DNA of 64,000 nucleotides, taken from Candidatus Udaeobacter sp. (GTDB lineage Bacteria > Patescibacteriota > Patescibacteriia > Magasanikbacterales > GWA2-37-8). The stretch's first letter is position 1. Every line of letters starts with the position of its first letter. The notes beneath the pieces are model-generated. The model saw only the letters and a list, made by a program, of their open reading frames with translations, searched no databases and had not been told where the DNA came from. The stretch covers positions 41,734-105,733 of the forward strand of contig DATION010000007.1 of NCBI GenBank assembly GCA_035473115.1, written 5' to 3'. The position numbers and the translations under genes were made by a program. Positions 1 through 64,000 of the stretch are shown here, piece by piece.

Positions 1-897
1 GCCACCGTTGGCACCGTCAGCCAAATCGTTGCCATCGGCAATGACCTGTCCGGCGGTAATGCCAAGCTGAAAGTTGACGATGGAATTGACTTCATCCGGA
101 GTCAGGTCTCGGGTCGCTTGAGCGTGTCCACGAGTTGCGTCATTGGCCTGACGCGTCAGCATGCCTTGGATATCAGTCGCAGACGATGGGCCAGCGATAC
201 CCGTTGGATCGGGAGCGCTGGTGTTCGCTCGGAGCTTGTTCTCGCGGCCGTCCCACATGATCGTGCTGTCGAACTTAAGGTTCGCAGTCGGCAGAGGGCG
301 CCGGAATAGTGACAGCTCCGCAGCGCTTGCAAAATGGTAAGGATCATCGACTGCATCGAGAGCGAATTCGGCGCCAGCTGGAATTGGTAGGCCGACGCGA
401 ATCAACCCCTTGGTCAGCAGCATGCTGAAAGCCTTTTTCCTCTTTCCAAGCGTGGAAAGGTCCGCATTTGGCGAGTTTGACCCGTCATTGGTGCGGAAGA
501 TCGCGCAGAATCCGGAAGTGTCCGTGTCGTTGGCCTCGCCGACTCCTCCGTTGCAGAGCTTGAAAAACAGCGTCGTGAACTTTGGAGTGATGGTCCAGCC
601 AGTGAAGGGAGCGTGACAGCTGACACAGCGTCGTCCGTTTGACCCCAGACTCTGAAAGAACAGGTTGCTTGAGTCGATGGAACCAGACGAACTGACCGAA
701 GCAAAAAACCCATTTGGGCTGGTGATCGGTAAGTGATCTCCAACCTGCTGGGCAAAGTTGCTCACGATCGTAACCATCTGATCGGTCTGACCCATCTGGG
801 GCGTATTGCCGCCACCAGCTTGGGTATCACACCCAGATGATCCGAAAAACAGTCCGAGACCAAACAGCCATGCAAGAACATACGATTTTCTCAACAT
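1..897 (-). CDS. Secreted lipoprotein with CxxCH haem-c motif (RCVSCH) and WDGR motif; putative di-haem cytochrome c peroxidase/MauG-like c-type cytochrome. 5' part only; the ORF runs off the window start.
   Basis: Manual minus-strand translation is open from 897 to position 1. It begins MLRKSYVLAWLFGLGLFFGSSGC (signal peptide plus lipobox-like Cys), then CVSCH and IMWDGRE. GC ~57% against ~38% elsewhere. This frame is absent from the ORF track, presumably because it is truncated at the window edge. Confidence 0.45.
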   Translation of the reverse strand, partial: MLRKSYVLAWLFGLGLFFGSSGCDTQAGGGNTPQMGQTDQMVTIVSNFAQQVGDHLPITSPNGFFASVSSSGSIDSSNLFFQSLGSNGRRCVSCHAPFTGWTITPKFTTLFFKLCNGGVGEANDTDTSGFCAIFRTNDGSNSPNADLSTLGKRKKAFSMLLTKGLIRVGLPIPAGAEFALDAVDDPYHFASAAELSLFRRPLPTANLKFDSTIMWDGRENKLRANTSAPDPTGIAGPSSATDIQGMLTRQANDATRGHAQATRDLTPDEVNSIVNFQLGITAGQVIADGNDLADGANGG

Positions 898-1123
898 TCT
901 GTGTATCCTGCCTTCTTTTTACCGCTCTGTACTCCTGGTTTTACTTCTTACTTTTTTCTCTTGAGGATTCAAGAGTGAGAGGATAGTATCATAAAAGCTA
1001 ATATTAAGCAAAGGTAGGGGTGTGGATGAGTTTTTTATGTTTTATTTTATTTTGACCAGCAAATTATAATATGGTACAAAAGATATTCGCGAGAACGTTG
1101 ACAACAATCAGAGAGGATAAGTC

Positions 1124-1990
1124 ATGACCAGATTTCTCAGGCAGTTGGTAATTATTGGAATGGCATTATTGCTTGTTGGTTCGTGCGGTTCGCACCGAAA
1201 CCATCCAATAAATGTGCACAGGCTTTGCGACCATAATTCTGCGACAGCTCAATTGCGTCCGTCAGAAGCAGCGGTATCACCAGAAAATCTGCTTACATAT
1301 CGAGGCGGTCGGTTGCTAACTTCCGTAGTAGTTCAACCTATTTTTTGGGGATCAGTAGCTTGGAGTAGTCCTCAGATTAACACTGTACCAAAAAAGATCG
1401 CCGATTTTTTTGCCGCGATCTTGAAGAAGGGCAGTGTTTTCAATGCACAGTTAGCTGAGTACAGTCTGTCTGGCCGTCCGCAATTTGGTCCCGGCAGTTT
1501 GCTGGCTAGTGTAGTTGTAAATTCAAGCCCGCCCAAGCGAGTTTCTGATGCGGCGATTCGTACTGCACTTGCTGGCTGGATTCGTCAAGGAGTTGTGGCT
1601 GCCACTCGTCAGCAGACTTTCTATGCCATATATTTGCCGCCCGGAACTGTTTCGGTCAATGGCCGAGAGATGTCTTGCCGTGATTACTGTGGTTATCACG
1701 ATTCGTTTGTAAGTAATGGTGTCAGTGTTTTTTACGCTGTACTGCCGTACCCATCTTGCCAGGGCTGTTTGCCAAGAGTTTCTTTTGAGAGGCTGCTTGA
1801 TCCGGCCAGCGCGCTCATGGTAGTCAGTTCGCATGAGCTGGCCGAAGGACAGACAGATCCAATTCCAGGAGAGGGTTGGTATAACGATATCAATGGAGAA
1901 AATGGAGATTATTGCGTTGGCCAGATACGCCAAGAGGGAAACTTCTTCATCCAAAAAGAATGGTCCAACCGGGCCGGCGCCTGTCTTTAA
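1124..1990 (+). CDS. Hypothetical secreted lipoprotein
   Basis: 288-aa ORF with N-terminal signal and lipobox (LLVGSCGS); no catalytic motif recognised; intermediate GC. Confidence 0.5.
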   Translation: MTRFLRQLVIIGMALLLVGSCGSHRNHPINVHRLCDHNSATAQLRPSEAAVSPENLLTYRGGRLLTSVVVQPIFWGSVAWSSPQINTVPKKIADFFAAILKKGSVFNAQLAEYSLSGRPQFGPGSLLASVVVNSSPPKRVSDAAIRTALAGWIRQGVVAATRQQTFYAIYLPPGTVSVNGREMSCRDYCGYHDSFVSNGVSVFYAVLPYPSCQGCLPRVSFERLLDPASALMVVSSHELAEGQTDPIPGEGWYNDINGENGDYCVGQIRQEGNFFIQKEWSNRAGACL

Positions 1991-2051
1991 AAAGGCGCTA
2001 AATAGTTAGGCTAGTCAAGACGAATCTATCATGGCTAGCAATCGCAGTAGA

Positions 2052-2120
2052 AAACCACCTCTGTACTCATTGTTTTTCATTAAAAAATGGAAAATAGCGA
2101 GCAGGTGGTTTTTTGTTTAT
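2052..2120 (+). terminator. Putative rho-independent terminator / structured leader upstream of mgtE
   Basis: 10-bp stem aaaaccacct / aggtggtttt enclosing an inner hairpin, followed by a T-run (ttttttgttt). Confidence 0.35.
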
Positions 2121-2177
2121 AAATAAAGGTATGTTGTAAAAATAAGTAAAATGGAGTAAGCTATAGAAAATTTTAAT

Positions 2178-3530
2178 ATGGAACTATCTCTAATTGAACA
2201 TTTAGAAAATTTAGTACGGGAAAAAAATAATCAAGAACTGCAGCAGTTTTTGGAACACGAAGATGCCAGATCAGTGGCCGAAATTATTAATGAAATTCCC
2301 AGCGGAAAGCTAGAGATTTTTGTTCTGCTTCCTCCAGAAAAACAGGCTGCAGTGCTCAGGCTTTTTTCTGATTCCACTCGAGAAATTGTGCCTCCGCAAC
2401 TACCAGATTCTATGCTTGCCCGCCTGTTTCATTTTTTGGATGAAGATAACGCGACCGATATTTTACAGCAGCTGCCAAGCGAACGTCAGAACAATATTTT
2501 AAAAGGTGTTAGTGAAGACCGCCGTTTGCGCATTGAAAAATTATTAAAGTTTGGACCGGAAACAGCTGGCGGTTTGATGGACTTGAATTTTATTGAATTG
2601 CCAGCCGCAACCAAAATTAATGAAGTGATCGATGCTGTGCAAAAATATGCCAAGCAGCATAAGCAGGTGCCAATTGTTATGCTGCAGACAAAAGATGGTG
2701 TGCGTTGGGCGCCGGCTCGCAAGCTTGTTTCTGCTCCAAAAAATGTTGAAATAGTTCGTGTATCGCGCGAAGTACCGACAATTTTACATACTGCGGATCG
2801 AGAGGAAGTGCTTGAGCTAATGGGCAAAGAAAATGGTGATATTATCTGTGTTATTGATGAGAATAAAAAAATGCTTGGTATTATTCATATTAAAGATCTT
2901 TTGCGTATTGCCCGGGTGGAAGCCAGTGAAGATCTTTACCGCATGGGTGCGGTTGGTCATATCGATACCAGCTATTTAGAAAGTAAATTTTTTACTATTT
3001 GGAAAAAAAGATTTGGCTGGCTTTCCGTTCTTTTTATTGCTGAACTGTTTACTTTTACCGCTTTATCCAGATTTGAATCATCTATTGCTGCTGTGACTGC
3101 TTTGGCTTTGTTTGTTCCTCTGGCTATTTCGACCGGCGGCAATAGCGGCTCTCAAGCTGCTACTATTATCACTCGCGCTATGGCTTTGGGTCATATCAAT
3201 CTGCGCGATTGGTGGAAAGTTTTTCGTCATGAATTTTTTATGGGGATTGTCCTCGGTTTATCTTTAGGAGTTATTGGTTTTTTTCGAGCTTCTCTTACTC
3301 CGCAGCATATTCTGGGTTCAGCCAATCGTTTAATTATTGGGTCAGTCATTGGACTATCAGTTGCCGGTATCTGTCTTTGGGGAACATTAGTTGGTTCCAT
3401 GTTGCCAATCGCTTTCAAAAGGCTGGGAGTTGATCCCGCCTATGCCAGCAGTCCGTTTGTGGCCACGTTTGTGGATGTGACGGGAATTATAATCTATTTT
3501 TCCATTGCTAACGCGTTTATTTTAGGTTAA
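2178..3530 (+). CDS. mgtE: Magnesium transporter MgtE
   Basis: MgtE N-domain, CBS pair and C-terminal TM domain with the PFVATFVDVTGIIIYF signature. Confidence 0.9.
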   Translation: MELSLIEHLENLVREKNNQELQQFLEHEDARSVAEIINEIPSGKLEIFVLLPPEKQAAVLRLFSDSTREIVPPQLPDSMLARLFHFLDEDNATDILQQLPSERQNNILKGVSEDRRLRIEKLLKFGPETAGGLMDLNFIELPAATKINEVIDAVQKYAKQHKQVPIVMLQTKDGVRWAPARKLVSAPKNVEIVRVSREVPTILHTADREEVLELMGKENGDIICVIDENKKMLGIIHIKDLLRIARVEASEDLYRMGAVGHIDTSYLESKFFTIWKKRFGWLSVLFIAELFTFTALSRFESSIAAVTALALFVPLAISTGGNSGSQAATIITRAMALGHINLRDWWKVFRHEFFMGIVLGLSLGVIGFFRASLTPQHILGSANRLIIGSVIGLSVAGICLWGTLVGSMLPIAFKRLGVDPAYASSPFVATFVDVTGIIIYFSIANAFILG

Positions 3531-3581
3531 TATTTTCTTGCTTAAATTTTTATAGTTTAATTTTTTTAATATTTACTATCT

Positions 3582-3893
3582 ATGAAAACTTGTATAACTT
3601 GCGGTATGCCTTTTGAGGGGGATCATGCTAATGATGTCGCTCTAGAATTAATTGAAGGTCCGGTCTGTAAATTTGACTGTGAAAATGGAAAAATAAAAAG
3701 TGGTGATGAGATCTTCGCGGGTGGAGTCAGTTTTTTTGCCGAATCAGTTACTGATGGCGATCTTGATTTAGCAACTCGCTTAACCAGAAAGAACATGAAG
3801 TCTTTGGCTTACTGGCAAGCTCATCCTTTTGCCAAGCTTGTCGGCGATGAAGCTACAGATGCCGAATTCCAAGTTGCCATGGCAAAATTATAA
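3582..3893 (+). CDS. Hypothetical zinc-ribbon protein
   Basis: 103-aa ORF with CxxC...C..C (MKTCITCG...CKFDC). Confidence 0.4.
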   Translation: MKTCITCGMPFEGDHANDVALELIEGPVCKFDCENGKIKSGDEIFAGGVSFFAESVTDGDLDLATRLTRKNMKSLAYWQAHPFAKLVGDEATDAEFQVAMAKL

Positions 3894-3904
3894 AATAGCT
3901 TGCT

Positions 3905-6511
3905 ATGTCAGAAAAACCTAGTTGTCTTTTGCCAAACTCAATTGTTCCGGCTCATTACGAAATTCATCTTCAGCCGGATTTTGTTAACTTTACATTTGCC
4001 GGGACTGTTTCTATAAACATTAATATTCATGAGTCAGTTGATAAAATAATTCTTCATGCAGCTGATCTGGAAATTAAAAGTTCTGATGTAGCTGTTTGGT
4101 TTGACGAAAATAATTCTGTTGTCTGTAAAGAAATAAATTTTGACGCGGAAGCCCAAACCGCCACTTTTGCTTTTCCTAACCAGCTGCCAAAAGGCGAAGC
4201 TATTTTAAAAATAAAATATACCGGTATTTTAAACGACAAAATGGTTGGGTTTTATCGCAGTAAGTATGTTACGGCTAGCGGTCAGGAAAAATATTTGGCC
4301 ACCACCCAGTTTGAAGCCACCGATGCTCGCCGCGCTCTGCCTTGCTGGGATGAACCGGCACGCAAAGCTACTTTTGATGTCAATTTAATTGTGCCAAAAA
4401 ATTTGGTCGCTTTATCCAACATGCCAGTAAAGTCGACCAAAGTTTTGGAAAATACTGACTTACAAACTGTAAGTTTTGAACGCACGCCAATAATGTCTAC
4501 ATATTTATTGGCCTTTGTAGTTGGTGAATTTGAATTTGTGGAAACCAAAACTAACAACGGTACTCTAGTTAGAGTTTATACGATGTTAAAAAAATCTCAT
4601 CAAGGCATGTTTGCTTTAGATGTCGGCCGCAGATCTTTGGAACTATATAATAATTATTTTGCTTTCCCTTATCCTTTGCCAAAATTAGATATGATTGCTA
4701 TTCCGGATTTTGCTTCGGGAGCCATGGAGAACTGGGGACTGGTAACTTACCGAGAAAATGCCTTATTAATTGATGAAACTAATTCGTCTTCGGCCAGCAA
4801 ACAGCGAGTGGCTGAAGTTGTGGCCCACGAATTGGCGCATCAATGGTTTGGTAATTTAGTCACCATGCAGTGGTGGACTAATTTATGGCTAAACGAAGGC
4901 TTTGCTTCTTGGATGGCCAGTTTTGTTTTAGATAAATTATTTCCGGAATGGGATATCTGGACTCAGTTTTTGGCCGATGATTATGCTGATGCTTTGTCAC
5001 TAGATGGTCTGCGTTCCACTCATCCGATTGAGATTCCAGTTAATAACCCCAACGAAATCAGCCAGATTTTTGACGCCATCAGTTATTCCAAAGGCGCCAG
5101 TGTGATACGTATGATTCACGATTTTCTTGGCGCTGATATTTTTCGCGATGGTTTGCGAGTTTATTTAAAGCGGCATGCCTATAGCAATGCTGTAACCGAA
5201 GATTTGTGGCAAGCTTTGGCAGAAGTTTCTGGTCAGCCGGTGCAAAAAATTATGAATACTTGGACCAAGCAGGCTGGTTATCCTCTTATCCAAATAATTC
5301 AGGAAAATGAAAATATTTGCGCGTTTTCTCAAAAAAGATTTTTGGCTAGCGGCCAGCCGTTAACCAAAGACGAAGCTGATCAGAATTGGCATATTCCGCT
5401 GGCCGCAGAATTAAACCACGAATCTGGCCAATCAGATTTTACCAAATATATTTTTTCTGATACTAGTCCAAAAATTAATATTGATAAAATTAATTTTATA
5501 AAACTTAATAGCGCTCAAATCGCTTTGGCTAGAGTTAATTATTTGCCCCAGCAGTGGCAGAAACTTGCCCAAGCAGTTACCAACGGTTTGTTAAGTCCGG
5601 CAGATCGTTATGGTATTCTTAGTGACGCTTTGGCACTAGTTATTGCTGGCCACTTGTCGTCGGCAGAATTAATTAATTTATTATCAGCTTATAAAACCGA
5701 AGATAATTTTGTGGTTTGGGCGGTAATTTTAAGATCATTGGGCGTATTAGGAAATGTTTTGGAGGAAACTCCGGAAAAAATTTATTTTGAATCTTTTGCT
5801 AAATCCACTCTGGCGCCGATTGTGAGCAGATTGGGTTGGGAGGAATCTGCTGATGAATCTCATACCACCAAACTTTTGCGCGGCAATGTATTATCTTCTA
5901 TGGGCAGCTACGGACATGACCAAACGGTTGCCGAAGCTAAATCTCGTTTTAAAAATCATGCTGCTAATATTTCTCCTGCCGAGCCAAATCTGCGTCATGC
6001 CATTTATGGTACTGCTGCCAAACATGGGGACAAAGAAGTTTTTGCTAGCGTAGTTGGTTTATACCAAAAAGAAACTTTTCAGGAAGAAAAAGTTCGTTTG
6101 TTGTCGGCTCTGGGAAGATTCGCTGATTCGGAATTTTTACCAACTGTGCTTGAGTACGGTTTTAATTCCGGAGAAGTGCGTTCCGGAGATTTTATTTATC
6201 TGCTTGGTTCAATGGGCGGGCATGCTAATGGCCGCCGGGCCGCTTGGAATTTTTTGACCAGTAATTGGTCTAGTTTTACTCAGCGTTATGCTGCTGGCGG
6301 TCTTAAAATGTTGGGTCGGATTATTTCTTTGATTTGCGATGGTTTTATAAATAAAGAAGATGCAAAAATAATTGAACAGTTTTTTAAAGATAACCCCGCG
6401 CCTAGCGCCGATAGATCGATCGCTGAAGCTATTGAACGAATTAATGTCAGAGCCGCTTGGTATGAGCGTGATAAAGATATAATTATTGAAGCGCTTAAAA
6501 AATTACAATAA
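3905..6511 (+). CDS. pepN: Aminopeptidase N (M1 family metallopeptidase)
   Basis: GAMEN motif (GAMENWGL) and the HELAHQWFGNLVT...WLNEGFA zinc-binding HExxH-(18)-E motif. Confidence 0.9.
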   Translation: MSEKPSCLLPNSIVPAHYEIHLQPDFVNFTFAGTVSININIHESVDKIILHAADLEIKSSDVAVWFDENNSVVCKEINFDAEAQTATFAFPNQLPKGEAILKIKYTGILNDKMVGFYRSKYVTASGQEKYLATTQFEATDARRALPCWDEPARKATFDVNLIVPKNLVALSNMPVKSTKVLENTDLQTVSFERTPIMSTYLLAFVVGEFEFVETKTNNGTLVRVYTMLKKSHQGMFALDVGRRSLELYNNYFAFPYPLPKLDMIAIPDFASGAMENWGLVTYRENALLIDETNSSSASKQRVAEVVAHELAHQWFGNLVTMQWWTNLWLNEGFASWMASFVLDKLFPEWDIWTQFLADDYADALSLDGLRSTHPIEIPVNNPNEISQIFDAISYSKGASVIRMIHDFLGADIFRDGLRVYLKRHAYSNAVTEDLWQALAEVSGQPVQKIMNTWTKQAGYPLIQIIQENENICAFSQKRFLASGQPLTKDEADQNWHIPLAAELNHESGQSDFTKYIFSDTSPKINIDKINFIKLNSAQIALARVNYLPQQWQKLAQAVTNGLLSPADRYGILSDALALVIAGHLSSAELINLLSAYKTEDNFVVWAVILRSLGVLGNVLEETPEKIYFESFAKSTLAPIVSRLGWEESADESHTTKLLRGNVLSSMGSYGHDQTVAEAKSRFKNHAANISPAEPNLRHAIYGTAAKHGDKEVFASVVGLYQKETFQEEKVRLLSALGRFADSEFLPTVLEYGFNSGEVRSGDFIYLLGSMGGHANGRRAAWNFLTSNWSSFTQRYAAGGLKMLGRIISLICDGFINKEDAKIIEQFFKDNPAPSADRSIAEAIERINVRAAWYERDKDIIIEALKKLQ

Positions 6512-6519
6512 AATAACAA

Positions 6520-6553
6520 AATCGACTGTGTACGGCAGTCGATTTTTGTTTGG
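6520..6553 (+). terminator. Rho-independent terminator after pepN
   Basis: aatcgactg-tgtacgg-cagtcgatt hairpin followed by a T-run. Confidence 0.6.
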
Positions 6554-6583
6554 TGTTTTTTCTCCGTACAAGAGGTTTGGTGT

Positions 6584-7147
6584 CTAGTTCGGATCAAGGG
6601 CGTCTGTGGAAGAGACAGCTTGTTGATGTGATTGGCCAAGTTTTATAATGACCATCTTTAGCAGGCGTGCCGCTTCATATTGATCCATCATACCGCCGTC
6701 AAACAGTTCGTTACAGGCATGGTACACCGAAAAAATATCTTCCACATAGCCGCACTCCAATTCGATATCTCTGGATACGCTTACTAGAGTAGCATGTAAA
6801 GAAGCGCTAGGCTCATTTTCATCATCCTCATCATCATATTCGTCTTGTTCGTTTCCCCATTCTATTTCCCAGCTTGGAGTAAAATCATCTGGTATGGCAA
6901 CGTTGAGAATTCTTTCTAGCACCTCCGCCATGTCAGTGCATAGGCCTGCACTTTTGGCAGTTTCAAAGATAGTTTCCTCTTGCGCGGGAGTAATGGTATT
7001 GGCTTTAACCATCTCTACGGTAGTTGCCGTTACTCCAGACAGAGCGAATACACAGACGGGGTTAAAATCCTCAGCGCCGATAAATCCAAACATAATCCCC
7101 AAGGCTCGCAGTATGTCTTTAGGGCTGCCTTTTTGAAATTGGGCCAT
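6584..7147 (-). CDS. Hypothetical acidic protein
   Basis: ORF track gives 6584..7198; the ATG at 7147 is preceded by a GGAGAAAA Shine-Dalgarno and is preferred. Contains a DEYDDEDDENE acidic stretch; no known domain recognised. Confidence 0.4.
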   Translation of the reverse strand: MAQFQKGSPKDILRALGIMFGFIGAEDFNPVCVFALSGVTATTVEMVKANTITPAQEETIFETAKSAGLCTDMAEVLERILNVAIPDDFTPSWEIEWGNEQDEYDDEDDENEPSASLHATLVSVSRDIELECGYVEDIFSVYHACNELFDGGMMDQYEAARLLKMVIIKLGQSHQQAVSSTDALDPN

Positions 7148-7215
7148 GAGTGTTTTCTCCTGTAAAGAGTTTTTAACATGGTCGAGAAAAACTGTCAATT
7201 AAAAAAAGTTTTATT

Positions 7216-7722
7216 TTATTCTATCTTAATAATTTTATATTCAACTTCTTTAGTATTTGTTTTAATTTTTATTATTTCGCCAACTTTGTGTCCCATCAGT
7301 GCCGCGCCGATCGGGGAGTTATGAGAAATAATTCCTTGTTGCGGATTGGTTTCTACAGATCCTAGAATTTGAAAAGTTACGACCCCGCGTTCGTTTTGAA
7401 TTGTTACTTTATGTCCAAGTTCAACAGTGTCAGTATGTTTCTGATTAGGAATAACAACTGCATTTTTTAACTGATTTTCTATTTTTAAAATATTATCATT
7501 TATTCCGCGCAAGCGCCCTTTGGCCAGTTGATATTCCACATTTTCCGAAAAATCTCCCAGTTCAGCCAGTCTTTTTACTTCTTCGGCTGCTTTCGGTCTG
7601 GTAAAGTTTTTTAATCTATCTAGTTTATTTTGTAATTCCAAAATTTTCCCCTCAGTTAAAAGTGGGTCAGATTTAATTTGGCTATATTTTCCCGGTTTGC
7701 GGTAGGGGACTTGCATATCCAA
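7216..7722 (-). CDS. greA: Transcription elongation factor GreA
   Basis: N-terminal coiled-coil plus C-terminal FKBP-like domain typical of GreA (…AELGDFSENVEYQLAKGRLRGI…SPIGAALMGHKVGE…). Confidence 0.85.
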   Translation of the reverse strand: MDMQVPYRKPGKYSQIKSDPLLTEGKILELQNKLDRLKNFTRPKAAEEVKRLAELGDFSENVEYQLAKGRLRGINDNILKIENQLKNAVVIPNQKHTDTVELGHKVTIQNERGVVTFQILGSVETNPQQGIISHNSPIGAALMGHKVGEIIKIKTNTKEVEYKIIKIE

Positions 7723-7788
7723 AATTGTAATCTATTTTTGGTACTTTATCAATTGCTAGGCTTAGGCTGGCCTCTTGTTTTAATTTGA

Positions 7789-7817
7789 TTGACACTTTGT
7801 TAATTTCCCTCTATAAT
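7789..7817 (+). promoter_or_regulatory. Consensus sigma70-type promoter upstream of infB
   Basis: TTGACA (7789-7794), 17-bp spacer, TATAAT (7812-7817); lies 27 bp upstream of the infB ATG. Confidence 0.6.
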
Positions 7818-7843
7818 AAGGGAACTTTATTATCTTTGTTTAC

Positions 7844-9862
7844 ATGAATGTCTCTGAATTAGCCAGACAACTCAAAATTCATCCGCAGAAACTTTTGCAA
7901 ATTTTGCCTGAGTTTGGTTTTGATATCGGCGCAAAGGCTGTAAAGATAGATGATCGCGTTGCCCAACAAGTCACTCGACAGTGGAAGCGCATCAAATTTA
8001 TTTTGGAAGAAAGAGAAATAAAAGAAAAAGAAAAACAGAAAGAATTAGAAAAAGAAGCTCGTCAAAGCAGCGGCCTTACTGTTTCTATTCCCAATAAAAT
8101 TACCGTTCGTGAATTGGCCGATTTGTTGCAAGTGCCGGTTACCAGACTCATAATGGAATTCATGAAAAATGGTATTTTGGCTACGCAAAATGAAAACATT
8201 GATCATGACACTGCCGCGCTCGTAGCTCAAGACTTAGGGTTTGGCGTAGCAGAAGCTCAAACTGAAACTAAAGAAGAAGAGCCAACTCAACATGTAGAAA
8301 ATTTAGAAAATATTTTAAATACCGATGCCACTGTTTCTCGTCCGCCCATTATAGTGGTAATGGGTCACGTTGATCATGGTAAAACCAAATTACTCGATGC
8401 TATTCGAAGTACAAATGTGATGGCTCAAGAAGCTGGGGGTATTACCCAGCATATTGGCGCCTATCAGGTTGTTTGGACAAATCCAAAGACCAAAGAAAAA
8501 TCGCCACTTACCTTTATTGATACTCCTGGTCATGAAGCGTTTACCGTTATGCGCGGCCGTGGCGCCAAAGTTGCCGATATTGCGGTGTTGGTTGTAGCTG
8601 CCGATGATAGCGTGAAGCCGCAGACAGTCGAGGCAATCAAAATTATTAAAGCGGTAAAATTACCAGTAGTGGTAGCGATAAATAAAATTGATAAAGCGGG
8701 CGCTGATGTAAAAAAGGTGCGCGCTGATTTGGCTCAGTACGATATTATTGCCGAAGAATGGGGCGGGGATACGCCAATGGTAGAAATTTCAGCTAAAGAT
8801 AACTTAAATATTGATAAACTTTTGGATGTTTTGCTTTTGGTGGCCGATGTTCATGCCGATGATGTCAAAGCCAATCCTAGCCGACCGGCCGCAGGTACAG
8901 TTATTGAAGCGCATGTTGATAAAGGCGAAGGCCCGGTAGCCACTATTTTGGTCCAGACCGGAACCTTAAAATTAAACGATCCTTTGGTAGTTAACGGCGA
9001 AATTTATGGCAAAGTCCGCGCCATGAAAAATTATAAAGGCGAAAATTTACAAGAAGCGCCGCCAAGTTGTCCGGTCAGAATTTTGGGCTTTAAAGTTGCT
9101 CCGCAAGTGGGAGATATTTTGGATGTGGGCAGCGCCAGCTCGGCCACGGAAATAAATTTAAAAGAAAAAAGAAATAAACAATCCGGCGCGGAGAAAAAAG
9201 TAATTTCAGCCACCGCCGATGTTGAGGAAGAAGAGAAAAAGAAAGTTTTAAATTTAGTTATTAAAGCTGATACACTCGGGTCTTTAGAAGCGATCATTGG
9301 ATCTTTAGAAAAAATTAAACATGACGAAGTTGGTGTTCGTATAATCGGTAAAGGTTTGGGAAATATTATGGCCGATGATGTGGCTAAAGCCGAAACTGCC
9401 CAAGCGATTATTTGCGGGTTCAATGTATTGCCGGCGCCAACCGCTCAACGGATGATTCAAGATAAAAATATACAGTTTTTACAATTCAGTGTAATATATG
9501 CTTTGCTGGATTTTGTGAAAGGCGAATTAAAGAAGCTTTTGAATCCGGAAAAAATTGTTATCGAACTTGGCAAGATGCGCGTGGCTGCTATTTTCCGCAC
9601 GGCCAAAGGCAGTATGATTGTTGGTGGACGAGTGGAAGATGGAAAGTTGAAAAAAGACGCCAAAGTACGCGTACGCCGAAGCGGAGAAGTTGTTGGTTTG
9701 GGTAAATTAGCTCAATTGCAATCTGGAAAACAGACAGTTAACGAATTACCGGAAGGCAATGAAGGTGGTTTGCAATTTGACGGTAAGGTAAAATTGGAAG
9801 TTGGGGATTTGTTAGAAGCTTATACGGAAGAAGAAAAAGAAAAGAAGTTGATTTTAGAATAG
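7844..9862 (+). CDS. infB: Translation initiation factor IF-2 (short N-terminus)
   Basis: G-domain motifs GHVDHGKT and DTPGHEAF; IF-2 domain architecture. Confidence 0.9.
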
Positions 9863-9890
9863 TTTATTTATATTTTAATTATCTTTAAGT

Positions 9891-10214
9891 ATGGAGCAAG
9901 TATTTACCGACGCAAATTTTGAGGAGGAAGTTTTAAAATCAAATGTACCGGTGTTTGTGGATTTTTGGGCAGTTTGGTGCGGTCCTTGCCAGATGATGAG
10001 TCCGATTGTTGAGGGTTTTGCGAAAGACTATGAAGGTAAAAATATCAAAATCGGCAAATGCAATGTGGATGAAAACCAGGAAACCGCCACTAAGTACAGT
10101 ATTTTAAGTATTCCTTCTTTTGTTGTATTTAAAAATGGCGAAGTCGTAGATCAGGTGGTTGGCGGTATGCCCAAAGAAAAACTGCAAGCGATGTTAGAGA
10201 AGCATTTAGGTTAA
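9891..10214 (+). CDS. trxA: Thioredoxin
   Basis: WCGPC active site; 107 aa. Confidence 0.9.
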   Translation: MEQVFTDANFEEEVLKSNVPVFVDFWAVWCGPCQMMSPIVEGFAKDYEGKNIKIGKCNVDENQETATKYSILSIPSFVVFKNGEVVDQVVGGMPKEKLQAMLEKHLG

Positions 10215-10227
10215 ATTTCTTAAATAT

Positions 10228-10262
10228 TTAAAAACAGATTGCCTAAAAGCGGTCTGTTTTTG
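10228..10262 (+). terminator. Putative rho-independent terminator after trxA
   Basis: aaacagat...gtctgttt stem followed by a T-run. Confidence 0.45.
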
Positions 10263-10341
10263 TTTAAATAAATCTATCATATTTAGAGTTGATTTTTTAT
10301 CCTGTTTTAGGTAAGATATCTAAGATATAGATAATTTATTT

Positions 10342-13300
10342 ATGAAGAAATCTGTTCAATATAATCCAAAAAAAATAGAAAAAAAGTGGCAAAAATATTG
10401 GGAAACCAACAAGACTTTTGAAGTAACTGAAGATAAAACAAAAGATAAGTTTTATTCGCTAATTGAGTTCCCTTACCCAAGCGGCGAAGGCTTGCACGTC
10501 GGTCATCCGCGGCCGTTTACCGCTATGGATGTAGTTTCCCGCAAAAAAAGGATGGAAGGCAAAAATGTTTTGTTTCCAATCGGTTTTGATTCTTTTGGTC
10601 TGCCCACCGAAAATTACGCTATCAAAACCGGACAGCCTCCGGCAAAAGTTACCAAGAAAAATATTGCCAACTTTACCCGTCAGCTAAAAATGCTCGGTTA
10701 TAGTTTTGATTGGTCGCGCGTGGTTGATACTTCTGATCCAAAATATTATAAATGGACCCAGTGGCTGTTTTTGCAATTTTTTAAACATGGCTTGGCTTAC
10801 AAAAAAAATCAACCGATAAATTGGTGTCCAAAAGATAAAATCGGTCTGGCCAACGAAGAAGTGGTAAATGGCTGCTGCGAACGCTGCGGTACGGCTGTGG
10901 AAAAAAGAAATAAAGAGCAATGGATGCTGGCAATCACCAAGTATGCCGATAAACTTTTAGATGGTTTAAATGATGTAGATTACATTGATCGCGCCCGAGT
11001 GCAGCAGGAAAATTGGATCGGCAAAAGCGAAGGAGCGGAAATTGTTTTTCCACTGCGCATGATCCCGGGCCAGTCAGATGACAAACATTCGGTAAAAGTA
11101 TTTACTACCCGGCCGGATACAATTTTTGGCGCAACTTTTATTGCCATTTCTCCGGAGCTGGCCAAAAAATGGCTAGAAGTTGGCTGGCAAACAAATGATA
11201 AAGTAAAAAAATATATTGAAGAAACCATATTGCTGCGCGCTGCCGTAACCGACAGAGAAGAAAAAGCTAAAACTGGAATTGATACGGGTATTAAAGCTGT
11301 AAATCCGGTTAATAACCAAGAGGTTCCGGTTTGGATTACCAATTATGTTTTGGGTGATTTTGGCACGGGCGCAATTATGGGCGTGCCGGCGCATGATGAG
11401 CGTGATGGTGATTTTGCCAAAAAATTTGATTTGCCAATTACGGAAGTAATTCAATTAAAAGAAAACAAAACTAAGCATTTGATTTTTGATTTTGATGGAG
11501 TAATTGGCGACACTTGGGAGGCTGGGATTGAAACCAGAATAAAAATGGGAGATGTAAAAAACAGAGAAGAGGCGATTGAAGCTAATAATTTATATTTTAA
11601 TAGAAAACCGGTTCATACCAAGAATCATAATTTAACCGAAGAAGAAATGAAGGGTCTTCACTTATGGATGCAGAGGTATGGTGAAATTATGGCCAAAACC
11701 ACCTTTCCTTTGTTTGACGCTTTTATTAGCGAAATAAAAAAGATTCCCAATACAAAAATTGCTGTTATTTCTGCTGGTTCCGGACTTTATATGAGAGAGC
11801 GCAGTGCTAACAGTGGACTAAATCCTACTCATGTTCTTTCTTTTGAAGACCATCACTCCAAAGAAGAAAAAATTGAACAGGTCTGCAAAGACTGGGGAGT
11901 AAACATAAAAGATATATATTATTTTACCGATTCCAAAGCTGATGTTTACGAATTGGAAGGCTGTATGGATCAAAAAAAATTAATCGGCTGTGCTTGGGGT
12001 TATTGCGGCTATGATGCCTTACGTGAATTGTTGCCGGAAAATCAAGTTTTAAAGGAAGCCAAAGATATAAGCAAACTTTTTGCTCAGGAAAAATTGGTGG
12101 AAAAAGAAGTTATGGTTAATTCTGATTTCTTAAATGGTTTATCTGTTACCGAAGCCAAAGAAAAAGTTATTTCTTGGCTGAAAGAAAAAAGTTTTGGTAA
12201 GGGCCAAACCCAATACAAACTGCGCGATTGGGTATTTTCTCGTCAGCGTTATTGGGGTGAACCGATTCCATTGGTATTTTGCGAAAATTGTAAAAATAAA
12301 AAACAAAAAGTTCTAATGATCCATGGTTTTGAATCATCGGGCGATAATATTTGGTTTCCGTGGATGAAGAGTGAATTAGAAAAAAATGGCTACGAAGTTT
12401 TTGCGCCGACTGTCAGGAATCCAAATCATGGCAGTGTGAAAGATTGGGTTGCTGACTTGCTTCCTTATATGGAACAGCTTGACGAAAACGATGTTATCAT
12501 CGGACATAGTTTGGGCAGTAAAGCTGCTTTGCACTTGTTAGAAAAAACTGGTAAAAAAATTGGGCATTTATATTTGGTAGCTTCGGCTATCGGTACTATC
12601 CAGAATAGAGATTGGGATGAGCTGCGAGCTAAATGGCCAAAATCTGATATTGATTCTTTGCAAGCTTTTTGGCATGCGCCGGTTGATTATAAGAAAATTT
12701 CCAAATTGGTTAGAAGTATTAATTTAATCCGATCTAGCGACGATAAGAATATTCCTGCTTCTACTCACACAGATTTGCCGCCAGGCTGGCTGGTGCAAAC
12801 CTGGAATGGTTTTGGCCATTTCATGCACTTGGAAATACCGGAATTATTGCGCGAAATTTTAACTAGTAAAAATACCGGCTGGATTCCTTTGCCTGAAAGT
12901 GAATTGCCGCTTAAATTGCCAAAAGTAGAAAAGTATCAGCCGACCGATAATGGTGAATCGCCTTTGGCTGCCATGGAAAAGTGGGTTAATACCAAATGTC
13001 CGCAATGCGGTGGTTCGGCCAAACGAGAAACTGATACAATGCCAAATTGGGCCGGATCAAGCTGGTATTCTTTGCGTTACGCCGATCCGCACAACGACCA
13101 AGAATTTGCTTCTCAAGAAAAATTAAATTACTGGGCTCCGGTAGATTGGTACAATGGTGGAATGGAACATGTGGTTTTACATCTTTTGTATTCTCGTTTT
13201 TGGAATATATTTTTGCATGATATCGGACTAGTGCCGCATTCCGAACCGTATGCCAAACGCACCGCCCATGGAATGATCCTGGCCAAAGGCGGAGAAAAAA

Positions 13301-13962
13301 TGTCTAAATCCAAAGGCAATGTTATCAATCCGGACGATATGGTTGAGCAGTTTGGCGCGGATGCACTTCGGACTTATATTATGTTTATGGGTCCGTTTGA
13401 TCAGGCCGTTGAGTGGGATATCAATGGTTTGATTGGTGTAAAACGGTTTTTGGATAAGGTTTGGAATTTGCAAAGTAAGATCGCCAAAGAAAACGAAAAA
13501 AGTTCAACTGTCAGTTTGATTGCCAAGGCGACCAAAAAAGTAACTGATTGTATTGATATGATGAAATTCAATACAGCTGTGTCAGCTTTAATGGAGCTTA
13601 GCAATGAACTTTATAAGGAAGAAAAGATTGATCTGTATGCTTATCAAAATTTTATCAAACTTCTATCTCCATTTGCGCCTCATTTGGCTCAAGAGCTTTG
13701 GGAAAAATTTGGTGATAAAAATGAATTGGTGTTTTCTTCTTGGCCTAAATATCATGAGGAAGATCTTAAAGAAGAGACTCTAACTCTGGCAGTACAAATA
13801 AATGGCAAACTACGTGATACTATTTTGGTAAGCGCAGAAATTTCCGAAGACGAAGCTAAAAAAATAGCTCTGGCCAGTGAAAAAGTCCAAAAATGGCTGG
13901 AAGGCAAAGAGCCAAAAAAAGTAATTTATGTAAAAGGAAAGTTAGTTAGCATCGTTGTTTAG
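10342..13962 (+). CDS. leuS: Leucyl-tRNA synthetase carrying two inserted domains: a HAD-like hydrolase and a YdeN/RBBP9-type alpha/beta serine hydrolase
   Basis: HIGH (HVGHPRP) and KMSKS motifs, the CP1 editing motif VPAHDERD and the return to the catalytic core (RLRDW..RQRYWGEPIP). A HAD fold (FDFDGVIGDT motif I, VISAGS, FTDSKAD) sits between ITEVIQ and NSDFLNGL. A GHSLG serine hydrolase sits between the FCENC and KCPQCGG zinc-knuckle halves. Confidence 0.85.
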   Translation: MKKSVQYNPKKIEKKWQKYWETNKTFEVTEDKTKDKFYSLIEFPYPSGEGLHVGHPRPFTAMDVVSRKKRMEGKNVLFPIGFDSFGLPTENYAIKTGQPPAKVTKKNIANFTRQLKMLGYSFDWSRVVDTSDPKYYKWTQWLFLQFFKHGLAYKKNQPINWCPKDKIGLANEEVVNGCCERCGTAVEKRNKEQWMLAITKYADKLLDGLNDVDYIDRARVQQENWIGKSEGAEIVFPLRMIPGQSDDKHSVKVFTTRPDTIFGATFIAISPELAKKWLEVGWQTNDKVKKYIEETILLRAAVTDREEKAKTGIDTGIKAVNPVNNQEVPVWITNYVLGDFGTGAIMGVPAHDERDGDFAKKFDLPITEVIQLKENKTKHLIFDFDGVIGDTWEAGIETRIKMGDVKNREEAIEANNLYFNRKPVHTKNHNLTEEEMKGLHLWMQRYGEIMAKTTFPLFDAFISEIKKIPNTKIAVISAGSGLYMRERSANSGLNPTHVLSFEDHHSKEEKIEQVCKDWGVNIKDIYYFTDSKADVYELEGCMDQKKLIGCAWGYCGYDALRELLPENQVLKEAKDISKLFAQEKLVEKEVMVNSDFLNGLSVTEAKEKVISWLKEKSFGKGQTQYKLRDWVFSRQRYWGEPIPLVFCENCKNKKQKVLMIHGFESSGDNIWFPWMKSELEKNGYEVFAPTVRNPNHGSVKDWVADLLPYMEQLDENDVIIGHSLGSKAALHLLEKTGKKIGHLYLVASAIGTIQNRDWDELRAKWPKSDIDSLQAFWHAPVDYKKISKLVRSINLIRSSDDKNIPASTHTDLPPGWLVQTWNGFGHFMHLEIPELLREILTSKNTGWIPLPESELPLKLPKVEKYQPTDNGESPLAAMEKWVNTKCPQCGGSAKRETDTMPNWAGSSWYSLRYADPHNDQEFASQEKLNYWAPVDWYNGGMEHVVLHLLYSRFWNIFLHDIGLVPHSEPYAKRTAHGMILAKGGEKMSKSKGNVINPDDMVEQFGADALRTYIMFMGPFDQAVEWDINGLIGVKRFLDKVWNLQSKIAKENEKSSTVSLIAKATKKVTDCIDMMKFNTAVSALMELSNELYKEEKIDLYAYQNFIKLLSPFAPHLAQELWEKFGDKNELVFSSWPKYHEEDLKEETLTLAVQINGKLRDTILVSAEISEDEAKKIALASEKVQKWLEGKEPKKVIYVKGKLVSIVV

Positions 13963-13967
13963 GTCTT

Positions 13968-15497
13968 ATGAAGGAGGAGCTGCAGCGCATAATTAACTCA
14001 AAAAGCAAAACGTTTCTCGCGTTTTGTTTTTGTTTTATCCTTGGTGCGTCTCTGTTTTCTTTTTTTAATAATAAAGCCTGGTTATTTTATGTGTATATCA
14101 GTTTGTTTCTAATTTTATTTTTTGCCATAATTTTTTGGCAGGATAAATATAAACGATTTTTTATTTTGTGTTTATTAGTTTTTATTTTTGGAGGTTTAAG
14201 ATTTTTAATCAGTATTCCTGCTTATAATTCATCAAGAATAGAATATTACAATGGCAATAAAATAAATTTGCAAGGTTGGGTTTCGGCCGAACCAAGTATT
14301 GGTTTAAGTGATGCCGGTTATATTATTAAAGTACTTTGCCAAGGCAGTCCATGCAATAAAGTAAACGGTAAAATAATTATCAAAACCAGACTTTATCCTC
14401 AATACAATTATGGCGATGAATTAAAAATTAGCTGTCTGTTGCAGCAGCCGGAAAATTTTACTGATAGTAATTTTAACTACCAAAAATATTTAGCCAAACA
14501 AGGCGTCTGGTCTATTTGCTTTAATCCAAAAGTTATAGCCACTGGCAACAACAAAGGAAATTTTTTATTCAAAACAATGTTTTTGCTAAAAGCAAAAATT
14601 CAAACCCAGATGGCTCGTCTTTGGCCAGAGCCGGCCAATAGTTTGATGGCTGGAGTTTTGTATGGCAGCAAAAGCGGTCTGCCGCAAAGTTTAATTGATA
14701 ATTTTACTCGCACCGGAGTTACTCATATTATTGCGGTGTCTGGCTATAATGTCAGTATCATTGTGGCCATGCTTAATATTTGTTTGATTTATTTTGGTTT
14801 GTCGCGGCGGCAATCATTTTGGTTTTTAAACTTTTTAATTTTAGCTTTTGTGTTTTTTAGCGGTGCCACGGCTTCGGTGGTGCGAGCGGGGATAATGGCC
14901 GCTATAGTTTTATTTGCTCAGTACGCAGGCAGATTATCGGCAGTCGGCAGGGTCTTGGTGTATACCGCCGTAATCATGCTGCTATTTAATCCCTATGTTT
15001 TAGTCTGGGACGCTGGTTTTCAGCTTTCATTTTTATCTACGTTCGGATTGGTATATCTGTCGCCAGTTTTACAAAATTTTGCGACAAATAAATTTAAAAC
15101 TCCAAGCTGGTTATTGTCAATCATAGAAGTTTTAGTTACTACTATCTCGGCTATAATTGCCACTCTGCCACTAATTCTTTTTCAGTTTGGCAGATTGTCA
15201 CTAGTAGCGCCGCTAGTTAATGTTTTAGTTTTATGGCTGGTGCCGTGGTTGATGCTGCTTGGTTTTATTTCCTTAATTTTAAGCTGGCTAGTTTTTCCTT
15301 TGGGGCAACTAGCCGCTTGGGTAGCTGGCTTGGGTTTAAATTATGTTATAATTATTGTCGGTTGGTTTGGCAATAAAAATTGGAGCGCAGTTAGTGTTCG
15401 GATCCCTTTATGGTTCATGTTGACTGTATATCTAGTATTAATATTTTTTCTAATCAAAAATTTATATGGCCAAAAAAGCAAAAGTTCTGTCGTCTGA
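13968..15497 (+). CDS. comEC: ComEC/Rec2 competence protein, N-terminal part (DUF4131 plus competence channel domain)
   Basis: THIIAVSGYNVSII, SVVRAGIMA and DAGFQLSF motifs of the ComEC competence domain; polytopic. Confidence 0.8.
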   Translation: MKEELQRIINSKSKTFLAFCFCFILGASLFSFFNNKAWLFYVYISLFLILFFAIIFWQDKYKRFFILCLLVFIFGGLRFLISIPAYNSSRIEYYNGNKINLQGWVSAEPSIGLSDAGYIIKVLCQGSPCNKVNGKIIIKTRLYPQYNYGDELKISCLLQQPENFTDSNFNYQKYLAKQGVWSICFNPKVIATGNNKGNFLFKTMFLLKAKIQTQMARLWPEPANSLMAGVLYGSKSGLPQSLIDNFTRTGVTHIIAVSGYNVSIIVAMLNICLIYFGLSRRQSFWFLNFLILAFVFFSGATASVVRAGIMAAIVLFAQYAGRLSAVGRVLVYTAVIMLLFNPYVLVWDAGFQLSFLSTFGLVYLSPVLQNFATNKFKTPSWLLSIIEVLVTTISAIIATLPLILFQFGRLSLVAPLVNVLVLWLVPWLMLLGFISLILSWLVFPLGQLAAWVAGLGLNYVIIIVGWFGNKNWSAVSVRIPLWFMLTVYLVLIFFLIKNLYGQKSKSSVV

Positions 15498-16071
15498 AGA
15501 AGGCTATAATTTAGCCGCTGATGTATATGATGAAAATGAAAATTATTTAAATAGCTTTGAACAAGGAGAGTTTATTCCTTTGCTTGGCGCTTTGGCCGGT
15601 AAAAAAGTTTTGGATGTCGGAGCCGGTACAGGCCGCCTATCTTTGTCTTTGGCAAGCAGAGGCGCGCAGGTTACCGCCCTGGATGTTTCACCGAAAATGT
15701 TGGAATTAGTAAAAAGAAAAAATGGCAAGATTGAAACAGTTGTTGGTGATGCGGAAAGTCTGCCTTTTGAAAACGAAACTTTTGATATTGTCACAGCCGC
15801 GTTTTTGATTGTGCATCTAAAAAATCCAACTAGGTTTTTTGATGAGGCGTATCGAGTTTTAAAGGACGGGGGAATTTTGGCTGTCACTAACATTAATCAG
15901 AAAGATCCGCCGCAAGTAAAAACAAAATCAGGCAAAATAATTATAGAATCATTTTATCACCGCCCGGAAAAAATAATAGAAATATTAGAGTCATTGGCTT
16001 TTAGTGTGGAAGAAGTTTTTGTAAAAGAAAAGGATCTTTGGATAAATCAGATTTTAGTGGCCAAGAAGTAG
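15466..16071 (+). CDS. Class I SAM-dependent methyltransferase
   Basis: Motif I VLDVGAGTGRLS; overlaps the comEC 3' end by 32 nt. Confidence 0.7.
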   Translation: MAKKAKVLSSEEGYNLAADVYDENENYLNSFEQGEFIPLLGALAGKKVLDVGAGTGRLSLSLASRGAQVTALDVSPKMLELVKRKNGKIETVVGDAESLPFENETFDIVTAAFLIVHLKNPTRFFDEAYRVLKDGGILAVTNINQKDPPQVKTKSGKIIIESFYHRPEKIIEILESLAFSVEEVFVKEKDLWINQILVAKK

Positions 16072-16098
16072 AAGCAAAAAGGTCTCATTTTAATCTCA

Positions 16099-16959
16099 AT
16101 GCTCAAAAACCGAAAAATTATTTTTATCTCCATCATAATCCTGGCTCTATTATCAGGCTGTATTTTTTATTTTTATTATTCCCAGCGCCATCCGCATAAA
16201 TTTCAGGTTACTTTTTTTGATATTGGCCAAGGTGATTCGGCTTTAATTCAATTTGGCAATGGTCAAAAAATGCTGGTAGATTGCGGGCCAGATAAAAAAA
16301 TCCTGGCCAAGTTGGGTCAGGCGCTGCCTTTTTATGACCGCACCATAGATTATGTTTTAGCTACTCATCCAGACTTAGATCATTATGGTGGCTGTGTGGA
16401 TGTTTTAAAAAAATATAAAGTCAAAGAAATTGTTATTAATGGCCGCAAAAAAGAGAATGATCCGTATTGGCGAGCATGGGACAAGGCGGTAAAAGACGAG
16501 CCGGGAGGAATTGTAAAAATTATGGATAGCCCGGAAGAATGGGTGATTGCCAGTTCTACTTTAGATTTTTTGTCTCCAGATGCTTCTTTACCTTTAGACG
16601 TGGCGGCGGCAGATAGTAATAATTATTCTATAGTTTTTAAATTAAAAAATGACCGTACAAGTTTTTTATTCACCGGCGATATGGAAGAGCCTTTAGAAAA
16701 AGCGCTTGTACAAAAATATTGTTCAACGAATTCTACTTGTTCAAAATTGCAAGCAAATATACTTAAAGTTGGTCATCATGGCAGCGGCAGTTCTTCCGGT
16801 CAGGAGTTTTTAGATTTGGTCCAGCCGCAAATAGCAGTTGTTTCAGTGGGTAAAAACAATCATTATGGCCATCCATCTCTGCGGGTATTAAAAAAATTAG
16901 AAAGAGCTGGAGCGGATATTTTGCGAACAGATAAGAGTGGAGATATTATTGAAAACTGA
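16099..16959 (+). CDS. ComEC C-terminal metallo-beta-lactamase domain encoded as a separate ORF
   Basis: N-terminal TM helix, HPDLDHYGG (HxHxDH) and KVGHHGS MBL motifs typical of the ComEC nuclease domain. Confidence 0.75.
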   Translation: MLKNRKIIFISIIILALLSGCIFYFYYSQRHPHKFQVTFFDIGQGDSALIQFGNGQKMLVDCGPDKKILAKLGQALPFYDRTIDYVLATHPDLDHYGGCVDVLKKYKVKEIVINGRKKENDPYWRAWDKAVKDEPGGIVKIMDSPEEWVIASSTLDFLSPDASLPLDVAAADSNNYSIVFKLKNDRTSFLFTGDMEEPLEKALVQKYCSTNSTCSKLQANILKVGHHGSGSSSGQEFLDLVQPQIAVVSVGKNNHYGHPSLRVLKKLERAGADILRTDKSGDIIEN

Positions 16960-16972
16960 TTAATTTGGCCTG

Positions 16973-17045
16973 GTTTGACAGGGGTGCTTTGGTATGGTAT
17001 AGTATTCTCATAAAAGAGCTTCCTTATAGGAATGCTCTTTTTTGT
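16973..17045 (+). promoter_or_regulatory. Promoter-like TTGACA-17-TATAGT followed immediately by a hairpin plus T-run, upstream of nusA
   Basis: ttgaca ggggtgctttggtatgg tatagt, then aagagcttcc-ttata-ggaatgctct followed by tttttt. Confidence 0.3.
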
Positions 17046-17092
17046 TAGCAATTTTTGTGTTATCATATTATTATTAATTTTTAGACTAATAT

Positions 17093-18304
17093 ATGTCCGA
17101 AATTACAAAAGCGATCCAATTTCTCTGTGATGAAAAAAATCTTCCTTACGAATCAGTAATGGAAGCGATAGAGTATGCTTTAGCAGCTGCTTACCGCAAA
17201 GATTTTGGCAATAAACAGCAAAATATTAAAACCAAATTTGACCCGGAAACCGGCGATATGAAAGCTTGGGATGTTAAGACTGTGGTTGAAGATATTGCTG
17301 AAGCCGAACTGGAAGCGGCTCAGGAAGAGACAACCAAACGCCGCGAACAGGCCAAAACCGAAGGTCGGGAATTAACTGAAGAAGATACTGCTGATCTGCC
17401 TCATTTTAATCCAAAAACCGAATTAATGCTCAGTGCAGCTAAAGAAATAAATAAAAAAGTTAAGGTTGGAGAAGTAATGGAAATTCCTTTGGAAATTCCA
17501 AGTGAATTTGGCCGTATGGCTGCGCAAACTGCCAAACAGGTTATTATCCAAAAAATTCGTGAAGCTGAAAGAGGGATTGTCTTTAATGATTTCAAAGGCC
17601 AAGAAGGACAATTAATGACCGGCACGATTCAACGAGCTGAAGCTCGCAAAGTATTGGTAGATTTTGGTAAAGTTACCGGTGTTTTGTTGGCCGATCAACA
17701 AATTAGCCGCGATCATTATCGTCCAGGTGCTCGCATGAAGTTTTTGTTACTGGCAGTACAGATGTCTCCGCGCGGTCCGGAAATAATTTTGTCACGCAGC
17801 GATGTTGGTATGGTGCGAGAAATTTTTAAACAAGAAATTCCCGAAATCAGCGATGGCTTAATTGAAATAAAAGGCATTGCCCGTGAAGCCGGTTTCCGCT
17901 CCAAAGTAGCGGTAGCCACTAGCGACGATTCCATTGACCCAATTGGTTCCTGTATTGGTCAGCGCGGCGGCAGAATAAATACCATCATTGAAGAATTAGG
18001 CGGCGAAAAAATAGATGTAATCAAATATAGCGATAATGCCAAAGAATATATTTCTCACGGTTTATCTCCGGCTAAAGTTTTGAGTGTTGAGTTAGACGAA
18101 GCCAATAAGACTGCTCAAGTTAGTGTTGCTCCGGATCAATTTTCTTTGGCTATCGGCCGCAACGGGCAAAATGTCCGCTTGGCCGCTCAACTTACCGGTT
18201 GGAAAATAAATGTCGTAGAAGAAGGTGGCGGTCAAAAAGTTTCCAGCGAAGAAATAAAGCCAGAAGTTGAAGTCGAAGCCGAAGCCGAAGCTGCTCAAGA
18301 ATAA
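17093..18304 (+). CDS. nusA: Transcription termination/antitermination factor NusA
   Basis: S1 domain plus two KH domains (IGSCIGQRGGRI, LAIGRNGQNVRLA); acidic C-terminus. Confidence 0.9.
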   Translation: MSEITKAIQFLCDEKNLPYESVMEAIEYALAAAYRKDFGNKQQNIKTKFDPETGDMKAWDVKTVVEDIAEAELEAAQEETTKRREQAKTEGRELTEEDTADLPHFNPKTELMLSAAKEINKKVKVGEVMEIPLEIPSEFGRMAAQTAKQVIIQKIREAERGIVFNDFKGQEGQLMTGTIQRAEARKVLVDFGKVTGVLLADQQISRDHYRPGARMKFLLLAVQMSPRGPEIILSRSDVGMVREIFKQEIPEISDGLIEIKGIAREAGFRSKVAVATSDDSIDPIGSCIGQRGGRINTIIEELGGEKIDVIKYSDNAKEYISHGLSPAKVLSVELDEANKTAQVSVAPDQFSLAIGRNGQNVRLAAQLTGWKINVVEEGGGQKVSSEEIKPEVEVEAEAEAAQE

Positions 18305-18314
18305 AATATTTTTT

Positions 18315-19058
18315 ATGTTCAAAACTATTTTGTATCAGCCGATATTTAATCTGTTTGTTTTTTTGTATAACATTCTTCCCGGACACGATGTGGGCGCGGT
18401 TATTTTGGTTATTACAATTTTGGTGCGTTTAGCGCTCTATCCGCTTACCGGATCTTCCATTAAATCTCAGCGCGCTTTGCAGGAGTTGCAGCCAAAAATG
18501 GAAGCTGTCAAAAAACAGTTTGCTGATGACAAACAAAAACAGACCCAAGCGATAATGGAATTGTATAAAACAAATAAAGTAAATCCGATCACTTCTTGTT
18601 TGCCGATGTTAATTCAATTACCAATTCTAATTGCTCTATATTCTGTTTTGCGCGATGGCTTGGCTTCAAAAAACTTAGCCAGCTCTTTGTATCCGTTTAT
18701 CAGCAATCCCGGCACTATCAACCAGATTTCTTTGCATATCTTTAATATGGCTCAGCCAAATTATATTTTGGCTGTTTTGGCCGGCGCTGCCCAGTATTTG
18801 CAGGCAAAAACTTTGAGCCGAAAAAATCCGCCAGCTAATGCCGGTGAAGGATCTAAAGACGAAGCCATGATGACTATGATGAACAAGCAGATGCTGTATT
18901 TTATGCCAATTATGACTATTATTATTGGTTTGCGTCTGCCGGCGGGTCTTACATTATATTGGTTCTTCGGTACTTTGCTTATGGCTTTACAGCAGATGGT
19001 TCTCTTCAAAAAACCAATTGCTAGTGGTAAAATCATAGAAGGAGAAATAGTTAAATAA
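18315..19058 (+). CDS. yidC: Membrane protein insertase YidC/Oxa1 (short Gram-positive type)
   Basis: CLPMLIQLPILIALY and YWFFGTLL motifs. The ATG at 18315 is preferred over the track start at 18267, which overlaps nusA. Confidence 0.8.
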   Translation: MFKTILYQPIFNLFVFLYNILPGHDVGAVILVITILVRLALYPLTGSSIKSQRALQELQPKMEAVKKQFADDKQKQTQAIMELYKTNKVNPITSCLPMLIQLPILIALYSVLRDGLASKNLASSLYPFISNPGTINQISLHIFNMAQPNYILAVLAGAAQYLQAKTLSRKNPPANAGEGSKDEAMMTMMNKQMLYFMPIMTIIIGLRLPAGLTLYWFFGTLLMALQQMVLFKKPIASGKIIEGEIVK

Positions 19059-19113
19059 ACAGAGGCGTTATTGCGTTTTTGTTGGCTATTGTGAATTATT
19101 TCACTCATTCATT

Positions 19114-19374
19114 ATGATTGTTAATCTACAAAAACTTTTGCGCCTGCCGGTTTATACCGAATCAGAAATAAAATTGGGACGAGTTTTTGATTTGGAGCTG
19201 GATGTTACTTCTCAATCTGTATTGCGCTATTTGGTCAGGCCAAATTTTTTAAGCCCTAAATCTTTTTTGATTAGCAGTTCTCAAGTTAAAGAAATTAAAA
19301 ATGACCGGATTGTTGTTTATGACGACACGCTTAAAGTTGAAGCAACAGCCGGGCAAATCGCCGCAGAAGAATAA
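19114..19374 (+). CDS. Hypothetical small protein (PRC-barrel-like?)
   Basis: 86-aa ORF following yidC; no strong motif. Confidence 0.35.
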   Translation: MIVNLQKLLRLPVYTESEIKLGRVFDLELDVTSQSVLRYLVRPNFLSPKSFLISSSQVKEIKNDRIVVYDDTLKVEATAGQIAAEE

Positions 19375-19379
19375 AATTT

Positions 19380-20327
19380 ATGTCTTCAGAACCAACGCTT
19401 CGCCAGTCGATAATTAATACTTTGGCTTATTTTGATTTAGCCGATTTTCCTCTTACCAGAGAAGAGCTTTTTTCTTGGTTGTGGCTCCCGCCAGCTTCTC
19501 TAAATTATCCTGAGTTTTTAGCGGCTTTAGATAAGCTAAAACTAGATTATAAATTTGGTTATTATTTTTTGCCCGGACAGGAAAAAATTATGGAAGAACG
19601 TCGGCAGAAATTTTTAATTTCCGCACAAAAATTAAAAATGGCTCGGTTAGCTATTAGAGTTATAAAATCAATTCCGTACCTCCGAGCTGTATTTATCTGT
19701 AACACCGTTGCTTCCGAACAAGCTGATGAAAATAGTGATATTGATTTTTTTATTATCACAGCGGCAAAACGAATCTGGATCGTGCGGTTTTTTACGAATT
19801 TAATTTTGCGCCTCTGCGGTCTGCGCACTTATGGAAAGAAAAATAAGAACAAAATTTGCTTAAGTTTTTATGTAACAGTAGAAAGTTTGAATCTGGTAAA
19901 TTTACGCATAGCCGATGATGATATCCATTTGGCATATTGGCTAAATCAGATGTTGCCGATTTTTGATCCGGATAATCTTTATGCCAAATTTTTGCAGGAA
20001 AATTCTTGGACAAAATATTACCTGCCAAATTTAGCTGCCGATAAAAATGCTTCGTATTTGCCAAAAATTTCGGAATCTTTTCTGGACAAGCTTTGGAAGA
20101 AGGCTTGGGAGAAAATGTGGCAAGGGAAATATGGCGACTTAATTAATAATCAGGTGAAAAAAATTCAATTATTGAAGATGAAATTTTCTGGTAAACCGGC
20201 TGATCACGGTATAGATAAAGGTGTAGTTATATCTGATCAAGTTTTGAAATTCCATGAAAAAGATACCAGGATTCCTTATCGCCAAGCCTGGCAACAAAAA
20301 ATTTATGAACTGGAAAAAAATATCTAA
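19380..20327 (+). CDS. Nucleotidyltransferase-fold protein
   Basis: NTase signature ...SEQADENSDIDFFII (G/S-x(n)-DxD). Confidence 0.45.
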   Translation: MSSEPTLRQSIINTLAYFDLADFPLTREELFSWLWLPPASLNYPEFLAALDKLKLDYKFGYYFLPGQEKIMEERRQKFLISAQKLKMARLAIRVIKSIPYLRAVFICNTVASEQADENSDIDFFIITAAKRIWIVRFFTNLILRLCGLRTYGKKNKNKICLSFYVTVESLNLVNLRIADDDIHLAYWLNQMLPIFDPDNLYAKFLQENSWTKYYLPNLAADKNASYLPKISESFLDKLWKKAWEKMWQGKYGDLINNQVKKIQLLKMKFSGKPADHGIDKGVVISDQVLKFHEKDTRIPYRQAWQQKIYELEKNI

Positions 20328-21720
20328 TTTATTACTATCATTGCTTTTATTCCTCCTGCCTTGGCAAACTAGATATATTTGGCAATCGGGAGAATTAAAC
20401 AAAGGCTACTGGGAGTACGGAACCTTTAGTATCTATGGAACCGAGATTTTGCTCTGGATTATTTTAATTATATTTTTTGTTAATCATTTTTTACGCAAAG
20501 ATTTTCTGGCTAATTTTAAAGAGAAAAGCAATATTTTGCGAAGCGTATTTATTCTGTTTTTACTTACTTTCGGTTTGGCGATGGTTTTTAGTAAAAATTT
20601 CTGGGTCTCTTATTACTTTGTTTTTAAATTTTTGGAAGCCATAGCTTTGTTATCTGTTTTGCTTTGGGAAGAAGAGAAGACAAAGTATAAAATCGCGCTT
20701 TGGCTGGGCGGAGTGGGGCAGGGTATTTTGGCCATTGTTCAATTTTTGACTCAGTATGTTTGGGGAAATAAATGGCTCGGAATGGCCCAGCAGAAAGGCG
20801 AAAACTTAGGAACGAGCGTCATTGAGTTTGCCGATCAAAGATGGCTGCGGGCTTATGGCAGCTTTGGATCGCCAAATTCGTTGGGAATTTATTTGGCAGT
20901 TTTGTTTGTGCTCGGTTTAGTTTTGTACTTAAAAATAGAATCAGCCAGAACAAGAATACTTATTAGTATTGGTCAGTTATTTATTTTATCCGGATTGGTT
21001 TTATCTTTTTCGCGCGGCGCTTGGCTAGCAGGCGGGCTTGGAGCATTATCTTTATTAGTAATTTTAATTAAAGATTGTCATTCCCCGCTTGGGCGGGGTA
21101 GGGGTGGGTTGGAAACGATTCATCAACAATTGAGTATTAGCCAACCCACCCCTGGCCTTGAGGCCTTCCCCGCCCAAGCGGGGAATTCCAAACAGCAGAC
21201 CACCACCTCGCTCGGGAGGACAAACATAAAAGATTTTGCCAAACAAATATTTTTTGCTTTGGCAGTAATTATTTTTTGGCTGGTAATTTTTTATCCGGTA
21301 TTTACAGCCAGGTTTAATCTTAGTAATCGTTTGGAAGCAAAATCAATTACGGAAAGAAAAAGCCAATATATTGAAGCATTATCTTTCATTCAATCAAAGC
21401 CTGCTTTAGGAGTCGGGCCCGGAGCCTATACTTACGCTTTATATAAAAAATATCCAACCTTAGAATCGTGGCAATTCCAGCCGGTGCATAATATTTATTT
21501 ATTAGCTTTGGCAGAAGTGGGTCTGGCTGGCACCATAGCTTTGTTTTTTATCTTTAAAAAATTATTCTTATTAGTGCTAAAAAATAATTATATTTATGTT
21601 CCGGTTCTAGTTGTTTTAGCCGCCGCCGGGATTTTTGATCACTGGTTGTGGAGTATGTATACCGGAGTTTTGTTATGGTGGGTAATTTTTGGTCTAATTA
21701 GCAAAGAAAAATTAAATTAA
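20305..21720 (+). CDS. O-antigen ligase/Wzy-like polytopic membrane protein with an in-frame insertion of a GC-rich palindromic element
   Basis: Many TM helices and the FSRGAWLAGG motif of the O-antigen ligase family. Residues ~CHSPLGRGRGGLETIHQQLSISQPTPGLEAFPAQAGNS are encoded by the palindromic element. Confidence 0.65.
   Translation: MNWKKISNLLLSLLLFLLPWQTRYIWQSGELNKGYWEYGTFSIYGTEILLWIILIIFFVNHFLRKDFLANFKEKSNILRSVFILFLLTFGLAMVFSKNFWVSYYFVFKFLEAIALLSVLLWEEEKTKYKIALWLGGVGQGILAIVQFLTQYVWGNKWLGMAQQKGENLGTSVIEFADQRWLRAYGSFGSPNSLGIYLAVLFVLGLVLYLKIESARTRILISIGQLFILSGLVLSFSRGAWLAGGLGALSLLVILIKDCHSPLGRGRGGLETIHQQLSISQPTPGLEAFPAQAGNSKQQTTTSLGRTNIKDFAKQIFFALAVIIFWLVIFYPVFTARFNLSNRLEAKSITERKSQYIEALSFIQSKPALGVGPGAYTYALYKKYPTLESWQFQPVHNIYLLALAEVGLAGTIALFFIFKKLFLLVLKNNYIYVPVLVVLAAAGIFDHWLWSMYTGVLLWWVIFGLISKEKLN
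21075..21195. repeat. GC-rich palindromic element (RPE-like) inserted in-frame in a CDS
   Basis: Inverted repeats ccccgcttgggcgggg...ccccgcccaagcgggg and taggggtgggttgg/ccaacccacccc, with termini tgtcattcc...ggaattcc; local GC far above the surroundings. Confidence 0.6.
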
Positions 21721-21732
21721 TATTTACATAAT

Positions 21733-22029
21733 ATGCCAGATAGAGAAACATCAAAAGAAATAATTTTTGCAGAAGAGTTAAAGCATCTCATTGCCGATAA
21801 GCCGCGTATTTATAAAATGACAAAAGAAGGTGAGGATGATTTTTATTTTGATAATACGGATCTGCTTAATCATAAAGATAATTTTTTTGATATGAGAAGT
21901 GGCGGCTGGGAAGTCAGCAAGGATGTATTTGAAGAGCTTCCTAATTACTTGCCAGCTCGTCGGCAATCTATAGCTGACGCTGGTTTTGATTCATTTGATT
22001 GGGGTTATAAGAAGGCTGAAAACCCTTGA
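21733..22029 (+). CDS. Hypothetical protein
   Basis: 98-aa ORF; no motif recognised. Confidence 0.4.
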   Translation: MPDRETSKEIIFAEELKHLIADKPRIYKMTKEGEDDFYFDNTDLLNHKDNFFDMRSGGWEVSKDVFEELPNYLPARRQSIADAGFDSFDWGYKKAENP

Positions 22030-22065
22030 CAGTTTTGCTGGGTTTATAGTAAAGTGGGGTAGTAA

Positions 22066-22092
22066 TTATCACTCTATTATTTTGAGTGATAA
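22066..22092 (+). promoter_or_regulatory. CIRCE-like HrcA operator upstream of groES
   Basis: TTATCACTC-N9-GAGTGATAA is a perfect 9-bp inverted repeat with a 9-bp spacer, one substitution per arm from the CIRCE consensus TTAGCACTC-N9-GAGTGCTAA; a TTGACA -35 lies at 22026. Confidence 0.7.
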
Positions 22093-22123
22093 CACTTAAT
22101 TAATTTAATTTTTTATTTATAGT

Positions 22124-24084
<1,961 letters not shown>

Positions 24085-24117
24085 AAAGAAAGTTATAAAT
24101 TTATTTAGAATTTTTTA

Positions 24118-24150
24118 GGGCGCCTCTCGCGAATGCGGGGCGCCCTTTTG
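24118..24150 (+). terminator. Rho-independent terminator after groEL
   Basis: gggcgcc...ggcgccc stem followed by ttttg. Confidence 0.6.
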
Positions 24151-24194
24151 GTTGGATCTCCTTGGAAATATAGTGCCGTCGTCAGCCACTTGGT

Positions 24195-24341
24195 TTAGAG
24201 TGGCTTTCCTTCGATAACGAAGGCGCGGATGACCTCTCTGAGGTCCAGCATTTTTTCCCTGAGATCGTCAATCAGATTGATCACGGCGATGAGTAGCTTG
24301 CCGACGATGTCGTCGATCTTTTTTCCTAGATCCAGGTCCAT
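24195..24341 (-). CDS. Small 48-aa ORF in a GC-rich patch (hypothetical)
   Basis: ATG preceded by GGAGGA inside the perfect palindrome cctcctagaggaggag; peptide MDLDLGKKIDDIVGKLLIAVINLIDDLREKMLDLREVIRAFVIEGKPL; not in the track (<60 aa). Confidence 0.3.
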   Translation of the reverse strand: MDLDLGKKIDDIVGKLLIAVINLIDDLREKMLDLREVIRAFVIEGKPL

Positions 24342-24480
24342 ATATCCTCCTAGAGGAGGAGATTACTATAATAATTAAATTTTGTCAAAGGTTATTAAGG
24401 TAAGAAGTCTTTTGTTTGTCAAACAGATAATTATGGTGTAAAATTGTATTAAATAATCAACGTTCAATCATACTTACAAT

Positions 24481-24972
24481 ATGGCCGATATAATTCTTAA
24501 TTTTTTCTCTTCATTTCCGCCGGCGCTGGCAACTCTTTTTATTTCCATGCTGCCAATTGTGGAAAGATTTGCTGTGCCGGTAGCTATCGTCGGCTATCAT
24601 TTACCGGTTTGGGAAGTTTTGCTTTTGGTAATTTCCGGCAATATGGTGCCAATTATTATAATTCTTACTTTTGCCGGCAAATTTCATGATTGGGTCTCCA
24701 AAAACTCTCATCATTTTTTTGCCAAAGCCTGGATAAAAACTTTGGCTCATGCCCAGAAAAAATTTGCCCGCTATGAAAAATATGAACTTATTGGCCTAAT
24801 GATTTTTATGAGTATTCCTTTGCCGATTAATGGCGGTTTTACCGGCGCTTTGATTGCGTTTATTTTAGGTTTGCGTTTGGGCAAGGCTTGGCCATATCTG
24901 TTTGGCGGAGTGGTTATCGCCGCCTGTATTACAGTCGGTATTATTGCCGGTTTAGATAAAATCTTCTTCTAA
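24481..24972 (+). CDS. Small polytopic membrane protein (COG2426-like putative small multidrug export protein)
   Basis: 163 aa with 4 predicted TM helices. Confidence 0.4.
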   Translation: MADIILNFFSSFPPALATLFISMLPIVERFAVPVAIVGYHLPVWEVLLLVISGNMVPIIIILTFAGKFHDWVSKNSHHFFAKAWIKTLAHAQKKFARYEKYELIGLMIFMSIPLPINGGFTGALIAFILGLRLGKAWPYLFGGVVIAACITVGIIAGLDKIFF

Positions 24973-24981
24973 TAAAAAAGT

Positions 24982-26058
24982 ATGTCTCTGGAAGATTTAA
25001 AACAGTTGCAATCCAAAATAGCCAATACAAAAAAACTTCTCAACATCGAAGATCTGCAAAAAAAGATGGCGCAACTGGCCACAGAAATGAATGCGACTGA
25101 TTTTTGGAACACGCCAGAAAACGCTCAAGCTATTTCTCAAGATTATCAAGATATAAAAAAAGAAATAGAAAAATTTGCTGATTTGGAAAAAAGAACCAAT
25201 GATATTTTGGAATTAGCCGAAGCTAAAGATGAGTCGTTATTGTCAGAAATAGAACAGCAGGCAAAAAAATTAGAAAAAGAATATTCCGAATATGAACTCT
25301 ATGTTTTGCTAAACGGAACTTACGACAAAAATAACGCTATTATCGCTATTCATGCCGGCAGCGGCGGTACCGAAGCGCAAGATTGGGCAGAAATGTTACT
25401 AAGGATGGTAATGCGTTTTTGCGATAAGATGGGTTGGAAAATAAAAGTAGTAGATGAGTCGCGCGGCGCTGAGGCTGGATATAAATCAATTATGTTTGAA
25501 GTTTCCGGTCGGTTTGCTTATGGTTATCTAAAATCAGAACATGGCGTGCATCGCTTGGTGCGTATCTCTCCATTTGATGCCGAAAAAATGCGCCATACTT
25601 CTTTTGCTTTAATTGAAGTTTTACCGGAAATAAATGATGAGCTAAAAATTGAAATTGACCCCAAAGATCTGCGGATTGATACTTTTATGTCTGGCGGCCA
25701 TGGCGGGCAAAGTGTCAACACCACTTATTCAGCCGTGCGGATTGTGCATATTCCAACCAATATTACAGTTCAATGTCAAAACGAAAGATCGCAGCAGCAA
25801 AACAAAGAAATGGCCATGAAAGTTTTAAAAGCCAAGTTGTTGCGCTTGCAAGAAGAACAGCAAGCCAAAGAGCGCCAGGAATTGCGCGGTGAATATAAAT
25901 CAGCTGAGTGGGGGAATCAAATTCGTTCTTATGTTTTGCATCCCTATCATTTGGTAAAAGATCATCGCACCGAGTATGAATCCACCGATCCGGAATCCGT
26001 ACTGGAAGGAGAATTATTGCCGCTTTGCGAAGCTTATTTGCGGTGGATTAAAAAATAA
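24982..26058 (+). CDS. prfB: Peptide chain release factor 2, encoded without a programmed frameshift
   Basis: GGQ motif and SPF tripeptide (RISPFDAEK), which distinguishes RF2 from RF1; single uninterrupted ORF. Confidence 0.85.
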   Translation: MSLEDLKQLQSKIANTKKLLNIEDLQKKMAQLATEMNATDFWNTPENAQAISQDYQDIKKEIEKFADLEKRTNDILELAEAKDESLLSEIEQQAKKLEKEYSEYELYVLLNGTYDKNNAIIAIHAGSGGTEAQDWAEMLLRMVMRFCDKMGWKIKVVDESRGAEAGYKSIMFEVSGRFAYGYLKSEHGVHRLVRISPFDAEKMRHTSFALIEVLPEINDELKIEIDPKDLRIDTFMSGGHGGQSVNTTYSAVRIVHIPTNITVQCQNERSQQQNKEMAMKVLKAKLLRLQEEQQAKERQELRGEYKSAEWGNQIRSYVLHPYHLVKDHRTEYESTDPESVLEGELLPLCEAYLRWIKK

Positions 26059-26062
26059 ATTT

Positions 26063-26662
26063 GTGAAAATTATTTCTCCAGACAATTTATCCGAAGCGGT
26101 CGAAGCACTGCAAAGTGGCCAAACTATTGTTTTTCCGACCGAAACTTCTTATGGGCTGGGTTGTGATGCCGCCAATCAAGAAGCCGTGGATAAAATTTTT
26201 AAAATAAAACAGAGAAAAAGCGATAAGCCGCTTTTGGTAGTGGTGCCAAATGTAACTATGGCAAAGAAATATTTAGTTTGGAATGATTTATTAGAAAATT
26301 TAGCAAGTAAATTTTGGCCAGGAGCTTTAACAATAGTAGGTGAGTACAATAAAAAAGAAGACTTAGCCAGCGGCGTGGTGGCTGCGGACAACACTATTGC
26401 TGTGCGAGTTACTGATTTTTTATTAACAAAATTTTTGTCAGAAAAATTAGGCCGTCCACTTGTAGCCACTTCAGCTAACTTGGCAGATGCGGGCAATATT
26501 TATGATGCAAAACAAACTTTGGCTGTCTTCTCGGATAAAATAGAAAAACCTGATATAATACTAGACACAGGAGAACTGCCGATTAATCCGCCGACAACCA
26601 TTGTTAGTGTGGTTGATAATAATTTACAAATTTTGCGGCAAGGACAGATCAAGATAAACTAA
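26063..26662 (+). CDS. tsaC: L-threonylcarbamoyladenylate synthase TsaC/YrdC
   Basis: VFPTETSYGLGCDA signature. A GTG start at 26063 is preferred over the track ATG at 25976, which would overlap prfB by 83 nt. Confidence 0.75.
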   Translation: MKIISPDNLSEAVEALQSGQTIVFPTETSYGLGCDAANQEAVDKIFKIKQRKSDKPLLVVVPNVTMAKKYLVWNDLLENLASKFWPGALTIVGEYNKKEDLASGVVAADNTIAVRVTDFLLTKFLSEKLGRPLVATSANLADAGNIYDAKQTLAVFSDKIEKPDIILDTGELPINPPTTIVSVVDNNLQILRQGQIKIN

Positions 26663-26664
26663 AT

Positions 26665-27834
26665 ATGGAGGCGCAGGCTGAGAGTTTTATTAAACATCAA
26701 CATAAATTATTTCTAATTTTAGCAATTAGCGCTTTTATTTTTGCTTCTACTGCAGTTTGGTTATTCTGGACAGGAACGGTTGAAACTATAGAAACTGCCA
26801 CTAATACGCCGAGTGGGTTAATTTCCGGCCAGTCTCAGTCTTTGTTAACTGACAGGGTAAAACCAAATCCGGCAGAAATTAAGGGTCTGTACTTAACTGC
26901 TTTTTCTGCCGGCAGTCCAAAAAAAGTTGCTGAAATTATCGATTTAATAAATAAAACCGAATTAAACGCGGTGGTGATAGATATAAAAGATTATAGTGGA
27001 AAAGTTTTGTATGATAGCCAAAATAAATTGGTAAATGATTTAAAAACAGATGAAAACAGATTGGGAAATGTGCCGGATTTGATTAAAAAATTTCATGATA
27101 AAAATATTTATGTCATTGCTCGCCAGACTGTATTCCAGGATCCGATTTTAGCTGCTAAAAAACCAGAGTGGGCCATCAAAAATAAATCGGGTAATTTATG
27201 GCGAGATAATAAAGGCCTGTCTTGGGTTGATCCGAGCAAAAAAGAAGTATGGGCCTACAATGTTGCTATAGCCAAAGAAGCGATTGGTCTAGGTTTTGAT
27301 GAAATTAATTTTGATTATGTTCGTTTTCCTTCCGACGGCAATATGTCGCAAGCTGTTTATGCTACTGGCAATGAAAAAAAGTATAAAGTAATGGGTGAGT
27401 TTTATCATTTTTTAAATACCAAATTAAAAGACGAACCGGCTTTAATATCTTTGGATATGTTTGGTTTTGTAATGGAAAAAACCGGCGAGGATGACATGAA
27501 TATCGGCCAGAGAATAACTGATGCCGTAGATCAGGTTGATTATATTTCTCCTATGATGTATCCCTCACACTATCCGAGCGGTCATTTGGGACTGGCTAAT
27601 CCAGCGCAGTACCCGGGATTGGTGTTTGAACACGGATTAAAATTGGGTGTGCCAAAGTTTGTGGATAAACGCGCTCAAGTTCGGCCGTGGATACAAGCAT
27701 TTAATCTGGGGGCTGTATATGACAGCGGGAAAATAAGAACTCAGATAGATGAAGTAGAAAAGTACACCGAGGCTGGTTGGCTGATGTGGAATGCGTCTAA
27801 TAGATATAGCGAGAGTGGATTAAAGAAAGAGTAG
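26665..27834 (+). CDS. Putative glycoside-hydrolase-like TIM-barrel protein (DUF4015/GHL family) with N-terminal membrane anchor
   Basis: GFDEINFDYVRFP motif characteristic of the GHL/DUF4015 family; N-terminal TM. Confidence 0.55.
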   Translation: MEAQAESFIKHQHKLFLILAISAFIFASTAVWLFWTGTVETIETATNTPSGLISGQSQSLLTDRVKPNPAEIKGLYLTAFSAGSPKKVAEIIDLINKTELNAVVIDIKDYSGKVLYDSQNKLVNDLKTDENRLGNVPDLIKKFHDKNIYVIARQTVFQDPILAAKKPEWAIKNKSGNLWRDNKGLSWVDPSKKEVWAYNVAIAKEAIGLGFDEINFDYVRFPSDGNMSQAVYATGNEKKYKVMGEFYHFLNTKLKDEPALISLDMFGFVMEKTGEDDMNIGQRITDAVDQVDYISPMMYPSHYPSGHLGLANPAQYPGLVFEHGLKLGVPKFVDKRAQVRPWIQAFNLGAVYDSGKIRTQIDEVEKYTEAGWLMWNASNRYSESGLKKE

Positions 27835-27836
27835 TT

Positions 27837-28664
27837 ATGTCTTCTTTATATAACACTGATTATTTACAGCATCTTTGTAAAAAATATGGCCTTATTCCTT
27901 CCAAAAAATATGGCCAAAATTTTTTAATAAACGAAGAGGTGATAGATGGAATGATTGTGGCAGGGGATTTAAAAAAAGATGATTTGGTAGTTGAGGTCGG
28001 TCCGGGTTTTGGTGTGCTCACTTTGGCTTTGGCGGAAAAAGTAAAAAAAGTTATTACTTTTGAAATTGAAAAAAGATTGGAAAGTTATTGGTCGGAGGAG
28101 ACAGAAAGAATAAAAAATATAGAAGTGGTTTGGGGTAATGTTTTAAAGCAGGATATAAACTTTGATAAGTACAAAGTTGTCGCCAACTTGCCGTATCAAA
28201 TTACGGCCAATGTAATCCGTAAATTTTTGGAAGCAGCCAATAAACCGGAATCAATGGTTTTGATGGTACAAAAAGAAGTGGCCGAAAGAATTTGCGCTGT
28301 GCCGGGCGATATGTCAATTTTGGCTGTTTCGGTTCAGTACTACGCGGAGCCAGAAATAGTTATACAAGTTCCGCGGTCATATTTTTGGCCGGTGCCGGGA
28401 GTTGATTCAGCGGTAATAAAATTAACAATTAAAAAAAACACTGAGTCAGACAAAGAATTTGATGATAGATTTTTCAAGTTAGTTAAAGCCGGCTTTGCCA
28501 ATCGTCGCAAAATGCTCCTTAAGAATTTGGGGTCTGTTATTGATAAGAAAAAACTGCCGGCAATTTTTCAGGAATTGGGCATAAACGATAAAGTTCGAGC
28601 TCAAGAGCTATCGGTAGAGCAGTGGCGAGGTTTGGCCGTTAGGGTGGGTCACTTATCCCCATGA
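27837..28664 (+). CDS. rsmA: 16S rRNA (adenine1518/1519-N6)-dimethyltransferase RsmA/KsgA
   Basis: YGQNFLINEEV and VVEVGPGFGVLT motifs; ends with a TGA stop. Confidence 0.9.
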   Translation: MSSLYNTDYLQHLCKKYGLIPSKKYGQNFLINEEVIDGMIVAGDLKKDDLVVEVGPGFGVLTLALAEKVKKVITFEIEKRLESYWSEETERIKNIEVVWGNVLKQDINFDKYKVVANLPYQITANVIRKFLEAANKPESMVLMVQKEVAERICAVPGDMSILAVSVQYYAEPEIVIQVPRSYFWPVPGVDSAVIKLTIKKNTESDKEFDDRFFKLVKAGFANRRKMLLKNLGSVIDKKKLPAIFQELGINDKVRAQELSVEQWRGLAVRVGHLSP

Positions 28665-28712
28665 ATTTTATTTGGATTTATGGTACACTAAAGGCAATAA
28701 AGTGAAGTAAAT

Positions 28713-29312
28713 ATGTCAGCAGATCAGGGAAGGTCTGGTTTATCAAAAGAGCAAAAGATAGGCGTAATTTTACTATCTATTTTTTCCGTATTTGCGATTG
28801 GTTTAGGTATTTTGCAAATTAGAAATACCATGTATGCTCCGTTTGCTTTAAATAATAACGTTCCGCCACTAGCTAAAGACGATATAAGTAGCAATGAAAC
28901 TTTAATGTATCGTGATACTGATAAAGACGGTTTAAATGATTTTGATGAACTTTATGTTTACTCTACCAGTCCATATTTGGCAGATACTGATTCCGATGGA
29001 ATTAGCGATAAAGCTGAAGTAGATAGCGGGACTAATCCTCTCTGTCCGGAAGGACAAAGCTGTGCTGAAGTGGGAGCCAACGCCGACGCTGTGCCGGGTA
29101 ATGCTTCTATGACTGCCAGCAGTTCGGTGTTAGGAATTGGTTCTGCGCCGCAGGATCTAGATAAAACTTTAAACGATCCGGCTCAAGTTCGAAAAATTTT
29201 AGCTACTTCCGGATTAGATCCTAAAGTTTTAGAACAGACAACAGATGCAGATTTAATGAAAATGGTAAAAGAAATTTTAAGTTCTGCCAGTTCTACATCT
29301 AAACCTCAATAG
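28713..29312 (+). CDS. Membrane-anchored calcium-binding protein with thrombospondin-type-3-like Asp-rich repeats
   Basis: N-terminal TM helix; repeats DTDKDGLNDFDE and DTDSDGISDKAEVD; stop lies 2 nt before the start of the giant gene. Confidence 0.55.
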   Translation: MSADQGRSGLSKEQKIGVILLSIFSVFAIGLGILQIRNTMYAPFALNNNVPPLAKDDISSNETLMYRDTDKDGLNDFDELYVYSTSPYLADTDSDGISDKAEVDSGTNPLCPEGQSCAEVGANADAVPGNASMTASSSVLGIGSAPQDLDKTLNDPAQVRKILATSGLDPKVLEQTTDADLMKMVKEILSSASSTSKPQ

Positions 29313-29314
29313 TT

Positions 29315-32300
29315 ATGCAAAAATTTAATAAATTTGCCCTTAAAATTTTATTGCTCATATTTACTTTTGTAACTATAGCCGGTTCTTTGTCTTTTGTTCA
29401 GCCAGCCCAAGCAATTCCAGTAGAAGTAGTTGCCGACGCGCCTAGTACTATGGATAAAGTACTAGATCAGATCGCGTTATTTTTAAAAACCGCTACGGTA
29501 AATATAGCTGTGCAGTCCTTCGCTTATTTTATGCGCCGGGTATCTTATGATTCAGCGGTTTGGTTAGCTTCCGGCGGCAAAGGTGAAACTCCATTTGCCC
29601 ATACCAAAACTTTTGGCAATTATATTTCCGATGTAGCTGACAATGCTGCCGGAGTAGCTATAGAACAATTAGGTAAACCTTATGGTTTAAATTTATGTAA
29701 AATTCCTGACCCAAAAATTGATTTAGCTATGCGTATTGGGTTGAACTATCAGTTTTTAAGTCAAACAGTAGTTAAGCCGACTTGTACCTGGCAAAGCTTT
29801 CAAAAAGATGTTTTAAATGCCGATAATTGGAAGAGCCAGTTTGGCAGCGTTGATGACGTCGCCAAAAAATTTAATGTTGCTTTTTCTGTAGACCAAAGCG
29901 ATATTGGTATTTTGTTAAGTGCCACAGAAAAAATTGATAATATAGTAGCCCAACAGACAACTGCCGAAACACTGCAAAGACAGGAAGGTCAAGGTGTCAA
30001 AGATAAGAAGACTTTGATTTCTGATAATATTTCTACAAACGGTAACTTGATCGCTCATGATATACAATCCTTAACCCCTTCTGAGCAGCAAAAAAAAGCT
30101 GAACAAGGTTTTTGGTCCACAGTTGGTACAGGACTAACGGGGGCAATCAGTGGAGCTGGTTCGTTGTTTTTAAATACTCTGCTTAATAAAATGGTGGAGA
30201 ATTACAGAAATAAAGGAATGTTTCCTTTTGGGGCTTGTATTGGCGACAGCGGAGATCCTAGCTGCAAAGGAGTACAAAATAATCTTCTTAATGCCGAAGG
30301 CCAAATAAGCCAAGGTGGGCGCCAGGGCGCGCAAGCGTTATTCGCCGATTTTCTTACTCCGCCTAATGTTCAAATTGATCGCTATGATATTTTGGGTAGT
30401 TTTTCCAGTTGTCCGCCAACCTCTCCTGGTCCGGAAAATTGTGTGGTTGATAGCGGTTTGGCTCAAGCGGCTCAGGAAACTAGTGTTGGCAAGCCAATTA
30501 CTATCGCTGACGCGTTGGCCAAAAATTGGCTCCATGGCGAATGGAAGTTACTTTCTCCGGAACGCAGCGCTGATCAAACAGATGTAAATTGTTACCAGCG
30601 AGCTTATTGTTATGCCAATATTGCCAAGCTGCGTAAATCTAGAATTTTGCCTTTAGGTTTTGAAATTGCCGCTTTAAACAGCAATCCGGATACTCCTTGG
30701 ACTTTAAAACAAGTTGTTGACGGCTTTAATGATTGTAATTTCATCAAAGATGCTAATGGTAATGTGGTAGGCGTAGATAATGATCCAATTAATAAACCAT
30801 TTTGCCATCTGATTGATCCAAACTGGGTAGTAAAAGCTCCGGCTTTGAAATGTAACTTTTTAGCGTTTGGCGCCACGCCATTTTTTAGAGGCACACCCAA
30901 TCGCGCTCAAGAATGCGCTGATCTCAGTACCTGTGTAGCTTATGATAAAAATGGCAATTGTTCTAACCAAGGTTATTGTACTCGCGAACGCAATGTTTGG
31001 AAGATAGATGCTGCTAAATGCGATTCTCAATTTCGTACCTGTCAATCTTTCCAAGACAGCACCGGTAAAGATGTCAGTTATCTTTATCGTACGCTTGATA
31101 CTGCTTATTGTAATCAAGACAATGTCGGTTGCGCGGAGTATAGTCTGAAACAAGATAACAATGGCAGCTGGACTAATTATGCAAAAAATGATTTAAATAG
31201 CGCTGGTGAAAATTCAGCTATATATTTGAATAATAAAATTTCCACCAATTGTTCTGCTAACTCTGATGGCTGCGCGTCTTTTCAGGTAGCCAGCACTTCG
31301 GATAAACTTTATTTACGTCAGGCTCCATATTATTTACAGTGTTATGACACAAACCCAAGTACGCTGGCAATAGACTGGCCTCAAACAAACTCTGATCTGG
31401 CCAAATTACCGACCAAATCAGCTTGCAATAATTTTTCTCAAGCCTGTATTCCGGATGAAGTAAATTGTAATAGTTACAACCCAGTCAGTTATGTGGGAAC
31501 TGCGATTCCTGGCAAGTTTACGCCAGCTACAGTTGTAGAGAATCAGATAGTTTGGAATGATCAATGTGATAAAAGATGTGTTGGTTATTCAGCTTATCGA
31601 GAAATACCAAGTAATTATTCTGATGGTCAGGCAGTCAGTTATATTATTCCTTCTTCCGGTTCAAAATGCAGCGCCATTGATGAAGGCTGTACAAGCTTTA
31701 CCAATCTTAGTGCCACAGTTGGCGGTTTAGAAAAAGTAGAACACTTTTCTTATTTGCGACCTTGTATTTTGCCAGATACGACCAAGCAGAAAAACTTTTA
31801 TACTTACGAAGGTTCGGCTGTCGGCGGATATCAGTTAAAAGGTTTTGTCTTAGAAAAAAATTCTGACGGCAGCCCTAAATATTTTTATCGAACTAACGAA
31901 GATTTAGTTGGCTATGATTCAGTTTGCAGTGAGTCTTTGTATAAGCAAGGTTTGGCTAGTCCGGATTGCCGCCAATTTAATGACGATAAAGGTGCGGTAT
32001 ATTATAAATTATTATCAAAAACTATTGCTGTTTCTCAGTCTTGTACGCCGTATCGCTTAAATGACACTGAACTTCGTCCGGTAAATTTATCACAGGCTGA
32101 TTGTCTGACACAAAAAGGAAACTGGGATAGTGCCGCTGGCAAATGCAGCGTCTGTTTCCAAAACGGCGAATATCGCGACGGACAATGTTTTTATTCCGGT
32201 CTGCCTGGTGATGTGCAAAATACCGCCGGCATCAGTAAAACTTGCGCTGCGGAAGTAAACAGCTGTCGAGCCTACAAAGGCAATGCGGGCAATAATGTCA

Positions 32301-35300
32301 AAAATATTTTTAATAATAATTTTGAAGAAACCCCGGCAGCTATGGCTCTAAAAGATTGGGGACCGGCAGCCAATATCTCTGTATCTTTAGAATCTACTCA
32401 TGCGGGCGAACATTCTTTGTCTTATAACGGCACAGCCGCGGTCTATAAAAATCTATCTTTAACTCCAAGCAAAAGTTATGACATAACTTTTTGGGCTAAA
32501 GGCAGCGTTGGAGCTAAGGCGACTGTTATTTTGCAAAATGACAGTGTTGTCACTTTGGGTGACGCTAGCGTAGGTGACGTTTGGCAATTTTATCACTTTG
32601 GTCCGGTAGAACTGGGCGGAACAGCTACCAGCACTCAGCTTAAGTTTTCGATCAACGGACAGTTGTTTATAGATAATGTTAGCCTAAAAGAAGTTACTGA
32701 TTATACTTATTTAGTTAAAAATACCTTAAAAGTTAATCCGGTTTGTGACAGCAATTTAGATGATAATTTACCGGGCGAAGCGCTGGGTTGTTCGGCTTAC
32801 AAAACTCCGGATGACAAACCAGCTTACTTAACTAAGTTTACTTCTCTTTGCCGAGAAAAAGCTATCGGTTGTACAGCTCTATACGATACGCGTAAAACTC
32901 CGGATGAACCTGGTCCGCGCGCTTATAATGTTTGGTTCTCCGGAGAAGGCGGTACTAGTGTTGCCAAAACTATTGGCGGTCAAAATTATAGTTGCCAAGT
33001 TCCGGTCGGCCAAATTGGCTGTTACGTTAATACAGTTGGCGCTACTTTAAGTACAATTACTGCTGCTGGCGGAGAGGTTGTTACTTCCACAATTTATGTT
33101 CAGCCAGACACACCTTTATCATCACCGATATATTTGGTTGCCAATCAAGAAGCTACTTGTAACGCAGTTGATTTAGGCTGTGTATCTGCTGGCAGATTGG
33201 TACAGACTCCAACCGGAGCAACTTATGAAAATATTCTTATAAAAAATGATCCGGCTTTGTACGATACTACCCTTTGTCAGAAAGAAGCGGTTGGCTGTAA
33301 TACTTACACCTCGGCCAATGGCGCTTTGTACTTTAAAGATCCAGCTACTATCGGACAAAAAATTTGCGCTTACAGAGAAAATGTTTTCCTTAACGGCTCA
33401 AATTATAGCGGCTGGTTCTGGAAAAATGTTGGCAAATGTTCAGCGAGCGGTAATTTATGTACGACCGATAAAGATTGTGGCAGCAGCGGCGGCACTTGCG
33501 CTGGTTTAGACGAGCAACCATGTTATCCAAATTATCTACAGACGGGTAATAATTATGGCCTGTGGTCGTACGGTGTAACCAGTTCATATAATAATTTTGT
33601 AGGTGAATGTCCTTCAACACAAAGCGGCTGTACCGAATTTATTGATCATAATGATAATAATAAAGTCTATGATTTAATTAATGATGATCGAATGAAAGCA
33701 TTGCAAAGCGGCTGCAATGGACAGATTAGTGAAAAATCTGGCTGTATCTTGTTTGATAAAACAGATTTGCCAAATAAATTATGGAATACTGCCCAGTCCT
33801 ACGCCAATAGCGTCAAATTAAATAATAGTCTAGTTGGGCCGGTGGCCAGCAATTCCGGAGATCCTAATGATGCTAATATAATTTTGAAAGTAGATCGGGA
33901 CAGAGAATGCGGTGAATGGCTGCAATGTCGATCATCACATCGCGTATTTGATTCTCAAACCGGAAATTATAAAGAAATCTGTGATGCTATTGGCAGGTGT
34001 AATAAGAGTCCGGAATCAGCCGAAAAAGGCGATATTACCAACTGTGCCAACTGGGTCAGTTCGCAAGAATTAGTTAATCAGGTTTTAACCGACGATGCTT
34101 ATCGTAACCGAAACACGGATTGGACCGGTCAAGAGTTTAGTGGTTACAGTATTTTGAATTATTATCCAGTAGAAGAACTATCAGAAGTAAATTTTGGTGG
34201 TAATTCCGCGACCGATCAACAGTGGAGGTTGGCAAAAAAAGTTCCATGCGGCGGCGGATCTAACTGTGCTTCCAGTGTTTTCACCGAAGATTTTGCTTGT
34301 AACACGACCGGCTTAGCTTGCGGACGAGGCAATGCTGGAATTTGCCAAAACCATATTTGTTTGTCTAACCCTAATGGAACTACTGCCGATGTTACTCATC
34401 AATCGATCGGTCAATCTTGCCGCGCCTATCCGGAAGAAACTTCTCCATTCCCTAATTCCGAACCAATTGGCAACTCCTCAGTATATGGATCTGTAAATTT
34501 ATGCAATGAAACTGCCGGTTTTATTACCGACAAAACCAAAGCGGCGGCTTGTGATTGTAATTACACCAAGATTAATTATGGTGATAGCTTTACCAAGTAT
34601 TGGGATTTTAATAACCCAAATAGCAATGGTATTCTGAAACCGGATGGAACTTTGGCCAAAGGAATAGTTAGTGGTATCTGTTCCGGCGGAGTTAGCGCCG
34701 GACTAGTATGCGGTACAGACAGTGATTGTACTGGCGGCAGCTGTCAGAAATTAGGCAAGCAGGCTCGCCTGATCGGCTGGCACGGCTATTGTATTGAGCC
34801 GGATATTTCTAGGCCGTTAAATGCGGAACCGAATAATTTTGCTTGTTTAACCTGGTTCCCGGTTGATACTATTATGGGCTCTCCGGACATTAATAGTCAG
34901 CACGTAGAAGCTGGTTTCCAGGCATCAAGCGCTGGTGGAAAATATTATTGTTTGGACGCGCAAGGAAATCAGCAATTTGACTCCGCCGCTCAGCAAAATA
35001 ATTATGATAAACTTTTAGGTACAAAAACTATTGCTCGTCCCGGTAGTGTAAATAACAGCTGTACTGATACTAGTGGCCCTTGCTCAAGTTGTGTTAGCAA
35101 TGGCTGTTTTACCAATCCTTTTACCAGAGAAAAAAGAGTCATCGGTAATCTTTCCTCACAAAATATTTTCTTAGATGGTATTGATTATATTAAGATAGTC
35201 ACTAAGAGTGGAGATAATAACTGGTTGGGCAACAGAACTTTTTATATTAGAAATGGTTTAAAAACAAAATATAATGGCCCGCAGTGGAGTGTGGTCGGCA

Positions 35301-37009
35301 AAGAAGCGCCACCTGCGCAGCAGCTTAAGGGTGAATCTCTTAATTTAGGATTTGGTCCATACGCTGCATCCGACGGTACGGATCAAAGCAAAAATGCGGA
35401 GTGGTTTTTAAGATACGATGATGGTGAAGGTGATGGTACTGATAATTGGCAATTTGGCGATCCGGCCCAACAAGACATAACGGCTGCCGGATTTACCGAC
35501 CTTTTAATTTCCAATAACTCCGTTCCACCACCAGTGCCAGTAAATGGTGGAAGTAATTGTTCTGTAACCGGAGGAGTAGTAGGTAATCTAGATGCAGAAG
35601 GCAGAGATAATATACAGCTTTGTGTTGGTGATCACGATGATCATGATGATGGCTGCGCGGTAAGAGTTAAATTTAATAATGGAAAATTAGATAGAGTAAA
35701 CTTGGTATGTTACACCGATGATAATGGAGACACCGAATCCGCTACTGCTGATGTTTATGTTGGTTTGCGTGAAACCTGTACCCGTATTGCTCAAACTGAA
35801 GCAGTGCCTTATAGCAGTGTAGGCTGGACAGATCATTTATGGAAAAATACGAATTATATAGTAAGCCAGCCCGATCTGCCATATTTGATTTTTATACCAA
35901 ATATTCTTAATTATCCATTTTCGTTATTAAACGAACCGTTTGGCAGTCTGGCTGTAAATTCATTAGCTCCAAACAAATTAATTAACATATTTACTCACTA
36001 CAATAAAACCACTTTTGATCCGCCGCCAGCGATTACAGGTTTTCCGTATGGCTGTGATGGTGTTTGTGCAGATTTAAGATCTGCCAATCCGGAAGGAACA
36101 CCTGGTCCGGCAAGTAATCAAGGAATAGTCGAGGGAAAATTATTTCTGTCAACTATTTTTGCTAAAATAGATAGTGTTTGGAGTTGGAATCAATCAGTTG
36201 GTGGTTATGAACAAGACAGCAACTGGGAAGATACATTTAATCCTAACCCAACCAATAGGCCATATAATTTTACTGCTGAAACAAACTGGACATCCCAAGG
36301 CCGAGCGCCAAAAATTCATTCTCTAGGCACTTGTAAAAAAGGCGATAAATGTTTGGAAACTAATACCGATGGTTTTACTTTAAACGGAAAATCATCCGGA
36401 GACGTTGTATTCCCGGATAGAGTCGCTCCGGTAAATATTAAATTCTTTGGATTTGCCGACAAAAACCAAATGCCAATTAAGAAGATGCAAGTAGATTGGG
36501 GAGATGGCGATAAAGTTTCTTTAGATGGTTATTTCCGCAATAAACGAGGAGAAGTAAATGGTGTTTGCGGAACCAATAATACCTGTTTTGTTTCCAGTTC
36601 TGCCGGAGATATTAACACCAAGCAATCTTGCGCTTCTAACAATGATTGCCGCTACTTGGATAACTGTTTTGCCGAAAATATATCTCCAAATTTTGGTCAG
36701 ATAGCCGGTCGAACTTGTGATAGTGCTTATTTCCGTTTTGATCACGTTTACCAATGTTTGCGCGGCGGCTCTGGTTGGACAAGTTCTTGTCCCGATGCTC
36801 AAACTCAATCTTTATCTGGCGGCTGTTGTGTTTTCAAACCAAAAGTACAGATAAAAGATAATTGGGGCTGGTGTAATGGAACTTGTGTCGGAGGACCGGG
36901 AGGAAATGGTTGTTATGATAAAAGTTGGCTGCCAGGAAACCAGGATGAGTGTCAAACTTCTGGAGCTTACACAACGTTTAATGGAAAAGTTATAGTAGCT
37001 CCGGAATAA
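29315..37009 (+). CDS. Giant (2564 aa) secreted cysteine-rich surface protein with a CBM-like beta-sandwich module
   Basis: Signal peptide ending VQPAQA; uninterrupted 7.7-kb ORF; hundreds of Cys/Gly/Asn residues; a CBM4/9-like segment (…YKNLSLTPSKSYDITFWAKGSVGAKATVILQN…QLFIDNVSLKEV). Confidence 0.7.
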   Translation: MQKFNKFALKILLLIFTFVTIAGSLSFVQPAQAIPVEVVADAPSTMDKVLDQIALFLKTATVNIAVQSFAYFMRRVSYDSAVWLASGGKGETPFAHTKTFGNYISDVADNAAGVAIEQLGKPYGLNLCKIPDPKIDLAMRIGLNYQFLSQTVVKPTCTWQSFQKDVLNADNWKSQFGSVDDVAKKFNVAFSVDQSDIGILLSATEKIDNIVAQQTTAETLQRQEGQGVKDKKTLISDNISTNGNLIAHDIQSLTPSEQQKKAEQGFWSTVGTGLTGAISGAGSLFLNTLLNKMVENYRNKGMFPFGACIGDSGDPSCKGVQNNLLNAEGQISQGGRQGAQALFADFLTPPNVQIDRYDILGSFSSCPPTSPGPENCVVDSGLAQAAQETSVGKPITIADALAKNWLHGEWKLLSPERSADQTDVNCYQRAYCYANIAKLRKSRILPLGFEIAALNSNPDTPWTLKQVVDGFNDCNFIKDANGNVVGVDNDPINKPFCHLIDPNWVVKAPALKCNFLAFGATPFFRGTPNRAQECADLSTCVAYDKNGNCSNQGYCTRERNVWKIDAAKCDSQFRTCQSFQDSTGKDVSYLYRTLDTAYCNQDNVGCAEYSLKQDNNGSWTNYAKNDLNSAGENSAIYLNNKISTNCSANSDGCASFQVASTSDKLYLRQAPYYLQCYDTNPSTLAIDWPQTNSDLAKLPTKSACNNFSQACIPDEVNCNSYNPVSYVGTAIPGKFTPATVVENQIVWNDQCDKRCVGYSAYREIPSNYSDGQAVSYIIPSSGSKCSAIDEGCTSFTNLSATVGGLEKVEHFSYLRPCILPDTTKQKNFYTYEGSAVGGYQLKGFVLEKNSDGSPKYFYRTNEDLVGYDSVCSESLYKQGLASPDCRQFNDDKGAVYYKLLSKTIAVSQSCTPYRLNDTELRPVNLSQADCLTQKGNWDSAAGKCSVCFQNGEYRDGQCFYSGLPGDVQNTAGISKTCAAEVNSCRAYKGNAGNNVKNIFNNNFEETPAAMALKDWGPAANISVSLESTHAGEHSLSYNGTAAVYKNLSLTPSKSYDITFWAKGSVGAKATVILQNDSVVTLGDASVGDVWQFYHFGPVELGGTATSTQLKFSINGQLFIDNVSLKEVTDYTYLVKNTLKVNPVCDSNLDDNLPGEALGCSAYKTPDDKPAYLTKFTSLCREKAIGCTALYDTRKTPDEPGPRAYNVWFSGEGGTSVAKTIGGQNYSCQVPVGQIGCYVNTVGATLSTITAAGGEVVTSTIYVQPDTPLSSPIYLVANQEATCNAVDLGCVSAGRLVQTPTGATYENILIKNDPALYDTTLCQKEAVGCNTYTSANGALYFKDPATIGQKICAYRENVFLNGSNYSGWFWKNVGKCSASGNLCTTDKDCGSSGGTCAGLDEQPCYPNYLQTGNNYGLWSYGVTSSYNNFVGECPSTQSGCTEFIDHNDNNKVYDLINDDRMKALQSGCNGQISEKSGCILFDKTDLPNKLWNTAQSYANSVKLNNSLVGPVASNSGDPNDANIILKVDRDRECGEWLQCRSSHRVFDSQTGNYKEICDAIGRCNKSPESAEKGDITNCANWVSSQELVNQVLTDDAYRNRNTDWTGQEFSGYSILNYYPVEELSEVNFGGNSATDQQWRLAKKVPCGGGSNCASSVFTEDFACNTTGLACGRGNAGICQNHICLSNPNGTTADVTHQSIGQSCRAYPEETSPFPNSEPIGNSSVYGSVNLCNETAGFITDKTKAAACDCNYTKINYGDSFTKYWDFNNPNSNGILKPDGTLAKGIVSGICSGGVSAGLVCGTDSDCTGGSCQKLGKQARLIGWHGYCIEPDISRPLNAEPNNFACLTWFPVDTIMGSPDINSQHVEAGFQASSAGGKYYCLDAQGNQQFDSAAQQNNYDKLLGTKTIARPGSVNNSCTDTSGPCSSCVSNGCFTNPFTREKRVIGNLSSQNIFLDGIDYIKIVTKSGDNNWLGNRTFYIRNGLKTKYNGPQWSVVGKEAPPAQQLKGESLNLGFGPYAASDGTDQSKNAEWFLRYDDGEGDGTDNWQFGDPAQQDITAAGFTDLLISNNSVPPPVPVNGGSNCSVTGGVVGNLDAEGRDNIQLCVGDHDDHDDGCAVRVKFNNGKLDRVNLVCYTDDNGDTESATADVYVGLRETCTRIAQTEAVPYSSVGWTDHLWKNTNYIVSQPDLPYLIFIPNILNYPFSLLNEPFGSLAVNSLAPNKLINIFTHYNKTTFDPPPAITGFPYGCDGVCADLRSANPEGTPGPASNQGIVEGKLFLSTIFAKIDSVWSWNQSVGGYEQDSNWEDTFNPNPTNRPYNFTAETNWTSQGRAPKIHSLGTCKKGDKCLETNTDGFTLNGKSSGDVVFPDRVAPVNIKFFGFADKNQMPIKKMQVDWGDGDKVSLDGYFRNKRGEVNGVCGTNNTCFVSSSAGDINTKQSCASNNDCRYLDNCFAENISPNFGQIAGRTCDSAYFRFDHVYQCLRGGSGWTSSCPDAQTQSLSGGCCVFKPKVQIKDNWGWCNGTCVGGPGGNGCYDKSWLPGNQDECQTSGAYTTFNGKVIVAPE

Positions 37010-37023
37010 AAATAACTAAATAA

Positions 37024-37052
37024 AAAATCTCGCTAGTATTGGCGAGATTTTT
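37024..37052. terminator. Bidirectional rho-independent terminator after the giant gene
   Basis: aatctcgc-tagtattg-gcgagatt perfect hairpin flanked by A- and T-runs. Confidence 0.7.
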
Positions 37053-37162
37053 TATTCTACTCAATAGAAGATTTTCTTCTGCTAAGTGGATGTGTGCGCT
37101 ACTGATTTCTCAGCAGCGCACGGGTTGATGGTGGAGGGTGGATGTGGAAGGAACGAGGGGGT

Positions 37163-37660
37163 CTAGTTGGCATTTTGGAAGCAGGTGAGAGTCGTATCTT
37201 GACTCACCACCATCACCAGTTTGTTGACGAGATTATCGTCACTCCTGGTGATTGTCACCTGACTCATCTCCTTGGCTCCGCTACCGGCGATGCTCAAAGA
37301 GCAAATGCCGTTGTTAGACGACGTCAACGTGACATCGTAGTTCCCGCTCCAGTTGGAGCAGGTCCATTGTCTCGTCATCATCCAGCTGTAGCTGGCACAT
37401 GGATTGGCTTGGGGTGCATCAGGTGCACCGGCGTCGGGGGGCGTCATCGCTGAGCCCGATCCGGAGCCGGTCATCACGCTGCCATTGCCGTCGTCGTCAT
37501 CGCCGCTGGTCGTGCTGTCGGTAGCACAGCCGCTGCTGAATGCCATGGCACAGATGCCGAGGATCAGCACTCCGATCGAGACCACACGTGCCCATGTGTA
37601 GTAGTTGTGGATCTCTTCGGTGGTCTGGTTGCTCGTGCTGTAACCGTTCGGGTTCTTCAT
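37163..37660 (-). CDS. Hypothetical lipoprotein in a GC-rich patch
   Basis: Strong SD GGAGGA 4 nt before the ATG (MKNPNG...); TM/signal then AFSSGC lipobox; Asp/Gly/Ser-rich; ~55% GC. Confidence 0.5.
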   Translation of the reverse strand: MKNPNGYSTSNQTTEEIHNYYTWARVVSIGVLILGICAMAFSSGCATDSTTSGDDDDGNGSVMTGSGSGSAMTPPDAGAPDAPQANPCASYSWMMTRQWTCSNWSGNYDVTLTSSNNGICSLSIAGSGAKEMSQVTITRSDDNLVNKLVMVVSQDTTLTCFQNAN

Positions 37661-37715
37661 CGTATCCTCCTGAGTTTGTGTGCCGGTTGGCACGTTGGTT
37701 GCTATGTCGTTGGTA

Positions 37716-37857
37716 TTCGAGCTTGAATCTAATTAGCACTTTTGCTAAGCAAACTTAAGCTCGAATATCTTGTTTTTTCCACCATCTTATTGGCTAATCT
37801 TAGAGAAATCTCTAATCTTAGCACTTTTGTAAAGAGCGGTTGTCAGTAACTGACAAC
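37716..37857. promoter_or_regulatory. Divergent control region with operator-like palindromes between the lipoprotein gene and the T4SS-like cluster
   Basis: ~52-bp near-perfect palindrome centred on TTAGCAnnnnTGCTAA (37733-37748), a second ttagcacttttg copy at 37818, and the perfect 19-bp palindrome gttgtcagtaactgacaac (37839-37857). Confidence 0.4.
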
Positions 37858-38050
37858 AAGGTATATTACACCTTTTTTGGGTTTTTGTCAATGTCTGTTT
37901 TTTGTTCCCAATTTTATTCTTGTGTAAGGCAAAATAGAAGAAAAATAGCTTTACAACTACGTTGGGTTTTAAAAGTGGAAAAAAATACTTTTCCACTTTG
38001 CTCGTACCTAGTAATTGTGGTACAATTAAGTTGATAATTTTTCTTTTTTC

Positions 38051-41000
38051 ATGCTTGTCATACTCAATAAATTAAACTCTTATTTTTCTAAGTTTTGGCT
38101 GCTTTTAAAGCCGCGCCGCAGGCTCGGATTGGTTAGTTTTGTTATCTTAACTTCTTTGCTATTGGTAGTTTGGTTTGTTAGTACCAGTACAGCTCAGGCC
38201 GGAGTTATTGATGGCATAAGAGATTTATTTACCAGTTTGATATTTTTGGTAGCCGGTTTATTTATTAAACTGACGTTTTTTTTATTAAAATTTGTTATCG
38301 AAATTGCCGGCTATAACAGCTTCATAGATTCCTCGGCGGTGATTGTCGGCTGGGTAATGGTGCGCGATATAACCAATATGTTTTTTGTGGTTATTTTGCT
38401 GCTCATATCTTTTGGCACTATCCTAGGTTTAGAACAATACGAATATAAAAAATTATTAGTCAAACTGCTCATTGCCGCTATTGTGGTAAATTTTAGTCGA
38501 ATCATTTGCGGTATTATTATTGATATTGCTCAAGTGGTAATGATTACTTTTGTTAATGGTATTGCTGCTACTGCCGGAGGTAATTTAGTCAGTATGTTTG
38601 GGGTAGACAAGATTTTTAAATTAACCGGCAGCGCCCAAGGTATAGCGCAGCAAGGCTCCACATTTTTGGCCGCGGTGGCTGCCATTGGATTTTCTTCCAT
38701 CATGATGATGACGATGTTAACTTTTCTGTTTTTATTATTGGCACGCATGGTGGCATTGTGGATTTTAATTGTACTTTCTCCATTTGCTTTTGTTTTAAAT
38801 GTTTTGCCGCAAACCCAAAAATATGCGGGTCAATGGTGGGACGAGTTTGGCGGCAATGTCGTGGCCGGACCGATTGTCGCTTTTTTTCTTTGGTTAGCTT
38901 TTGTTACCGTCGGCAATGGTCGAATAAACAATGAGATTTCGGCCGGTAGTTCTCAACCACTTACTCAAGAAGGCGCAGAAAATTCTCCGGAAACTTCTAC
39001 TGGTATTACCGATATAATGAGTTGGGCCCAGATGGCTAATTTTGCGATTGCTATCGGTATGTTGCTTACCGGCGCTAAGGTGGCTCAGCAACTTGGCGCG
39101 GCTGGCGGATCTTTAATGAGTAAAGCCGGTGATTTTGGCAAGAGAGTGGCAATGGTTGCTTCTGGTCTTACTGCGGCACGCTGGGCTGGTGGCAAAGCTT
39201 TGGCAGCTGGAAAGGCGACTGGCAAGTTTGCTTTAATGAAAGCGCCATTGATTGGCGGTGAGGCTTGGCAGCGAAGAGGTCGTAGAATTAGAGCTGAAGC
39301 TTCTGGCAGATATTATGATTGGGTAGGAAAAAGAACAATTAAGGCTGGTAAAATTGCAAAACAATTGGCTGTTAATGAAAAAGGTAAATATATAATAAAA
39401 GGTACAGCAGAAAACTCTACTCCAGAATTAGACAAAAATGGCAAGCCTATTCTTGATGAGCATGGTGAGATTAAGTATAAAGATATAAAGCAGAGTGGTC
39501 CTATGGATTGGTTTAGAAGAATGAAAGCCAGGGCGCAGTTAGCTGTTGGACCAGGTTTTTCGACATATAACGATGAGTATCTTACAGATATGGAAACCAC
39601 TGTAAAATATAAAAAGGAACGCTTAGAGCATATGGTCAGCACCAGTAGCTTAAGGGTTGGTTTAGAAAAACGTAAAGCTGAAGAAATGCTTCATGGCTAT
39701 GAAGAAACTGGAAAAGAGATTAAATCTGGTAGAACTGCCAGAATGCAAGCCAGAAGACAAGAAATAAACGAGATAATTGAAAATGGGGTTGATGTTGATT
39801 CTAAACTACGTAAAAAAGGCTTAAATAGTAATGAAATATTTGAAGCTAAAGAATTTTATCAGAGAACAAGAAAAGCTGAGTCTGGTAAGGCTACAGCTAA
39901 AGTTACCAGTGAAGAAACTAATGCCATAAAAAACCTTAAGGAAGCGGAAGTGTTAGAAGGCTATATGGCTTCTAAAGGAGCTGCTCAAGAATCTCGAACT
40001 GCTGCTTTGAAAGCGGAAACAAAACAGATTGATGATAAGTTAAATGCGGAGAGAGAAATAAAAGAATTAGAAGCCATACGAGAATTGATTAGAGAAGGTG
40101 GATTTGGACATGAAAAGCAGAAAGATATCACAGCCAGCAAAGCTATGTTAGAGCAGATTACTTTTGATATCAATCAAGATAAAGATTTGGCTTTAGCTAT
40201 TGCCAGAGATCAGTATTTAAAAGCTCAATACAGAGACAGTGAAGCTCTAAACGAGCAGAATGTGTTGGCAAAACAAGCAAAAGAAAGAATTGAAAAACAA
40301 TCGGTTGGTACCGATTACCCAAGATCAAAAGCCAGAGTAGCCAGCTTGTTAAACCAAAAAAACGATGCATTTGCCGAATTGGAAGCTGCCAAGTTAGCCG
40401 GTGATTCTGATAAAATTAAAATAGCTACTAAAAAATTTGAGCAAAGCGAAAAAAGTTTATCCGAAATGCAGATCGGTAACTGGGAGCAGCACGGTTCGAT
40501 CGGAGCTGGTAATATGGCCGAAGTCGTCTCCAAAATTGATCCCGAGTTGTTAAAAGGCGTAAGCATTGATCCTGCAGATACTAAATCTGTCAGAAAAGTC
40601 CAAGCCGCTATATTTACATCTTTAACTGGAGATAAAGTAGACGCGTCAGGCGCAGGTGTTAATGCCGCAGTTGAGAAATTTAACAAAATGCATGGTGCCC
40701 GTTCGCAGGCAATGTTGGAACAGCTCAGATTGGCGCTCGATAAAGCTGCTGGTCAGGGTGTATTTTCGGTAGCTGGAGTATTGCAAACAGAATTAGGCAG
40801 TGACGGCAGAATTTCAACTAAAGTAGCCGATGTAGACAATGCGGATGAAAAAATAAGAGATAGAGTTGTATCTTATATAAAAAGCCGAAGAGAAGCAGCC
40901 AGATCAGCCGCAAAAATAACAACCATCAGCGCCGGTTTGGATGGAACAGTTGATATCAATAGCGAAGGTAAAGCAGTAGTTGAATCGCCAGAATCAATAA

Positions 41001-41293
41001 AAATTATTACTAACTTATTATCGCCGCTTACTTCTACCAGATTAGATAGTGTCGACGAATACGTCAGAAGCGGTTTGGCTGGAATATTAAAAAATTCAAC
41101 TGATAAAGCATTGGCAGAGTTAAAAAATAGTCTAAGTCAGCAAGGAGTTGCCAGAGATAAGGGAGCTTTGGCTACCTTGCTAAGCGATGCTTTGCGTAAG
41201 GCAGGGGATGATATTAAAAAAGAAAACAAAGAATTGATAGAAAATTGGATTAAAGAATTCGGTCCAAGCGTAAAAGCCAAAAAAACAAAATAA
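38051..41293 (+). CDS. VirB6/TrbL-like polytopic membrane protein with a ~700-aa coiled-coil/Lys-Glu-rich C-terminal extension
   Basis: ~7 TM helices in the first ~330 aa (the Gram-positive T4SS VirB6-like pattern), then a long hydrophilic tail. Confidence 0.6.
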   Translation: MLVILNKLNSYFSKFWLLLKPRRRLGLVSFVILTSLLLVVWFVSTSTAQAGVIDGIRDLFTSLIFLVAGLFIKLTFFLLKFVIEIAGYNSFIDSSAVIVGWVMVRDITNMFFVVILLLISFGTILGLEQYEYKKLLVKLLIAAIVVNFSRIICGIIIDIAQVVMITFVNGIAATAGGNLVSMFGVDKIFKLTGSAQGIAQQGSTFLAAVAAIGFSSIMMMTMLTFLFLLLARMVALWILIVLSPFAFVLNVLPQTQKYAGQWWDEFGGNVVAGPIVAFFLWLAFVTVGNGRINNEISAGSSQPLTQEGAENSPETSTGITDIMSWAQMANFAIAIGMLLTGAKVAQQLGAAGGSLMSKAGDFGKRVAMVASGLTAARWAGGKALAAGKATGKFALMKAPLIGGEAWQRRGRRIRAEASGRYYDWVGKRTIKAGKIAKQLAVNEKGKYIIKGTAENSTPELDKNGKPILDEHGEIKYKDIKQSGPMDWFRRMKARAQLAVGPGFSTYNDEYLTDMETTVKYKKERLEHMVSTSSLRVGLEKRKAEEMLHGYEETGKEIKSGRTARMQARRQEINEIIENGVDVDSKLRKKGLNSNEIFEAKEFYQRTRKAESGKATAKVTSEETNAIKNLKEAEVLEGYMASKGAAQESRTAALKAETKQIDDKLNAEREIKELEAIRELIREGGFGHEKQKDITASKAMLEQITFDINQDKDLALAIARDQYLKAQYRDSEALNEQNVLAKQAKERIEKQSVGTDYPRSKARVASLLNQKNDAFAELEAAKLAGDSDKIKIATKKFEQSEKSLSEMQIGNWEQHGSIGAGNMAEVVSKIDPELLKGVSIDPADTKSVRKVQAAIFTSLTGDKVDASGAGVNAAVEKFNKMHGARSQAMLEQLRLALDKAAGQGVFSVAGVLQTELGSDGRISTKVADVDNADEKIRDRVVSYIKSRREAARSAAKITTISAGLDGTVDINSEGKAVVESPESIKIITNLLSPLTSTRLDSVDEYVRSGLAGILKNSTDKALAELKNSLSQQGVARDKGALATLLSDALRKAGDDIKKENKELIENWIKEFGPSVKAKKTK

Positions 41294-41303
41294 TTATTAG
41301 TTT

Positions 41304-42302
41304 ATGAAATTGTCGGTTAGAGAAATGACAATGGAAGCGTTTGAAAATCTTGAAAAAGAATTAAGAGCTTCGCATATTGATATTTCAGCCATGCAAGAAA
41401 CATGGCAATCTTTGGATGCGTACTTTAGAAATTCCTCATTGGCTGAAGATGAAAGATTTAGATGGACTTATTTTAGAATTTATACTGAACTAACCTGGAA
41501 AATGTTTGGCGCTCAGAACCCGGATTTTATAGTCAATATGGCTATAGCTAGGCAAATTCCGATGGCGCTGCAGCTTGATTTTAATGTTTTTGAAAGCATT
41601 GTTAGTTATCTCGGATCACAAGCTTTGGTTGAAGCGGAAGTACAAAGCCTGTATCTGAAAATTCAGAAAGCATTTTTGGAATCAGAGGCTGTTATTGGGG
41701 TTTGGCAAGGAGAGAATATTACCGTCTCAGAAGTGATCAAAGAAATTAATTCCGTTTATAACAGCGGTGATTCTTTGGAACAAGCTGATTTTGAGAGCCG
41801 GTTATTGCAAATAATGTTTTCTAATGAAGAAGCGGAAAAATACTCCACGGTTGATCCGGAAGATGGTAAAGGTAGATTTTTAGATCTAGTCAGTTTTTTT
41901 CAAACTTTTGCCCAAGAAGATATCTCATATATTGTTGATAGTTTGTTAAATCCGGAAAAATATGAAAATAATGCCGCTGCTCAAGAGGAACTTTCACCAG
42001 AGTCCGAAATTGAAGAAACTTCTGAGTCTGCAGCTGTCGCGCCGCAACCAGCTTCTTCTCGGCTAGAATCAAAATCAGCTTTTGAGCAGACTTCGGTAGT
42101 AGAGCCGCCAGCCCGACTTGCTATGGCGCAGATTAAATCCCAGATTGAATCGCAATTTAAAAAAGATACAGAAGGGAACTTTGTTGATTTAGAAGGAGTT
42201 ATGGCCAAGTTAAGCGAGCTGGCTGATAAGTATAATGATCCAAAAATTGTCGAAGCAATATATTTTGATGAGCAAGACAATAAATTTAAATGGAATATAT
42301 AA
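41304..42302 (+). CDS. Hypothetical acidic cytoplasmic protein within the T4SS-like cluster
   Basis: 332 aa, no TM, no recognisable motif. Confidence 0.5.
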   Translation: MKLSVREMTMEAFENLEKELRASHIDISAMQETWQSLDAYFRNSSLAEDERFRWTYFRIYTELTWKMFGAQNPDFIVNMAIARQIPMALQLDFNVFESIVSYLGSQALVEAEVQSLYLKIQKAFLESEAVIGVWQGENITVSEVIKEINSVYNSGDSLEQADFESRLLQIMFSNEEAEKYSTVDPEDGKGRFLDLVSFFQTFAQEDISYIVDSLLNPEKYENNAAAQEELSPESEIEETSESAAVAPQPASSRLESKSAFEQTSVVEPPARLAMAQIKSQIESQFKKDTEGNFVDLEGVMAKLSELADKYNDPKIVEAIYFDEQDNKFKWNI

Positions 42303-42306
42303 AAAT

Positions 42307-43305
42307 ATGTCTGAGCCAATGGTTACAATAAAAAAACCGGATGGAACTTTTGCCAAAGTTTCTCTTAGCGAATTTAAAAAAGCACAGTCTGCACAGACAA
42401 AACCAAAAGAAGCTGCGAAGCCAAAGATGCCGGCTAGGAGTGGTTCTTTATTAGAAGAAAAATTAAAGCTAACAAATTCAACTCCTTTATTTAGTCCAAA
42501 GCGCGAAAAACAAGTTGAAGAAGTGATTTCTAAGTTAGGTTTTTCCGTCGCTTTAGAAATTTTGGGCAGATTAAAGAGTTTGGTTTTAGCTAAATTAAAA
42601 GATATAAAAAGTGAAGAAGAGATTCGTGAATTAATGTCTCGTTCCATAAAAAACGGCGGTTTAGGATTAACAGCTCAGCAAGTAGAAAAAATTATCAATC
42701 TTTGCGCAGAAGTGGATAGCCAAGAAGATGAGAAAATTTCTCAGACACCAGTTTTAAAAGGCAAGCCAGCGAATTTGGCCTTAATGGTAGAACCGCCCGA
42801 ATTGCCGGCTCTTATTGACGCTTTGCCCGCTGCGGCAAATAAAATGAAAATGCCTGAGCAAAAACAAACAAGACCTTTTGCCGCAGATTCCGATCCGATT
42901 TCTAATTTAATTAATAAAAGTATCGCCAGTGAGCCGGTTTTTAAGATTGATACTCGTCCTGCTGTAAAGCAATCCATGCAAGATATTACCGCTACTAGCG
43001 TGGAAATGGGGCCGGTAGAAGAGATTAGATCTGTGACTCTAGCTGATTTTAGAAGATTTTCCAGTAAGCCGGAAGAGGCGGCCAAAAGATTGCAGCAAAA
43101 AATGTTTAATCTGCAGGATGAATCTTTTGTTTGGTATTTGGAGGCTTTGGCTGGGTATCATGCCTCACCTTTATATACCGAATACGTTCAGGCAGTTTGT
43201 CAGTCTTTGGCTGAAAGAAAGTCGTTAGCCAATGTACTTACTATCAAAAATGGTATAAAATTAAACGAGGTAATAGCTCTGATTGAGATGGAGAAAAGTC
43301 TGTAA
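42307..43305 (+). CDS. Hypothetical protein within the T4SS-like cluster
   Basis: The ATG at 42307 lies just after the previous stop and is preferred over the track start at 42235; no known domain. Confidence 0.5.
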   Translation: MSEPMVTIKKPDGTFAKVSLSEFKKAQSAQTKPKEAAKPKMPARSGSLLEEKLKLTNSTPLFSPKREKQVEEVISKLGFSVALEILGRLKSLVLAKLKDIKSEEEIRELMSRSIKNGGLGLTAQQVEKIINLCAEVDSQEDEKISQTPVLKGKPANLALMVEPPELPALIDALPAAANKMKMPEQKQTRPFAADSDPISNLINKSIASEPVFKIDTRPAVKQSMQDITATSVEMGPVEEIRSVTLADFRRFSSKPEEAAKRLQQKMFNLQDESFVWYLEALAGYHASPLYTEYVQAVCQSLAERKSLANVLTIKNGIKLNEVIALIEMEKSL

Positions 43306-43325
43306 TTTTTTAGAACAGTAAATAT

Positions 43326-43751
43326 ATGGAACAATTTGTTGTCCCACAATTTATAGAAGTAGAAGATAAAATTTTTGGACCAGTAACTACTCGGCAGTTT
43401 CTTATTTTATTGTCTGCCGGTCTAGTTTTGTTTATAATTTTCAAATTAGCGGATGTAGCTTTATTTATTTTTTTAACCGTGCTTATCGGCGGCTCTGCTT
43501 TGGTATTAGCTTTTATCAAGATCAACGGACAGCCTTTTCATTATTTTTTACTGAATATAGTGCAAACAGTTCGCCGGCCTAGCCGCCGTCTTTGGTATAA
43601 AAGTTTTAGTAAAATTGAATTAGCAGAATCAATTAAATCTGGAAAAGTAGAAATAGTAGAGGTGGCTAGAGAAATTCCCAGAATGTCTTATAGCCGAATA
43701 CGGGATTTGTCTTTGGTGGTAAACACAGGAGGGTACTACAAGCCGGAATAA
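43326..43751 (+). CDS. PrgI/VirB3-like small membrane protein
   Basis: 141 aa with two adjacent TM helices (FLILLSAGLVLFIIF / VALFIFLTVLIGGSALVLAFI), immediately upstream of VirB4, as in Gram-positive T4SS. Confidence 0.55.
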   Translation: MEQFVVPQFIEVEDKIFGPVTTRQFLILLSAGLVLFIIFKLADVALFIFLTVLIGGSALVLAFIKINGQPFHYFLLNIVQTVRRPSRRLWYKSFSKIELAESIKSGKVEIVEVAREIPRMSYSRIRDLSLVVNTGGYYKPE

Positions 43752-43760
43752 TAAATTATT

Positions 43761-44438
43761 ATGGAAGAAAAACCTAAACAAAAGAAAATAAAATTTCCCA
43801 GCACTCAGCAGCACCTGCCCTTTGCGGAAATAAAATTTGATACAGTAATAATGAAAGACGGAACTTTACGCGCCGTGCTTATGGTTTCCAGTATAAATTT
43901 TGCTCTCAAAAATGAAGATGAGCAAAATGCCATTGTTTCATCCTATGTATCTTTTTTAAACGGTATTGATTTTCCTTTACAAATAGCTATTCAGTCTCGG
44001 CAGCTTTATATCAAGCCTTATTTAGAAAAATTATTAAAATTAGAGCGGGAACAGACAAATGAATTATTGCGGGTTCAGATAGCCGATTATCGTTCTTTTG
44101 TATCCGAACTTGTTAGTCTGGGCAAAATTATGAGCAAACAATTTTTTGTGATTGTGCCTTATGATCCGCTGTCCAACAAAAAACGAGGTTTTTGGTCAAG
44201 GATTGGTGAAGTCATTAACCCGGCTGTGACGGTGAAACTCAAAGACGAAAGATTCCAGCAGCGTAAACATGACTTGGATATGCGAGTCAGGCAAATTGAA
44301 TCTGGGTTAACTAGTATGAACTTGGAAGTAGTTCGTCTGGACACGCAATCGCTTATTGAATTATTTTATTCCACCTATAATCCGGATATTGCCTTTAGCG
44401 AGTTTTTAGCTCCGGTTAATCAATTACAAGTGGAGTAA
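43761..44438 (+). CDS. virB4: VirB4-like ATPase, N-terminal domain (separated from the C-terminal ATPase by two in-frame stops)
   Basis: VirB4 N-domain pattern (LPFAEIKFDTVIMKDGTLRAVLMVSSINF...); same reading frame as the next ORF, with TAA codons at 44439 and 44448. Confidence 0.6.
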   Translation: MEEKPKQKKIKFPSTQQHLPFAEIKFDTVIMKDGTLRAVLMVSSINFALKNEDEQNAIVSSYVSFLNGIDFPLQIAIQSRQLYIKPYLEKLLKLEREQTNELLRVQIADYRSFVSELVSLGKIMSKQFFVIVPYDPLSNKKRGFWSRIGEVINPAVTVKLKDERFQQRKHDLDMRVRQIESGLTSMNLEVVRLDTQSLIELFYSTYNPDIAFSEFLAPVNQLQVE

Positions 44439-44456
44439 GTGAGTTAAATTTATATT

Positions 44457-46325
44457 ATGGCTTTTAAACCAAAATTTGCGACTGGTCCAATGAAAAGAAA
44501 GGAAGACCTAGACGCTAAAAAATCCGCAGTGACCAAAAAAACTACTGAAGAATTAGTGACTCTTGAAGAAGAGAGAGTTTATCGTGAAGGCACAGTTTCC
44601 ATTAAAGATTTATTGGCGCCGTCGGCTTTTAATATTGAATCTAATTATTTAAAATTAGGCGACATATTTTGCCGGACAATTTTTGTGGTGACTTATCCGC
44701 GCTATATTTCTGTCGGTTGGAGTTCTCCCATTTTAAATTTATCCATCACTATGGATATAGGGATGTTCTTTTATCCGGTAAAATCCACGATAATTTTGAA
44801 GCAGTTAAGAAACAAAGTCGGAGCTTTGGAAGCTCAGCTTAATGCTGACTCAGAAAAAGGCGCGCCGCGAGATCCAACCCGCCAAACCGCTTTACGTGAT
44901 ATTGAACAATTACGCGATGATCTTACCCAAGGTACGGAACGGTTTTTCCAGTTTGCTTTTTACGTCACTGTTTATGCGAAGACTAAAGAAGAATTAGATC
45001 AAACATCGGAAGATGTAGAAAATATATTTGGTTCCAAGCTTATCAACAGCCGCAAGGTTTTGTATCAAGCAGAACAAGGCTTTAATTCTACTTTGCCTTT
45101 GGCTAACGATGAATTACTGATAGCTTTTAACCTTAATTCATCACCGATTGCAGCATCCTTTCCTTTTATTTCAGCCGAACTGACTTCAGATGATGGTATT
45201 TTGTACGGAGTTAATCGCCACAATAACAGCTTGATTCTTTTTGATCGGTTTTCTTTGCAGAATGCGAATATGGCTGTGTTTGCTACTTCCGGTGCTGGTA
45301 AAAGTTATGCTATTAAGTTAGAAATTTTGCGAACCATGATGATGGGTTCGGATATTATTGTGATTGATCCGGAAATGGAATATAAGCATTTGGCCGATGC
45401 CGTAGGCGGAACCTATATAAATATTTCCCTTTCTTCCGAAAGTAAAGTTAATCCGTTTGATTTACCGCGGCCTACCGGTGGCGAAGAATTTTCCACCGAA
45501 GATGTTATTCGCGGAGCGGTTATAACGGTAAAGGGTTTGTTGCGTATTATGCTTGGTAATTTAACTACTGAACAGGATTCAATAATAGATCGGGCTTTAA
45601 TAGAAACTTATGCCAAGAAAGATATTACGCCCGAAGCGGACCTAAGTGTCGTGCAGCCGCCGATAATTCAAGATCTACAAGAAATTTTGGAAGGTATGGA
45701 AGGTTCCGGAGATTTGGTTTTAAGGCTACAAAAATATACTCAAGGCACATTTAGCGGCTTGTTTAATTCCCCGACCAATGTTGATATGAAGAATCAACTA
45801 GTGGTTTTCAGCGTGCGTGATTTAGAAGATGAACTTCGGCCAATTGCTATTTATGCTATAATTAATTATATTTGGAATGTTGTCCGTTCCGAACGCAAAA
45901 AACGCATCTTGGTAATTGATGAGGCCTGGTGGCTGATGCAGCATGAAGACAGCGCCAGATTTATTTTTGCCTTAGTCAAACGCGCCCGTAAATATTACCT
46001 CGGTGTCACTACCATTACTCAAGATGTTAATGACTTCTTGCAATCTCAGTATGGTCAGGCGATTGTTACCAATTCCGCTTTGCAATTATTATTGCGTCAA
46101 TCTCCGGCAGCTATTGATCTGGTGCAGAAGGTCTTTATTTTAACCGAAGGTGAAAAGTATTTGTTATTAGAAAGCGGAGTCGGAGAGGGGATTTTCTTTG
46201 CCGGCAATAAGCACGCTGCTATTAAAGTGGTCGCTTCTTATACGGAAGACCAATTGGTAACCACCAATCCGGAACAGCTTTTGGAAATAGAAAGATCAAA
46301 AAAAGAATTTGAAAAACAAACCTAG
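44457..46325 (+). CDS. virB4: VirB4/TrbE/ConE-like type IV secretion ATPase, C-terminal ATPase domain
   Basis: Walker A FATSGAGKS; Walker B RILVIDEAWWLM (VirB4 hhhhDEAW signature); 622 aa. Confidence 0.8.
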   Translation: MAFKPKFATGPMKRKEDLDAKKSAVTKKTTEELVTLEEERVYREGTVSIKDLLAPSAFNIESNYLKLGDIFCRTIFVVTYPRYISVGWSSPILNLSITMDIGMFFYPVKSTIILKQLRNKVGALEAQLNADSEKGAPRDPTRQTALRDIEQLRDDLTQGTERFFQFAFYVTVYAKTKEELDQTSEDVENIFGSKLINSRKVLYQAEQGFNSTLPLANDELLIAFNLNSSPIAASFPFISAELTSDDGILYGVNRHNNSLILFDRFSLQNANMAVFATSGAGKSYAIKLEILRTMMMGSDIIVIDPEMEYKHLADAVGGTYINISLSSESKVNPFDLPRPTGGEEFSTEDVIRGAVITVKGLLRIMLGNLTTEQDSIIDRALIETYAKKDITPEADLSVVQPPIIQDLQEILEGMEGSGDLVLRLQKYTQGTFSGLFNSPTNVDMKNQLVVFSVRDLEDELRPIAIYAIINYIWNVVRSERKKRILVIDEAWWLMQHEDSARFIFALVKRARKYYLGVTTITQDVNDFLQSQYGQAIVTNSALQLLLRQSPAAIDLVQKVFILTEGEKYLLLESGVGEGIFFAGNKHAAIKVVASYTEDQLVTTNPEQLLEIERSKKEFEKQT

Positions 46326-46343
46326 TAATTTATATTTTAGTAT

Positions 46344-46943
46344 ATGTCACTTCGCGCCCGTATTTTTATCATAGTTAGCATCCTGGTATTTTTTGTTTTG
46401 GTAGTCAGTATTTTTTTGATAGTCAGACAAAAAAAAATAAACGCTCCAGTTCCTCAAGTTGGAGTATCAGGCAATAGCTCAAGCGCCCAGAATAATGGGC
46501 AGCCAAGCAATCCCAATGCGGTGGGCGAGCAAGCGCCAGCCGGAGTATCAATTAAAAAACCAACTTCAATTGAAGTTGAAAAGAACGCGGTAGAGCAACT
46601 GGCCAAAGTTTTTATTGAACGTTACGGCACTTTTTCAACCGATAATAACTTTCAAAATATTAAGGATGTTTCCACTTTGGTTACTCAGTCTCTATGGTCA
46701 AAAATTAGCGCTTCTATTTCTTCTAAACCTGCAACCGGTTCTGCACAAAGTTTTGATGGTGTGACAACTAAAGTTATTAACGCTGATTTAACTGCTTGGT
46801 CAGATAGTAAAGCTTCGGTAGAGTTAAAATTAACTCGTACAGAAGAAAAGAACGGTTCAGTTAGCACTCGTTATCAAAATGTTTCTTTAGAATTGGTAAA
46901 AACAGACTCTCTTTGGTTGGTGGACAAGGTAACCTGGCATTAA
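46344..46943 (+). CDS. Bitopic membrane protein, putative VirB8-like (NTF2-fold) T4SS component
   Basis: N-terminal TM (IFIIVSILVFFVLVVSIFLIV) plus a ~130-aa C-terminal domain; position and topology match VirB8-like proteins (inference). Confidence 0.35.
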   Translation: MSLRARIFIIVSILVFFVLVVSIFLIVRQKKINAPVPQVGVSGNSSSAQNNGQPSNPNAVGEQAPAGVSIKKPTSIEVEKNAVEQLAKVFIERYGTFSTDNNFQNIKDVSTLVTQSLWSKISASISSKPATGSAQSFDGVTTKVINADLTAWSDSKASVELKLTRTEEKNGSVSTRYQNVSLELVKTDSLWLVDKVTWH

Positions 46944-47599
46944 TTATGCTGTCTAAGTTGGTAAGTATTATAAAGGATATATTTTTTCCTCGATTTTGTG
47001 TTAGTTGTGGACAAGAAGGCAACTGGTTTTGCAATAGTTGTTTCCTTATTAATAAAAATTTATTTCAGAAGAACAGCTTAACTGTTCAAGCTTTAGACCC
47101 TGCTTGTTTAGACGGAATAACAGCACTGTTTGCTTATGGAGAAAATGATATTTCAAAACTTATCAAGCTGTTGAAGTATAATTTTTTATTGGAGATAACC
47201 GATGTTTTTACTAAAATTTTTAACAATATTTATTTAAATAATGCTTGGCAAGATTTTGTTATTATTCCGGTGCCGCTGCACTTGCGCCGAGAGCGCGAAC
47301 GAGGTTTTAATCAAGCAGAAATTATTGCCAACCTGTTTGCAAAAAAGCTTGGGTTAAATATAAATAAAAATTTACGTCGGTCAATTTATACTGCGCAGCA
47401 GGCAAGACTAACCGGCCAACAAAGACAGGTAAATCTAAAAGGAGCTTTTAGTTGGAGTAGTAATATTAAAAATATTCCGGAAAAAGTTTTATTGGTAGAC
47501 GATGTTTTTACTACCGGAGCGACCATGCAAGAGTGCGCTAAAGTTTTAAAAAGTAACGGTGCTAAAATTGTCTGGGGACTAGCTTTGGCAAGAGGTTAA
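46913..47599 (+). CDS. comFC: Competence protein ComFC (phosphoribosyltransferase-type)
   Basis: N-terminal CxxC..CxxC zinc finger (FCVSCG...CNSCF) and PRTase motif VLLVDDVFTTGATM. Confidence 0.85.
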   Translation: MVGGQGNLALIMLSKLVSIIKDIFFPRFCVSCGQEGNWFCNSCFLINKNLFQKNSLTVQALDPACLDGITALFAYGENDISKLIKLLKYNFLLEITDVFTKIFNNIYLNNAWQDFVIIPVPLHLRRERERGFNQAEIIANLFAKKLGLNINKNLRRSIYTAQQARLTGQQRQVNLKGAFSWSSNIKNIPEKVLLVDDVFTTGATMQECAKVLKSNGAKIVWGLALARG

Positions 47600-47607
47600 G
47601 TAGCTTT

Positions 47608-47937
47608 TTAAATTCCCATCATAGCTCGCACATCGGGGTTTATTCTGTCCGCAGTCCAAGCCGGATCCCAAACCAAATTTATAGAAACTTTTTTTACACC
47701 CTCAATCTGTTCCGCCTCTTCTTCAACTCCATGGATAATAGTTGGTCCCACTGGGCAGGCGGTGCTGGTCAGAGTCATAGTAACAGTCGCTTCTTGGTCT
47801 TTTATTTCGACATTATATACCAGCCCCAAGTCCACAATTCCAATTCCGATTTCCGGATCAATAACCGTATTAAGCAGCGCCCAGTATTTTTCAGTGCGTT
47901 TTTCCGGTGGAATAATTTTAACTTTTTTATTATCCAT
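47608..47937 (-). CDS. sufT: Fe-S assembly protein SufT (DUF59/MIP18 family)
   Basis: DPEIGIGIVDLGLVY...TSTACP motif. Confidence 0.8.
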   Translation of the reverse strand: MDNKKVKIIPPEKRTEKYWALLNTVIDPEIGIGIVDLGLVYNVEIKDQEATVTMTLTSTACPVGPTIIHGVEEEAEQIEGVKKVSINLVWDPAWTADRINPDVRAMMGI

Positions 47938-47938
47938 A

Positions 47939-48304
47939 TTATTTAATTTCTTTTAAAGCCTGTTGCAGAGCTGAAAAGCCGAGCAGGGCGCATTTTGTTC
48001 GTCCGGGGCTGATGGGAATATGTAAAAGCTTATAGATTTTAGCGGTTGTTATTTTTTTTAAGGAAGCTATTTTTTTACCTTGGACCTCGTCTGTCAATAA
48101 AGACATAGCTGCTTGGCTAATGGCGCAGCCGGTACCGATAAAACCAATATCTGTGACTGTGCCATTTTTAATTTTTAACTCCAGAGATATCTTATCACCG
48201 CATAAAGGATTATCAGCCTTTATTTTTATAGTTGGATCAGAAATTTCTCCGGCGTGGTGCGGATGCTGATAATGATCAAGAATTGTTTCTGTATAGATGT
48301 CCAT
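47939..48304 (-). CDS. sufU: SufU/IscU-type Fe-S scaffold / sulfur-transfer protein
   Basis: NPLCGD, GTGCAIS and KCA motifs. Confidence 0.85.
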   Translation of the reverse strand: MDIYTETILDHYQHPHHAGEISDPTIKIKADNPLCGDKISLELKIKNGTVTDIGFIGTGCAISQAAMSLLTDEVQGKKIASLKKITTAKIYKLLHIPISPGRTKCALLGFSALQQALKEIK

Positions 48305-48315
48305 ACAAATTTGGC

Positions 48316-49536
48316 CTATTTAACTTTAAAGATTTTCAGAACTTTTTTTAGGGCGCGTTCGGCCGCATCAACATCTTTGGTTGTATTATACAAATAAAAA
48401 CTCATTCTGGCCGTAGCGGTAACGCCAAGACGAGCAGCGAGCGGTTCGGCACAATGCAAGCCAGAGCGAATAGCTATGCCTTCCTCGTTAAAGATAGTGG
48501 CAATATCGTGCGGGTGAACTCCGGATACAGCAAAAGAAAGCACGCCGTTTGTGTCCGTTATTTTTGATGGTGAGAAGATTTTAACACTGGAATATTTTGC
48601 GAATTTTTGTTTGGCGTAAGCCAACAGCTGACGGCTGTGAGTAGAAATATTTTTCAAGCCTATTTTATTCAAGTATTCAATTGCCGCACCAAAAGCAATA
48701 ATATCGGCAATATTTGGCGTGCCAGCTTCAAATTTCCACGGACCGGAGCGATAAGTGGAAGAAAATTCAGCAACAGTTTCCACCATATCTCCGCCATACA
48801 TAAATGGCGGCATCTCTGCCATTAAAGATTGTTTAATGTACAAGATACCCACGCCGGTTGGACCAAGCATTTTGTGGGCGGAAAAAGCTAAGAAGTCGCA
48901 GCCGATATCCCGGATATTGATTGGCGAGTGGCCGACAATTTGCGCGCCGTCAACCAAAACTTTGGTGCCCACAGCCTGCGCCATAGCGGTAATTTTTTTG
49001 ATTGGTGTAATTGTGCCGGTTACATTGGATTGAGCGGTAATACATACCAGTTTTGTTTTTGGTGACAGTAATTGCTGATAAGCTGTTAAATCCAGTGTAT
49101 AATCCGCAGTTAAAGGAATAACTCTTAAAATAGCTTTTTTTTCTTTGGCCAGTTCTTGCCAAGGAACTAAGTTGGCATGGTGTTCCAGAGCGCTAACAAT
49201 AATTTCATCGCCGGCATTAATGTTTTTTTTGCCCCAAGAAGCGGAAACGCAGTTAATCGCTTCCGTGCAATTTTTGGTAAAGATTATTTCTTCTGTTGTT
49301 TTGGCATTAATAAATTTGGCTACTTTTTTTCTGACATCTTCGTAAGCAGCAGTAGCTTCTTCGGAAAGAGTGTGGATACCGCGATGAATGTTGGCATTAC
49401 TGGTAGTGTAGTATTTTTGTAGAGCTTTTAAGACAGCCGTCGGTTTTTGGCTAGTGGAAGCATTATCTAAATAGACTAGCGGTTTGCCGTTAATTTTTCT
49501 TTTTAAAATAGGGAAGTCCTTTTTGATGTTTTTCAT
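48316..49536 (-). CDS. sufS: Cysteine desulfurase SufS
   Basis: PLP-lysine motif SAHKMLGPTGVG; RSGLHCAEP (class II SufS). Confidence 0.9.
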   Translation of the reverse strand: MKNIKKDFPILKRKINGKPLVYLDNASTSQKPTAVLKALQKYYTTSNANIHRGIHTLSEEATAAYEDVRKKVAKFINAKTTEEIIFTKNCTEAINCVSASWGKKNINAGDEIIVSALEHHANLVPWQELAKEKKAILRVIPLTADYTLDLTAYQQLLSPKTKLVCITAQSNVTGTITPIKKITAMAQAVGTKVLVDGAQIVGHSPINIRDIGCDFLAFSAHKMLGPTGVGILYIKQSLMAEMPPFMYGGDMVETVAEFSSTYRSGPWKFEAGTPNIADIIAFGAAIEYLNKIGLKNISTHSRQLLAYAKQKFAKYSSVKIFSPSKITDTNGVLSFAVSGVHPHDIATIFNEEGIAIRSGLHCAEPLAARLGVTATARMSFYLYNTTKDVDAAERALKKVLKIFKVK

Positions 49537-49547
49537 ATATTATAGGT

Positions 49548-49632
49548 TGTCATCCCGAGCGAGCCGTAGCGACGAGGGGTCTATGCTCTAATGATTAGAT
49601 TCCTCACCCTCTTGTGAGAGGGGTTCGGAATG
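49548..49632. repeat. GC-rich structured palindromic element between sufS and sufD, possibly related to the 21075 element
   Basis: Termini tgtcatcccga...tcggaatgaca (11-bp imperfect inverted repeat); internal ccctct-tgtg-agaggg hairpin; GC far above the flanks. Confidence 0.5.
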
Positions 49633-49636
49633 ACAG

Positions 49637-50257
49637 TTATGATTTTGTCTGAGAAAGAAACTCAGTCACAGTCTCACGGATTGTATTTTTTATTTTTTCA
49701 TCGTTGATAGCGTTTAATTCAGTCTCAAAAAAACCTTGCACTAACATCATCCGAGCTTGTGTTTCCGATAAGCCGCGAGAAAGCAGATAGAAAAGAGCTT
49801 CGTCATCGACTTTGCCTACGCTGGCCGCATGACCGGCTTTGACATCGTCTGTTTTAATTTCTAAAAACGGCGCAGTTTTGGCGGAAGCGTTTGGCGACAA
49901 AAGCAAAGTGTGATGAGCAAAATAAGTGTCTGTGCCAGAAGCAGTTTTTTCAATGCTCCACGCGCCTTCAATGGAACAGGAAGAACTGTCAGTTAAAGCG
50001 GAACGAATTCGGGCTTTAATTTGCGTTTTTGGCGCTTGGTGGTTAGCTTCTATTTTTGCCAAAAAAGAATCATTATTTTTTCCTAAAATAAAAAAAATAC
50101 AGCGGCAAACTGCGCCGCGGCCTTCAGTTTTTATAATTAAATGGCGAGTTCCATCCCAGCCTTTAGTGATCAAACCAACAACAGTTAATTCTTCATCATT
50201 TTTTAAAGCAATGGTTTGGTTAGGGATGGTATCGATGAACAAAATTTTTTCAGACAT
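49637..50257 (-). CDS. sufD: Short SufD-like Fe-S assembly protein (206 aa)
   Basis: Operon position between sufB and sufS and a SufBD-like C-terminal beta-helix region; the length (206 aa) is well below a full-length SufD. Confidence 0.6.
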   Translation of the reverse strand: MSEKILFIDTIPNQTIALKNDEELTVVGLITKGWDGTRHLIIKTEGRGAVCRCIFFILGKNNDSFLAKIEANHQAPKTQIKARIRSALTDSSSCSIEGAWSIEKTASGTDTYFAHHTLLLSPNASAKTAPFLEIKTDDVKAGHAASVGKVDDEALFYLLSRGLSETQARMMLVQGFFETELNAINDEKIKNTIRETVTEFLSQTKS

Positions 50258-50283
50258 ATATTTTTAACAAAACCGTTTTAGCT

Positions 50284-51702
50284 TTATCCAACCGAACCGG
50301 TCATTTCTAAAGCCAGTAAACGATTTAGCTCAAGAGCATACTCCATTGGCAGCTGCCGCACAATTGGGTTGGCAAAACCATTCACAATTAGGGTGGCTGC
50401 CTGCTCTTCAGAAAGTCCGCGGCTCATTAAATAGAAAAGTTCATCCTCACCGATACTGGCCACAGTTGCTTCATGAGCGATGGCTACATCTTCTTCTTTT
50501 ATATCCATGGTTGGATAAGTATCCGATCGGGATGCAGGGTCAAGCATTAAAGCGTCGCAGACCACACGAGTTTTGACATTTTTTGCTCCTTTGATAACTT
50601 TAACAAGCCCGCGATAAGTAGAGCGCCCGCCGTTTTTGCTGATTGATTTTGAGACAATTGTGGAGCTGGTGTCTGGAGCCAGATGAATTACTTTGCCGCC
50701 GGCATCTTGGTGCTGGCCAGTGGAGGCAAAAGCCAGAGATTGGATTTCTCCTTTGGCGCCGCGTTCTCGCAAAATGATGCTCGGGTATTTCATGGTTACT
50801 TTTGAGCCCAAGTTGCAATCAAGCCAAAACATTTCGGCGTTTTCGTGGGCCATAGCTCTTTTGGTAACCAGGTTGTAAACATTACCTGACCAATTTTGGA
50901 TAGTGGTATATTGAACTCGCGCGCCTTTTTTGACAATAATTTCTACCACAGCCGAGTGTAGAGAGTCGCTGGAATAAGTTGGGGCAGTGCAGCCTTCAAC
51001 ATAATGCACGGAGCTGCCTTCATCGGCAATAATTAGAGTGCGTTCAAATTGACCCATGTTTTCTATGTTGATACGGAAGTAGGCTTGTAAAGGCAATTCA
51101 ATATGTACGCCTTTGGGTACATAGATAAAAGATCCACCAGACCAAACTGCAGAATTGAGAGCGGCAAATTTATTATCTCCCGGAGGAATAACAGTGCTAA
51201 AATATTTTTTAAAAAGTTCCGGATGATTTTTTAGGGCGTCATCGGTAGATTCAAAAATCACGCCTTGTTTGGCCAGGTTTTTGGCCAAGGAATGATAGAT
51301 CATTTCTGATTCAAACTGAGCACCGGTTCCGGCTAAGAATTTTTTTTCCGCTTCGGGAATTCCTAGTTTATCAAAAGTGTCTTTGATTTCTTTTGGTACC
51401 TCATCCCAGCTGCGTTTGGCTTTATCTTGCGGGCGAACATAATAATGAATGTTGTCAAAATCAATTCCTGATAAATCAGCACCCCATTTTGGCATCTCTT
51501 TTTTTAAAAATATTTCGTAGGCATGCAGGCGAGATTTAAGCATCCATTCCGGTTCGTTTTTTTGGCGAGAGATTTCTCGGATAATATTTTCGTTTAATCC
51601 TTTTTGAGAAGCAAAAAAACTTTTGGTTTCGGTACGAAAACTAAAAGCCGAATTATCTCCGGTTTGGGTAAGCATCTTTTTTGTTTTTATCGGTACTGCC
51701 AT
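50284..51702 (-). CDS. sufB: Fe-S cluster assembly protein SufB
   Basis: 472 aa; SufB family motifs throughout the ORF. Confidence 0.9.
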
Positions 51703-51705
51703 ATT

Positions 51706-51806
51706 TTTTTAATTGATAATGATTTTTTGGCGTCAAAACGACCCATAAATGGGTCGCCCCTGTGGGGGTTTTTGATTGACGCGGCAAAAATCATTATCAA
51801 TTAACA
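51706..51806. repeat. Inverted-repeat structured element between sufC and sufB
   Basis: Perfect arms ttgataatgatttt / aaaatcattatcaa; internal gacccat-aaa-tgggtc and gcgtcaaaac/gttttgattgacgc pairings. Confidence 0.45.
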
Positions 51807-51810
51807 TAAT

Positions 51811-52575
51811 TTAAGATTTCTTTAAAAAAGAATCGTATCCACCCTTTTCTATCTTTTTAATAATTTCGGTTCCGCCTTGAGCGATGATTTTGCCTTTGCG
51901 CATGATATGAATCTTGTCTGGTTTGAGGAATTTAAGAATTTTTGGATTATGGCTGACGATTACTATACCCATGCCTTGTTTTTTTTGTACAGCGCCGATT
52001 TCTTTGATGACAATTTTGAGCGCGTCTATATCTAAGCCAGAATCTATTTCATCCAAAAAAGCAAATGACGGTTCCAGCATAGCCATCTGCAAAACTTCGG
52101 ATTTCTTTTTTTCTCCGCCGGAGAATCCTTCATTTACGGAGCGAGAAATAAAAGCGGGATCTATTTTTAATTTCTCCATCTGAGCGCGCATTAATGCGGC
52201 AAAATCAGCCGGACCAATCGGCGGTGTTTTTACTTTCTTGGCTTTGTCGGTAGTATTGCGAGCCAAACGCAAGAAATTACCCAAACCTACACCAGACACC
52301 ACCTGAGGGTGCTGGAAGCCCAAAAACAGGCCCGCTTGAGCGCGTTCCGTAGGGGACAGGTCAAGAATCTCTTTTTTATCCAGAGTTACAGAACCGGAGG
52401 TTACGGTATATTTTGGGTTGCCCATTAACACCGAAAGCAGAGTGCTTTTGCCGGAGCCATTTTGACCCATGATAATATGAATTTCTCCCAGAGCTATATT
52501 TAAAGAAACGCCATTTAATATTTTGGTGTTGCCGATAGAGGCGTGAAGATTTTTGATTTTAAGAGTATTTGCCAT
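51811..52575 (-). CDS. sufC: Fe-S cluster assembly ATPase SufC
   Basis: Walker A GQNGSGKST; ABC signature; 254 aa. Confidence 0.9.
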   Translation of the reverse strand: MANTLKIKNLHASIGNTKILNGVSLNIALGEIHIIMGQNGSGKSTLLSVLMGNPKYTVTSGSVTLDKKEILDLSPTERAQAGLFLGFQHPQVVSGVGLGNFLRLARNTTDKAKKVKTPPIGPADFAALMRAQMEKLKIDPAFISRSVNEGFSGGEKKKSEVLQMAMLEPSFAFLDEIDSGLDIDALKIVIKEIGAVQKKQGMGIVIVSHNPKILKFLKPDKIHIMRKGKIIAQGGTEIIKKIEKGGYDSFLKKS

Positions 52576-52738
52576 AGAGTTTTTAACTGTAGTTACAGCG
52601 GTATTTTATAATCGAAATGAGTGAGTGAAATATCTAGCTTGCCAGTATATTTCCGAACGAGTGAGATTATATGTAAAACTATATAGGAAAACAATGCCAA
52701 AGTCAATTATGCTTAGCAAAGTGAAGAAGTTCATTTTT

Positions 52739-53323
52739 TTATCTTTTTATTAATTTTTGGATATATTTGGCCAGAATATCTGTTTCGATATTTACCAAAT
52801 CTCCCTTTTTGGTATTTTGAAAAGCAGTGTGGGCAATTGTGTAGCTCACCAGAGATACTGTGAACCAATCTTTGCCAGTATCAACGACTGTTAAGCTTAC
52901 GCCATCTACAGCAATTGACCCTTTATCAACGATAAATTTCATGAATTTTACCGGCAGTTTGAATTTTAAAATTTTGGAATCTTTTGCAGGTTTAATATCA
53001 ATTACTTTCGCGGTTGTGTCCACATGGCCTTGCACAATATGACCATCCAACATGGTATTTAAATTTAAACTTGTTTCTAAGTTTACCAGCAGTCCTTTTT
53101 GGTATTTTCCCACTGAAGTTTTTTTAATAGTTTCCGGCATATACTCAACCAAGAAACTATTTTGATCAAAGCTTTTAACTGTGGAACAGACGCCGTTAAT
53201 GGCGATGCTTTGGCCCAGTTCTGTTGGCCAATCTTTTTCTTTTTTTATGGAAACAAATTCGCTACCATTTTTTTCGGTTACGTCAGTTATGATCGAAGTT
53301 TTTTTAATGATGCCGGTAAACAT
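52739..53323 (-). CDS. ribE: Riboflavin synthase (alpha subunit)
   Basis: MFTGII...AINGVCSTV N-terminal lumazine-binding repeat, duplicated. Confidence 0.85.
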   Translation of the reverse strand: MFTGIIKKTSIITDVTEKNGSEFVSIKKEKDWPTELGQSIAINGVCSTVKSFDQNSFLVEYMPETIKKTSVGKYQKGLLVNLETSLNLNTMLDGHIVQGHVDTTAKVIDIKPAKDSKILKFKLPVKFMKFIVDKGSIAVDGVSLTVVDTGKDWFTVSLVSYTIAHTAFQNTKKGDLVNIETDILAKYIQKLIKR

Positions 53324-53332
53324 ATTAAAATT

Positions 53333-53677
53333 TTAAAGTTCATTGTTAATTAAACGGACATAGGCAATATCGATAGCTATCTGTTTTTTTAATTCTTCTT
53401 CACTAGTAAATTTTTTTGAATCTCTAATTTTTTCTCCCATCTCTATTTCCAAAAATTGGCCATAAAGATCGCCGGTAAAATCTAAAAAGTGTATTTCAAA
53501 CAAATCTCCTCCGGGGTAAATAAAAATGGCCCCCAAGTATTGTTTGCCAAGAATATTTGCCTTGCCGGCATAAATACCGCCGGATATATTTTCTGTCAGT
53601 TTGATATTGGCGGTAGGGAAGCCAAGTTCACGGCCTTTTTTTTGGCCGGGAATAACTGTTCCGGAAATTATTTTCAT
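53333..53677 (-). CDS. Riboflavin kinase domain protein (RibF C-terminal-like)
   Basis: GRELGFPTANI motif of the flavokinase domain; 114 aa. Confidence 0.6.
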   Translation of the reverse strand: MKIISGTVIPGQKKGRELGFPTANIKLTENISGGIYAGKANILGKQYLGAIFIYPGGDLFEIHFLDFTGDLYGQFLEIEMGEKIRDSKKFTSEEELKKQIAIDIAYVRLINNEL

Positions 53678-53705
53678 ATTTTTGACAGAAGAAAATATTT
53701 ATCTT

Positions 53706-54635
53706 TTAGCCGCGCTTGCCGATATGTCTGAAAACCATAAACATATTTCTGAATTTATTTATCAAAGCGCAGCGCCAAGAACAGAATGGTTCGCCCTTTG
53801 CATTTAAACAATTTTGGCAGCAGATAAAATGATCATGGCAGGTTGGTAAGAGGCAGTTAACAAAATTTTCATTAGATGTGCCGCATTTTCGGCAATGGCC
53901 GACTATTTCGTGTTTATTATTCTCGCTGCTAAAAGCCATAGTTACTCGGCCGTCAAAAACATATAATTTGCCGGCAAAATCTTCATCCGGATATTTTTCC
54001 ATATAGGACACAATGCCGTTGTGGAGCTGGTAAACATCGTTAAAGCCATTTTCCACCAAAAATCCGGAAGCTTTTTCACAGCGAACACCGCCGGTGCAGA
54101 CTGTAACCACTGTTTTATTTTTTAAATGCGCTAATTTCGGCAGAATTTTTGGCAAATCACGGAAGTTCTTTAGCGGTGGTAAAATAGAATTTTTAAAAAA
54201 TCCGACGCAGTGTTCGTAATCATTACGCATATCCACAATATAAAATTCTTTGGAGCTGTGGATCCATTCATGCAATTGTTCCGGTGCTAAATATTTTCCG
54301 GTAGTAATTGCCGGATTAACATCTTTTTCGCCTAAATGAGCGCTGACAATTTCTGAGCGCGCTTTGACAGAGAGCTTGGGAAAAGCATTGCCTGTGCCGA
54401 TACTGCGTTTGAAATTCATATCGGTAAAACGTGGATCGCTTATCATTTTATCAATATATTTTTGGGTATTTTCTTTTAGACCTTCAACTGTGCCATTGAT
54501 TCCTTCCGGAGCGATAATAATTCGGCCGGTTAAACCAAGCTGCTCGCAGAGTGATTTTTGCGCATTACAAAATTCGCCAGGGTTGGCGATATTTGTATAC
54601 TTATAGTATAAAAGAATTTCGTACATATTAAGCAA
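53706..54635 (-). CDS. trhO: Rhodanese-domain protein TrhO/YceA (UPF0176) with a C-terminal Cys-rich zinc-ribbon extension
   Basis: IIAPEGINGT signature; rhodanese Cys; C-terminal CRKCG...CCQNC...CSWRC. Confidence 0.7.
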   Translation of the reverse strand: MLNMYEILLYYKYTNIANPGEFCNAQKSLCEQLGLTGRIIIAPEGINGTVEGLKENTQKYIDKMISDPRFTDMNFKRSIGTGNAFPKLSVKARSEIVSAHLGEKDVNPAITTGKYLAPEQLHEWIHSSKEFYIVDMRNDYEHCVGFFKNSILPPLKNFRDLPKILPKLAHLKNKTVVTVCTGGVRCEKASGFLVENGFNDVYQLHNGIVSYMEKYPDEDFAGKLYVFDGRVTMAFSSENNKHEIVGHCRKCGTSNENFVNCLLPTCHDHFICCQNCLNAKGEPFCSWRCALINKFRNMFMVFRHIGKRG

Positions 54636-55416
54636 GTTTGCTTAGCATCACACCGACAATATAAGCGGCAGTGGCAGCCAGACCACCCAACAAAAGCATT
54701 TCCAGTCCAGCTCGATACCAAACTTCGCGGGTGAAATATATTTTTAGAGTGCCAAGAATAAACAGAGTCAGACCGGTAAGAACACAGGCAGTAGCAAAAG
54801 TATGGATAGCAAAAAAAGGAATAAATTGAGCGATAATATAGATTAGGATTGGAATTGAGCCAAATAGCGTAAATGATCCAAAAGTCACCAAAGCATTTTT
54901 GAGCGGTGACTCATAGTTTTCCACTAGTCCCAACTCTTCCACCATCATAATATCTACCCAAGGTTTTTCAATTTTTGATAAAGCTTCAACTGCAATTTTG
55001 GCGTCTTGGGGCGCAATGCCTTTTTCTGTGTAAAGTTCAACCATTTCTCGCTTTTCTCCTTCCGGATAATTTTGTACTTCCCAAGTTTCGCGGACCCGTT
55101 CGGCCGCCATGTATTCGTTTTCCGCCTTTGTGCTTAGGTAGTCACCAAAAGCCATTGAGATGCCATCGGCAATAAGATTAGCAATACCAAAAATAAAAAT
55201 CAAGCCCGCTGACAGATGAGCGCCGGCTACTCCGGCCACTACGGCAAAAGTGGTAACAGTACCATCTAGTCCGCCATAAACAAAACTTTTAAGGTATTGT
55301 CCATTGCCAGTTTGGTGTTCTTCGGGAGCGCTGCCGCTTTCGTGGGCTTGGCGGCTGGCTGCCAAATCGTTATGGCGAAAAGCGTTTCGCGCTTTTTCCA
55401 AATTACGAGTGAGCAT
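54628..55416 (-). CDS. VIT1/CCC1-family iron/manganese transporter
   Basis: GGLDGTVTTFAVVAG and ANLIADGISMAFGDYLS signatures. Confidence 0.8.
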   Translation of the reverse strand: MLTRNLEKARNAFRHNDLAASRQAHESGSAPEEHQTGNGQYLKSFVYGGLDGTVTTFAVVAGVAGAHLSAGLIFIFGIANLIADGISMAFGDYLSTKAENEYMAAERVRETWEVQNYPEGEKREMVELYTEKGIAPQDAKIAVEALSKIEKPWVDIMMVEELGLVENYESPLKNALVTFGSFTLFGSIPILIYIIAQFIPFFAIHTFATACVLTGLTLFILGTLKIYFTREVWYRAGLEMLLLGGLAATAAYIVGVMLSKLA

Positions 55417-55419
55417 AAA

Positions 55420-55809
55420 TTATTCAGTAACTTTTAAAGTTCCCCATTGTCCATTTTGTCTGTGTCCTGGTTTTGAGCAGTAATAAATAAATTCTCCGGC
55501 TTTATCAGCGGTAAATTCAACCACTACTTCTTTATTCATAGGCAATTCTTCTTTTATTTTGAATTCATCAATCGTAAAATCGTGCATACCCATGGTGTTG
55601 GTTACTTTAACTTTTACTTTGTCTCCCTTTTTGACAATCATTTGCGGCAAAGAAAATACCGGTTTTTTTATAGCCGGATCATAATAGGCGGTCATGGAGA
55701 ATTCTTTGTTGGTATTGGTAACGACATTCATTGGTTTTGATTTCCAGACAAATAGAGCGGCTCCGGCGATTAGAGCAACTGCCAAGACAATAAATATAGA
55801 TTTACGCAT
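55420..55809 (-). CDS. Secreted cupredoxin-like (blue-copper) domain protein
   Basis: Signal/TM anchor; His in MGMHDF and the C..PGH..N/Q ligand pattern in YYCSKPGHRQNGQWG (stellacyanin-like). Confidence 0.5.
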   Translation of the reverse strand: MRKSIFIVLAVALIAGAALFVWKSKPMNVVTNTNKEFSMTAYYDPAIKKPVFSLPQMIVKKGDKVKVKVTNTMGMHDFTIDEFKIKEELPMNKEVVVEFTADKAGEFIYYCSKPGHRQNGQWGTLKVTE

Positions 55810-55832
55810 ATATTTTTAATATTTTAATTAAA

Positions 55833-56087
55833 TTAATTAATAGCTTTTTCTTTTTTAAGTATCAGTTTTTTTTGTTCAGCGCCGCGATTATAGCTGCCCA
55901 GTTTTCCGTCGGACCTAATAACTCGATGGCAGGGGATGTCTGGCGCGTAATTTTTGCTTAAAGCCGTACCGACCGCTCGATAAGCTTTTGGTTGGCCGAT
56001 TTTTTGTGCCACTTGCTTATAAGTTAGCGTTTGACCTTTGGGGATTTTTTTAACTACAGCGTAAACTTTTTGTTGGAACGGAGTCAT
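55833..56087 (-). CDS. MGMT-family DNA-binding domain protein (stand-alone Ogt C-terminal domain)
   Basis: PCHRV active-site motif; 84 aa. Confidence 0.75.
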   Translation of the reverse strand: MTPFQQKVYAVVKKIPKGQTLTYKQVAQKIGQPKAYRAVGTALSKNYAPDIPCHRVIRSDGKLGSYNRGAEQKKLILKKEKAIN

Positions 56088-56260
56088 ACTTGCAGTTGCT
56101 AATATTTTTAAATTTATATTGCTAACTTAAAATTATTATAAGATAAAATTGTTATTTTGTACAGTTAGTTAAAAGTCTTTATAAAAATTTTAAGCCCGTC
56201 AACCAGTGTTTGGTTGCGGGCTTGATGGCCGGCTAAAGCTCCTTATATTTCTGGGTGTGG

Positions 56261-56760
56261 TTAGAGTTTTTGTCGCAGTGCTTGGAGTATTTTCTCTCCC
56301 TTTGCGACCGTAAACTCGGCTTGGGCACACAGCCTGCTGCCAAACATATTACAGCTAAGTGTGCCAAGTCTGGCGGCAAGTCTGGGCTTCAGCCATAGCG
56401 CGAATCCTCGCGGGGCTTTATCCGTCTTTTGTCCACCCCTACCTTTGCCTTTTTCTTCGATCTCTTCGAGAGATCGGATCAGCCGCAGAATGCTGGCGCG
56501 CATCTTTTCTGCGTCTAAAACTGATAGACCGTTGATGTGTGCAGTCCGAGCTGCTGAGCTGGGGTTTTCGTCCCAAAACCCAATTGTGCAAAGCTCAGCC
56601 CAGATCATTTCTCCCAGGGCTGCCCGCAAAGCTCCACGCTCGGCGCGGTCTTTAAACCAGTCAGCCTGTTTGGTTTTTTACCACTTCGGGTCTTTTTTGC
56701 CTTTGGTTTCACGAACGCTCCTTTAGCCGGTTTAATGGGAAACTACCATAATTTAATTAA
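56261..56760 (-). pseudogene. GC-rich frameshifted gene fragment of unknown family
   Basis: Two overlapping minus-strand frames (VKPKAKKTRSGKKPNRL... and ...ADWFKDRAERGALRAALGEMIW...) meet at a poly-A tract; ~55% GC. Confidence 0.4.
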
Positions 56761-56773
56761 TAAGTCAACCCTA

Positions 56774-56802
56774 TTGACACTAGAGTTAACTCTGTGATAA
56801 AT
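56774..56802 (+). promoter_or_regulatory. Putative promoter TTGACA-17-ATAAAT for the 56878 gene
   Basis: ttgaca at 56774, 17-bp spacer, ataaat at 56797; SD AAGGAGAG precedes the ATG. Confidence 0.4.
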
Positions 56803-56877
56803 TATTCAGCTATCTTGGGATTCTCCAAGAAGCGCGGCAGGTTGTAGCAACACGATAAGTAACAAGGAGAGTTCCAG

Positions 56878-57465
56878 ATGCGTATCATCGTTTCCATCGT
56901 CATTATTGTCGCATGCTTCGGCTTCGCCTCTGCTGTCCAGGCCGACGTGAAGTCCAATGGCCAGCTCCTCGTTGTCCATGGCGAGCACTTTGGTGATGAT
57001 AATTTCGGTGGATATCTCCACCTTGCAGGTATGGCTTCGACAGGCGGAAACTTGTCTATGCCAATCTATATTGGCGGGGAATACCGCGCCAAAGGAGTAA
57101 ACTTCAAGCTGCTCACCGGGCTTTCTCTATCAGGGAATGGTGGAACATCTGTCATTGCCAGTACCTGGTTTTACGATGAGCTGAGCTCAGATATCAGTTT
57201 GTTTGTCCAAGGAGACGTTTATTTGCCAACCAAACCTGCTGGCAATCACGTTTCACTTTACACTTATGCTAGTTTGTCCAAAGTGAGAGCAGGTTCTGAT
57301 TCAGGCTTTGGTCTGATTTACGAGAATTTTTTCTTTGGACGGGATTGGGTGAAGGCTGCTGTCGGACCAACAGTGATTCTCAGCAACAAGAATTCTCTCT
57401 GGGTTGCCTACGACTTCCAGCCTGATGGATACAACCTGCTTGTCAGGTGGGTAGTCAAGCTCTGA
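56878..57465 (+). CDS. Secreted beta-rich protein (outer-membrane-protein-like) in a GC-rich patch
   Basis: Signal peptide ending AVQA; alternating hydrophobic pattern; ~50% GC. Confidence 0.45.
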   Translation: MRIIVSIVIIVACFGFASAVQADVKSNGQLLVVHGEHFGDDNFGGYLHLAGMASTGGNLSMPIYIGGEYRAKGVNFKLLTGLSLSGNGGTSVIASTWFYDELSSDISLFVQGDVYLPTKPAGNHVSLYTYASLSKVRAGSDSGFGLIYENFFFGRDWVKAAVGPTVILSNKNSLWVAYDFQPDGYNLLVRWVVKL

Positions 57466-57540
57466 GACAACAACAGCTGCTCCAATTCGGCTCAAGCCGA
57501 GCGGGGCGCTGCGGCCAAGGTCGGCAGATTCGCTGTTCGG

Positions 57541-57608
57541 CCAGACCTCTACCATTATCTATGGTACTGATGAGTCCATATAAAATATTTGAAAGGACGA
57601 AAGGTTTT
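57541..57608 (+). ncRNA. Candidate type III hammerhead ribozyme
   Basis: Stem III agaccU/Aggttt (6 bp, one G-U pair); cleavage triplet CUC with C17 at 57549; stem I taccat-tatct-atggta; core CUGAUGA; stem II gtcc-(17 nt)-ggac; GAA; A15.1-U16.1 pair. All invariant core positions are present. Confidence 0.5.
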
Positions 57609-57611
57609 AAA

Positions 57612-57650
57612 AAATAACCCCGCCTCTCACGAGAGGCGGGGTTATTTTTT
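57612..57650. terminator. Bidirectional rho-independent terminator
   Basis: aaaaaataaccccgcctctc-acga-gagaggcggggttattttttt, perfect 13-bp stem. Confidence 0.8.
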
Positions 57651-57670
57651 TGTATGAATTTTTTATAGAA

Positions 57671-60517
57671 TTAAAGCGTTTGGAATTGTTGGCCAGAAAC
57701 ATTTCCTGCCGCATCAAAAGATAAAATGAAATAAGAATAGAAAGTTGCCGGAGATAATCCGGTATCAGAATAATTATTTGTGGCTGATGTTCCTACTTGA
57801 ACACCGTTGCGGAATATTTTATATCCAATTACGCCAACATTATCTGTCGAAGCTGTCCAAGTTAAATTAATTTGCGAAGAGGATATAGCAGTACCAGATA
57901 AGTTTGTTGGCATTGATGGTGCAACAGTATCTGGAGGAACTACAACTGCCGGCGCAGGAATAGAACCAGTTCCTGGTGAAGCAAGTTGCAAAGCATTATC
58001 ATCAAGAACTAGAACCCAATCACCGCTGGCTGGAGGATTAAATACGCGGCTGCCAGTAGTTGGGAATACACCGATTAAACTTTCCGCGCCAGTGGTTGGA
58101 TTGTACCACCATGCATTTGCGTTAGCACCGGAAACTTTAGTCATGTTGATTGTCAAATTTCTTTGGCTAGGAGTATAGACTATCACTGTGCCTCCATTTG
58201 CAGTTCTGGCTGCGGCTGCAAAGGTGTTATTACTAATATTTCCGAATCCGGCAGTCAGTGTTAAATGGTTACTATCTGGCAATAAATCTTGCCAAGGACG
58301 AGAACCAAAAAGTTGATGAGCAAATTTGGCGCCAACTGATCCCTGACTGTTTAAAGCTGTTTTCCAGCCGCCTTGAAATTGACCGTCACCAAAACTCCAA
58401 CCTGGATTGCCATCGCTTGGGTTGTTGCCGAAGAACCAGATTGGATCATTACCAAACAGTGATCCGTCTGCTCCCATTAAGGTTGGCCAATATTCTTGGC
58501 CGTGAAGACAGGCTAGAGAGGTAGTATGTTCATTCTCATACCAGGCTTCAACCATAAAGGTTGGGAAAGGTCCCGAGTGGTTATAATCACTAGCAATTCG
58601 ACTTGGCAAAGTGTTGCAGGTTGTATAAGTGGAATTAAAATTAATCCAAGAATCATTTGCTGGATAAGCATCCATTTGTGAGTTATCTCTGGTGCCATGA
58701 ATAGTTATTAGTTGGTTGGAACCGGAATCTTTAATGCCTTGAACCATAGCTTCAACTTCAGGCAGAGCCAAATCTGGTTCGCGATCACCGCCGATAACCC
58801 AAATTAGATTGTTATAATTTTTATAACGATTGCCTAAATATTGTCCGTAAGCGCGCATTTTCGTAGTACCGTTAGCAATTACTTCGTTATACCAGCCTTC
58901 ATCGGTATTTGGAAAACCAAGATAAGCCGGTGTTAACAGCACCAGCATATTTTTTTGCGCAGCCATTGATAATAAATTGTCTACGTGAGCAAAGTAGGCT
59001 TCGTTGGGAGTAGAGAAGTCGCCCGGAGAAGTAAATGGAGCCACTCCAAAAGCATTAAGCGGAGCTTGCGGAACAAATTTATGTTCAATGATTGAAGCTA
59101 GCACGGTATTAAATCCTTTTTGTTGGCGATCAGACAAGAATAAGTCCGCATCTTGATCATTTAAGCCAGCTACCAGCGACCAGGCTGAATCTCCTTTTAT
59201 TAAGAAAGGTTGTCCGTTGTTATCTTCCAGTCGGCGGCGGTCGGCGCTTACATGAAGCGGGAATGGGAAAGTAGAAGAAGCGCTTACTACGTTAATAGTT
59301 GCTATGCTTGTTTTTGCAGGGTTGGCATTACTGGAAGCTACTAAGTGGTAAATACTAGGCACAGAAGGAGCAGTGTATAAAGAAGAGGAACTGCCAGTTG
59401 GAGTTACCAAACCTCCAACAGAGCCTTCTTGAATTGACCAAGAGCAAGAAGTGTCTGTTGAGCCCGTAACAGTACAAGTAAATGTCTGAGTGGAATTAGT
59501 AATTAAAGTTTTACTGCTCGGGCTAACAGTAATTGTTATTGGCAGTGCTTGGGTAGTCGCATTTGCGGAAATTGACAGAGCTGAAGTATTCCCAGCTGCA
59601 TCAAAAGCAGCCACAGTATATGAATAGTCTGTTGAAGGAGTTAAACCAGTGTTAGAGAAAGAGGTAGCTGCAGTAGTAGCAATTTGTACACCGTCACGGA
59701 ATATTTTATATCCGGTTACGCCAACGTTATCTGTAGCAGCTGTCCAAGCAAGATTTATTTGAGAAGCAGAGACTGCGTTGGCGGATAGGTTGGTTGGAAC
59801 TGTTGGAGCTTGAGTGTCAGAAGTGATTGCTGCTGGTCGTAGAGCCACCATTTGCATTGTCCAGCCTCTAGTAGCTGATCCTGTAGCCGCAAATACTCCG
59901 GCTGTTCCAGCAACTTTATCTTCAGAAAGATTGCTGTTCATGGTAGAGCGAGCGGTAAAACCTGAACCAATAGTACAAGCATCGTCTCCAATACAGAAAC
60001 CATAAATAATATCACCAGCAGAAGTTGTAGTAACATTACCGCTGGTTACTGTTCCTGTATTTCCGGTTCTGCCAGCGCTGGCGTCGATAGGATTTACATT
60101 ATCTATACCTCTATAAGCGGTAATATATGCTTCAATAAAACTTGAGCCAGCTGTTAGATTAACTGTTACTGTATCTGTTCCGGCAGTAGTGTTTTTAGCA
60201 TAATACAGACGAGTGTGAGCTCCGCCCGGAGTGGTTAGTTCAGTGCCGATCTGAGTAAAAGTATTGCCGCGTGAATCGGTAACCGAAGCTACATTGGCAT
60301 TTTGGCTTTTATCATAATCAAAACCAACCAGAATAATATCACCCGCAGCCACACTAGAAGTAAATGTGGTCGCCAGAGAGCTGGCTCCGCTGGCTGCAGC
60401 GGCAGCTTTTTGCTGTACAAAGGAAGCGGCGGCGCTGGATTCATTGCTAGTAAGCAATAAAAATACGGCGATAAAAATCGCTACTGCGGACAGGCTTATT
60501 TTTTTGATATTATACAT
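57671..60517 (-). CDS. Secreted multidomain glycoside hydrolase (DUF4038/GH140-like catalytic region) with fibronectin type III domains
   Basis: Signal peptide; two FN3 modules (…TNLSANAVSASQINLAWTA…GYKIFRDG…); central FLIKGDSAW...FNTV...WVIGGD region resembling DUF4038. Confidence 0.55.
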   Translation of the reverse strand: MYNIKKISLSAVAIFIAVFLLLTSNESSAAASFVQQKAAAAASGASSLATTFTSSVAAGDIILVGFDYDKSQNANVASVTDSRGNTFTQIGTELTTPGGAHTRLYYAKNTTAGTDTVTVNLTAGSSFIEAYITAYRGIDNVNPIDASAGRTGNTGTVTSGNVTTTSAGDIIYGFCIGDDACTIGSGFTARSTMNSNLSEDKVAGTAGVFAATGSATRGWTMQMVALRPAAITSDTQAPTVPTNLSANAVSASQINLAWTAATDNVGVTGYKIFRDGVQIATTAATSFSNTGLTPSTDYSYTVAAFDAAGNTSALSISANATTQALPITITVSPSSKTLITNSTQTFTCTVTGSTDTSCSWSIQEGSVGGLVTPTGSSSSLYTAPSVPSIYHLVASSNANPAKTSIATINVVSASSTFPFPLHVSADRRRLEDNNGQPFLIKGDSAWSLVAGLNDQDADLFLSDRQQKGFNTVLASIIEHKFVPQAPLNAFGVAPFTSPGDFSTPNEAYFAHVDNLLSMAAQKNMLVLLTPAYLGFPNTDEGWYNEVIANGTTKMRAYGQYLGNRYKNYNNLIWVIGGDREPDLALPEVEAMVQGIKDSGSNQLITIHGTRDNSQMDAYPANDSWINFNSTYTTCNTLPSRIASDYNHSGPFPTFMVEAWYENEHTTSLACLHGQEYWPTLMGADGSLFGNDPIWFFGNNPSDGNPGWSFGDGQFQGGWKTALNSQGSVGAKFAHQLFGSRPWQDLLPDSNHLTLTAGFGNISNNTFAAAARTANGGTVIVYTPSQRNLTINMTKVSGANANAWWYNPTTGAESLIGVFPTTGSRVFNPPASGDWVLVLDDNALQLASPGTGSIPAPAVVVPPDTVAPSMPTNLSGTAISSSQINLTWTASTDNVGVIGYKIFRNGVQVGTSATNNYSDTGLSPATFYSYFILSFDAAGNVSGQQFQTL

Positions 60518-60619
60518 ATCCTTATCTTAATGAGTTAGTGAATTAAAGTTATACGCTAAAATATAGCACTAGGCAACAGTCTAGCACAGATTAAAATAAA
60601 AATCTAGTTGCCTAAGACT

Positions 60620-61138
60620 CTATTTTTCTATATTTATCTGTATCTCATGAGTGAGGGGTTGAACTACTTTCATTGAAGCCAAAACGTCATCCCAATATGG
60701 AGATTGATAATTATTCCAGCGCCGCATGTTTACCTGAATGCCATCGGAGGAAAAAACAAATTGCGGTGAACTAGTTGCTTTAGGATCGTCTGGACAAACA
60801 ATATAGATAGAGCCAGCTCCGGCATCAGAATTACAGCTGGCAGGAACTTGAAAATTGACAATTCCGCCGATAGAGTATGTTTTTAGTTTGTTTGAATTTT
60901 GAGGTTCGTTATTGCCTGTGCAGTTGCCATTTTGGCAATTTTTTTCCAAAGAGCAAGGAGTAAATTCACAGTTTGGTCCTGTGCGGCCAACATAACTACC
61001 ATCTGGGCATAGTTTGGCATCTTGAGTACAGTAAACTGGTTTAGCAGGAGAGATTGGTTTGGTGGTACTTTGGGCAATAGTGCAGCCCGCGCCGGTTAGA
61101 AGCAGCAAGGGTGCTAGTAGTAGGAAAGTTTTTTTCAT
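60620..61138 (-). CDS. Hypothetical Cys-rich lipoprotein
   Basis: MKKTFLLLAPLLLLTGAGC lipobox; multiple Cys. Confidence 0.5.
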   Translation of the reverse strand: MKKTFLLLAPLLLLTGAGCTIAQSTTKPISPAKPVYCTQDAKLCPDGSYVGRTGPNCEFTPCSLEKNCQNGNCTGNNEPQNSNKLKTYSIGGIVNFQVPASCNSDAGAGSIYIVCPDDPKATSSPQFVFSSDGIQVNMRRWNNYQSPYWDDVLASMKVVQPLTHEIQINIEK

Positions 61139-61162
61139 ACCTTTAATAATTATTTTCAAAAT

Positions 61163-61612
61163 TTATTCCAAATCAAATCGGTAATATTCTTGGTGATTAA
61201 CAGGATCAGTGGTTTCTTCAAAGCCAATTCGTTCCAAAAAAGATTTACCCGATGAAGTTTCGGCTTTAGCCGAGATATGAGTGCAGTGGGCCGCGTTAGC
61301 AATTGATTTTATTTCTGCAAATAACTCGTCCGATAATCCGTCTCCACGTCCATCTTCCTCTATTACTATAACACCTAAAGCGCAATAATTTTGTTTTTTA
61401 TTATCTGACCCGATAGTATAAGTCAGTAAGCCAATTAATTCATTATTTTTATTTCTTCTTTCAAGTACTTCAAATCCATCTAAGGCCGTTTCAATTATAT
61501 GTTGATTGGCGAGTTCATTTTTAGAGTAATTATTTTCAATAAACTTAGAATATTCAGTAAACCTGTCTTCGCTATTGTCTTGTTCAATATGAGGGTGTTC
61601 GAAGCTGTGCAT
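61163..61612 (-). CDS. GNAT-family N-acetyltransferase
   Basis: Acetyl-CoA-binding region ...GVIVIEEDGRGDGLSDELFAEI... Confidence 0.55.
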   Translation of the reverse strand: MHSFEHPHIEQDNSEDRFTEYSKFIENNYSKNELANQHIIETALDGFEVLERRNKNNELIGLLTYTIGSDNKKQNYCALGVIVIEEDGRGDGLSDELFAEIKSIANAAHCTHISAKAETSSGKSFLERIGFEETTDPVNHQEYYRFDLE

Positions 61613-61842
61613 AAAACTATATTAGTAATTAATTATTTTAACAAGTTATGATTGTAATCATTGTAAGGTTTTCTAAGTATTATGTCCAGATGAATTTAAG
61701 GCGTTTAGTTTGGATTGGTTAAAGCCAAACAGATATATAAATTGACACCAAGTTGTTTTTATGCTAGATTATATAGTCAAAATTATTAGACAGCTAAGTA
61801 TGAGTTTGATTATTTTTTAGTAATTAAACCCATGCTCAGCGG

Positions 61843-62217
61843 TTGAGCAGCAATAAAAAAGGAGGGCAAATGAAGACCGTTGGTAATTGTGATCTCTGTG
61901 GTCAACCCGTAGAGGATTGTAATGATTCTACGAGATTCACAGTAATTTTGGAAATGGTTAGGATTTATGGCGATAGTTATCAACTAGAGCATGAACAGGC
62001 TCATAGGGATGATGATTGGATGATAGTTTTACGAAGAAAGAGCCCACGTCATCTGTTACCTGTAGATGGGTGTAAAGGTTCTCCTAGTCGAGCGCAGTAT
62101 CTGCCGTGCCAGCCAAAAGATACACGGGAGGATGCCACCTTTTACCCTGAAGCGGTACCAAGTTTTCGTATTGCATACGGTATTCTCTTGCTACAGACCA
62201 TGAAATCCGAAAAGTAG
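61843..62217 (+). CDS. Hypothetical protein (higher GC)
   Basis: 124-aa ORF, Cys pairs near the N-terminus; stop overlaps the next start. Confidence 0.35.
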   Translation: MSSNKKGGQMKTVGNCDLCGQPVEDCNDSTRFTVILEMVRIYGDSYQLEHEQAHRDDDWMIVLRRKSPRHLLPVDGCKGSPSRAQYLPCQPKDTREDATFYPEAVPSFRIAYGILLLQTMKSEK

Positions 62218-62552
62218 TGGTTATCCTGTCTCATAATATAGAGGAGTGGATAAAGATGAACAATCAGTTTTCTGGCTATCACAGCTCCAATGCCTTTCAG
62301 AGCGTGATGGACATACTGCGTGCCTTACATGCCGTTGGAGTTTTTCAGAGAAGCGGGTATAGGTATGAAGAGCTAGCAGATTTAGACACAGCTGAAAGGC
62401 TCGGAGTTGCTCAAGCAGTTTGTGATAACGAAATATTTTGGCGCAGAGTTGTTCCGGCAGACTTTGGACTTGAAGGTTCAACTCATGCTACCAATCGGGA
62501 AAATTCATGGGACTGGCTGGAGCAATTATTGAATCAGCTGGCTGACAAGTAA
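62217..62552 (+). CDS. Hypothetical protein
   Basis: 111-aa ORF translationally coupled to the previous one. Confidence 0.35.
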   Translation: MVILSHNIEEWIKMNNQFSGYHSSNAFQSVMDILRALHAVGVFQRSGYRYEELADLDTAERLGVAQAVCDNEIFWRRVVPADFGLEGSTHATNRENSWDWLEQLLNQLADK

Positions 62553-62675
62553 TAATCAAGAATATATCCGTTTGTCTTTTAGACGGCGGGAAGGAAAGTT
62601 AAGCATCAGACTACCAACTCGTTAGTATTATATTATTTATAATATTGGCGAGTAGCCTGATGTTAAAATTAAAGA

Positions 62676-62707
62676 AAAACCTCTATTTCATAGAGGTTTT
62701 TCTTTTT
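62676..62707. terminator. Rho-independent terminator
   Basis: aaacctcta-tttca-tagaggttt followed by tcttttt. Confidence 0.7.
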
Positions 62708-62830
62708 ATATATTTCAATTTTTTGAGCATGTCATTAATCTCGTTTATCCACAAATAACAATAAATATATATTGACAAACGATAAATATAAGATTAAAGT
62801 ATATTTATTAATAATTTAAAATTAATATTT

Positions 62831-63307
62831 ATGAAACGCAGCTCAACAATATTTCTTCAGGCAATAATCATCCTTATCGGCATTGGCGCTTTTGCCCTTT
62901 TGCTTTGGGAACCTCGCGTCGAAGGCAGAAACGCCCATGCCACAAACTTCGAAATATATTTTAAGGATCCTTTCTTAGTTCTTGTTTACTTAGGCTCTAT
63001 TCCTTTTTTTGCAGCCCTCCATCAAGCATTTAAAGTACTTGGATGCATTAGGCAAAATAAAATATTTTCTAAAGGAGCTGTCAAAGCTTTGCGAACTATA
63101 AAATATTGCGCGCTAGCTATCATTGGTTTTGTGATAGTAGAAGAAATATTTATTATGTCAAACACCAGTGATGATCGGGCCGGTGGAGTTTTTATGGGCG
63201 TCCTAATAACCTTCGGTTCAATCGTGATCGCCACCGCGGCAGCAGTATTTGAGCGGATCTTGCAAAACGCCGTAGATATAAAATCCGAGAACGATTTAAC
63301 TGTTTAA
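62831..63307 (+). CDS. DUF2975-family membrane protein
   Basis: 4 TM helices; typical partner of a YozG-like HTH regulator. Confidence 0.55.
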   Translation: MKRSSTIFLQAIIILIGIGAFALLLWEPRVEGRNAHATNFEIYFKDPFLVLVYLGSIPFFAALHQAFKVLGCIRQNKIFSKGAVKALRTIKYCALAIIGFVIVEEIFIMSNTSDDRAGGVFMGVLITFGSIVIATAAAVFERILQNAVDIKSENDLTV

Positions 63308-63311
63308 TGCT

Positions 63312-63515
63312 ATGTCAATCATTATTAACATTGATGTCATGTTGGCAAAAAGAAAGATGAGCGTCACCGAACTGGCTGAGAAAGTAGGCATCACGATGGC
63401 CAATATTTCTGTATTAAAAAATGGAAAGGCCAAAGCGATACGGTTTTCAACTTTAGAAGCTATTTGTAAAGCTTTAAGGTGTCAGCCGGGAGATATTTTG
63501 GAGTATAACGGTTAA
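63312..63515 (+). CDS. XRE-family (Cro/C1-type, YozG-like) HTH transcriptional regulator
   Basis: MSVTELAEKVGITMANISVLKNGK helix-turn-helix; 67 aa. Confidence 0.7.
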   Translation: MSIIINIDVMLAKRKMSVTELAEKVGITMANISVLKNGKAKAIRFSTLEAICKALRCQPGDILEYNG

Positions 63516-64000
63516 CCGATTTTACTCAGTGCCTTTAAAATTTTTTCTGCTAATTTTTTTGCTGACAGGGGATTCTGTCCAGTTATAAGTCTATTATCAG
63601 AAACTGTATATGAGGAAAAGGGGATGAATCCCTTTGAATAAATCGCGCCGCGATCTGTTAGTTCTTTTTCCAGTTTAAATGGCGCCAGTTTATTTTTTCC
63701 AGCCAGAATTTCTTCCGGCCAAGAATAACCTGTAACTTTTTTATTTGCGACTAGAGGCTGATTATCAATTTTTATATTTAATAGACCAGCGCTGCCGTGG
63801 CAGACAGCTGAAATTATCCCGCCGTTTTGATAAATTTTTTCGGCGATTTTAGCAATCTGTTCATTGTTTGGAAAATCCCACATAGCTCCGTGTCCGCCGG
63901 CATAGCAAATTGCTAAATAATTTTCTGGATTAATTTGCGCGGGGTTTAAAGTATTTTGCAGTAATTTTTGGAAATCTTCGTTTAAATAATATGATTTGGT
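63512..64000 (-). CDS. DJ-1/PfpI-family (class I glutamine-amidotransferase-like) protein; the N-terminus lies beyond the window end
   Basis: AICYAGGHGAMWD and ISAVCHGSAGLL motifs; the ORF is open to the window end. Confidence 0.6.
   Translation of the reverse strand, partial: TKSYYLNEDFQKLLQNTLNPAQINPENYLAICYAGGHGAMWDFPNNEQIAKIAEKIYQNGGIISAVCHGSAGLLNIKIDNQPLVANKKVTGYSWPEEILAGKNKLAPFKLEKELTDRGAIYSKGFIPFSSYTVSDNRLITGQNPLSAKKLAEKILKALSKIG

What the first reader, a model, noticed from the sequence alone, without database searches (positions are those of the whole stretch)
28713..47599. Minimal T4SS-like machine (VirB6-like, PrgI/VirB3-like, split VirB4, VirB8-like) ending in comFC and preceded by a Ca-binding protein and a 2564-aa Cys-rich surface giant
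One co-directional 19-kb block encodes a membrane-anchored TSP3-repeat Ca-binding protein, a giant secreted Cys-rich protein, a VirB6-like channel protein with a 700-aa coiled-coil tail, two proteins with no recognisable family, a PrgI/VirB3-like protein, a VirB4 ATPase, a VirB8-like bitopic protein and ComFC. No relaxase, VirD4 coupling protein or pilin is present, so this is not a conjugative element. The ComFC adjacency, plus comEC elsewhere in the window, suggests a ComB-like T4SS-mediated DNA-uptake route, or a contact/adhesion apparatus that uses the giant protein as a surface ligand. The combination of a giant adhesin-like protein, a Ca-binding protein, a minimal T4SS and comFC is not a described system as far as I know.
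Basis: partly seen in the sequence, partly recalled or inferred. Interest (0 to 1): 0.85.

Follow-up and report, generated by a model that had tools for sequence, protein, structure and literature searches.

The report
Patescibacteria chromosomal T4SS with surface module
This block is the relaxase-less type IV secretion system already described in ultrasmall Patescibacteria (here a Magasanikbacteria/ABY1 genome); what is new is that a giant disulfide-rich sugar-binding surface protein, its calcium-binding membrane partner and several unnamed proteins stay linked to it through genome rearrangements.

Summary

The window is housekeeping chromosome of a Magasanikbacteria (ABY1 class) bacterium, with no relaxase, coupling protein or pilin. 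This is the "Patescibacteria-clade" T4SS published in 2023-2025. The 2025 survey already reports TrsD, the lack of relaxase, VirB8 hits concentrated in ABY1, and comF next to virB4 in ABY1. The claim "not a described system" therefore fails for the core.

The block is also not one co-directional operon. A bidirectional terminator and a minus-strand lipoprotein gene separate TSP3-giant from the VirB6-to-ComF operon.

Possibly new points:
- The same gene set occurs in three permutations, which supports a functional link of TSP3 and the giant protein (108 Cys, one CBM_4_9 domain) with the T4SS.
- One unnamed protein (U332b) founds a family of about 1,900 sequence clusters.
- The intervening lipoprotein gene is a conserved GC3 outlier.

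Function (host contact; cargo DNA or protein) is inferred.

The parts
28713..29312 (+). TSP3 protein: N-terminally membrane-anchored, acidic (pI 4.2), with two thrombospondin-type-3 Ca-binding repeats. Its stop lies 2 nt before the giant gene.
   Evidence: Pfam TSP3_bac 7.7e-7. TM helix at residues 16-34 and pI. Orthologue sits between KsgA and the giant in type I/II loci and directly before U332b in type III loci.
29315..37009 (+). Giant secreted Cys-rich protein (2564 aa): signal peptide, 108 Cys, one CBM_4_9-like carbohydrate-binding module at about residues 997-1133, no C-terminal anchor.
   Evidence: composition and motifs; at least 172 full-length homologues of roughly 1,800-3,130 aa (mostly 2,500-3,100), nearly all named ones from Magasanikbacteria/Patescibacteria; about 90 invariant Cys; CBM_4_9 in 15 of 18 orthologues; PDB CBM hits at 2.6e-4.
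37018..37057 (.). Bidirectional hairpin terminator (16-bp stem flanked by A/T runs) shared by the giant gene and the convergent lipoprotein gene.
37163..37693 (-). Small lipoprotein gene on the opposite strand (lipobox ..SSGC, D/G-rich linker, Cys-rich C-terminal part). It is an extreme GC3 outlier, conserved in position but hypervariable in sequence.
   Evidence: GC3 is 0.73 against 0.26-0.43 for all other confidently assigned genes in the window (three unannotated ORFs at 56.2-57.5 kb reach 0.51-0.52). Lipobox ORFs occur in 31 of 46 related loci, with GC3 0.65-0.86.
37694..38050 (.). AT-rich (GC 0.33) divergent control region with back-to-back promoter-like sites: + strand 37840-37867 (TTGTCA-16-TATATT) and - strand 37891-37863.
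   Evidence: These are consensus matches only.
38051..41293 (+). Extended VirB6-like polytopic membrane protein (1080 aa). It has a signal-like N-terminus, a conserved TM domain of about 350 aa, a basic juxtamembrane stretch (pI 10.7, implying a cytoplasmic tail), long low-confidence helices, and a confident C-terminal helical domain (residues 700-1075).
41304..42302 (+). U332a: soluble, very acidic (pI 4.3, charge -31) protein of unknown family. It travels with VirB6 in rearranged loci.
   Evidence: no family. (B6-U332a-giant order in L041, L056, L058, L071, L076)..
42307..43305 (+). U332b: soluble protein of unknown family with a conserved N-terminal KKxDGT motif and C-terminal GPVEEI..DFRRLS..SPLY motifs. 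It always lies directly upstream of PrgI.
   Evidence: no Pfam, NCBIfam or PDB match; 1,879 50%-identity cluster representatives at E<=1e-3. (context).
43326..43751 (+). PrgI/VirB3-like small membrane protein (141 aa).
   Evidence: Pfam PrgI 9.1e-11, 42.6 bits against a cutoff of 27. 51-87% identity in relatives.
43761..44438 (+). TrsD/TraC-like protein (225 aa): a free-standing counterpart of the VirB4 N-terminal domain.
   Evidence: NCBIfam TrsD 1.4e-7; CD1110 VirB4 profile positions 6-78. Precomputed PF26593 TraC-like.
44457..46325 (+). VirB4 ATPase (622 aa), MPF_FATA-like. Walker A is ATSGAGKS and Walker B is ILVIDE.
   Evidence: NCBIfam conju_CD1110 6.5e-109 (365 bits against 325), Pfam P-loop_TraG 2.5e-27. 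Walker motifs. Median 81% identity across 55 loci.
46344..46943 (+). VirB8-like bitopic protein (199 aa): N-terminal TM helix, disordered linker, NTF2-like domain.
46913..47599 (+). ComF(C): zinc-ribbon plus phosphoribosyltransferase-like protein. Its start overlaps the VirB8-like gene by 31 nt (TTG at 46913) or follows it by 2 nt (ATG at 46946).
   Evidence: TIGR00201 comF 4.4e-31. CxxC at residues 29 and 40 and the VLLVDDVFTTGAT loop. It follows the VirB8-like gene in 36 of 37 related loci that have enough sequence.

Best explanation
The block is the chromosomally fixed, relaxase-less 'Patescibacteria-clade' type IV secretion system, derived from the monoderm MPF_FATA conjugation machinery. 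The host is a Magasanikbacteria (GTDB class ABY1) bacterium. The block has two adjacent transcription units.

Unit 2 (38.05-47.6 kb) encodes the machine.
- An extended VirB6, PrgI/VirB3 and a bitopic VirB8-like protein form the translocon through the single membrane and the wall.
- TrsD plus VirB4 supply ATP energy at its cytoplasmic face.
- The basic cytoplasmic tail and C-terminal helical domain of VirB6, with the two soluble unnamed proteins (U332a acidic, U332b), probably act as the substrate-docking platform in place of a coupling protein. This step is inferred.
- ComF, translationally coupled to VirB8, would handle single-stranded nucleic acid at the channel. This step is also inferred.

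Unit 1 (28.7-37.0 kb) encodes a Sec-exported, disulfide-stabilised giant protein with a carbohydrate-binding module, and a Ca-binding membrane-anchored partner.
- I infer that these form the surface structure that binds host cell-wall glycan and holds the pilus-less channel against the host cell.
- That would fill the role taken by PrgB-type adhesins or VirB2 pili in other systems.

Overall role: an essential host-interaction conduit of an obligate epibiont, as shown genetically only for Saccharibacteria. The cargo (host DNA or nucleotides in, or proteins out) is unknown.

Shown here: gene identities, folds, chromosomal context, conservation and linkage. Inferred: topology, docking role, adhesin role, cargo.
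For: Identity of the core:
- PrgI passes the Pfam cutoff, and VirB4 passes the NCBIfam CD1110 cutoff.
- TrsD matches the missing VirB4 N-terminus.
- VirB6 is supported by 4 of 40 homologues hitting PF04610, with TrwI the best natural structural hit by two methods.

Taxon and chromosomal nature:
- Nearly all named homologues are Magasanikbacteria or other Patescibacteria.
- The window is housekeeping sequence (IF-2, LeuRS, NusA, YidC, GroEL, RF1, KsgA, SUF) with no relaxase, T4CP, integrase or tRNA.
- The block's GC equals the window mean.

Purifying selection: median identity across about 55 loci is VirB4 81%, TrsD 74% and PrgI 68%. For comparison, KsgA is 61% and SufS 74%.

Operon structure: junctions from VirB6 to ComF are at most 20 nt.

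Linkage of the surface module, seen as three permutations of one gene set:
- Type I: KsgA-TSP3-giant-(lipoprotein)-B6-U332a-U332b-PrgI-TrsD-B4-B8-ComF, in about 39 of 48 loci with full upstream sequence.
- Type II: TSP3-giant and the T4SS on different contigs of one genome (L078).
- Type III: KsgA-TSP3 directly followed by U332b-PrgI-TrsD-B4-B8-ComF, with B6-U332a-giant together elsewhere.

Giant protein: signal peptide, about 90 invariant Cys, and CBM_4_9 in 15 of 18 orthologues.

Literature:
- The T4SS is essential for epibiotic growth of S. epibionticum, where no coupling protein or relaxase is recognisable.
- The survey of the Patescibacteria T4SS covers TrsD, VirB8 in ABY1 and comF in ABY1, and reports that no PrgB-like adhesin was found.
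- Extended VirB6 proteins are a known class.
Against: - There are no functional data for any ABY1 organism. Essentiality is extrapolated from a different class (Saccharimonadia), whose T4SS has VirB2-like pilins that are absent here.
- The VirB6 assignment rests on weak scores for the window protein itself: no Pfam hit, Foldseek E 0.07-0.15, model pLDDT about 70 in the TM domain.
- The giant/TSP3 unit is transcriptionally separate (terminator, opposite-strand gene). It is unlinked from the T4SS in at least one genome, and it always sits next to the housekeeping gene KsgA. Its association could therefore be inherited gene order.
- The two halves of the type III arrangement were not shown to lie in the same genome.
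- A T4CP or relaxase elsewhere in the genome cannot be excluded from a 64-kb window. The 2025 survey found many distant T4CP homologues in Patescibacteria.
- In Saccharibacteria, ComEC, ComF and DprA are dispensable while the T4SS is essential. This argues against an obligatory T4SS-Com functional unit.
Confidence: 0.6

Rival explanations
1. DNA-uptake machine. The T4SS works inward, like H. pylori ComB or the archaeal Ced system. It pulls host or environmental DNA to the membrane and hands single strands to the operon-encoded ComF (then on to ComEC, DprA and RecA). This would supply nucleotides or genes to a cell that cannot make nucleotides.
For: - comF is the last gene of the operon. It overlaps or abuts the VirB8-like gene and follows it in 36 of 37 related loci.
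- The 2025 survey notes comF, recG and radA near virB4 in ABY1 and suggests functional coordination.
- ComFC binds ssDNA and acts in membrane transport of DNA in H. pylori, a species whose uptake uses a T4SS (PMC9005727).
- No relaxase or T4CP for export is present.
- ComEC is present in the window at 13968-15497.
Against: - ComB function depends on an outer-membrane core (VirB7/9/10) that a monoderm neither needs nor encodes, and none is present here.
- CedB similarity is trivial: 54 bits against a cutoff of 700.
- In the only genetically tested Patescibacterium, ComEC, ComF and DprA are dispensable while the T4SS is essential, and competence there works with type IV pili.
- comEC lies 23 kb away, in an unrelated neighbourhood.
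- ComF could simply be an operon passenger.
Confidence: 0.25
2. The TSP3 protein and the giant Cys-rich protein are an independent surface or cell-envelope module (adhesin, S-layer-like coat or glycan scavenger). They merely neighbour the T4SS by inherited gene order and are not part of it.
For: - They form a separate transcription unit, ended by a strong bidirectional terminator, with an opposite-strand gene in between.
- In GCA_016193335 and the L083/L084 lineage, the order Sua5-(DUF4015, absent in L083/L084)-KsgA-TSP3-giant persists without any adjacent T4SS.
- The pair is always tied to KsgA.
- The giant protein has a Sec signal peptide, so it does not need the T4SS for export.
Against: - Adjacency to VirB6 is kept in about 39 of 48 loci, while the downstream flank (SUF genes) is lost outside the closest 9 relatives.
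- In type III loci the giant gene left KsgA/TSP3 and stayed with VirB6-U332a, whereas TSP3 became the immediate upstream neighbour (3-nt gap) of U332b-PrgI-TrsD-VirB4. Two different rearrangements thus preserve contacts between the two modules.
- The giant family is of constant length with about 90 invariant Cys. This looks more like a structural component than a fast-evolving adhesin.
Confidence: 0.35
3. Decaying or domesticated integrative conjugative element: a remnant of an MPF_FATA ICE that lost its relaxase and coupling protein and has no current function.
For: - VirB4 is closest to conjugative CD1110/ICE-type ATPases, and the VirB3-TrsD-VirB4 gene order is the conjugative one.
- The relaxase and T4CP are missing.
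Against: - All ORFs are intact and tightly packed.
- VirB4, TrsD and PrgI are at least as conserved as housekeeping genes across 55 genomes.
- The same chromosomal position is kept across the lineage.
- GC equals the genome background, and there is no integrase, tRNA or repeat boundary.
- The homologous system is essential in Saccharibacteria.
Confidence: 0.03

Closest known systems
Patescibacteria-clade T4SS (Quinonero-Coronel et al. 2025, PMC12102498; S. epibionticum SEML1_0006-0019, Wang et al. 2023, PMC10633639)
   Same: - Chromosomal and relaxase-less, with an MPF_FATA-like VirB4 preceded by TrsD and PrgI/VirB3, and VirB6 nearby.
- KsgA is frequently in the neighbourhood.
- In class ABY1 specifically, VirB8 homologues are detectable and comF lies in the locus.
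   Different: - The Saccharibacteria system has an essential array of VirB2-like pilins and peptidase/lysozyme genes. Neither is present here.
- The published survey reports that no PrgB-like adhesin was detected, and it left genes with no profile match unnamed ('grey' in its synteny figure).
- A text search of that paper found no mention of giant or large proteins. I found no description there of the giant Cys-rich protein, the TSP3 partner, U332a/U332b or the antisense lipoprotein gene.
Gram-positive conjugative T4SS of the pGO1/pIP501 type (TraC/TrsC-TraD/TrsD-TraE/VirB4, TraH/TraM VirB8-like, TraL VirB6-like)
   Same: - VirB3-like, TrsD and VirB4 occur in the same order (own knowledge of pIP501; TrsD and CD1110 hits).
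- It has monoderm architecture without VirB7/9/10.
   Different: - There is no relaxase, T4CP, VirB1-type hydrolase or LPXTG adhesin.
- It sits in a chromosomal housekeeping context.
- VirB6 is extended by about 700 residues.
- ComF is in the operon.
H. pylori ComB T4SS plus ComFC, and the archaeal Ced DNA-import system
   Same: A VirB4-family ATPase system not coupled to a relaxase and genetically associated with DNA-uptake functions (ComF).
   Different: - ComB needs the VirB7/9/10 outer-membrane core, and Ced needs CedA/CedB. Neither is matched here (CedB 54 bits against a cutoff of 700).
- The direction of transport here is unknown.
Extended VirB6 proteins (Rickettsiales Rvh VirB6 paralogues, F-type TraG; reviewed in PMC12857230)
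   Same: At least five hydrophobic helices plus a large C-proximal hydrophilic domain.
   Different: - The tail is sequence-unrelated and variable even within Magasanikbacteria: most homologues align only over the first ~400 residues.
- The tail ends in a helical-repeat-like domain with no natural structural homologue.
Large surface exoproteins of Patescibacteria (FhaB-domain proteins of Patescibacterium danicum, PMC11809585)
   Same: Very large secreted proteins in ABY1 genomes, proposed to mediate host adhesion.
   Different: - Those are FhaB/DUF2341 repeat proteins without full-length homologues.
- The giant here is a constant-length, Cys-rich orthologous family with at least 172 full-length members and a single CBM_4_9 domain.

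Membership tests
Type IV secretion system (VirB4-based), MPF_FATA / Patescibacteria clade | VirB4-family ATPase with Walker A and Walker B motifs | tested here: met
   NCBIfam conju_CD1110 365 bits against a cutoff of 325; Pfam P-loop_TraG 2.5e-27; motifs ATSGAGKS and ILVIDE.
Type IV secretion system (VirB4-based), MPF_FATA / Patescibacteria clade | VirB3/PrgI-like small membrane protein next to VirB4 | tested here: met
   Pfam PrgI 42.6 bits against a cutoff of 27.
Type IV secretion system (VirB4-based), MPF_FATA / Patescibacteria clade | TrsD (free-standing VirB4 N-terminal domain) as in the pGO1 subclass and most Patescibacteria | tested here: met
   NCBIfam TrsD 1.4e-7 (below the curated cutoff); CD1110 profile positions 6-78; precomputed PF26593 TraC-like. 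VirB4 itself starts at profile position 156.
Type IV secretion system (VirB4-based), MPF_FATA / Patescibacteria clade | Polytopic VirB6-family channel protein | tested here: met
Type IV secretion system (VirB4-based), MPF_FATA / Patescibacteria clade | Bitopic VirB8-like NTF2 protein | tested here: met
Type IV secretion system (VirB4-based), MPF_FATA / Patescibacteria clade | VirB4 falls inside the monophyletic Patescibacteria VirB4 clade | not tested
   No phylogeny was built. This is inferred only from the taxonomy of the homologues and from the match of gene content to PMC12102498.
Conjugative element (ICE or plasmid transfer system) | Relaxase and VirD4/TcpA-type coupling protein associated with the T4SS | tested here: not met
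   No such Pfam or NCBIfam hit in any ORF of at least 100 aa in the 64-kb window. The rest of the genome was not available.
ComB-type DNA-uptake T4SS | Outer-membrane core (ComB7/9/10 = VirB7/9/10) with ComB4/6/8 | tested here: not met
   No VirB9 or VirB10-like protein is present. The organism belongs to a monoderm phylum.
Ced DNA-import system | CedB/CedA equivalogs | tested here: not met
   CedB 53.9 bits against a cutoff of 700, covering the P-loop region only.
ComF/ComFC | N-terminal 4-Cys zinc ribbon plus PRT-like domain with a PRPP loop | tested here: met
   TIGR00201 4.4e-31 (108 bits, below the curated cutoff of 233). CVSC-x7-CNSC and VLLVDDVFTTGAT.
Bacterial TSP3 Ca-binding repeat proteins | D-x-D-x-D-G-x-x-D repeat matched by PF18884 | tested here: met
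   29.3 bits against a cutoff of 25. The repeats are DTDKDGLND and DTDSDGISD. Ca binding itself cannot be tested with these tools.
CBM_4_9 carbohydrate-binding module (in the giant protein) | PF02018 match above the gathering score | tested here: inconclusive
   The window protein scores 23.8 bits against a cutoff of 25.9. However, 15 of 18 orthologues match (best 7.6e-8), and the family profile hits CBM structures 2zey and 1gui at about 3e-4.
PrgB/LPXTG-type conjugation adhesin | LPXTG sorting signal and adhesin domains | tested here: not met
   The C-terminus is ...NGKVIVAPE, with no LPXTG motif and no TM helix. There are no adhesin Pfam hits.

The most novel reading that the evidence does not exclude
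The giant disulfide-rich CBM protein, its Ca-binding membrane partner and the hypervariable GC3-rich lipoprotein together form the extracellular host-recognition structure of a pilus-less ABY1 T4SS. With the cytoplasmic VirB6 tail, U332a/U332b and operon-encoded ComF, the machine would work as a contact-dependent importer of host nucleic acid. This would be a 'reverse conjugation' that feeds a nucleotide-auxotrophic epibiont.
Probability: 0.12. Interest if true: 0.8.

Novelty: new member of a known kind. Interest (0 to 1): 0.4.

Why it matters
Patescibacteria make up a large share of bacterial diversity, and their T4SS is the first T4SS shown to be essential for the bacterium that carries it. 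Even so, its cargo, its substrate receptor and its host-contact structure are unknown.

Class ABY1 has no cultured representative. It also lacks the VirB2-like pilins seen in Saccharibacteria.

This locus gives a concrete, conserved candidate list for the missing parts:
- a giant CBM-bearing surface protein with a Ca-binding anchor;
- two soluble proteins, one of which founds a family of about 1,900 sequence clusters;
- an extended VirB6 with a folded cytoplasmic domain;
- ComF, coupled to the operon.

The three natural permutations of the gene set act as a built-in linkage experiment. None of this changes the classification of the system, which is already published.

Tried and rejected
- **Rfam and tRNA scans of the window:** nothing found, so there is no integration-site signature.
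- **Sequence-profile searches of PDB:**
  - VirB6 family: only low-complexity coiled-coil matches.
  - VirB8-like family: no VirB8 hit at sequence level, so the fold search was needed.
  - U332a and U332b: nothing.
- **Pfam and NCBIfam on 37 U332b members:** nothing.
- **U332a and U332b as paralogues:** rejected (hhalign probability 0.5%).
- **VirB2-like pilin search:** a scan for ORFs of 45-170 aa with at least two TM helices outside known genes found none.
- **DGR-like or other repeat of the lipoprotein gene in the window:** none (blastn).
- **Same-genome test for type III:** This remains inferred from complementarity and a shared study of origin.
- **C-terminal VirB6 domain:** its only good structural match is a designed helical repeat protein, so no function is assigned.
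- **ICE-remnant reading:** rejected on conservation and context.
- **Literature searches** for a Cys-rich giant protein linked to a T4SS in Magasanikbacteria or CPR found nothing relevant.

Full report
**1. What is in the sequence**

An independent Logan assembly of SRR9656165 carries the identical genes.

Family searches give the following:
- TSP3_bac repeat in the 199-aa membrane-anchored protein at 28713-29312 (29.3 bits against a cutoff of 25).
- PrgI for the 141-aa protein (42.6 bits against 27).
- P-loop_TraG/DUF87 for the 622-aa protein. This protein also passes the curated NCBIfam cutoff for the CD1110 family of VirB4-like conjugal ATPases (365 bits against 325), but only over profile positions 156-730.
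- The missing N-terminus lies in the preceding 225-aa protein. It matches TrsD (1.4e-7) and CD1110 positions 6-78, and it carries the precomputed PF26593 TraC-like hit.
- The "split VirB4" is therefore the TrsD + VirB4 pair known from the pGO1 subclass of monoderm systems.
- The last gene is a canonical ComF: TIGR00201 4.4e-31, CVSC-x7-CNSC zinc ribbon and a PRPP loop.

**2. The two uncertain T4SS assignments, tested by structure**

*VirB8-like protein (199 aa).*
- At sequence level it has only a sub-threshold VirB8 hit (Pfam 0.016). A family profile finds no VirB8 in PDB.
- An AlphaFold2 model built on 46 homologues gives a TM helix, a disordered linker and a three-helix plus four-strand NTF2 domain at pLDDT 94-98.
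- The Gram-positive VirB8-like proteins PrgL and TraH score 11.6 and TcpC 11.2, ahead of most generic NTF2 enzymes.

*VirB6-like protein (1080 aa).*
- It has no Pfam hit itself. Its family has 309 homologues, of which one is named "type IV secretion system protein" and carries PF04610.
- Four of 40 scanned members match TrbL/VirB6.
- The model has mean pLDDT 71.
- I accept "extended VirB6" with moderate confidence.
- The tail is not just a coiled coil. Residues 351-460 are strongly basic (pI 10.7), which by the positive-inside rule puts the tail in the cytoplasm (inference). Residues 700-1075 form a confident helical-repeat-like domain.

**3. Organism and context**

- The exact proteins are deposited as hypothetical proteins of a MAG labelled Candidatus Udaeobacter.
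- Nearly all named homologues and all 80 related genome loci are Magasanikbacteria or other Patescibacteria, apart from placeholder labels. The Udaeobacter label is almost certainly a binning or labelling error.
- The window is ordinary chromosome: MgtE, peptidase M1, GreA, IF-2, thioredoxin, LeuRS, ComEC, NusA, YidC, GroEL, RF1, Sua5, KsgA upstream, and the SUF system, riboflavin genes and others downstream.
- No relaxase, coupling protein, integrase, tRNA or Rfam family is present. No small two-TM pilin-like ORF is present either.
- The block's GC (0.35-0.41 per gene) equals the window mean of 0.40.

**4. It is not one operon**

- A 16-bp-stem hairpin flanked by A/T runs (37018-37057) ends both the giant gene and a convergent 176-aa lipoprotein gene on the minus strand (37163-37693).
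- The AT-rich 357-nt spacer that follows holds back-to-back promoter-like hexamers, and the VirB6-like gene starts at 38051.
- From VirB6 to ComF every junction is at most 20 nt. ComF overlaps or abuts the VirB8-like gene.
- The TSP3 gene stops 2 nt before the giant gene.
- There are therefore two units: (KsgA?)-TSP3-giant, and VirB6-U332a-U332b-PrgI-TrsD-VirB4-VirB8-ComF.

**5. Comparative evidence**

A tblastn survey of 80 loci shows the order KsgA-TSP3-giant-B6-U332a-U332b-PrgI-TrsD-B4-B8-ComF throughout Magasanikbacteria.
- The giant lies directly upstream of B6 in about 39 of 48 loci that have the full 10 kb upstream.
- ComF follows B8 in 36 of 37 loci with enough sequence.
- The downstream SUF genes are kept only in the nine or ten closest relatives.

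Median identities across these loci:

| Gene | Median identity |
|---|---|
| VirB4 | 81% |
| TrsD | 74% |
| PrgI | 68% |
| SufS | 74% |
| KsgA | 61% |
| B6 | 48% |
| giant | 43% |
| ComF | 42% |
| B8 | 39% |
| U332b | 35% |
| U332a | 33% |

The ATPase module is thus under housekeeping-grade constraint.

Two rearranged states are informative.
- *Type II.* In GCA_016193335 the string Sua5-DUF4015-KsgA-TSP3-giant-(lipoprotein) is followed by AspRS, and the T4SS sits on another contig (L078). L083/L084 show the same pattern.
- *Type III.*
  - KsgA is followed by a TSP3 orthologue (40% identity; profile E 6.5e-64). After a 3-nt gap come U332b-PrgI-TrsD-VirB4-VirB8-ComF, with no VirB6 or giant within 10 kb.
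  - Five other loci show B6-U332a-giant together without VirB4 nearby. That giant is a full-length family member with 102 Cys.
  - The two type III halves are complementary. One of each comes from the same sequencing study, but I could not prove that they share a genome.
- Taken together, TSP3 pairs with the giant (types I, II) or with the ATPase module (type III). The giant pairs with VirB6-U332a (types I, III).
- This argues for one functional set, while type II shows that adjacency is not obligatory.

**6. The accessory proteins**

*The giant protein.*
- It has a signal peptide and no C-terminal anchor or LPXTG motif.
- It has 108 Cys, of which about 90 are invariant among 18 orthologues spanning 34-72% identity.
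- It has enriched C-x5-6-C and [GSNT]Cxx[YF] motifs.
- Its family has at least 172 members, mostly of 2,500-3,100 aa, all unnamed.
- The only recognisable domain is a CBM_4_9 module at about residues 997-1133. It is found in 15 of 18 orthologues, and the family profile hits CBM structures in PDB at about 3e-4.
- A Sec-exported, disulfide-braced, glycan-binding protein of constant size is a plausible host-wall-binding structural element. This is inference.

*U332a and U332b.*
- Both are soluble, and neither has a Pfam, NCBIfam or PDB relative. They are not paralogues.
- U332b nevertheless founds a very large family: 1,879 cluster representatives at E<=1e-3 and 720 at E<=1e-10.
- In every context examined, U332b sits directly before PrgI.

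**7. Comparison with what is known**

- Wang et al. 2023 showed by Tn-seq that an unusual Gram-positive-like T4SS without recognisable coupling protein or relaxase is essential for epibiotic growth of Southlakia epibionticum. ComEC, ComF and DprA are not essential there.
- Quinonero-Coronel et al. 2025 surveyed the phylum. They report:
  - a monophyletic VirB4 clade related to MPF_FATA;
  - TrsD as the most frequent companion;
  - PrgI/VirB3 and VirB6 near virB4, and almost no relaxases;
  - KsgA often nearby;
  - VirB8 homologues "nearly all" in class ABY1;
  - no PrgB-like adhesin detected.
- A 2025 review describes extended VirB6 proteins and the Patescibacteria systems.
- The core of the finding is therefore a further member of a published kind, and the comF adjacency is published as well.
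- I could not find any description of the giant Cys-rich protein, the TSP3 partner, U332a/U332b or the antisense lipoprotein. The library holds only open-access papers.
- The large FhaB-type exoproteins reported in another ABY1 genus are different: they have no full-length homologues and a different domain content.

**8. Mechanism and rivals**

*Best-supported reading (confidence about 0.6).*
- It is a host-contact T4SS of an obligate epibiont.
- The translocon is VirB6/VirB3/VirB8, powered by TrsD+VirB4.
- The VirB6 cytoplasmic domain and U332a/U332b serve as docking parts in place of a T4CP.
- ComF acts at the cytoplasmic face.
- The TSP3-anchored giant CBM protein is the extracellular contact element in a lineage without VirB2 pilins.

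*Rivals.*
- Inward DNA-uptake reading (ComB- or Ced-like), about 0.25. The near-universal comF coupling keeps it alive. The Saccharibacteria genetics, the absence of ComB/Ced-defining parts and the monoderm envelope weaken it.
- Giant/TSP3 as unrelated neighbours, about 0.35. Separate transcription and type II genomes support it. The type III rearrangement argues against it.
- ICE remnant: effectively excluded by conservation and context.

**9. Verdict**

The novelty class is "new member of a known kind". The interest lies in the accessory gene set and its natural permutations, and in an unexplained GC3-rich hypervariable lipoprotein gene embedded in the locus (see the items noticed in passing).

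Noticed in passing
window 37163-37693 (minus strand); equivalents such as L003:9026-9556, L010:7447-7983, L082:18989-19630, L085:18175-18717: The small lipoprotein gene wedged antisense between the giant and VirB6 genes is an extreme codon outlier. Its GC is 0.57 and its GC3 is 0.73, against GC3 0.26-0.43 for every other confidently assigned gene in the 64 kb (three unannotated ORFs at 56.2-57.5 kb reach 0.51-0.52). Positionally equivalent lipobox ORFs exist in 31 of 46 related loci, with GC3 0.65-0.86, and the gap has a 400-nt GC peak averaging 0.63 against a locus mean of 0.42. Yet the proteins barely align between lineages. The sense-strand RNA folds with z = -5.7 (20 shuffles), against -1.7 for the other strand. 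Position and composition are conserved while the sequence diverges fast; this is unexplained.
   Followed up: partly
L089:9213-16011; L041:9842-22594; L082:8274-19630: The same T4SS-associated gene set occurs in three permutations in Magasanikbacteria. Type I is as in the window. In type II, TSP3-giant and the T4SS are on different contigs. In type III, KsgA-TSP3-U332b-PrgI-TrsD-VirB4-VirB8-ComF is in one place and VirB6-U332a-giant in another. Whether both type III halves are in one genome was not proven.
   Followed up: partly
window 42307-43305: The unnamed soluble protein U332b founds a very large unannotated family: 1,879 50%-identity cluster representatives at E<=1e-3 and 720 at E<=1e-10. 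It has invariant KKxDGT and DFRRL/SPLY motifs and lies immediately upstream of PrgI wherever context was seen.
   Followed up: partly
window 13968-16959: ComEC appears split. DUF4131 + Competence domains are in one ORF (13968-15497), and the metallo-beta-lactamase domain that is normally fused to ComEC is in a separate ORF (16099-16959). A class I SAM methyltransferase gene (15466-16071) lies between them.
   Followed up: no
window 10342-13962: The leucyl-tRNA synthetase is 1206 aa. It carries inserted HAD_2 (residues ~380-535) and serine-hydrolase/alpha-beta-hydrolase (~657-818) domains between the editing and anticodon-binding parts.
   Followed up: no
whole window; proteins P0001, P0121, P0241: The source contig (108,916 bp, locus tags VLK22_...) is labelled Candidatus Udaeobacter sp. 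(Verrucomicrobiota) in NCBI, but nearly all named homologues and the synteny are Patescibacteria/Magasanikbacteria. Many related MAGs carry the placeholder label 'uncultured Gammaproteobacteria bacterium'. This is probably a mis-binning or mislabelling.
   Followed up: partly
window 26665-27834: A DUF4015/GHL6 putative glycoside hydrolase with an N-terminal TM helix lies two genes upstream of TSP3, and it stays in the Sua5-DUF4015-KsgA-TSP3 string in relatives (fused to Sua5 in L089). It could be a wall hydrolase standing in for the missing VirB1. This is pure speculation.
   Followed up: no
window 55810-57465 and 1-2000: Two further regions are compositionally unusual. At 55.8-57.5 kb, GC is about 0.45, the overlapping ORFs on both strands have GC3 about 0.5, and no Pfam hit was found (only the 195-aa ORF 56878-57465 was scanned). 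The first 2 kb has GC 0.50. No Rfam or tRNA hit occurs in either.
   Followed up: no

What the first reader, a model, noticed from the sequence alone, without database searches (positions are those of the whole stretch)
43761..46325. VirB4 ATPase split into N-domain and ATPase ORFs by two in-frame TAA codons
The 225-aa and 622-aa ORFs are in the same frame, separated only by TAA (44439) and TAA (44448); together they equal a canonical ~850-aa VirB4. This is either a recent inactivation (pseudogene), a sequencing error, or a natural two-polypeptide VirB4, since the N-domain normally contacts VirB3, which here is the preceding gene.
Basis: seen in the sequence. Interest (0 to 1): 0.5.

Follow-up and report, generated by a model that had tools for sequence, protein, structure and literature searches.

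The report
Naturally two-gene VirB4 (TrsD + ATPase)
The apparent break in this secretion-system motor gene is not damage or a sequencing error: candidate-phyla bacteria and some Gram-positive plasmids normally encode the motor as a small TrsD-like protein plus a shorter VirB4 ATPase, and this arrangement is already published.

Summary

It is not a broken gene.
- All 79 orthologous Patescibacteria loci I could score have the same two genes with a stop between them.
- Spacers range from 1 nt to over 100 nt, and the relative frame is random (22/32/25). The shared frame here is coincidence.
- Both ORFs are under strong purifying selection (dN/dS 0.03-0.05).
- ORF2 always begins at a conserved start, M-[A/P]-F-K-P in most loci.
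- ORF2 starts where pSK41 TrsE starts and lacks about 175 N-terminal residues that fused PrgJ has.
- The cut lies inside the VirB4 N-terminal domain, not at the N-domain/ATPase boundary.

Quiñonero-Coronel et al. 2025 (PMC12102498) already describe TrsD next to virB4 as the commonest T4SS component in Patescibacteria and report it as essential in one cultured strain. Verdict: real, ordinary, already known.

The parts
38051..41293 (+). 1080-aa polytopic membrane protein, a candidate VirB6-like channel subunit with a large C-terminal extension
   Evidence: One search finds 6-7 hydrophobic segments in the first ~290 residues. One search finds no Pfam match. The assignment rests only on topology and position in the cluster.
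41304..43305 (+). Two uncharacterised cluster genes (41304..42302, 332 aa; 42235..43305, 356 aa, overlapping as called)
   Evidence: One search lists the ORFs. Searches give no significant family. One search finds no TM segments. Function unknown; they are listed because they lie between the VirB6-like and PrgI genes.
43326..43751 (+). PrgI family (VirB3-like) small membrane protein
   Evidence: Pfam PF12666 PrgI, E 9.1e-11, 42.6 bits against a cut-off of 27; one strong TM segment at residues 46-64.
43761..44438 (+). TrsD-like protein (225 aa), the stand-alone N-proximal part of the VirB4 N-terminal domain
44439..44456 (+). 18-nt AT-rich intergenic spacer holding a second in-frame TAA (44445-44447)
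   Evidence: Searches show the sequence. In orthologues the spacer is 1 nt to over 100 nt (median 11) and falls in any frame.
44457..46325 (+). VirB4-type conjugation/T4SS ATPase, short form (622 aa): distal half of the N-terminal domain plus the ATPase domain
   Evidence: NF045971 CD1110-family VirB4, 365.3 bits against a cut-off of 325, model positions 156-730 of 752; 4AG5 VirB4 C-terminal domain, E 8.9e-49, residues 244-602. Walker A GAGKS 45291-45305 and Walker B-like VIDEAW 45912-45929; conserved N-terminus at the start codon, M-[A/P]-F-K-P in most orthologues.
46344..46943 (+). 199-aa protein with one N-terminal TM segment, directly after virB4; role unknown
   Evidence: TM segment at residues 9-27; no family. 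Membership in the system is inferred from position only.

Best explanation
The two ORFs are two real, separately translated genes of the chromosomal type IV secretion system of a Patescibacteria (Magasanikbacteria-like) genome. The first is a TrsD-like protein and the second is a short-form VirB4 ATPase. They follow a PrgI/VirB3-like gene, in the same order as trsC-trsD-trsE of staphylococcal plasmid pSK41.

TrsD corresponds to the N-proximal part of the N-terminal domain that fused VirB4 proteins (PrgJ, TrwK) carry in a single chain. ORF2 carries the rest of that domain plus the Walker A/B ATPase domain.

Shown here: the split is ancient, universal in the orthologues examined, and under purifying selection. 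Its position is the same as in pSK41.

Inferred: TrsD binds ORF2 in trans to rebuild a complete VirB4 N-terminal domain, and through it docks the ATPase hexamer onto the PrgI/VirB3 membrane protein. The short or overlapping junctions in many relatives (TAAtATG in 15 of 79) suggest coupled, roughly equimolar translation.
For: Conservation of the split:
- In 80 orthologous loci from independent assemblies, an ORF1 homologue sits directly upstream of the ORF2 homologue. A stop codon lies between them in all 79 that could be scored.
- Spacers run from 1 nt to over 100 nt and the relative frames are 22/32/25.
- Stop codons are TAA 52, TAG 17, TGA 10.

Selection and family size:
- dN/dS is 0.03-0.05 for ORF1 and 0.02-0.03 for ORF2 against the closest relatives, with synonymous sites near saturation.
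- ORF1 has 4428 homologues; the best 120 are all stand-alone, nearly all 225-232 aa (range 195-245).
- A profile search of 1.84 billion representatives gives 2729 hits, and none of the best 150 is longer than 443 aa.

Collinearity with fused VirB4:
- ORF1 matches positions 97-220/894 and 6-78/752 of fused-VirB4 NCBIfam models. ORF2 matches positions 292-890 and 156-730 of the same models.
- In Pfam TraC_F_IV, ORF1 covers profile positions 120-177 and ORF2 covers 274-360.
- ORF2 residue 50 aligns with PrgJ residue 225 but ORF2 residue 51 aligns with pSK41 TrsE residue 36.

Structure and context:
- The gene order PrgI / TrsD-like / short VirB4 also occurs in pSK41 and in Pontibacillus and C. perfringens plasmids.
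- PMC12102498 counts 2272 TrsD homologues in Patescibacteria, 1664 of them next to virB4. It notes remote homology to the VirB4 N-terminus and reports TrsD as essential in Ca. S. epibionticum ML1.
Against: - Sequence homology between ORF1 and fused VirB4 N-termini is remote. hhalign of the ORF1 family against the single PrgJ sequence is not significant (E 0.47).
- The TrsD NCBIfam match (31.6 bits) is far below that model's curated cut-off of 200.
- No physical interaction between TrsD, VirB4 and PrgI was tested. [quoted passage not shown]
- Read-level data for this particular assembly could not be inspected.
Confidence: 0.88

Rival explanations
1. Recent pseudogenisation: a once-continuous ~850-aa virB4 was inactivated by nonsense mutations.
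For: The two ORFs share a frame and lie only 18 nt apart with two TAA codons between them. Their lengths add up to a canonical VirB4.
Against: All 79 scorable orthologous loci are split, and their frames are random. ORF1 dN/dS is 0.03-0.05. ORF2 has a conserved start and N-terminus. No fused protein appears among the best 120 or 150 relatives of ORF1.
Confidence: 0.01
2. A sequencing or assembly error created false stop codons.
For: The exact protein is not on record elsewhere, and reads could not be inspected.
Against: It would take two independent stop codons plus a conserved ATG start. The same architecture appears in 80 independent assemblies, including relatives whose ORF2 is 90-93% identical (L001, L003, L004), each with a different spacer.
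Confidence: 0.01
3. Programmed stop-codon readthrough or recoding makes a fused full-length VirB4 alongside the two separate products.
For: The same-frame arrangement in this window would allow it in principle.
Against: There are two consecutive TAA stops. Frames 1 and 2 occur in 57 of 79 orthologues. Spacers reach over 100 nt and contain further stops and hairpins. No conserved recoding signal is present.
Confidence: 0.02
4. ORF1 is an accessory T4SS protein that merely sits next to virB4. It is not the detached N-terminal part of VirB4, and the short VirB4 simply lacks that region.
For: Sequence similarity to fused VirB4 N-termini is weak (E 0.47, sub-threshold scores). [quoted passage not shown]
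Confidence: 0.08

Closest known systems
TrsD + TrsE of Staphylococcus aureus plasmids pSK41/pGO1 (MPF_FATA subclass pGO1). TraD + TraE of pIP501 is the same type, stated from general knowledge and not examined here.
   Same: The gene order is the same: VirB3-like (trsC/PrgI), a ~225-aa soluble protein, then a 620-670-aa VirB4. The ORF1 family aligns end to end with TrsD. ORF2 and TrsE start at the homologous position. The intergenic spacer is short in both (14 nt against 18 nt).
   Different: Identity is only about 25%. ORF1 scores far below the NCBIfam TrsD/TraD cut-off. The pSK41 system is plasmid-borne and conjugative. This one is chromosomal, sits among housekeeping genes, and has no relaxase in the cluster.
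Chromosomal T4SS of Patescibacteria (Quiñonero-Coronel et al. 2025, PMC12102498; reported there as essential in Ca. Southlakia epibionticum ML1, citing Wang et al. 2023)
   Same: The window's closest relatives are Magasanikbacteria/Patescibacteria MAGs. The components are the same: TrsD next to virB4, PrgI/VirB3 upstream, and a candidate VirB6.
   Different: Nothing material; this is another instance. The paper reports TrsD abundance and association. It does not, in the sections I read, spell out that the partner VirB4 is N-terminally shortened at the same point as TrsE.
Fused VirB4 ATPases: PrgJ of pCF10 (796 aa), TrwK of R388 (823 aa)
   Same: The ATPase domain and the distal N-terminal domain are homologous. 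The preceding gene is PrgI/VirB3. The ORF1 model resembles part of TrwK.
   Different: These are one polypeptide instead of two. PrgJ carries about 175 extra N-terminal residues relative to ORF2.

Membership tests
VirB4-like conjugal transfer ATPase, CD1110 family (NF045971) - ORF2 | Score above the curated cut-off of the family model | tested here: met
   365.3 bits against a cut-off of 325, E 6.5e-109. Only model positions 156-730 of 752 are covered, so the N-terminal ~155 positions are missing.
VirB4-like conjugal transfer ATPase, CD1110 family (NF045971) - ORF2 | Walker A and Walker B motifs and a VirB4-type C-terminal ATPase domain | tested here: met
   GAGKS at residues 279-283 and VIDEAW at 486-491; 4AG5 VirB4 C-terminal domain, E 8.9e-49 over residues 244-602.
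VirB4-like conjugal transfer ATPase, CD1110 family (NF045971) - ORF2 | Complete N-terminal domain in the same polypeptide | tested here: not met
   ORF2 lacks the first ~155 model positions, equivalent to ~175 residues of PrgJ. That region is supplied by the separate ORF1.
TrsD/TraD family conjugative transfer protein (NF041427) - ORF1 | Score above the curated cut-off of the subfamily model | tested here: not met
   31.6 bits against a cut-off of 200 (E 1.4e-7). ORF1 is a distant relative, not a member of the narrow NCBIfam subfamily.
TrsD/TraD family conjugative transfer protein (NF041427) - ORF1 | Full-length homology to a prototype TrsD | tested here: inconclusive
   hhalign E 1.3e-4, probability 54%, 173 aligned columns covering ORF1 residues 14-207 and TrsD residues 33-216.
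TrsD/TraD family conjugative transfer protein (NF041427) - ORF1 | Stand-alone ~200-230-aa soluble protein encoded between the VirB3-like gene and an N-terminally short VirB4 | tested here: met
   225 aa, no TM segment, flanked by PrgI and the 622-aa VirB4, as in pSK41 trsC-trsD-trsE.
Patescibacteria chromosomal T4SS (PMC12102498) | Patescibacteria host, with virB4 associated with TrsD and PrgI/VirB3 homologues | tested here: met
   orthologues with 71-93% identity in Magasanikbacteria/Patescibacteria MAGs. Searches give the component families. One search shows chromosomal housekeeping neighbours.
Patescibacteria chromosomal T4SS (PMC12102498) | VirB6-like polytopic membrane subunit near virB4 | tested here: inconclusive
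   the 1080-aa protein at 38051..41293 has 6-7 TM-like segments, but one search finds no family match.
Patescibacteria chromosomal T4SS (PMC12102498) | Requirement for epibiotic growth | not testable with these tools
   Known only for Ca. S. epibionticum ML1, as cited in PMC12102498.

The most novel reading that the evidence does not exclude
The cut falls at the same position in Patescibacteria, pSK41 and Bacillota megaplasmids. That points to a single ancient fission (or an ancestral unfused state) of the VirB4 N-terminal domain. TrsD would then be a detachable adaptor whose separate expression lets the cell regulate docking of the ATPase onto PrgI/VirB3. The long, genome-specific hairpins found in the trsD-virB4 spacer of about a quarter of relatives could tune the ratio of the two products. 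This would give TrsD, which currently has no assigned function, a defined structural role.
Probability: 0.3. Interest if true: 0.35.

Novelty: already known. Interest (0 to 1): 0.12.

Why it matters
For annotation, the pair should be called trsD-like plus virB4 (short form), not a virB4 pseudogene. Automated pipelines and human readers can easily flag it as a broken gene. The same-frame layout in this genome makes that mistake especially tempting.

Biologically, the T4SS of Patescibacteria is reported as essential for epibiotic growth in one cultured strain, and TrsD is its most widespread component. The complementarity shown here suggests a concrete structural role for TrsD that can be tested: TrsD plus a short VirB4 equals a fused VirB4, with the cut at the same point as in pSK41. 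This refines published knowledge; it is not a discovery.

Tried and rejected
- Pseudogene, sequencing-error and readthrough readings were rejected on comparative grounds.
- A direct phmmer search of ORF1 against PDB sequences found nothing meaningful (best E 1.3, an unrelated viral protein).
- hhalign of the ORF1 family against the single PrgJ sequence was not significant. The short aligned stretch did fall in the expected N-terminal region (PrgJ 66-95).
- An exact-sequence lookup of ORF1 found no record, so the source genome could not be identified.
- Promoter and terminator scans gave only consensus-level matches close to shuffle expectation, with nothing at the junction.
- No tRNA or Rfam family was found in the window.
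- My first spacer script hit an endless loop and was rerun. L014's 726-nt 'spacer' is a script artefact from picking the wrong upstream hit; the real junction there is a short spacer. L068 uses a GTG start.

Full report
**1. Observation**

The sequence is as described, apart from small coordinate slips.
- ORF1 runs from ATG 43761 to TAA 44436-44438 (225 aa).
- The spacer reads GTG AGT TAA(44445-47) ATT TAT ATT.
- ORF2 runs from ATG 44457 to 46325 (622 aa), in the same frame.
- The window is about 39% GC, and the locus sits in a long run of + strand genes.

**2. What the two ORFs are**

ORF2 passes the curated cut-off of the CD1110-family VirB4 model (365 bits against 325). It covers only model positions 156-730 of 752. 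Residues 244-602 match the crystallised VirB4 C-terminal domain 4AG5 at E 8.9e-49. Walker A (GAGKS, residues 279-283) and a Walker B-like VIDEAW motif are present.

ORF1 gives sub-threshold but collinear matches:
- TrsD/TraD family, E 1.4e-7.
- Positions 97-220/894 and 6-78/752 of two fused-VirB4 models.
- Pfam TraC_F_IV profile positions 120-177, where ORF2 covers positions 274-360 of the same profile.

The cut therefore lies inside the VirB4 N-terminal domain. ORF2 keeps about 240 pre-ATPase residues.

The gene just upstream (43326..43751) is a PrgI family (VirB3-like) membrane protein. Further upstream is a 1080-aa protein with 6-7 TM segments, a possible VirB6 analogue. Downstream lie a 199-aa single-TM protein and ComF.

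**3. Is the split real and old?**

A scan of one genome per species returned 80 orthologous loci, nearly all from Patescibacteria/Magasanikbacteria MAGs. ORF2 identity is 71-93%.

Junction structure:
- In every locus an ORF1 homologue lies directly upstream.
- In the 79 loci I could score automatically, a stop codon separates the two genes (TAA 52, TAG 17, TGA 10).
- Spacers run from 1 nt (TAAtATG, 15 loci) to over 100 nt, with a median of 11 nt.
- The relative frame is 0/1/2 = 22/32/25.
- The closest relatives already differ in spacer length: L001 has 43 nt, L003 has 24 nt and L004 has 25 nt.
- ORF2 homologues begin with a conserved N-terminus at the start codon, M-[A/P]-F-K-P in most loci.

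The shared frame in this window is what one locus in three shows by chance.

Selection: Nei-Gojobori estimates against the nearest relatives give dN/dS of 0.03-0.05 for ORF1 and 0.02-0.03 for ORF2, with synonymous sites near saturation.

Family size:
- ORF1 has 4428 database homologues. The best 120 are all stand-alone proteins, nearly all of 225-232 aa (range 195-245).
- A profile search of 1.84 billion representatives finds 2729 relatives. None of the best 150 is longer than 443 aa.

Pseudogene, sequencing error and programmed readthrough are therefore excluded for practical purposes. The missing purine-rich RBS is not informative, because only about 3 of 43 genes in the window have a Shine-Dalgarno-like motif.

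**4. Relation to fused and split VirB4 elsewhere**

- ORF2 residue 50 aligns with residue 225 of fused PrgJ from pCF10 (796 aa, encoded directly after PrgI).
- ORF2 residue 51 aligns with residue 36 of pSK41 TrsE (672 aa).
- pSK41 has the order trsC (VirB3-like), trsD (227 aa), trsE, with a 14-nt spacer.
- The ORF1 family aligns end to end with pSK41 TrsD (hhalign E 1.3e-4, 173 columns).
- The same order, PrgI / ORF1 homologue / 620-640-aa VirB4, is present on Pontibacillus and Clostridium perfringens plasmids.

**5. Mechanism**

Shown: there are two conserved cistrons. Their lengths and profile positions are complementary to a fused VirB4. The gene order after the VirB3-like gene is fixed.

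Inferred: TrsD associates in trans with the remainder of the VirB4 N-terminal domain in ORF2 and mediates docking to PrgI/VirB3. This follows the role of the VirB4 N-terminal domain in the R388 structure, which I state from general knowledge and did not re-read here. The tight or 1-nt junctions in many relatives suggest translational coupling.

Confidence is about 0.9 that this is a natural TrsD + VirB4 pair, and about 0.6 for the specific docking role.

**6. What is already known**

Quiñonero-Coronel et al. 2025 (PMC12102498) report the following:
- TrsD is the most abundant T4SS component in Patescibacteria: 2272 homologues, 1664 of them next to virB4.
[quoted passage not shown] - The Ca. 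S. epibionticum ML1 homologue is essential.

NCBIfam has a TrsD/TraD family, and the homologues carry a precomputed Pfam family, PF26593. The arrangement is therefore already known, and the window holds one more instance. The modest addition here is an explicit demonstration that the partner VirB4 is shortened at the same point as TrsE, together with the quantified variability of the junction.

**7. Verdict**

This is a real feature, correctly seen. It was over-read as a possible lesion. It is the normal, published two-gene form of VirB4 in this lineage. Interest is low (0.12).

Noticed in passing
L001-L080, the trsD-virB4 junctions (e.g. L048 5918-6000, L015 1653-1827, L021 3659-3760, L041 2780-2891): In 21 of 79 orthologous loci the spacer between trsD and virB4 is at least 60 nt. 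Most of these fold into long, genome-specific hairpins (z-scores down to -11 against shuffles). They may be REP/MITE-like insertions or mRNA-processing or stabilising elements that recur at the same junction. L065 has a ~480-nt insertion there with a small ORF. The window itself has only an 18-nt spacer.
   Followed up: partly
window 10342-13962 (+): The leucyl-tRNA synthetase is 1206 aa. It carries Pfam matches to a HAD_2 hydrolase (residues 380-535) and a Ser_hydrolase/alpha-beta hydrolase fold (residues 657-818) inside the synthetase body. These are unusual inserted domains.
   Followed up: no
window, all gene starts: Only about 3 of 43 genes have a Shine-Dalgarno-like motif at -5..-12. The leaders are AT-rich instead, so translation initiation in this genome is mostly non-SD.
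   Followed up: partly
window 29315-37009 (+): A 2564-aa ORF with a signal-peptide-like N-terminus and no Pfam match lies about 1 kb upstream of the T4SS genes. It may be a giant surface or secreted protein.
   Followed up: no
window 37010-38050: About 1 kb without a convincing ORF. It has slightly higher GC (0.46) than its surroundings and lies between the giant ORF and the VirB6-like gene. There is a strong bidirectional terminator-like hairpin at 37018-37057 and no Rfam hit.
   Followed up: no
window 41304-43305 (+): The two uncharacterised cluster ORFs overlap by 68 nt as called (41304..42302 and 42235..43305). The true start of the second is probably further downstream.
   Followed up: no
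window 1-2000: GC is 0.50 against about 0.39 elsewhere. A minus-strand ORF of more than 306 aa runs off the left end. This may be foreign or compositionally distinct DNA.
   Followed up: no

What the first reader, a model, noticed from the sequence alone, without database searches (positions are those of the whole stretch)
49548..49632. Structured GC-rich element between sufS and sufD with inverted termini tgtcatcccga / tcggaatgaca
An 85-bp intergenic island of high GC, bounded by an 11-bp imperfect inverted repeat and containing internal hairpins (ccctct-tgtg-agaggg). It shares the tgtcatYcc...ggaatKmc termini with the element inside the ligase gene, which suggests a dispersed small palindromic element family or a conserved small RNA or attenuator within the suf operon.
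Basis: seen in the sequence. Interest (0 to 1): 0.5.

Follow-up and report, generated by a model that had tools for sequence, protein, structure and literature searches.

The report
Selfish hairpin-pair repeat between sufD and sufS
The GC-rich island between sufD and sufS is one copy of a small two-hairpin repeat that is scattered through the genomes of many bacterial phyla, was inserted here secondarily, and is not a suf regulator; in related genomes the same hairpins flank a tiny GIY-YIG nuclease gene.

Summary
The sequence features are real. Window 49548-49635 is an 88-bp, 53% GC element that fills the sufD/sufS spacer. It has TGTCAT...ATGACA ends and an internal CCCTCT/AGAGGG hairpin.

It is not suf-specific. 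One pattern scan found at least 126 copies in 116 loci labelled as 12 or more phyla.

Each copy is two inverted hairpin arms with a TGTC tag facing outward, joined by a spacer with complementary ends. The arm closing pair covaries (C-G 79, T-A 37, 3 exceptions). There is no target-site duplication and no orientation bias relative to genes. Many copies lie in frame inside ORFs, as does the second window copy in the Wzy-like gene.

Among nine orthologous suf junctions, three carry this family, one carries another palindrome and five are empty. Filled and empty are interleaved on a SufD tree, so this is a polymorphic insertion.

The anatomy matches head-to-head dimers of CGTC/TGTC-tagged REPs (Di Nocera 2013). 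It also resembles the hairpin repeats paired with Ssn GIY-YIG single-strand nucleases (2025). In relatives, identical arms flank about 97-aa GIY-YIG genes in units of 364-415 bp. No such gene lies in this window, and the published SRM motif does not match.

Verdict: a new member of a known kind.

The parts
49548..49635 (.). E1: the complete element, a head-to-head dimer of two TGTC-tagged hairpin arms plus a spacer (88 bp, 53% GC)
   Evidence: The architecture is shared with 126 copies elsewhere.
49548..49581 (+). 5' arm. TGTC tag at 49548-49551. Closing stem ATCCC (49552-49556) pairs with GGGGT (49576-49580), slightly decayed from the family's GGGAT. Interior is GAGCGAGCCGTAGCGACGA. C at 49581 follows the palindrome directly.
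   Evidence: Sequence. Family-wide covariation of the closing pair: C-G 79, T-A 37, 3 exceptions. C after the palindrome in 113 of 117 copies.
49580..49599 (.). Central spacer with complementary ends and a small palindrome (TCTAAT 49587-49592 / ATTAGA 49594-49599)
   Evidence: I4. Across copies the spacer ends pair for a mean of 3.2 bp against 0.36 bp in shuffles.
49598..49635 (-). 3' arm, read on the - strand as TGTC-ATTCC-GAA-[CCCCTCT caca AGAGGG]-TGA-GGAAT-C. Tag at 49632-49635, closing stem 49627-49631 / 49599-49603, inner hairpin 49607-49622.
   Evidence: (I5)
49637..50257 (-). Context: short sufD (206 aa, SUFBD_core). Its stop codon lies 1 nt from E1.
48316..49536 (-). Context: sufS (406 aa, Aminotran_5). 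Its ATG lies 11 nt from E1. In relatives with an empty site, sufD and sufS overlap or are 3-6 nt apart.
21076..21222 (-). E2: a degenerate copy of the same family, inserted in frame in the Wzy_C/O-antigen-ligase-like ORF (20254-21720, +). It encodes about 49 extra residues (CHSPLGRG...SLGRT).
   Evidence: Most homologues are 420-450 aa and lack the insert. Others carry different in-frame inserts at the same loop with family-type peptides such as CHSERS... and ...LGMT.
21083..21183 (.). A second, nested palindromic element inside the arm of E2: a near-perfect long hairpin with arms CCCCGCTTGGGCGGGG...
   Evidence: -88 kcal/mol, z = -9.4. The same arm sequence occurs as two inverted pairs in L082.

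Best explanation
E1 is a gene-less copy of a widespread selfish repeat. It consists of two inverted, REP-like hairpin arms, each headed by an unpaired (T)GTC tag, with the tags facing outward. This is a head-to-head dimer in the sense used for CGTC-tagged REPs.

Shown here:
- The family exists and spans many phyla.
- Each arm is its own hairpin, because its closing pair covaries.
- Copies leave no target-site duplication and have no orientation preference.
- Copies sit in intergenic spacers close to stop codons, or in frame inside genes.
- The suf copy is a secondary insertion into a junction that is ancestrally tight or overlapping.
- In relatives, the same arms with the same inner TCTGTC/GACAGA stem bracket a roughly 97-aa single-domain GIY-YIG nuclease gene, giving units of 364-415 bp.

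Inferred:
- E1-type dimers are deletion derivatives of those gene-carrying units.
- The arms are the single-stranded-DNA recognition and cleavage sites of an Ssn-like GIY-YIG nuclease encoded elsewhere in the genome. The published enzyme needs the GTC 5' of the palindrome for cutting and the C just 3' of it for binding, and both are conserved here.
- Spread occurs on single-stranded DNA without duplicating the target.

Local consequence, also inferred: the element is co-transcribed in the suf mRNA. It forms a stable hairpin starting 1-2 nt after the sufD stop and breaks the sufD-sufS translational coupling seen at empty sites. There is no evidence that this effect is selected.
For: The 5' arm closing pair covaries C-G 79, T-A 37, with 3 exceptions. 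C follows the palindrome in 113 of 117 5' arms and 84 of 104 3' arms. Spacer ends are complementary.

Mode of insertion: no target-site duplication was found (none of 126 with 4 bp or more; shorter matches equal the chance rate). Position -1 is T or C in 99 of 126 and +1 is A or G in 105 of 126. Sizes are 60-150 bp, and the only longer arm pairs are 364, 367 and 415 bp. Those three enclose GIY-YIG genes.

Gene-carrying units: the same arm-gene-arm layout occurs in two Magasanikbacteria genomes, L127 and L130.

Insertion polymorphism: filled sites are the window, L006/L118 and L122. L119 holds another palindrome. Empty sites are L120/121, L123/124, L149, L150/151 and L152/153. Filled and empty are interleaved on a SufD neighbour-joining tree. 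A Logan contig carrying the identical sufD ends at the element terminus.

Literature: features of CGTC/TGTC-tagged REPs (PMC3733652). The Ssn/NTS system (PMC11893778).
Against: - No GIY-YIG gene lies in the 64-kb window (tblastn), and the rest of the genome could not be searched.
- The published SRM search motif matches none of the 126 copies, nor the arms that flank GIY-YIG genes, although it matches the NTS control.
- The arms do not have the 8-9 bp perfect stems and 4-5 nt loops given for CGTC families 1-4. They have 5 Watson-Crick pairs, then GA/AG, then a GCGNAGC-type mini-hairpin or a larger insert.
- Membership of the neighbouring GIY-YIG proteins in cd10448 (Ssn) was not tested. Their nearest solved relatives are UPF0213 proteins, at only E = 7e-7.
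- Only 6 of 116 loci hold a GIY-YIG gene, so linkage is occasional.
- Neither mobility nor cleavage has been shown for this family.
- The 5' arm of E1 is slightly decayed (GGGGT in place of GGGAT) and folds weakly on its own as DNA.
Confidence: 0.72

Rival explanations
1. The element is a suf-specific cis-regulatory RNA, such as an attenuator, a processing site or a small RNA, conserved because it controls sufS relative to sufBCD.
For: It folds stably as RNA on the sense strand (-35.4 kcal/mol, z = -4.3). It lies exactly between two operon genes. An element of the same family occupies the same place in L006/L118 and L122.
Against: Five of nine orthologous junctions are empty and one holds an unrelated palindrome, interleaved on the SufD tree. 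The same element occurs in unrelated contexts across many phyla and inside ORFs, in both orientations equally. Folding shows no strand asymmetry. No Rfam match was found. There is no U-tract or terminator call.
Confidence: 0.04
2. The element is a selfish insertion that has since been put to use. The RNA hairpin next to the stop codon lowers sufD output or stabilises the upstream sufCBD transcript and uncouples sufS translation, as described for E. coli REP/BIME elements. This reading is compatible with the main explanation.
For: The hairpin begins 1-2 nt after the sufD stop and ends 11 nt before the sufS ATG. Family copies between tandem genes lie a median of 22 nt after the upstream stop. 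Di Nocera et al. report the same bias for REPs. The junction has been filled at least three times independently, and again in an alphaproteobacterial lineage.
Against: Recurrent filling can equally reflect the site tolerating insertions. There are no expression data. Close relatives function with an empty, overlapping junction. Orientation differs in arm content between L122 and the window.
Confidence: 0.15
3. The element is a classical MITE moved in trans by a DDE transposase that recognises the TGTCAT...ATGACA terminal inverted repeats.
For: It has terminal inverted repeats with TG...CA ends, a size of about 90 bp, and presence/absence polymorphism.
Against: No target-site duplication was seen in 126 copies. 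No long element with these ends carries a transposase in 866 kb of flanking DNA. The only gene found between such arms is a GIY-YIG nuclease. The arm stems covary, which points to hairpin recognition and not to recognition of a duplex inverted repeat.
Confidence: 0.04
4. The element is a REPIN, a REP doublet mobilised by a RAYT (REP-associated Y1 tyrosine transposase).
For: It is an inverted doublet of short hairpins with a conserved unpaired tetranucleotide, leaves no target duplication, and contains a GCGNAGC-type loop core also seen in enterobacterial REPs.
Against: The tag is TGTC/CGTC-type, not GTAG. CGTC-type REPs are reported to lack any association with RAYT genes. No recurrent neighbouring protein family other than GIY-YIG emerged from clustering 3,367 ORFs. 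RAYT profile HMMs were not run on these ORFs, so absence is not proven.
Confidence: 0.07

Closest known systems
CGTC-tagged REP superfamily (Di Nocera, De Gregorio & Rocco 2013, PMC3733652). It includes Neisseria dRS3 and Rickettsia RPE-4/RPE-6.
   Same: An unpaired CGTC tag, stated to be often TGTC, sits at one end of a hairpin whose stem starts with A-T and T-A. Head-to-head dimers with tags outside predominate. Spacers have complementary ends or small stem-loops. Copies lie close to the 3' ends of ORFs. In-frame intragenic copies occur. There is no target duplication and no dedicated transposase (compared).
   Different: The stems here are 5 Watson-Crick pairs, then tandem G.A/A.G, then a GCGNAGC-like mini-hairpin or a larger inserted hairpin, not 8-9 perfect pairs with 4-5 nt loops. 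The tail is C-T-C/C-T-A, not CCA. The hosts include Patescibacteria, Acidobacteriota, Gemmatimonadota, Chloroflexota and others, beyond the 5 phyla listed in that paper.
Ssn GIY-YIG single-strand nucleases and their NTS/SRM hairpin repeats (Nat Commun 2025, PMC11893778)
   Same: The head is HGTC-WY (here TGTC-AT). A palindrome follows, then a C directly after it. The published work found the GTC important for cutting and the C for binding. The NTS-ssnA-NTS layout is mirrored here by arm-GIY-YIG-arm units of 364-415 bp. The protein is small (82-110 aa) and single-domain (compared).
   Different: The published SRM degenerate motif matches none of these copies. Membership of the neighbouring proteins in cd10448 is untested. 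No ssn-like gene lies in this window. Gene-less head-to-head dimers acting as a MITE-like population, and in-frame insertions in CPR proteins, did not come up in the passages of that paper retrieved here.
REPIN/RAYT systems (GTAG-tagged REP doublets; Nunvar 2010, PMC2817692)
   Same: These are inverted hairpin doublets with an unpaired tag that leave no target duplication. The presumed biology is single-stranded DNA plus hairpin recognition. The loop core resembles AGCGNAGCG.
   Different: The tag and the associated enzyme class differ: a Y1 HUH transposase there, a GIY-YIG nuclease here. Unlike the species-limited REP sets that one search lists for RAYT hosts, this family keeps near-identical termini across phyla.
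Rickettsia palindromic elements (RPE), in-frame selfish palindromes in protein genes
   Same: E2 and many other copies are translated in frame inside conserved proteins at tolerant loops. Di Nocera et al. equate RPE-4 and RPE-6 with CGTC-type REPs.
   Different: The host phylum is different. Direct sequence comparison with RPE consensus sequences was not done here.
DDE-type bacterial MITEs (for example Correia/NEMIS and ERIC)
   Same: They are small, have inverted-repeat ends, are intergenic and co-transcribed, and fold as RNA hairpins.
   Different: Those leave target-site duplications and derive from IS elements with transposases. This family shows neither.

Membership tests
CGTC/TGTC-tagged REP superfamily (Di Nocera 2013) | Unpaired terminal tag CGTC (variants TGTC, CCTC) at one end of a hairpin | tested here: met
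   TGTC lies at 49548-49551 and, on the - strand, at 49632-49635. The same tag is on arms flanking GIY-YIG genes that were found independently of the search pattern.
CGTC/TGTC-tagged REP superfamily (Di Nocera 2013) | Stem begins with complementary A-T and T-A at positions 1 and 2 | tested here: met
   The stems are ATYCC...GGRAT. Covariation is C-G 79 and T-A 37 with 3 exceptions. In the 5' arm of E1 the closing GGGAT has decayed to GGGGT.
CGTC/TGTC-tagged REP superfamily (Di Nocera 2013) | Stem of 8-9 bp, loop of 4-5 nt, and a 3-nt tail (consensus CCA) | tested here: not met
   Arms have 5 Watson-Crick pairs plus GA/AG plus a mini-hairpin, or larger inserts of 19-23 nt in E1. The tail starts with C (113 of 117) but reads CTC/CTA. 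The family therefore falls outside families CGTC-1 to CGTC-4 as described.
CGTC/TGTC-tagged REP superfamily (Di Nocera 2013) | Mostly head-to-head dimers (tags outside) whose spacers have complementary ends; located near ORF 3' ends; some intragenic in-frame copies | tested here: met
   The search pattern itself required a dimer, so the frequency of single arms was not measured.
Ssn-related motif (SRM/NTS) paired with a GIY-YIG Ssn nuclease (PMC11893778) | Match to the published SRM degenerate sequence HGTCWYN(0-2)YYVSBRHN(0-5)WNVSBRGN(0-2)RNCYNB | tested here: not met
   None of 126 copies match, there are no hits in the window, and the arms next to GIY-YIG genes also fail. The NTS control matches. 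By hand alignment of the motif to the consensus arm, the mismatch lies at the A of the GA mismatch in the stem.
Ssn-related motif (SRM/NTS) paired with a GIY-YIG Ssn nuclease (PMC11893778) | GTC directly 5' of the palindrome and C directly 3' of it (the positions critical for cutting and binding) | tested here: met
   requirement taken
Ssn-related motif (SRM/NTS) paired with a GIY-YIG Ssn nuclease (PMC11893778) | Repeats flank a small single-domain GIY-YIG gene on both sides | tested here: met
   Met in relatives only: L043 1565-1928, L042 4876-5242, L082 7255-7669, L127 and L130. It is not met in the window itself, which holds no GIY-YIG gene.
Ssn-related motif (SRM/NTS) paired with a GIY-YIG Ssn nuclease (PMC11893778) | The protein belongs to CDD family cd10448 and cuts the hairpin only as single-stranded DNA | not testable with these tools
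   Neither CDD nor an SsnA sequence was available. Pfam gives only PF01541. The nearest PDB entries are UPF0213 proteins at E = 7e-7.
REPIN/RAYT | GTAG-type tag and a RAYT (Y1 transposase) gene flanked by the repeats | tested here: not met
   The tag is TGTC. No recurrent neighbouring family other than GIY-YIG was found. RAYT HMMs were not run on all ORFs.
DDE-transposase MITE | Target-site duplication and a parent IS with the same inverted-repeat ends | tested here: not met
cis-regulatory RNA of the suf operon | Conservation at the orthologous position, a fixed orientation, and strand-specific structure | tested here: not met
   empty sites; no strand or orientation bias; no Rfam family

The most novel reading that the evidence does not exclude
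The arm-GIY-YIG-arm units of 364-415 bp may be autonomous mobile elements. They would be among the smallest known, and driven by an Ssn-like single-strand GIY-YIG nuclease instead of a transposase. E1-type head-to-head dimers would then be their non-autonomous, MITE-like progeny. These have spread with near-identical termini across a dozen phyla, insert in frame into CPR proteins, and repeatedly land in particular junctions. The sufD-sufS junction is filled at least three times in CPR lineages, and in an alphaproteobacterial lineage it holds the GIY-YIG gene plus a dimer.
Probability: 0.35. Interest if true: 0.7.

Novelty: new member of a known kind. Interest (0 to 1): 0.4.

Why it matters
For annotating this locus, the result removes a false lead. 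The island is parasitic DNA and not a suf regulator. It also explains why assemblies break here and why CPR proteins such as the Wzy-like one carry odd low-complexity inserts.

More broadly, this family falls outside both published definitions: CGTC families 1-4 and the SRM search motif. Yet it shows the same tag, hairpin and trailing C, and it brackets small GIY-YIG genes. That extends the Ssn/hairpin-repeat partnership to Patescibacteria and other poorly studied phyla.

It also supplies natural filled and empty sites, and gene-carrying versus gene-less forms. With these, the open question of whether such repeats are mobilised by the nuclease could be tested.

Tried and rejected
- Rfam at gathering threshold on the whole window, and at E up to 10 on the element: only chance snoRNA-level hits.
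- Literal-sequence search of papers for the termini: only unrelated primers.
- Paper searches for palindromic elements in CPR/Patescibacteria: nothing.
- BLAST of E1 and of a consensus arm against the plasmid and phage collections: no match, or chance-level hits.
- Viral contig scan: only 2 contigs, so no sign of a phage vector.
- Metagenome-contig scan with SufD: a single locus, the same species as L006.
- Search for long arm pairs that would mark a transposase-bearing parent: only the three GIY-YIG units and three spurious pairs longer than 2.5 kb.
- Hairpin-aware scan for more arms in the window: only E1 rose above chance (6 hits against 8.7 expected).
- Other near-matches to the termini in the window (7448/7630, 29048, 32808, 41322): ordinary coding sequence.
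- Promoter and terminator scan: no site is scored at the element on the coding (-) strand; the one + strand promoter-like match that starts inside it (49614-49643) is within the shuffle expectation of 2.6. The TATAAT next to the element is not conserved in L006 or L122.
- Supplementary files of both key papers held no usable sequences.

Full report
**1. Observation.**

Window 49548-49635 reads TGTCATCCCGAGCGAG...GGTTCGGAATGACA.
- The 11-nt imperfect inverted termini and the CCCTCT/AGAGGG hairpin are present.
- GC is 53% in the element against 39% in the flanks.

Pfam confirms the neighbours. All lie on the - strand, and sufD is a short 206-aa form:

| Gene | Coordinates |
|---|---|
| sufC | 51811-52575 |
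| sufB | 50284-51702 |
| sufD | 49637-50257 |
| sufS | 48316-49536 |
| sufU-like | 47939-48304 |

The element fills the 100-bp spacer. It starts 1 nt after the sufD stop codon and ends 11 nt before the sufS ATG. On the sense strand it folds at -35.4 kcal/mol, z = -4.3.

**2. The second copy.**

The Wzy_C-family ORF (20254-21720) contains a 147-bp in-frame insert at 21076-21222.
- Its left end is TTGTCATTCC.
- Its right end is CCTCGCTCGGGAGGACAA, the reverse complement of a decayed TTGTC[A>C]TCCCGAGCGAGG.
- It is therefore the same kind of element in the opposite orientation.
- A second, near-perfect long palindrome is nested in one arm.

No further copies rise above chance in the 64 kb.

**3. 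A cross-phylum family.**

It returned 116 loci holding 126 copies.

Going by the record titles, my count of the loci is:

| Label | Loci |
|---|---|
| Patescibacteria (mostly Magasanikbacteria) | 36 |
| Acidobacteriota | 23 |
| uncultured 'Gammaproteobacteria' | 13 |
| Bacteroidota (including cultured Hymenobacter) | 8 |
| Gemmatimonadota | 7 |
| Chloroflexota | 7 |
| Betaproteobacteria (including one complete genome) | 5 |
| Planctomycetota | 4 |
| Binatota | 3 |
| Omnitrophota | 2 |

Single Verrucomicrobiota, Rickettsiales and Firmicutes loci make up part of the remainder.

These labels are the submitters' own, and some are doubtful. The window's own record is labelled Candidatus Udaeobacter, although every relative is a patescibacterium.

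**4. Anatomy.**

All copies share one plan:
- a 5' arm TGTC-AT[Y]CC-GAGCGAG-(variable mini-hairpin)-CGA(C)GAGG[R]AT-C;
- a spacer whose ends pair;
- a 3' arm that is the same kind of module inverted, G-ATTCC-TC-(variable mini-hairpin)-TCGGAAT-GACA.

The simplest arm, GTCATTCC-GA-GCGNAGC-GA-GGAATC, combines a 5-bp stem, tandem G.A/A.G and a GCGNAGC mini-hairpin.

Three measurements support this plan:
- The closing pair of the 5' arm covaries within the arm: C with G in 79 copies, T with A in 37, and 3 exceptions. Each arm is therefore a hairpin in its own right, not merely half of a long inverted repeat.
- A C follows the palindrome in 113 of 117 5' arms and in 84 of 104 3' arms.
- Spacer ends pair for a mean of 3.2 bp, against 0.36 bp in shuffles, with many different sequences.

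**5. Behaviour.**

- Copies are 60-150 bp long.
- There is no target-site duplication. Only a pyrimidine preference at -1 and a purine preference at +1 is seen.
- Orientation relative to flanking genes is random: 23:23 between tandem genes and 26:24 inside ORFs.
- The two strands fold equally well.
- Between tandem genes, copies lie a median of 22 nt after the upstream stop codon.
- Many copies sit inside long ORFs.

In the alignment of Wzy homologues, most proteins are 420-450 aa and lack the window's insert. Several carry different in-frame inserts at the same loop, and at a second loop, with peptides typical of translated arms such as CHSERS......LGMT and VIPTAVEGS....

**6. The suf junction is polymorphic.**

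| State of the sufD-sufS junction | Loci |
|---|---|
| Filled with this family | window; L006/L118 (Magasanikbacteria RIFOXYD1_FULL_40_23, same orientation, same TAA-C-TGTCAT junction); L122 (different arms) |
| Filled with an unrelated palindrome | L119 |
| Empty, with sufD and sufS overlapping or 3-6 nt apart | L120/121, L123/124, L149, L150/151, L152/153 |

On a neighbour-joining SufD tree the three filled lineages are separated by empty ones. This implies at least three gains or many precise losses.

A short-read contig carrying the identical sufD ends at the element terminus, as expected for a repeat.

Together these results exclude an obligatory suf regulator. No Rfam family matches, and nothing terminator-like or promoter-like is scored at the element on the coding strand.

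**7. What is known.**

Di Nocera et al. [quoted passage not shown] Its features are:
- stems starting with A-T and T-A;
- mostly head-to-head dimers with the tags outside;
- spacers with complementary ends;
- positions close to ORF 3' ends;
- in-frame intragenic copies, including Rickettsia RPE-4 and RPE-6;
- inclusion of Neisseria dRS3;
- no associated transposase.

A 2025 paper (PMC11893778) showed that the Neisseria repeat, NTS = CGTCATTCCCGCGMAVGCGGGAATCYRG, is the single-stranded-DNA site of SsnA, a 94-aa single-domain GIY-YIG nuclease. In that work:
- the bases just 5' of the palindrome govern cutting;
- the C just 3' of the palindrome governs binding;
- ssn genes are typically bracketed by such repeats, an IS-like layout.

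**8. Link found here.**

Clustering all ORFs near the 126 copies gave no recurrent transposase. It did give a cluster of small proteins that are GIY-YIG domains, PF01541 at E = 1e-14 to 1e-17.

The genes lie in L017, L030, L042 (two genes), L043, L082 and L116. In L043, L042 and L082 the gene is bracketed by two outward-tagged arms. These account for the only 364-, 367- and 415-bp arm pairs seen.

Two Magasanikbacteria genomes show the same layout: arm-TCTGTC, then the gene, then GACAGA-arm (L127, L130). The inner stem is the one seen in many gene-less dimers. E1-type elements therefore look like deletion derivatives of these units.

The protein family is large, with 6,418 relatives at E of 1e-8 or better. 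It is present in genomes related to the window organism.

In an alphaproteobacterial lineage, a member of this protein family plus a dimer of the same repeat lies between sufD and sufS, the very junction occupied by E1.

**9. Limits.**

- The published SRM search motif matches none of these copies, although it matches NTS.
- The arm geometry differs from CGTC families 1-4.
- Membership of the proteins in cd10448 could not be tested. The nearest solved structures are UPF0213 proteins, at E = 7e-7.
- No GIY-YIG gene lies in the window, and the rest of the genome was out of reach.
- Mobility is inferred from presence/absence patterns. It has not been observed.
- The suf-junction coincidence across phyla rests on four sampled GIY-YIG loci and may simply reflect a tolerant site.

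**10. Verdict.**

The feature is real and ordinary in kind. It is a head-to-head dimer of TGTC-tagged REP-like hairpins inserted into the sufD-sufS junction. It most probably belongs to the hairpin-repeat/GIY-YIG (Ssn-like) partnership.

Any effect on the suf operon would come from the stop-proximal RNA hairpin and the loss of translational coupling. That effect is plausible but unproven, and nothing suggests it explains the element's presence.

It is a new member of a known kind. The residual interest lies in the family's breadth, its in-frame insertions in CPR proteins, and the gene-carrying versus gene-less forms.

Noticed in passing
L141-L148 (alphaproteobacterial contigs), locus coordinates about 599-1040: A 98-aa GIY-YIG gene (P0325) sits 1 nt after sufD. 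It is followed by a head-to-head dimer of the same repeat family and then sufS. This is the same junction as E1, in a different phylum.
   Followed up: partly
L119 2120-2233: The closest relative (SufD 86% identical) has a different palindromic insert at the sufD-sufS junction. Its arms are CATAACCAATACTGATTTT / AAAATCAATATTGGTTATG. No copy of it was found in the window or in the other loci.
   Followed up: partly
window 21083-21183; L082 2957-3416 and 5114-5212: The long near-perfect hairpin nested in E2 (arms CCCCGCTTGGGCGGGG) recurs as two inverted pairs in L082. It is therefore a second palindromic repeat family, and it can insert into the first.
   Followed up: partly
alignment A2, columns about 150-215 and 355-450 (Wzy-like proteins of CPR): Two loops of this membrane protein carry different in-frame repeat-derived inserts in different lineages (for example VISPLPRGSEEGV..., VIPTAVEGS..., CHSERS...). 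This makes them insertion hot spots or especially tolerant sites.
   Followed up: partly
L130 601-1500: In Magasanikbacteria RIFOXYD2_FULL_41_14 the arm-flanked GIY-YIG gene lies directly upstream of ComEC (DUF4131 plus Competence domains). This is suggestive, because SsnA modulates natural transformation in Neisseria.
   Followed up: no
L090 1-160: A tandem array of about five units, period 29 nt, of a truncated 5' arm (TGTCATCCCGAGCGAGTCATCTTTCTCCC) sits directly upstream of a complete element.
   Followed up: no
L072 517-2141 (Betaproteobacteria bacterium UKL13-2, complete genome): Four nearly identical copies lie within 1.6 kb and share the same flanks. The element here is part of a larger local tandem repeat.
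   Followed up: no
window as a whole; P0001: The source record is labelled 'Candidatus Udaeobacter sp.' (Verrucomicrobiota). The gene content and all close homologues of SufD, Wzy and the GIY-YIG neighbours are from Patescibacteria/Magasanikbacteria. Several 'uncultured Gammaproteobacteria' MAG loci (L012, L034, L042, L073, L097) also look CPR-like. The taxonomy labels may be wrong.
   Followed up: partly
window 49637-50257: SufD here is only 206 aa. It matches only the C-terminal two-thirds of the SUFBD core profile (positions 69-232 of 232) and has no SufBD_N region, as in all its CPR relatives. The alphaproteobacterial SufD is 427 aa.
   Followed up: no
L127 934-1176: A second, shorter GIY-YIG gene (80 aa, of the MYYLYILEC... 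type also seen in L017 and L042) lies directly downstream of the arm-flanked one. Two GIY-YIG subtypes co-occur next to these repeats.
   Followed up: no
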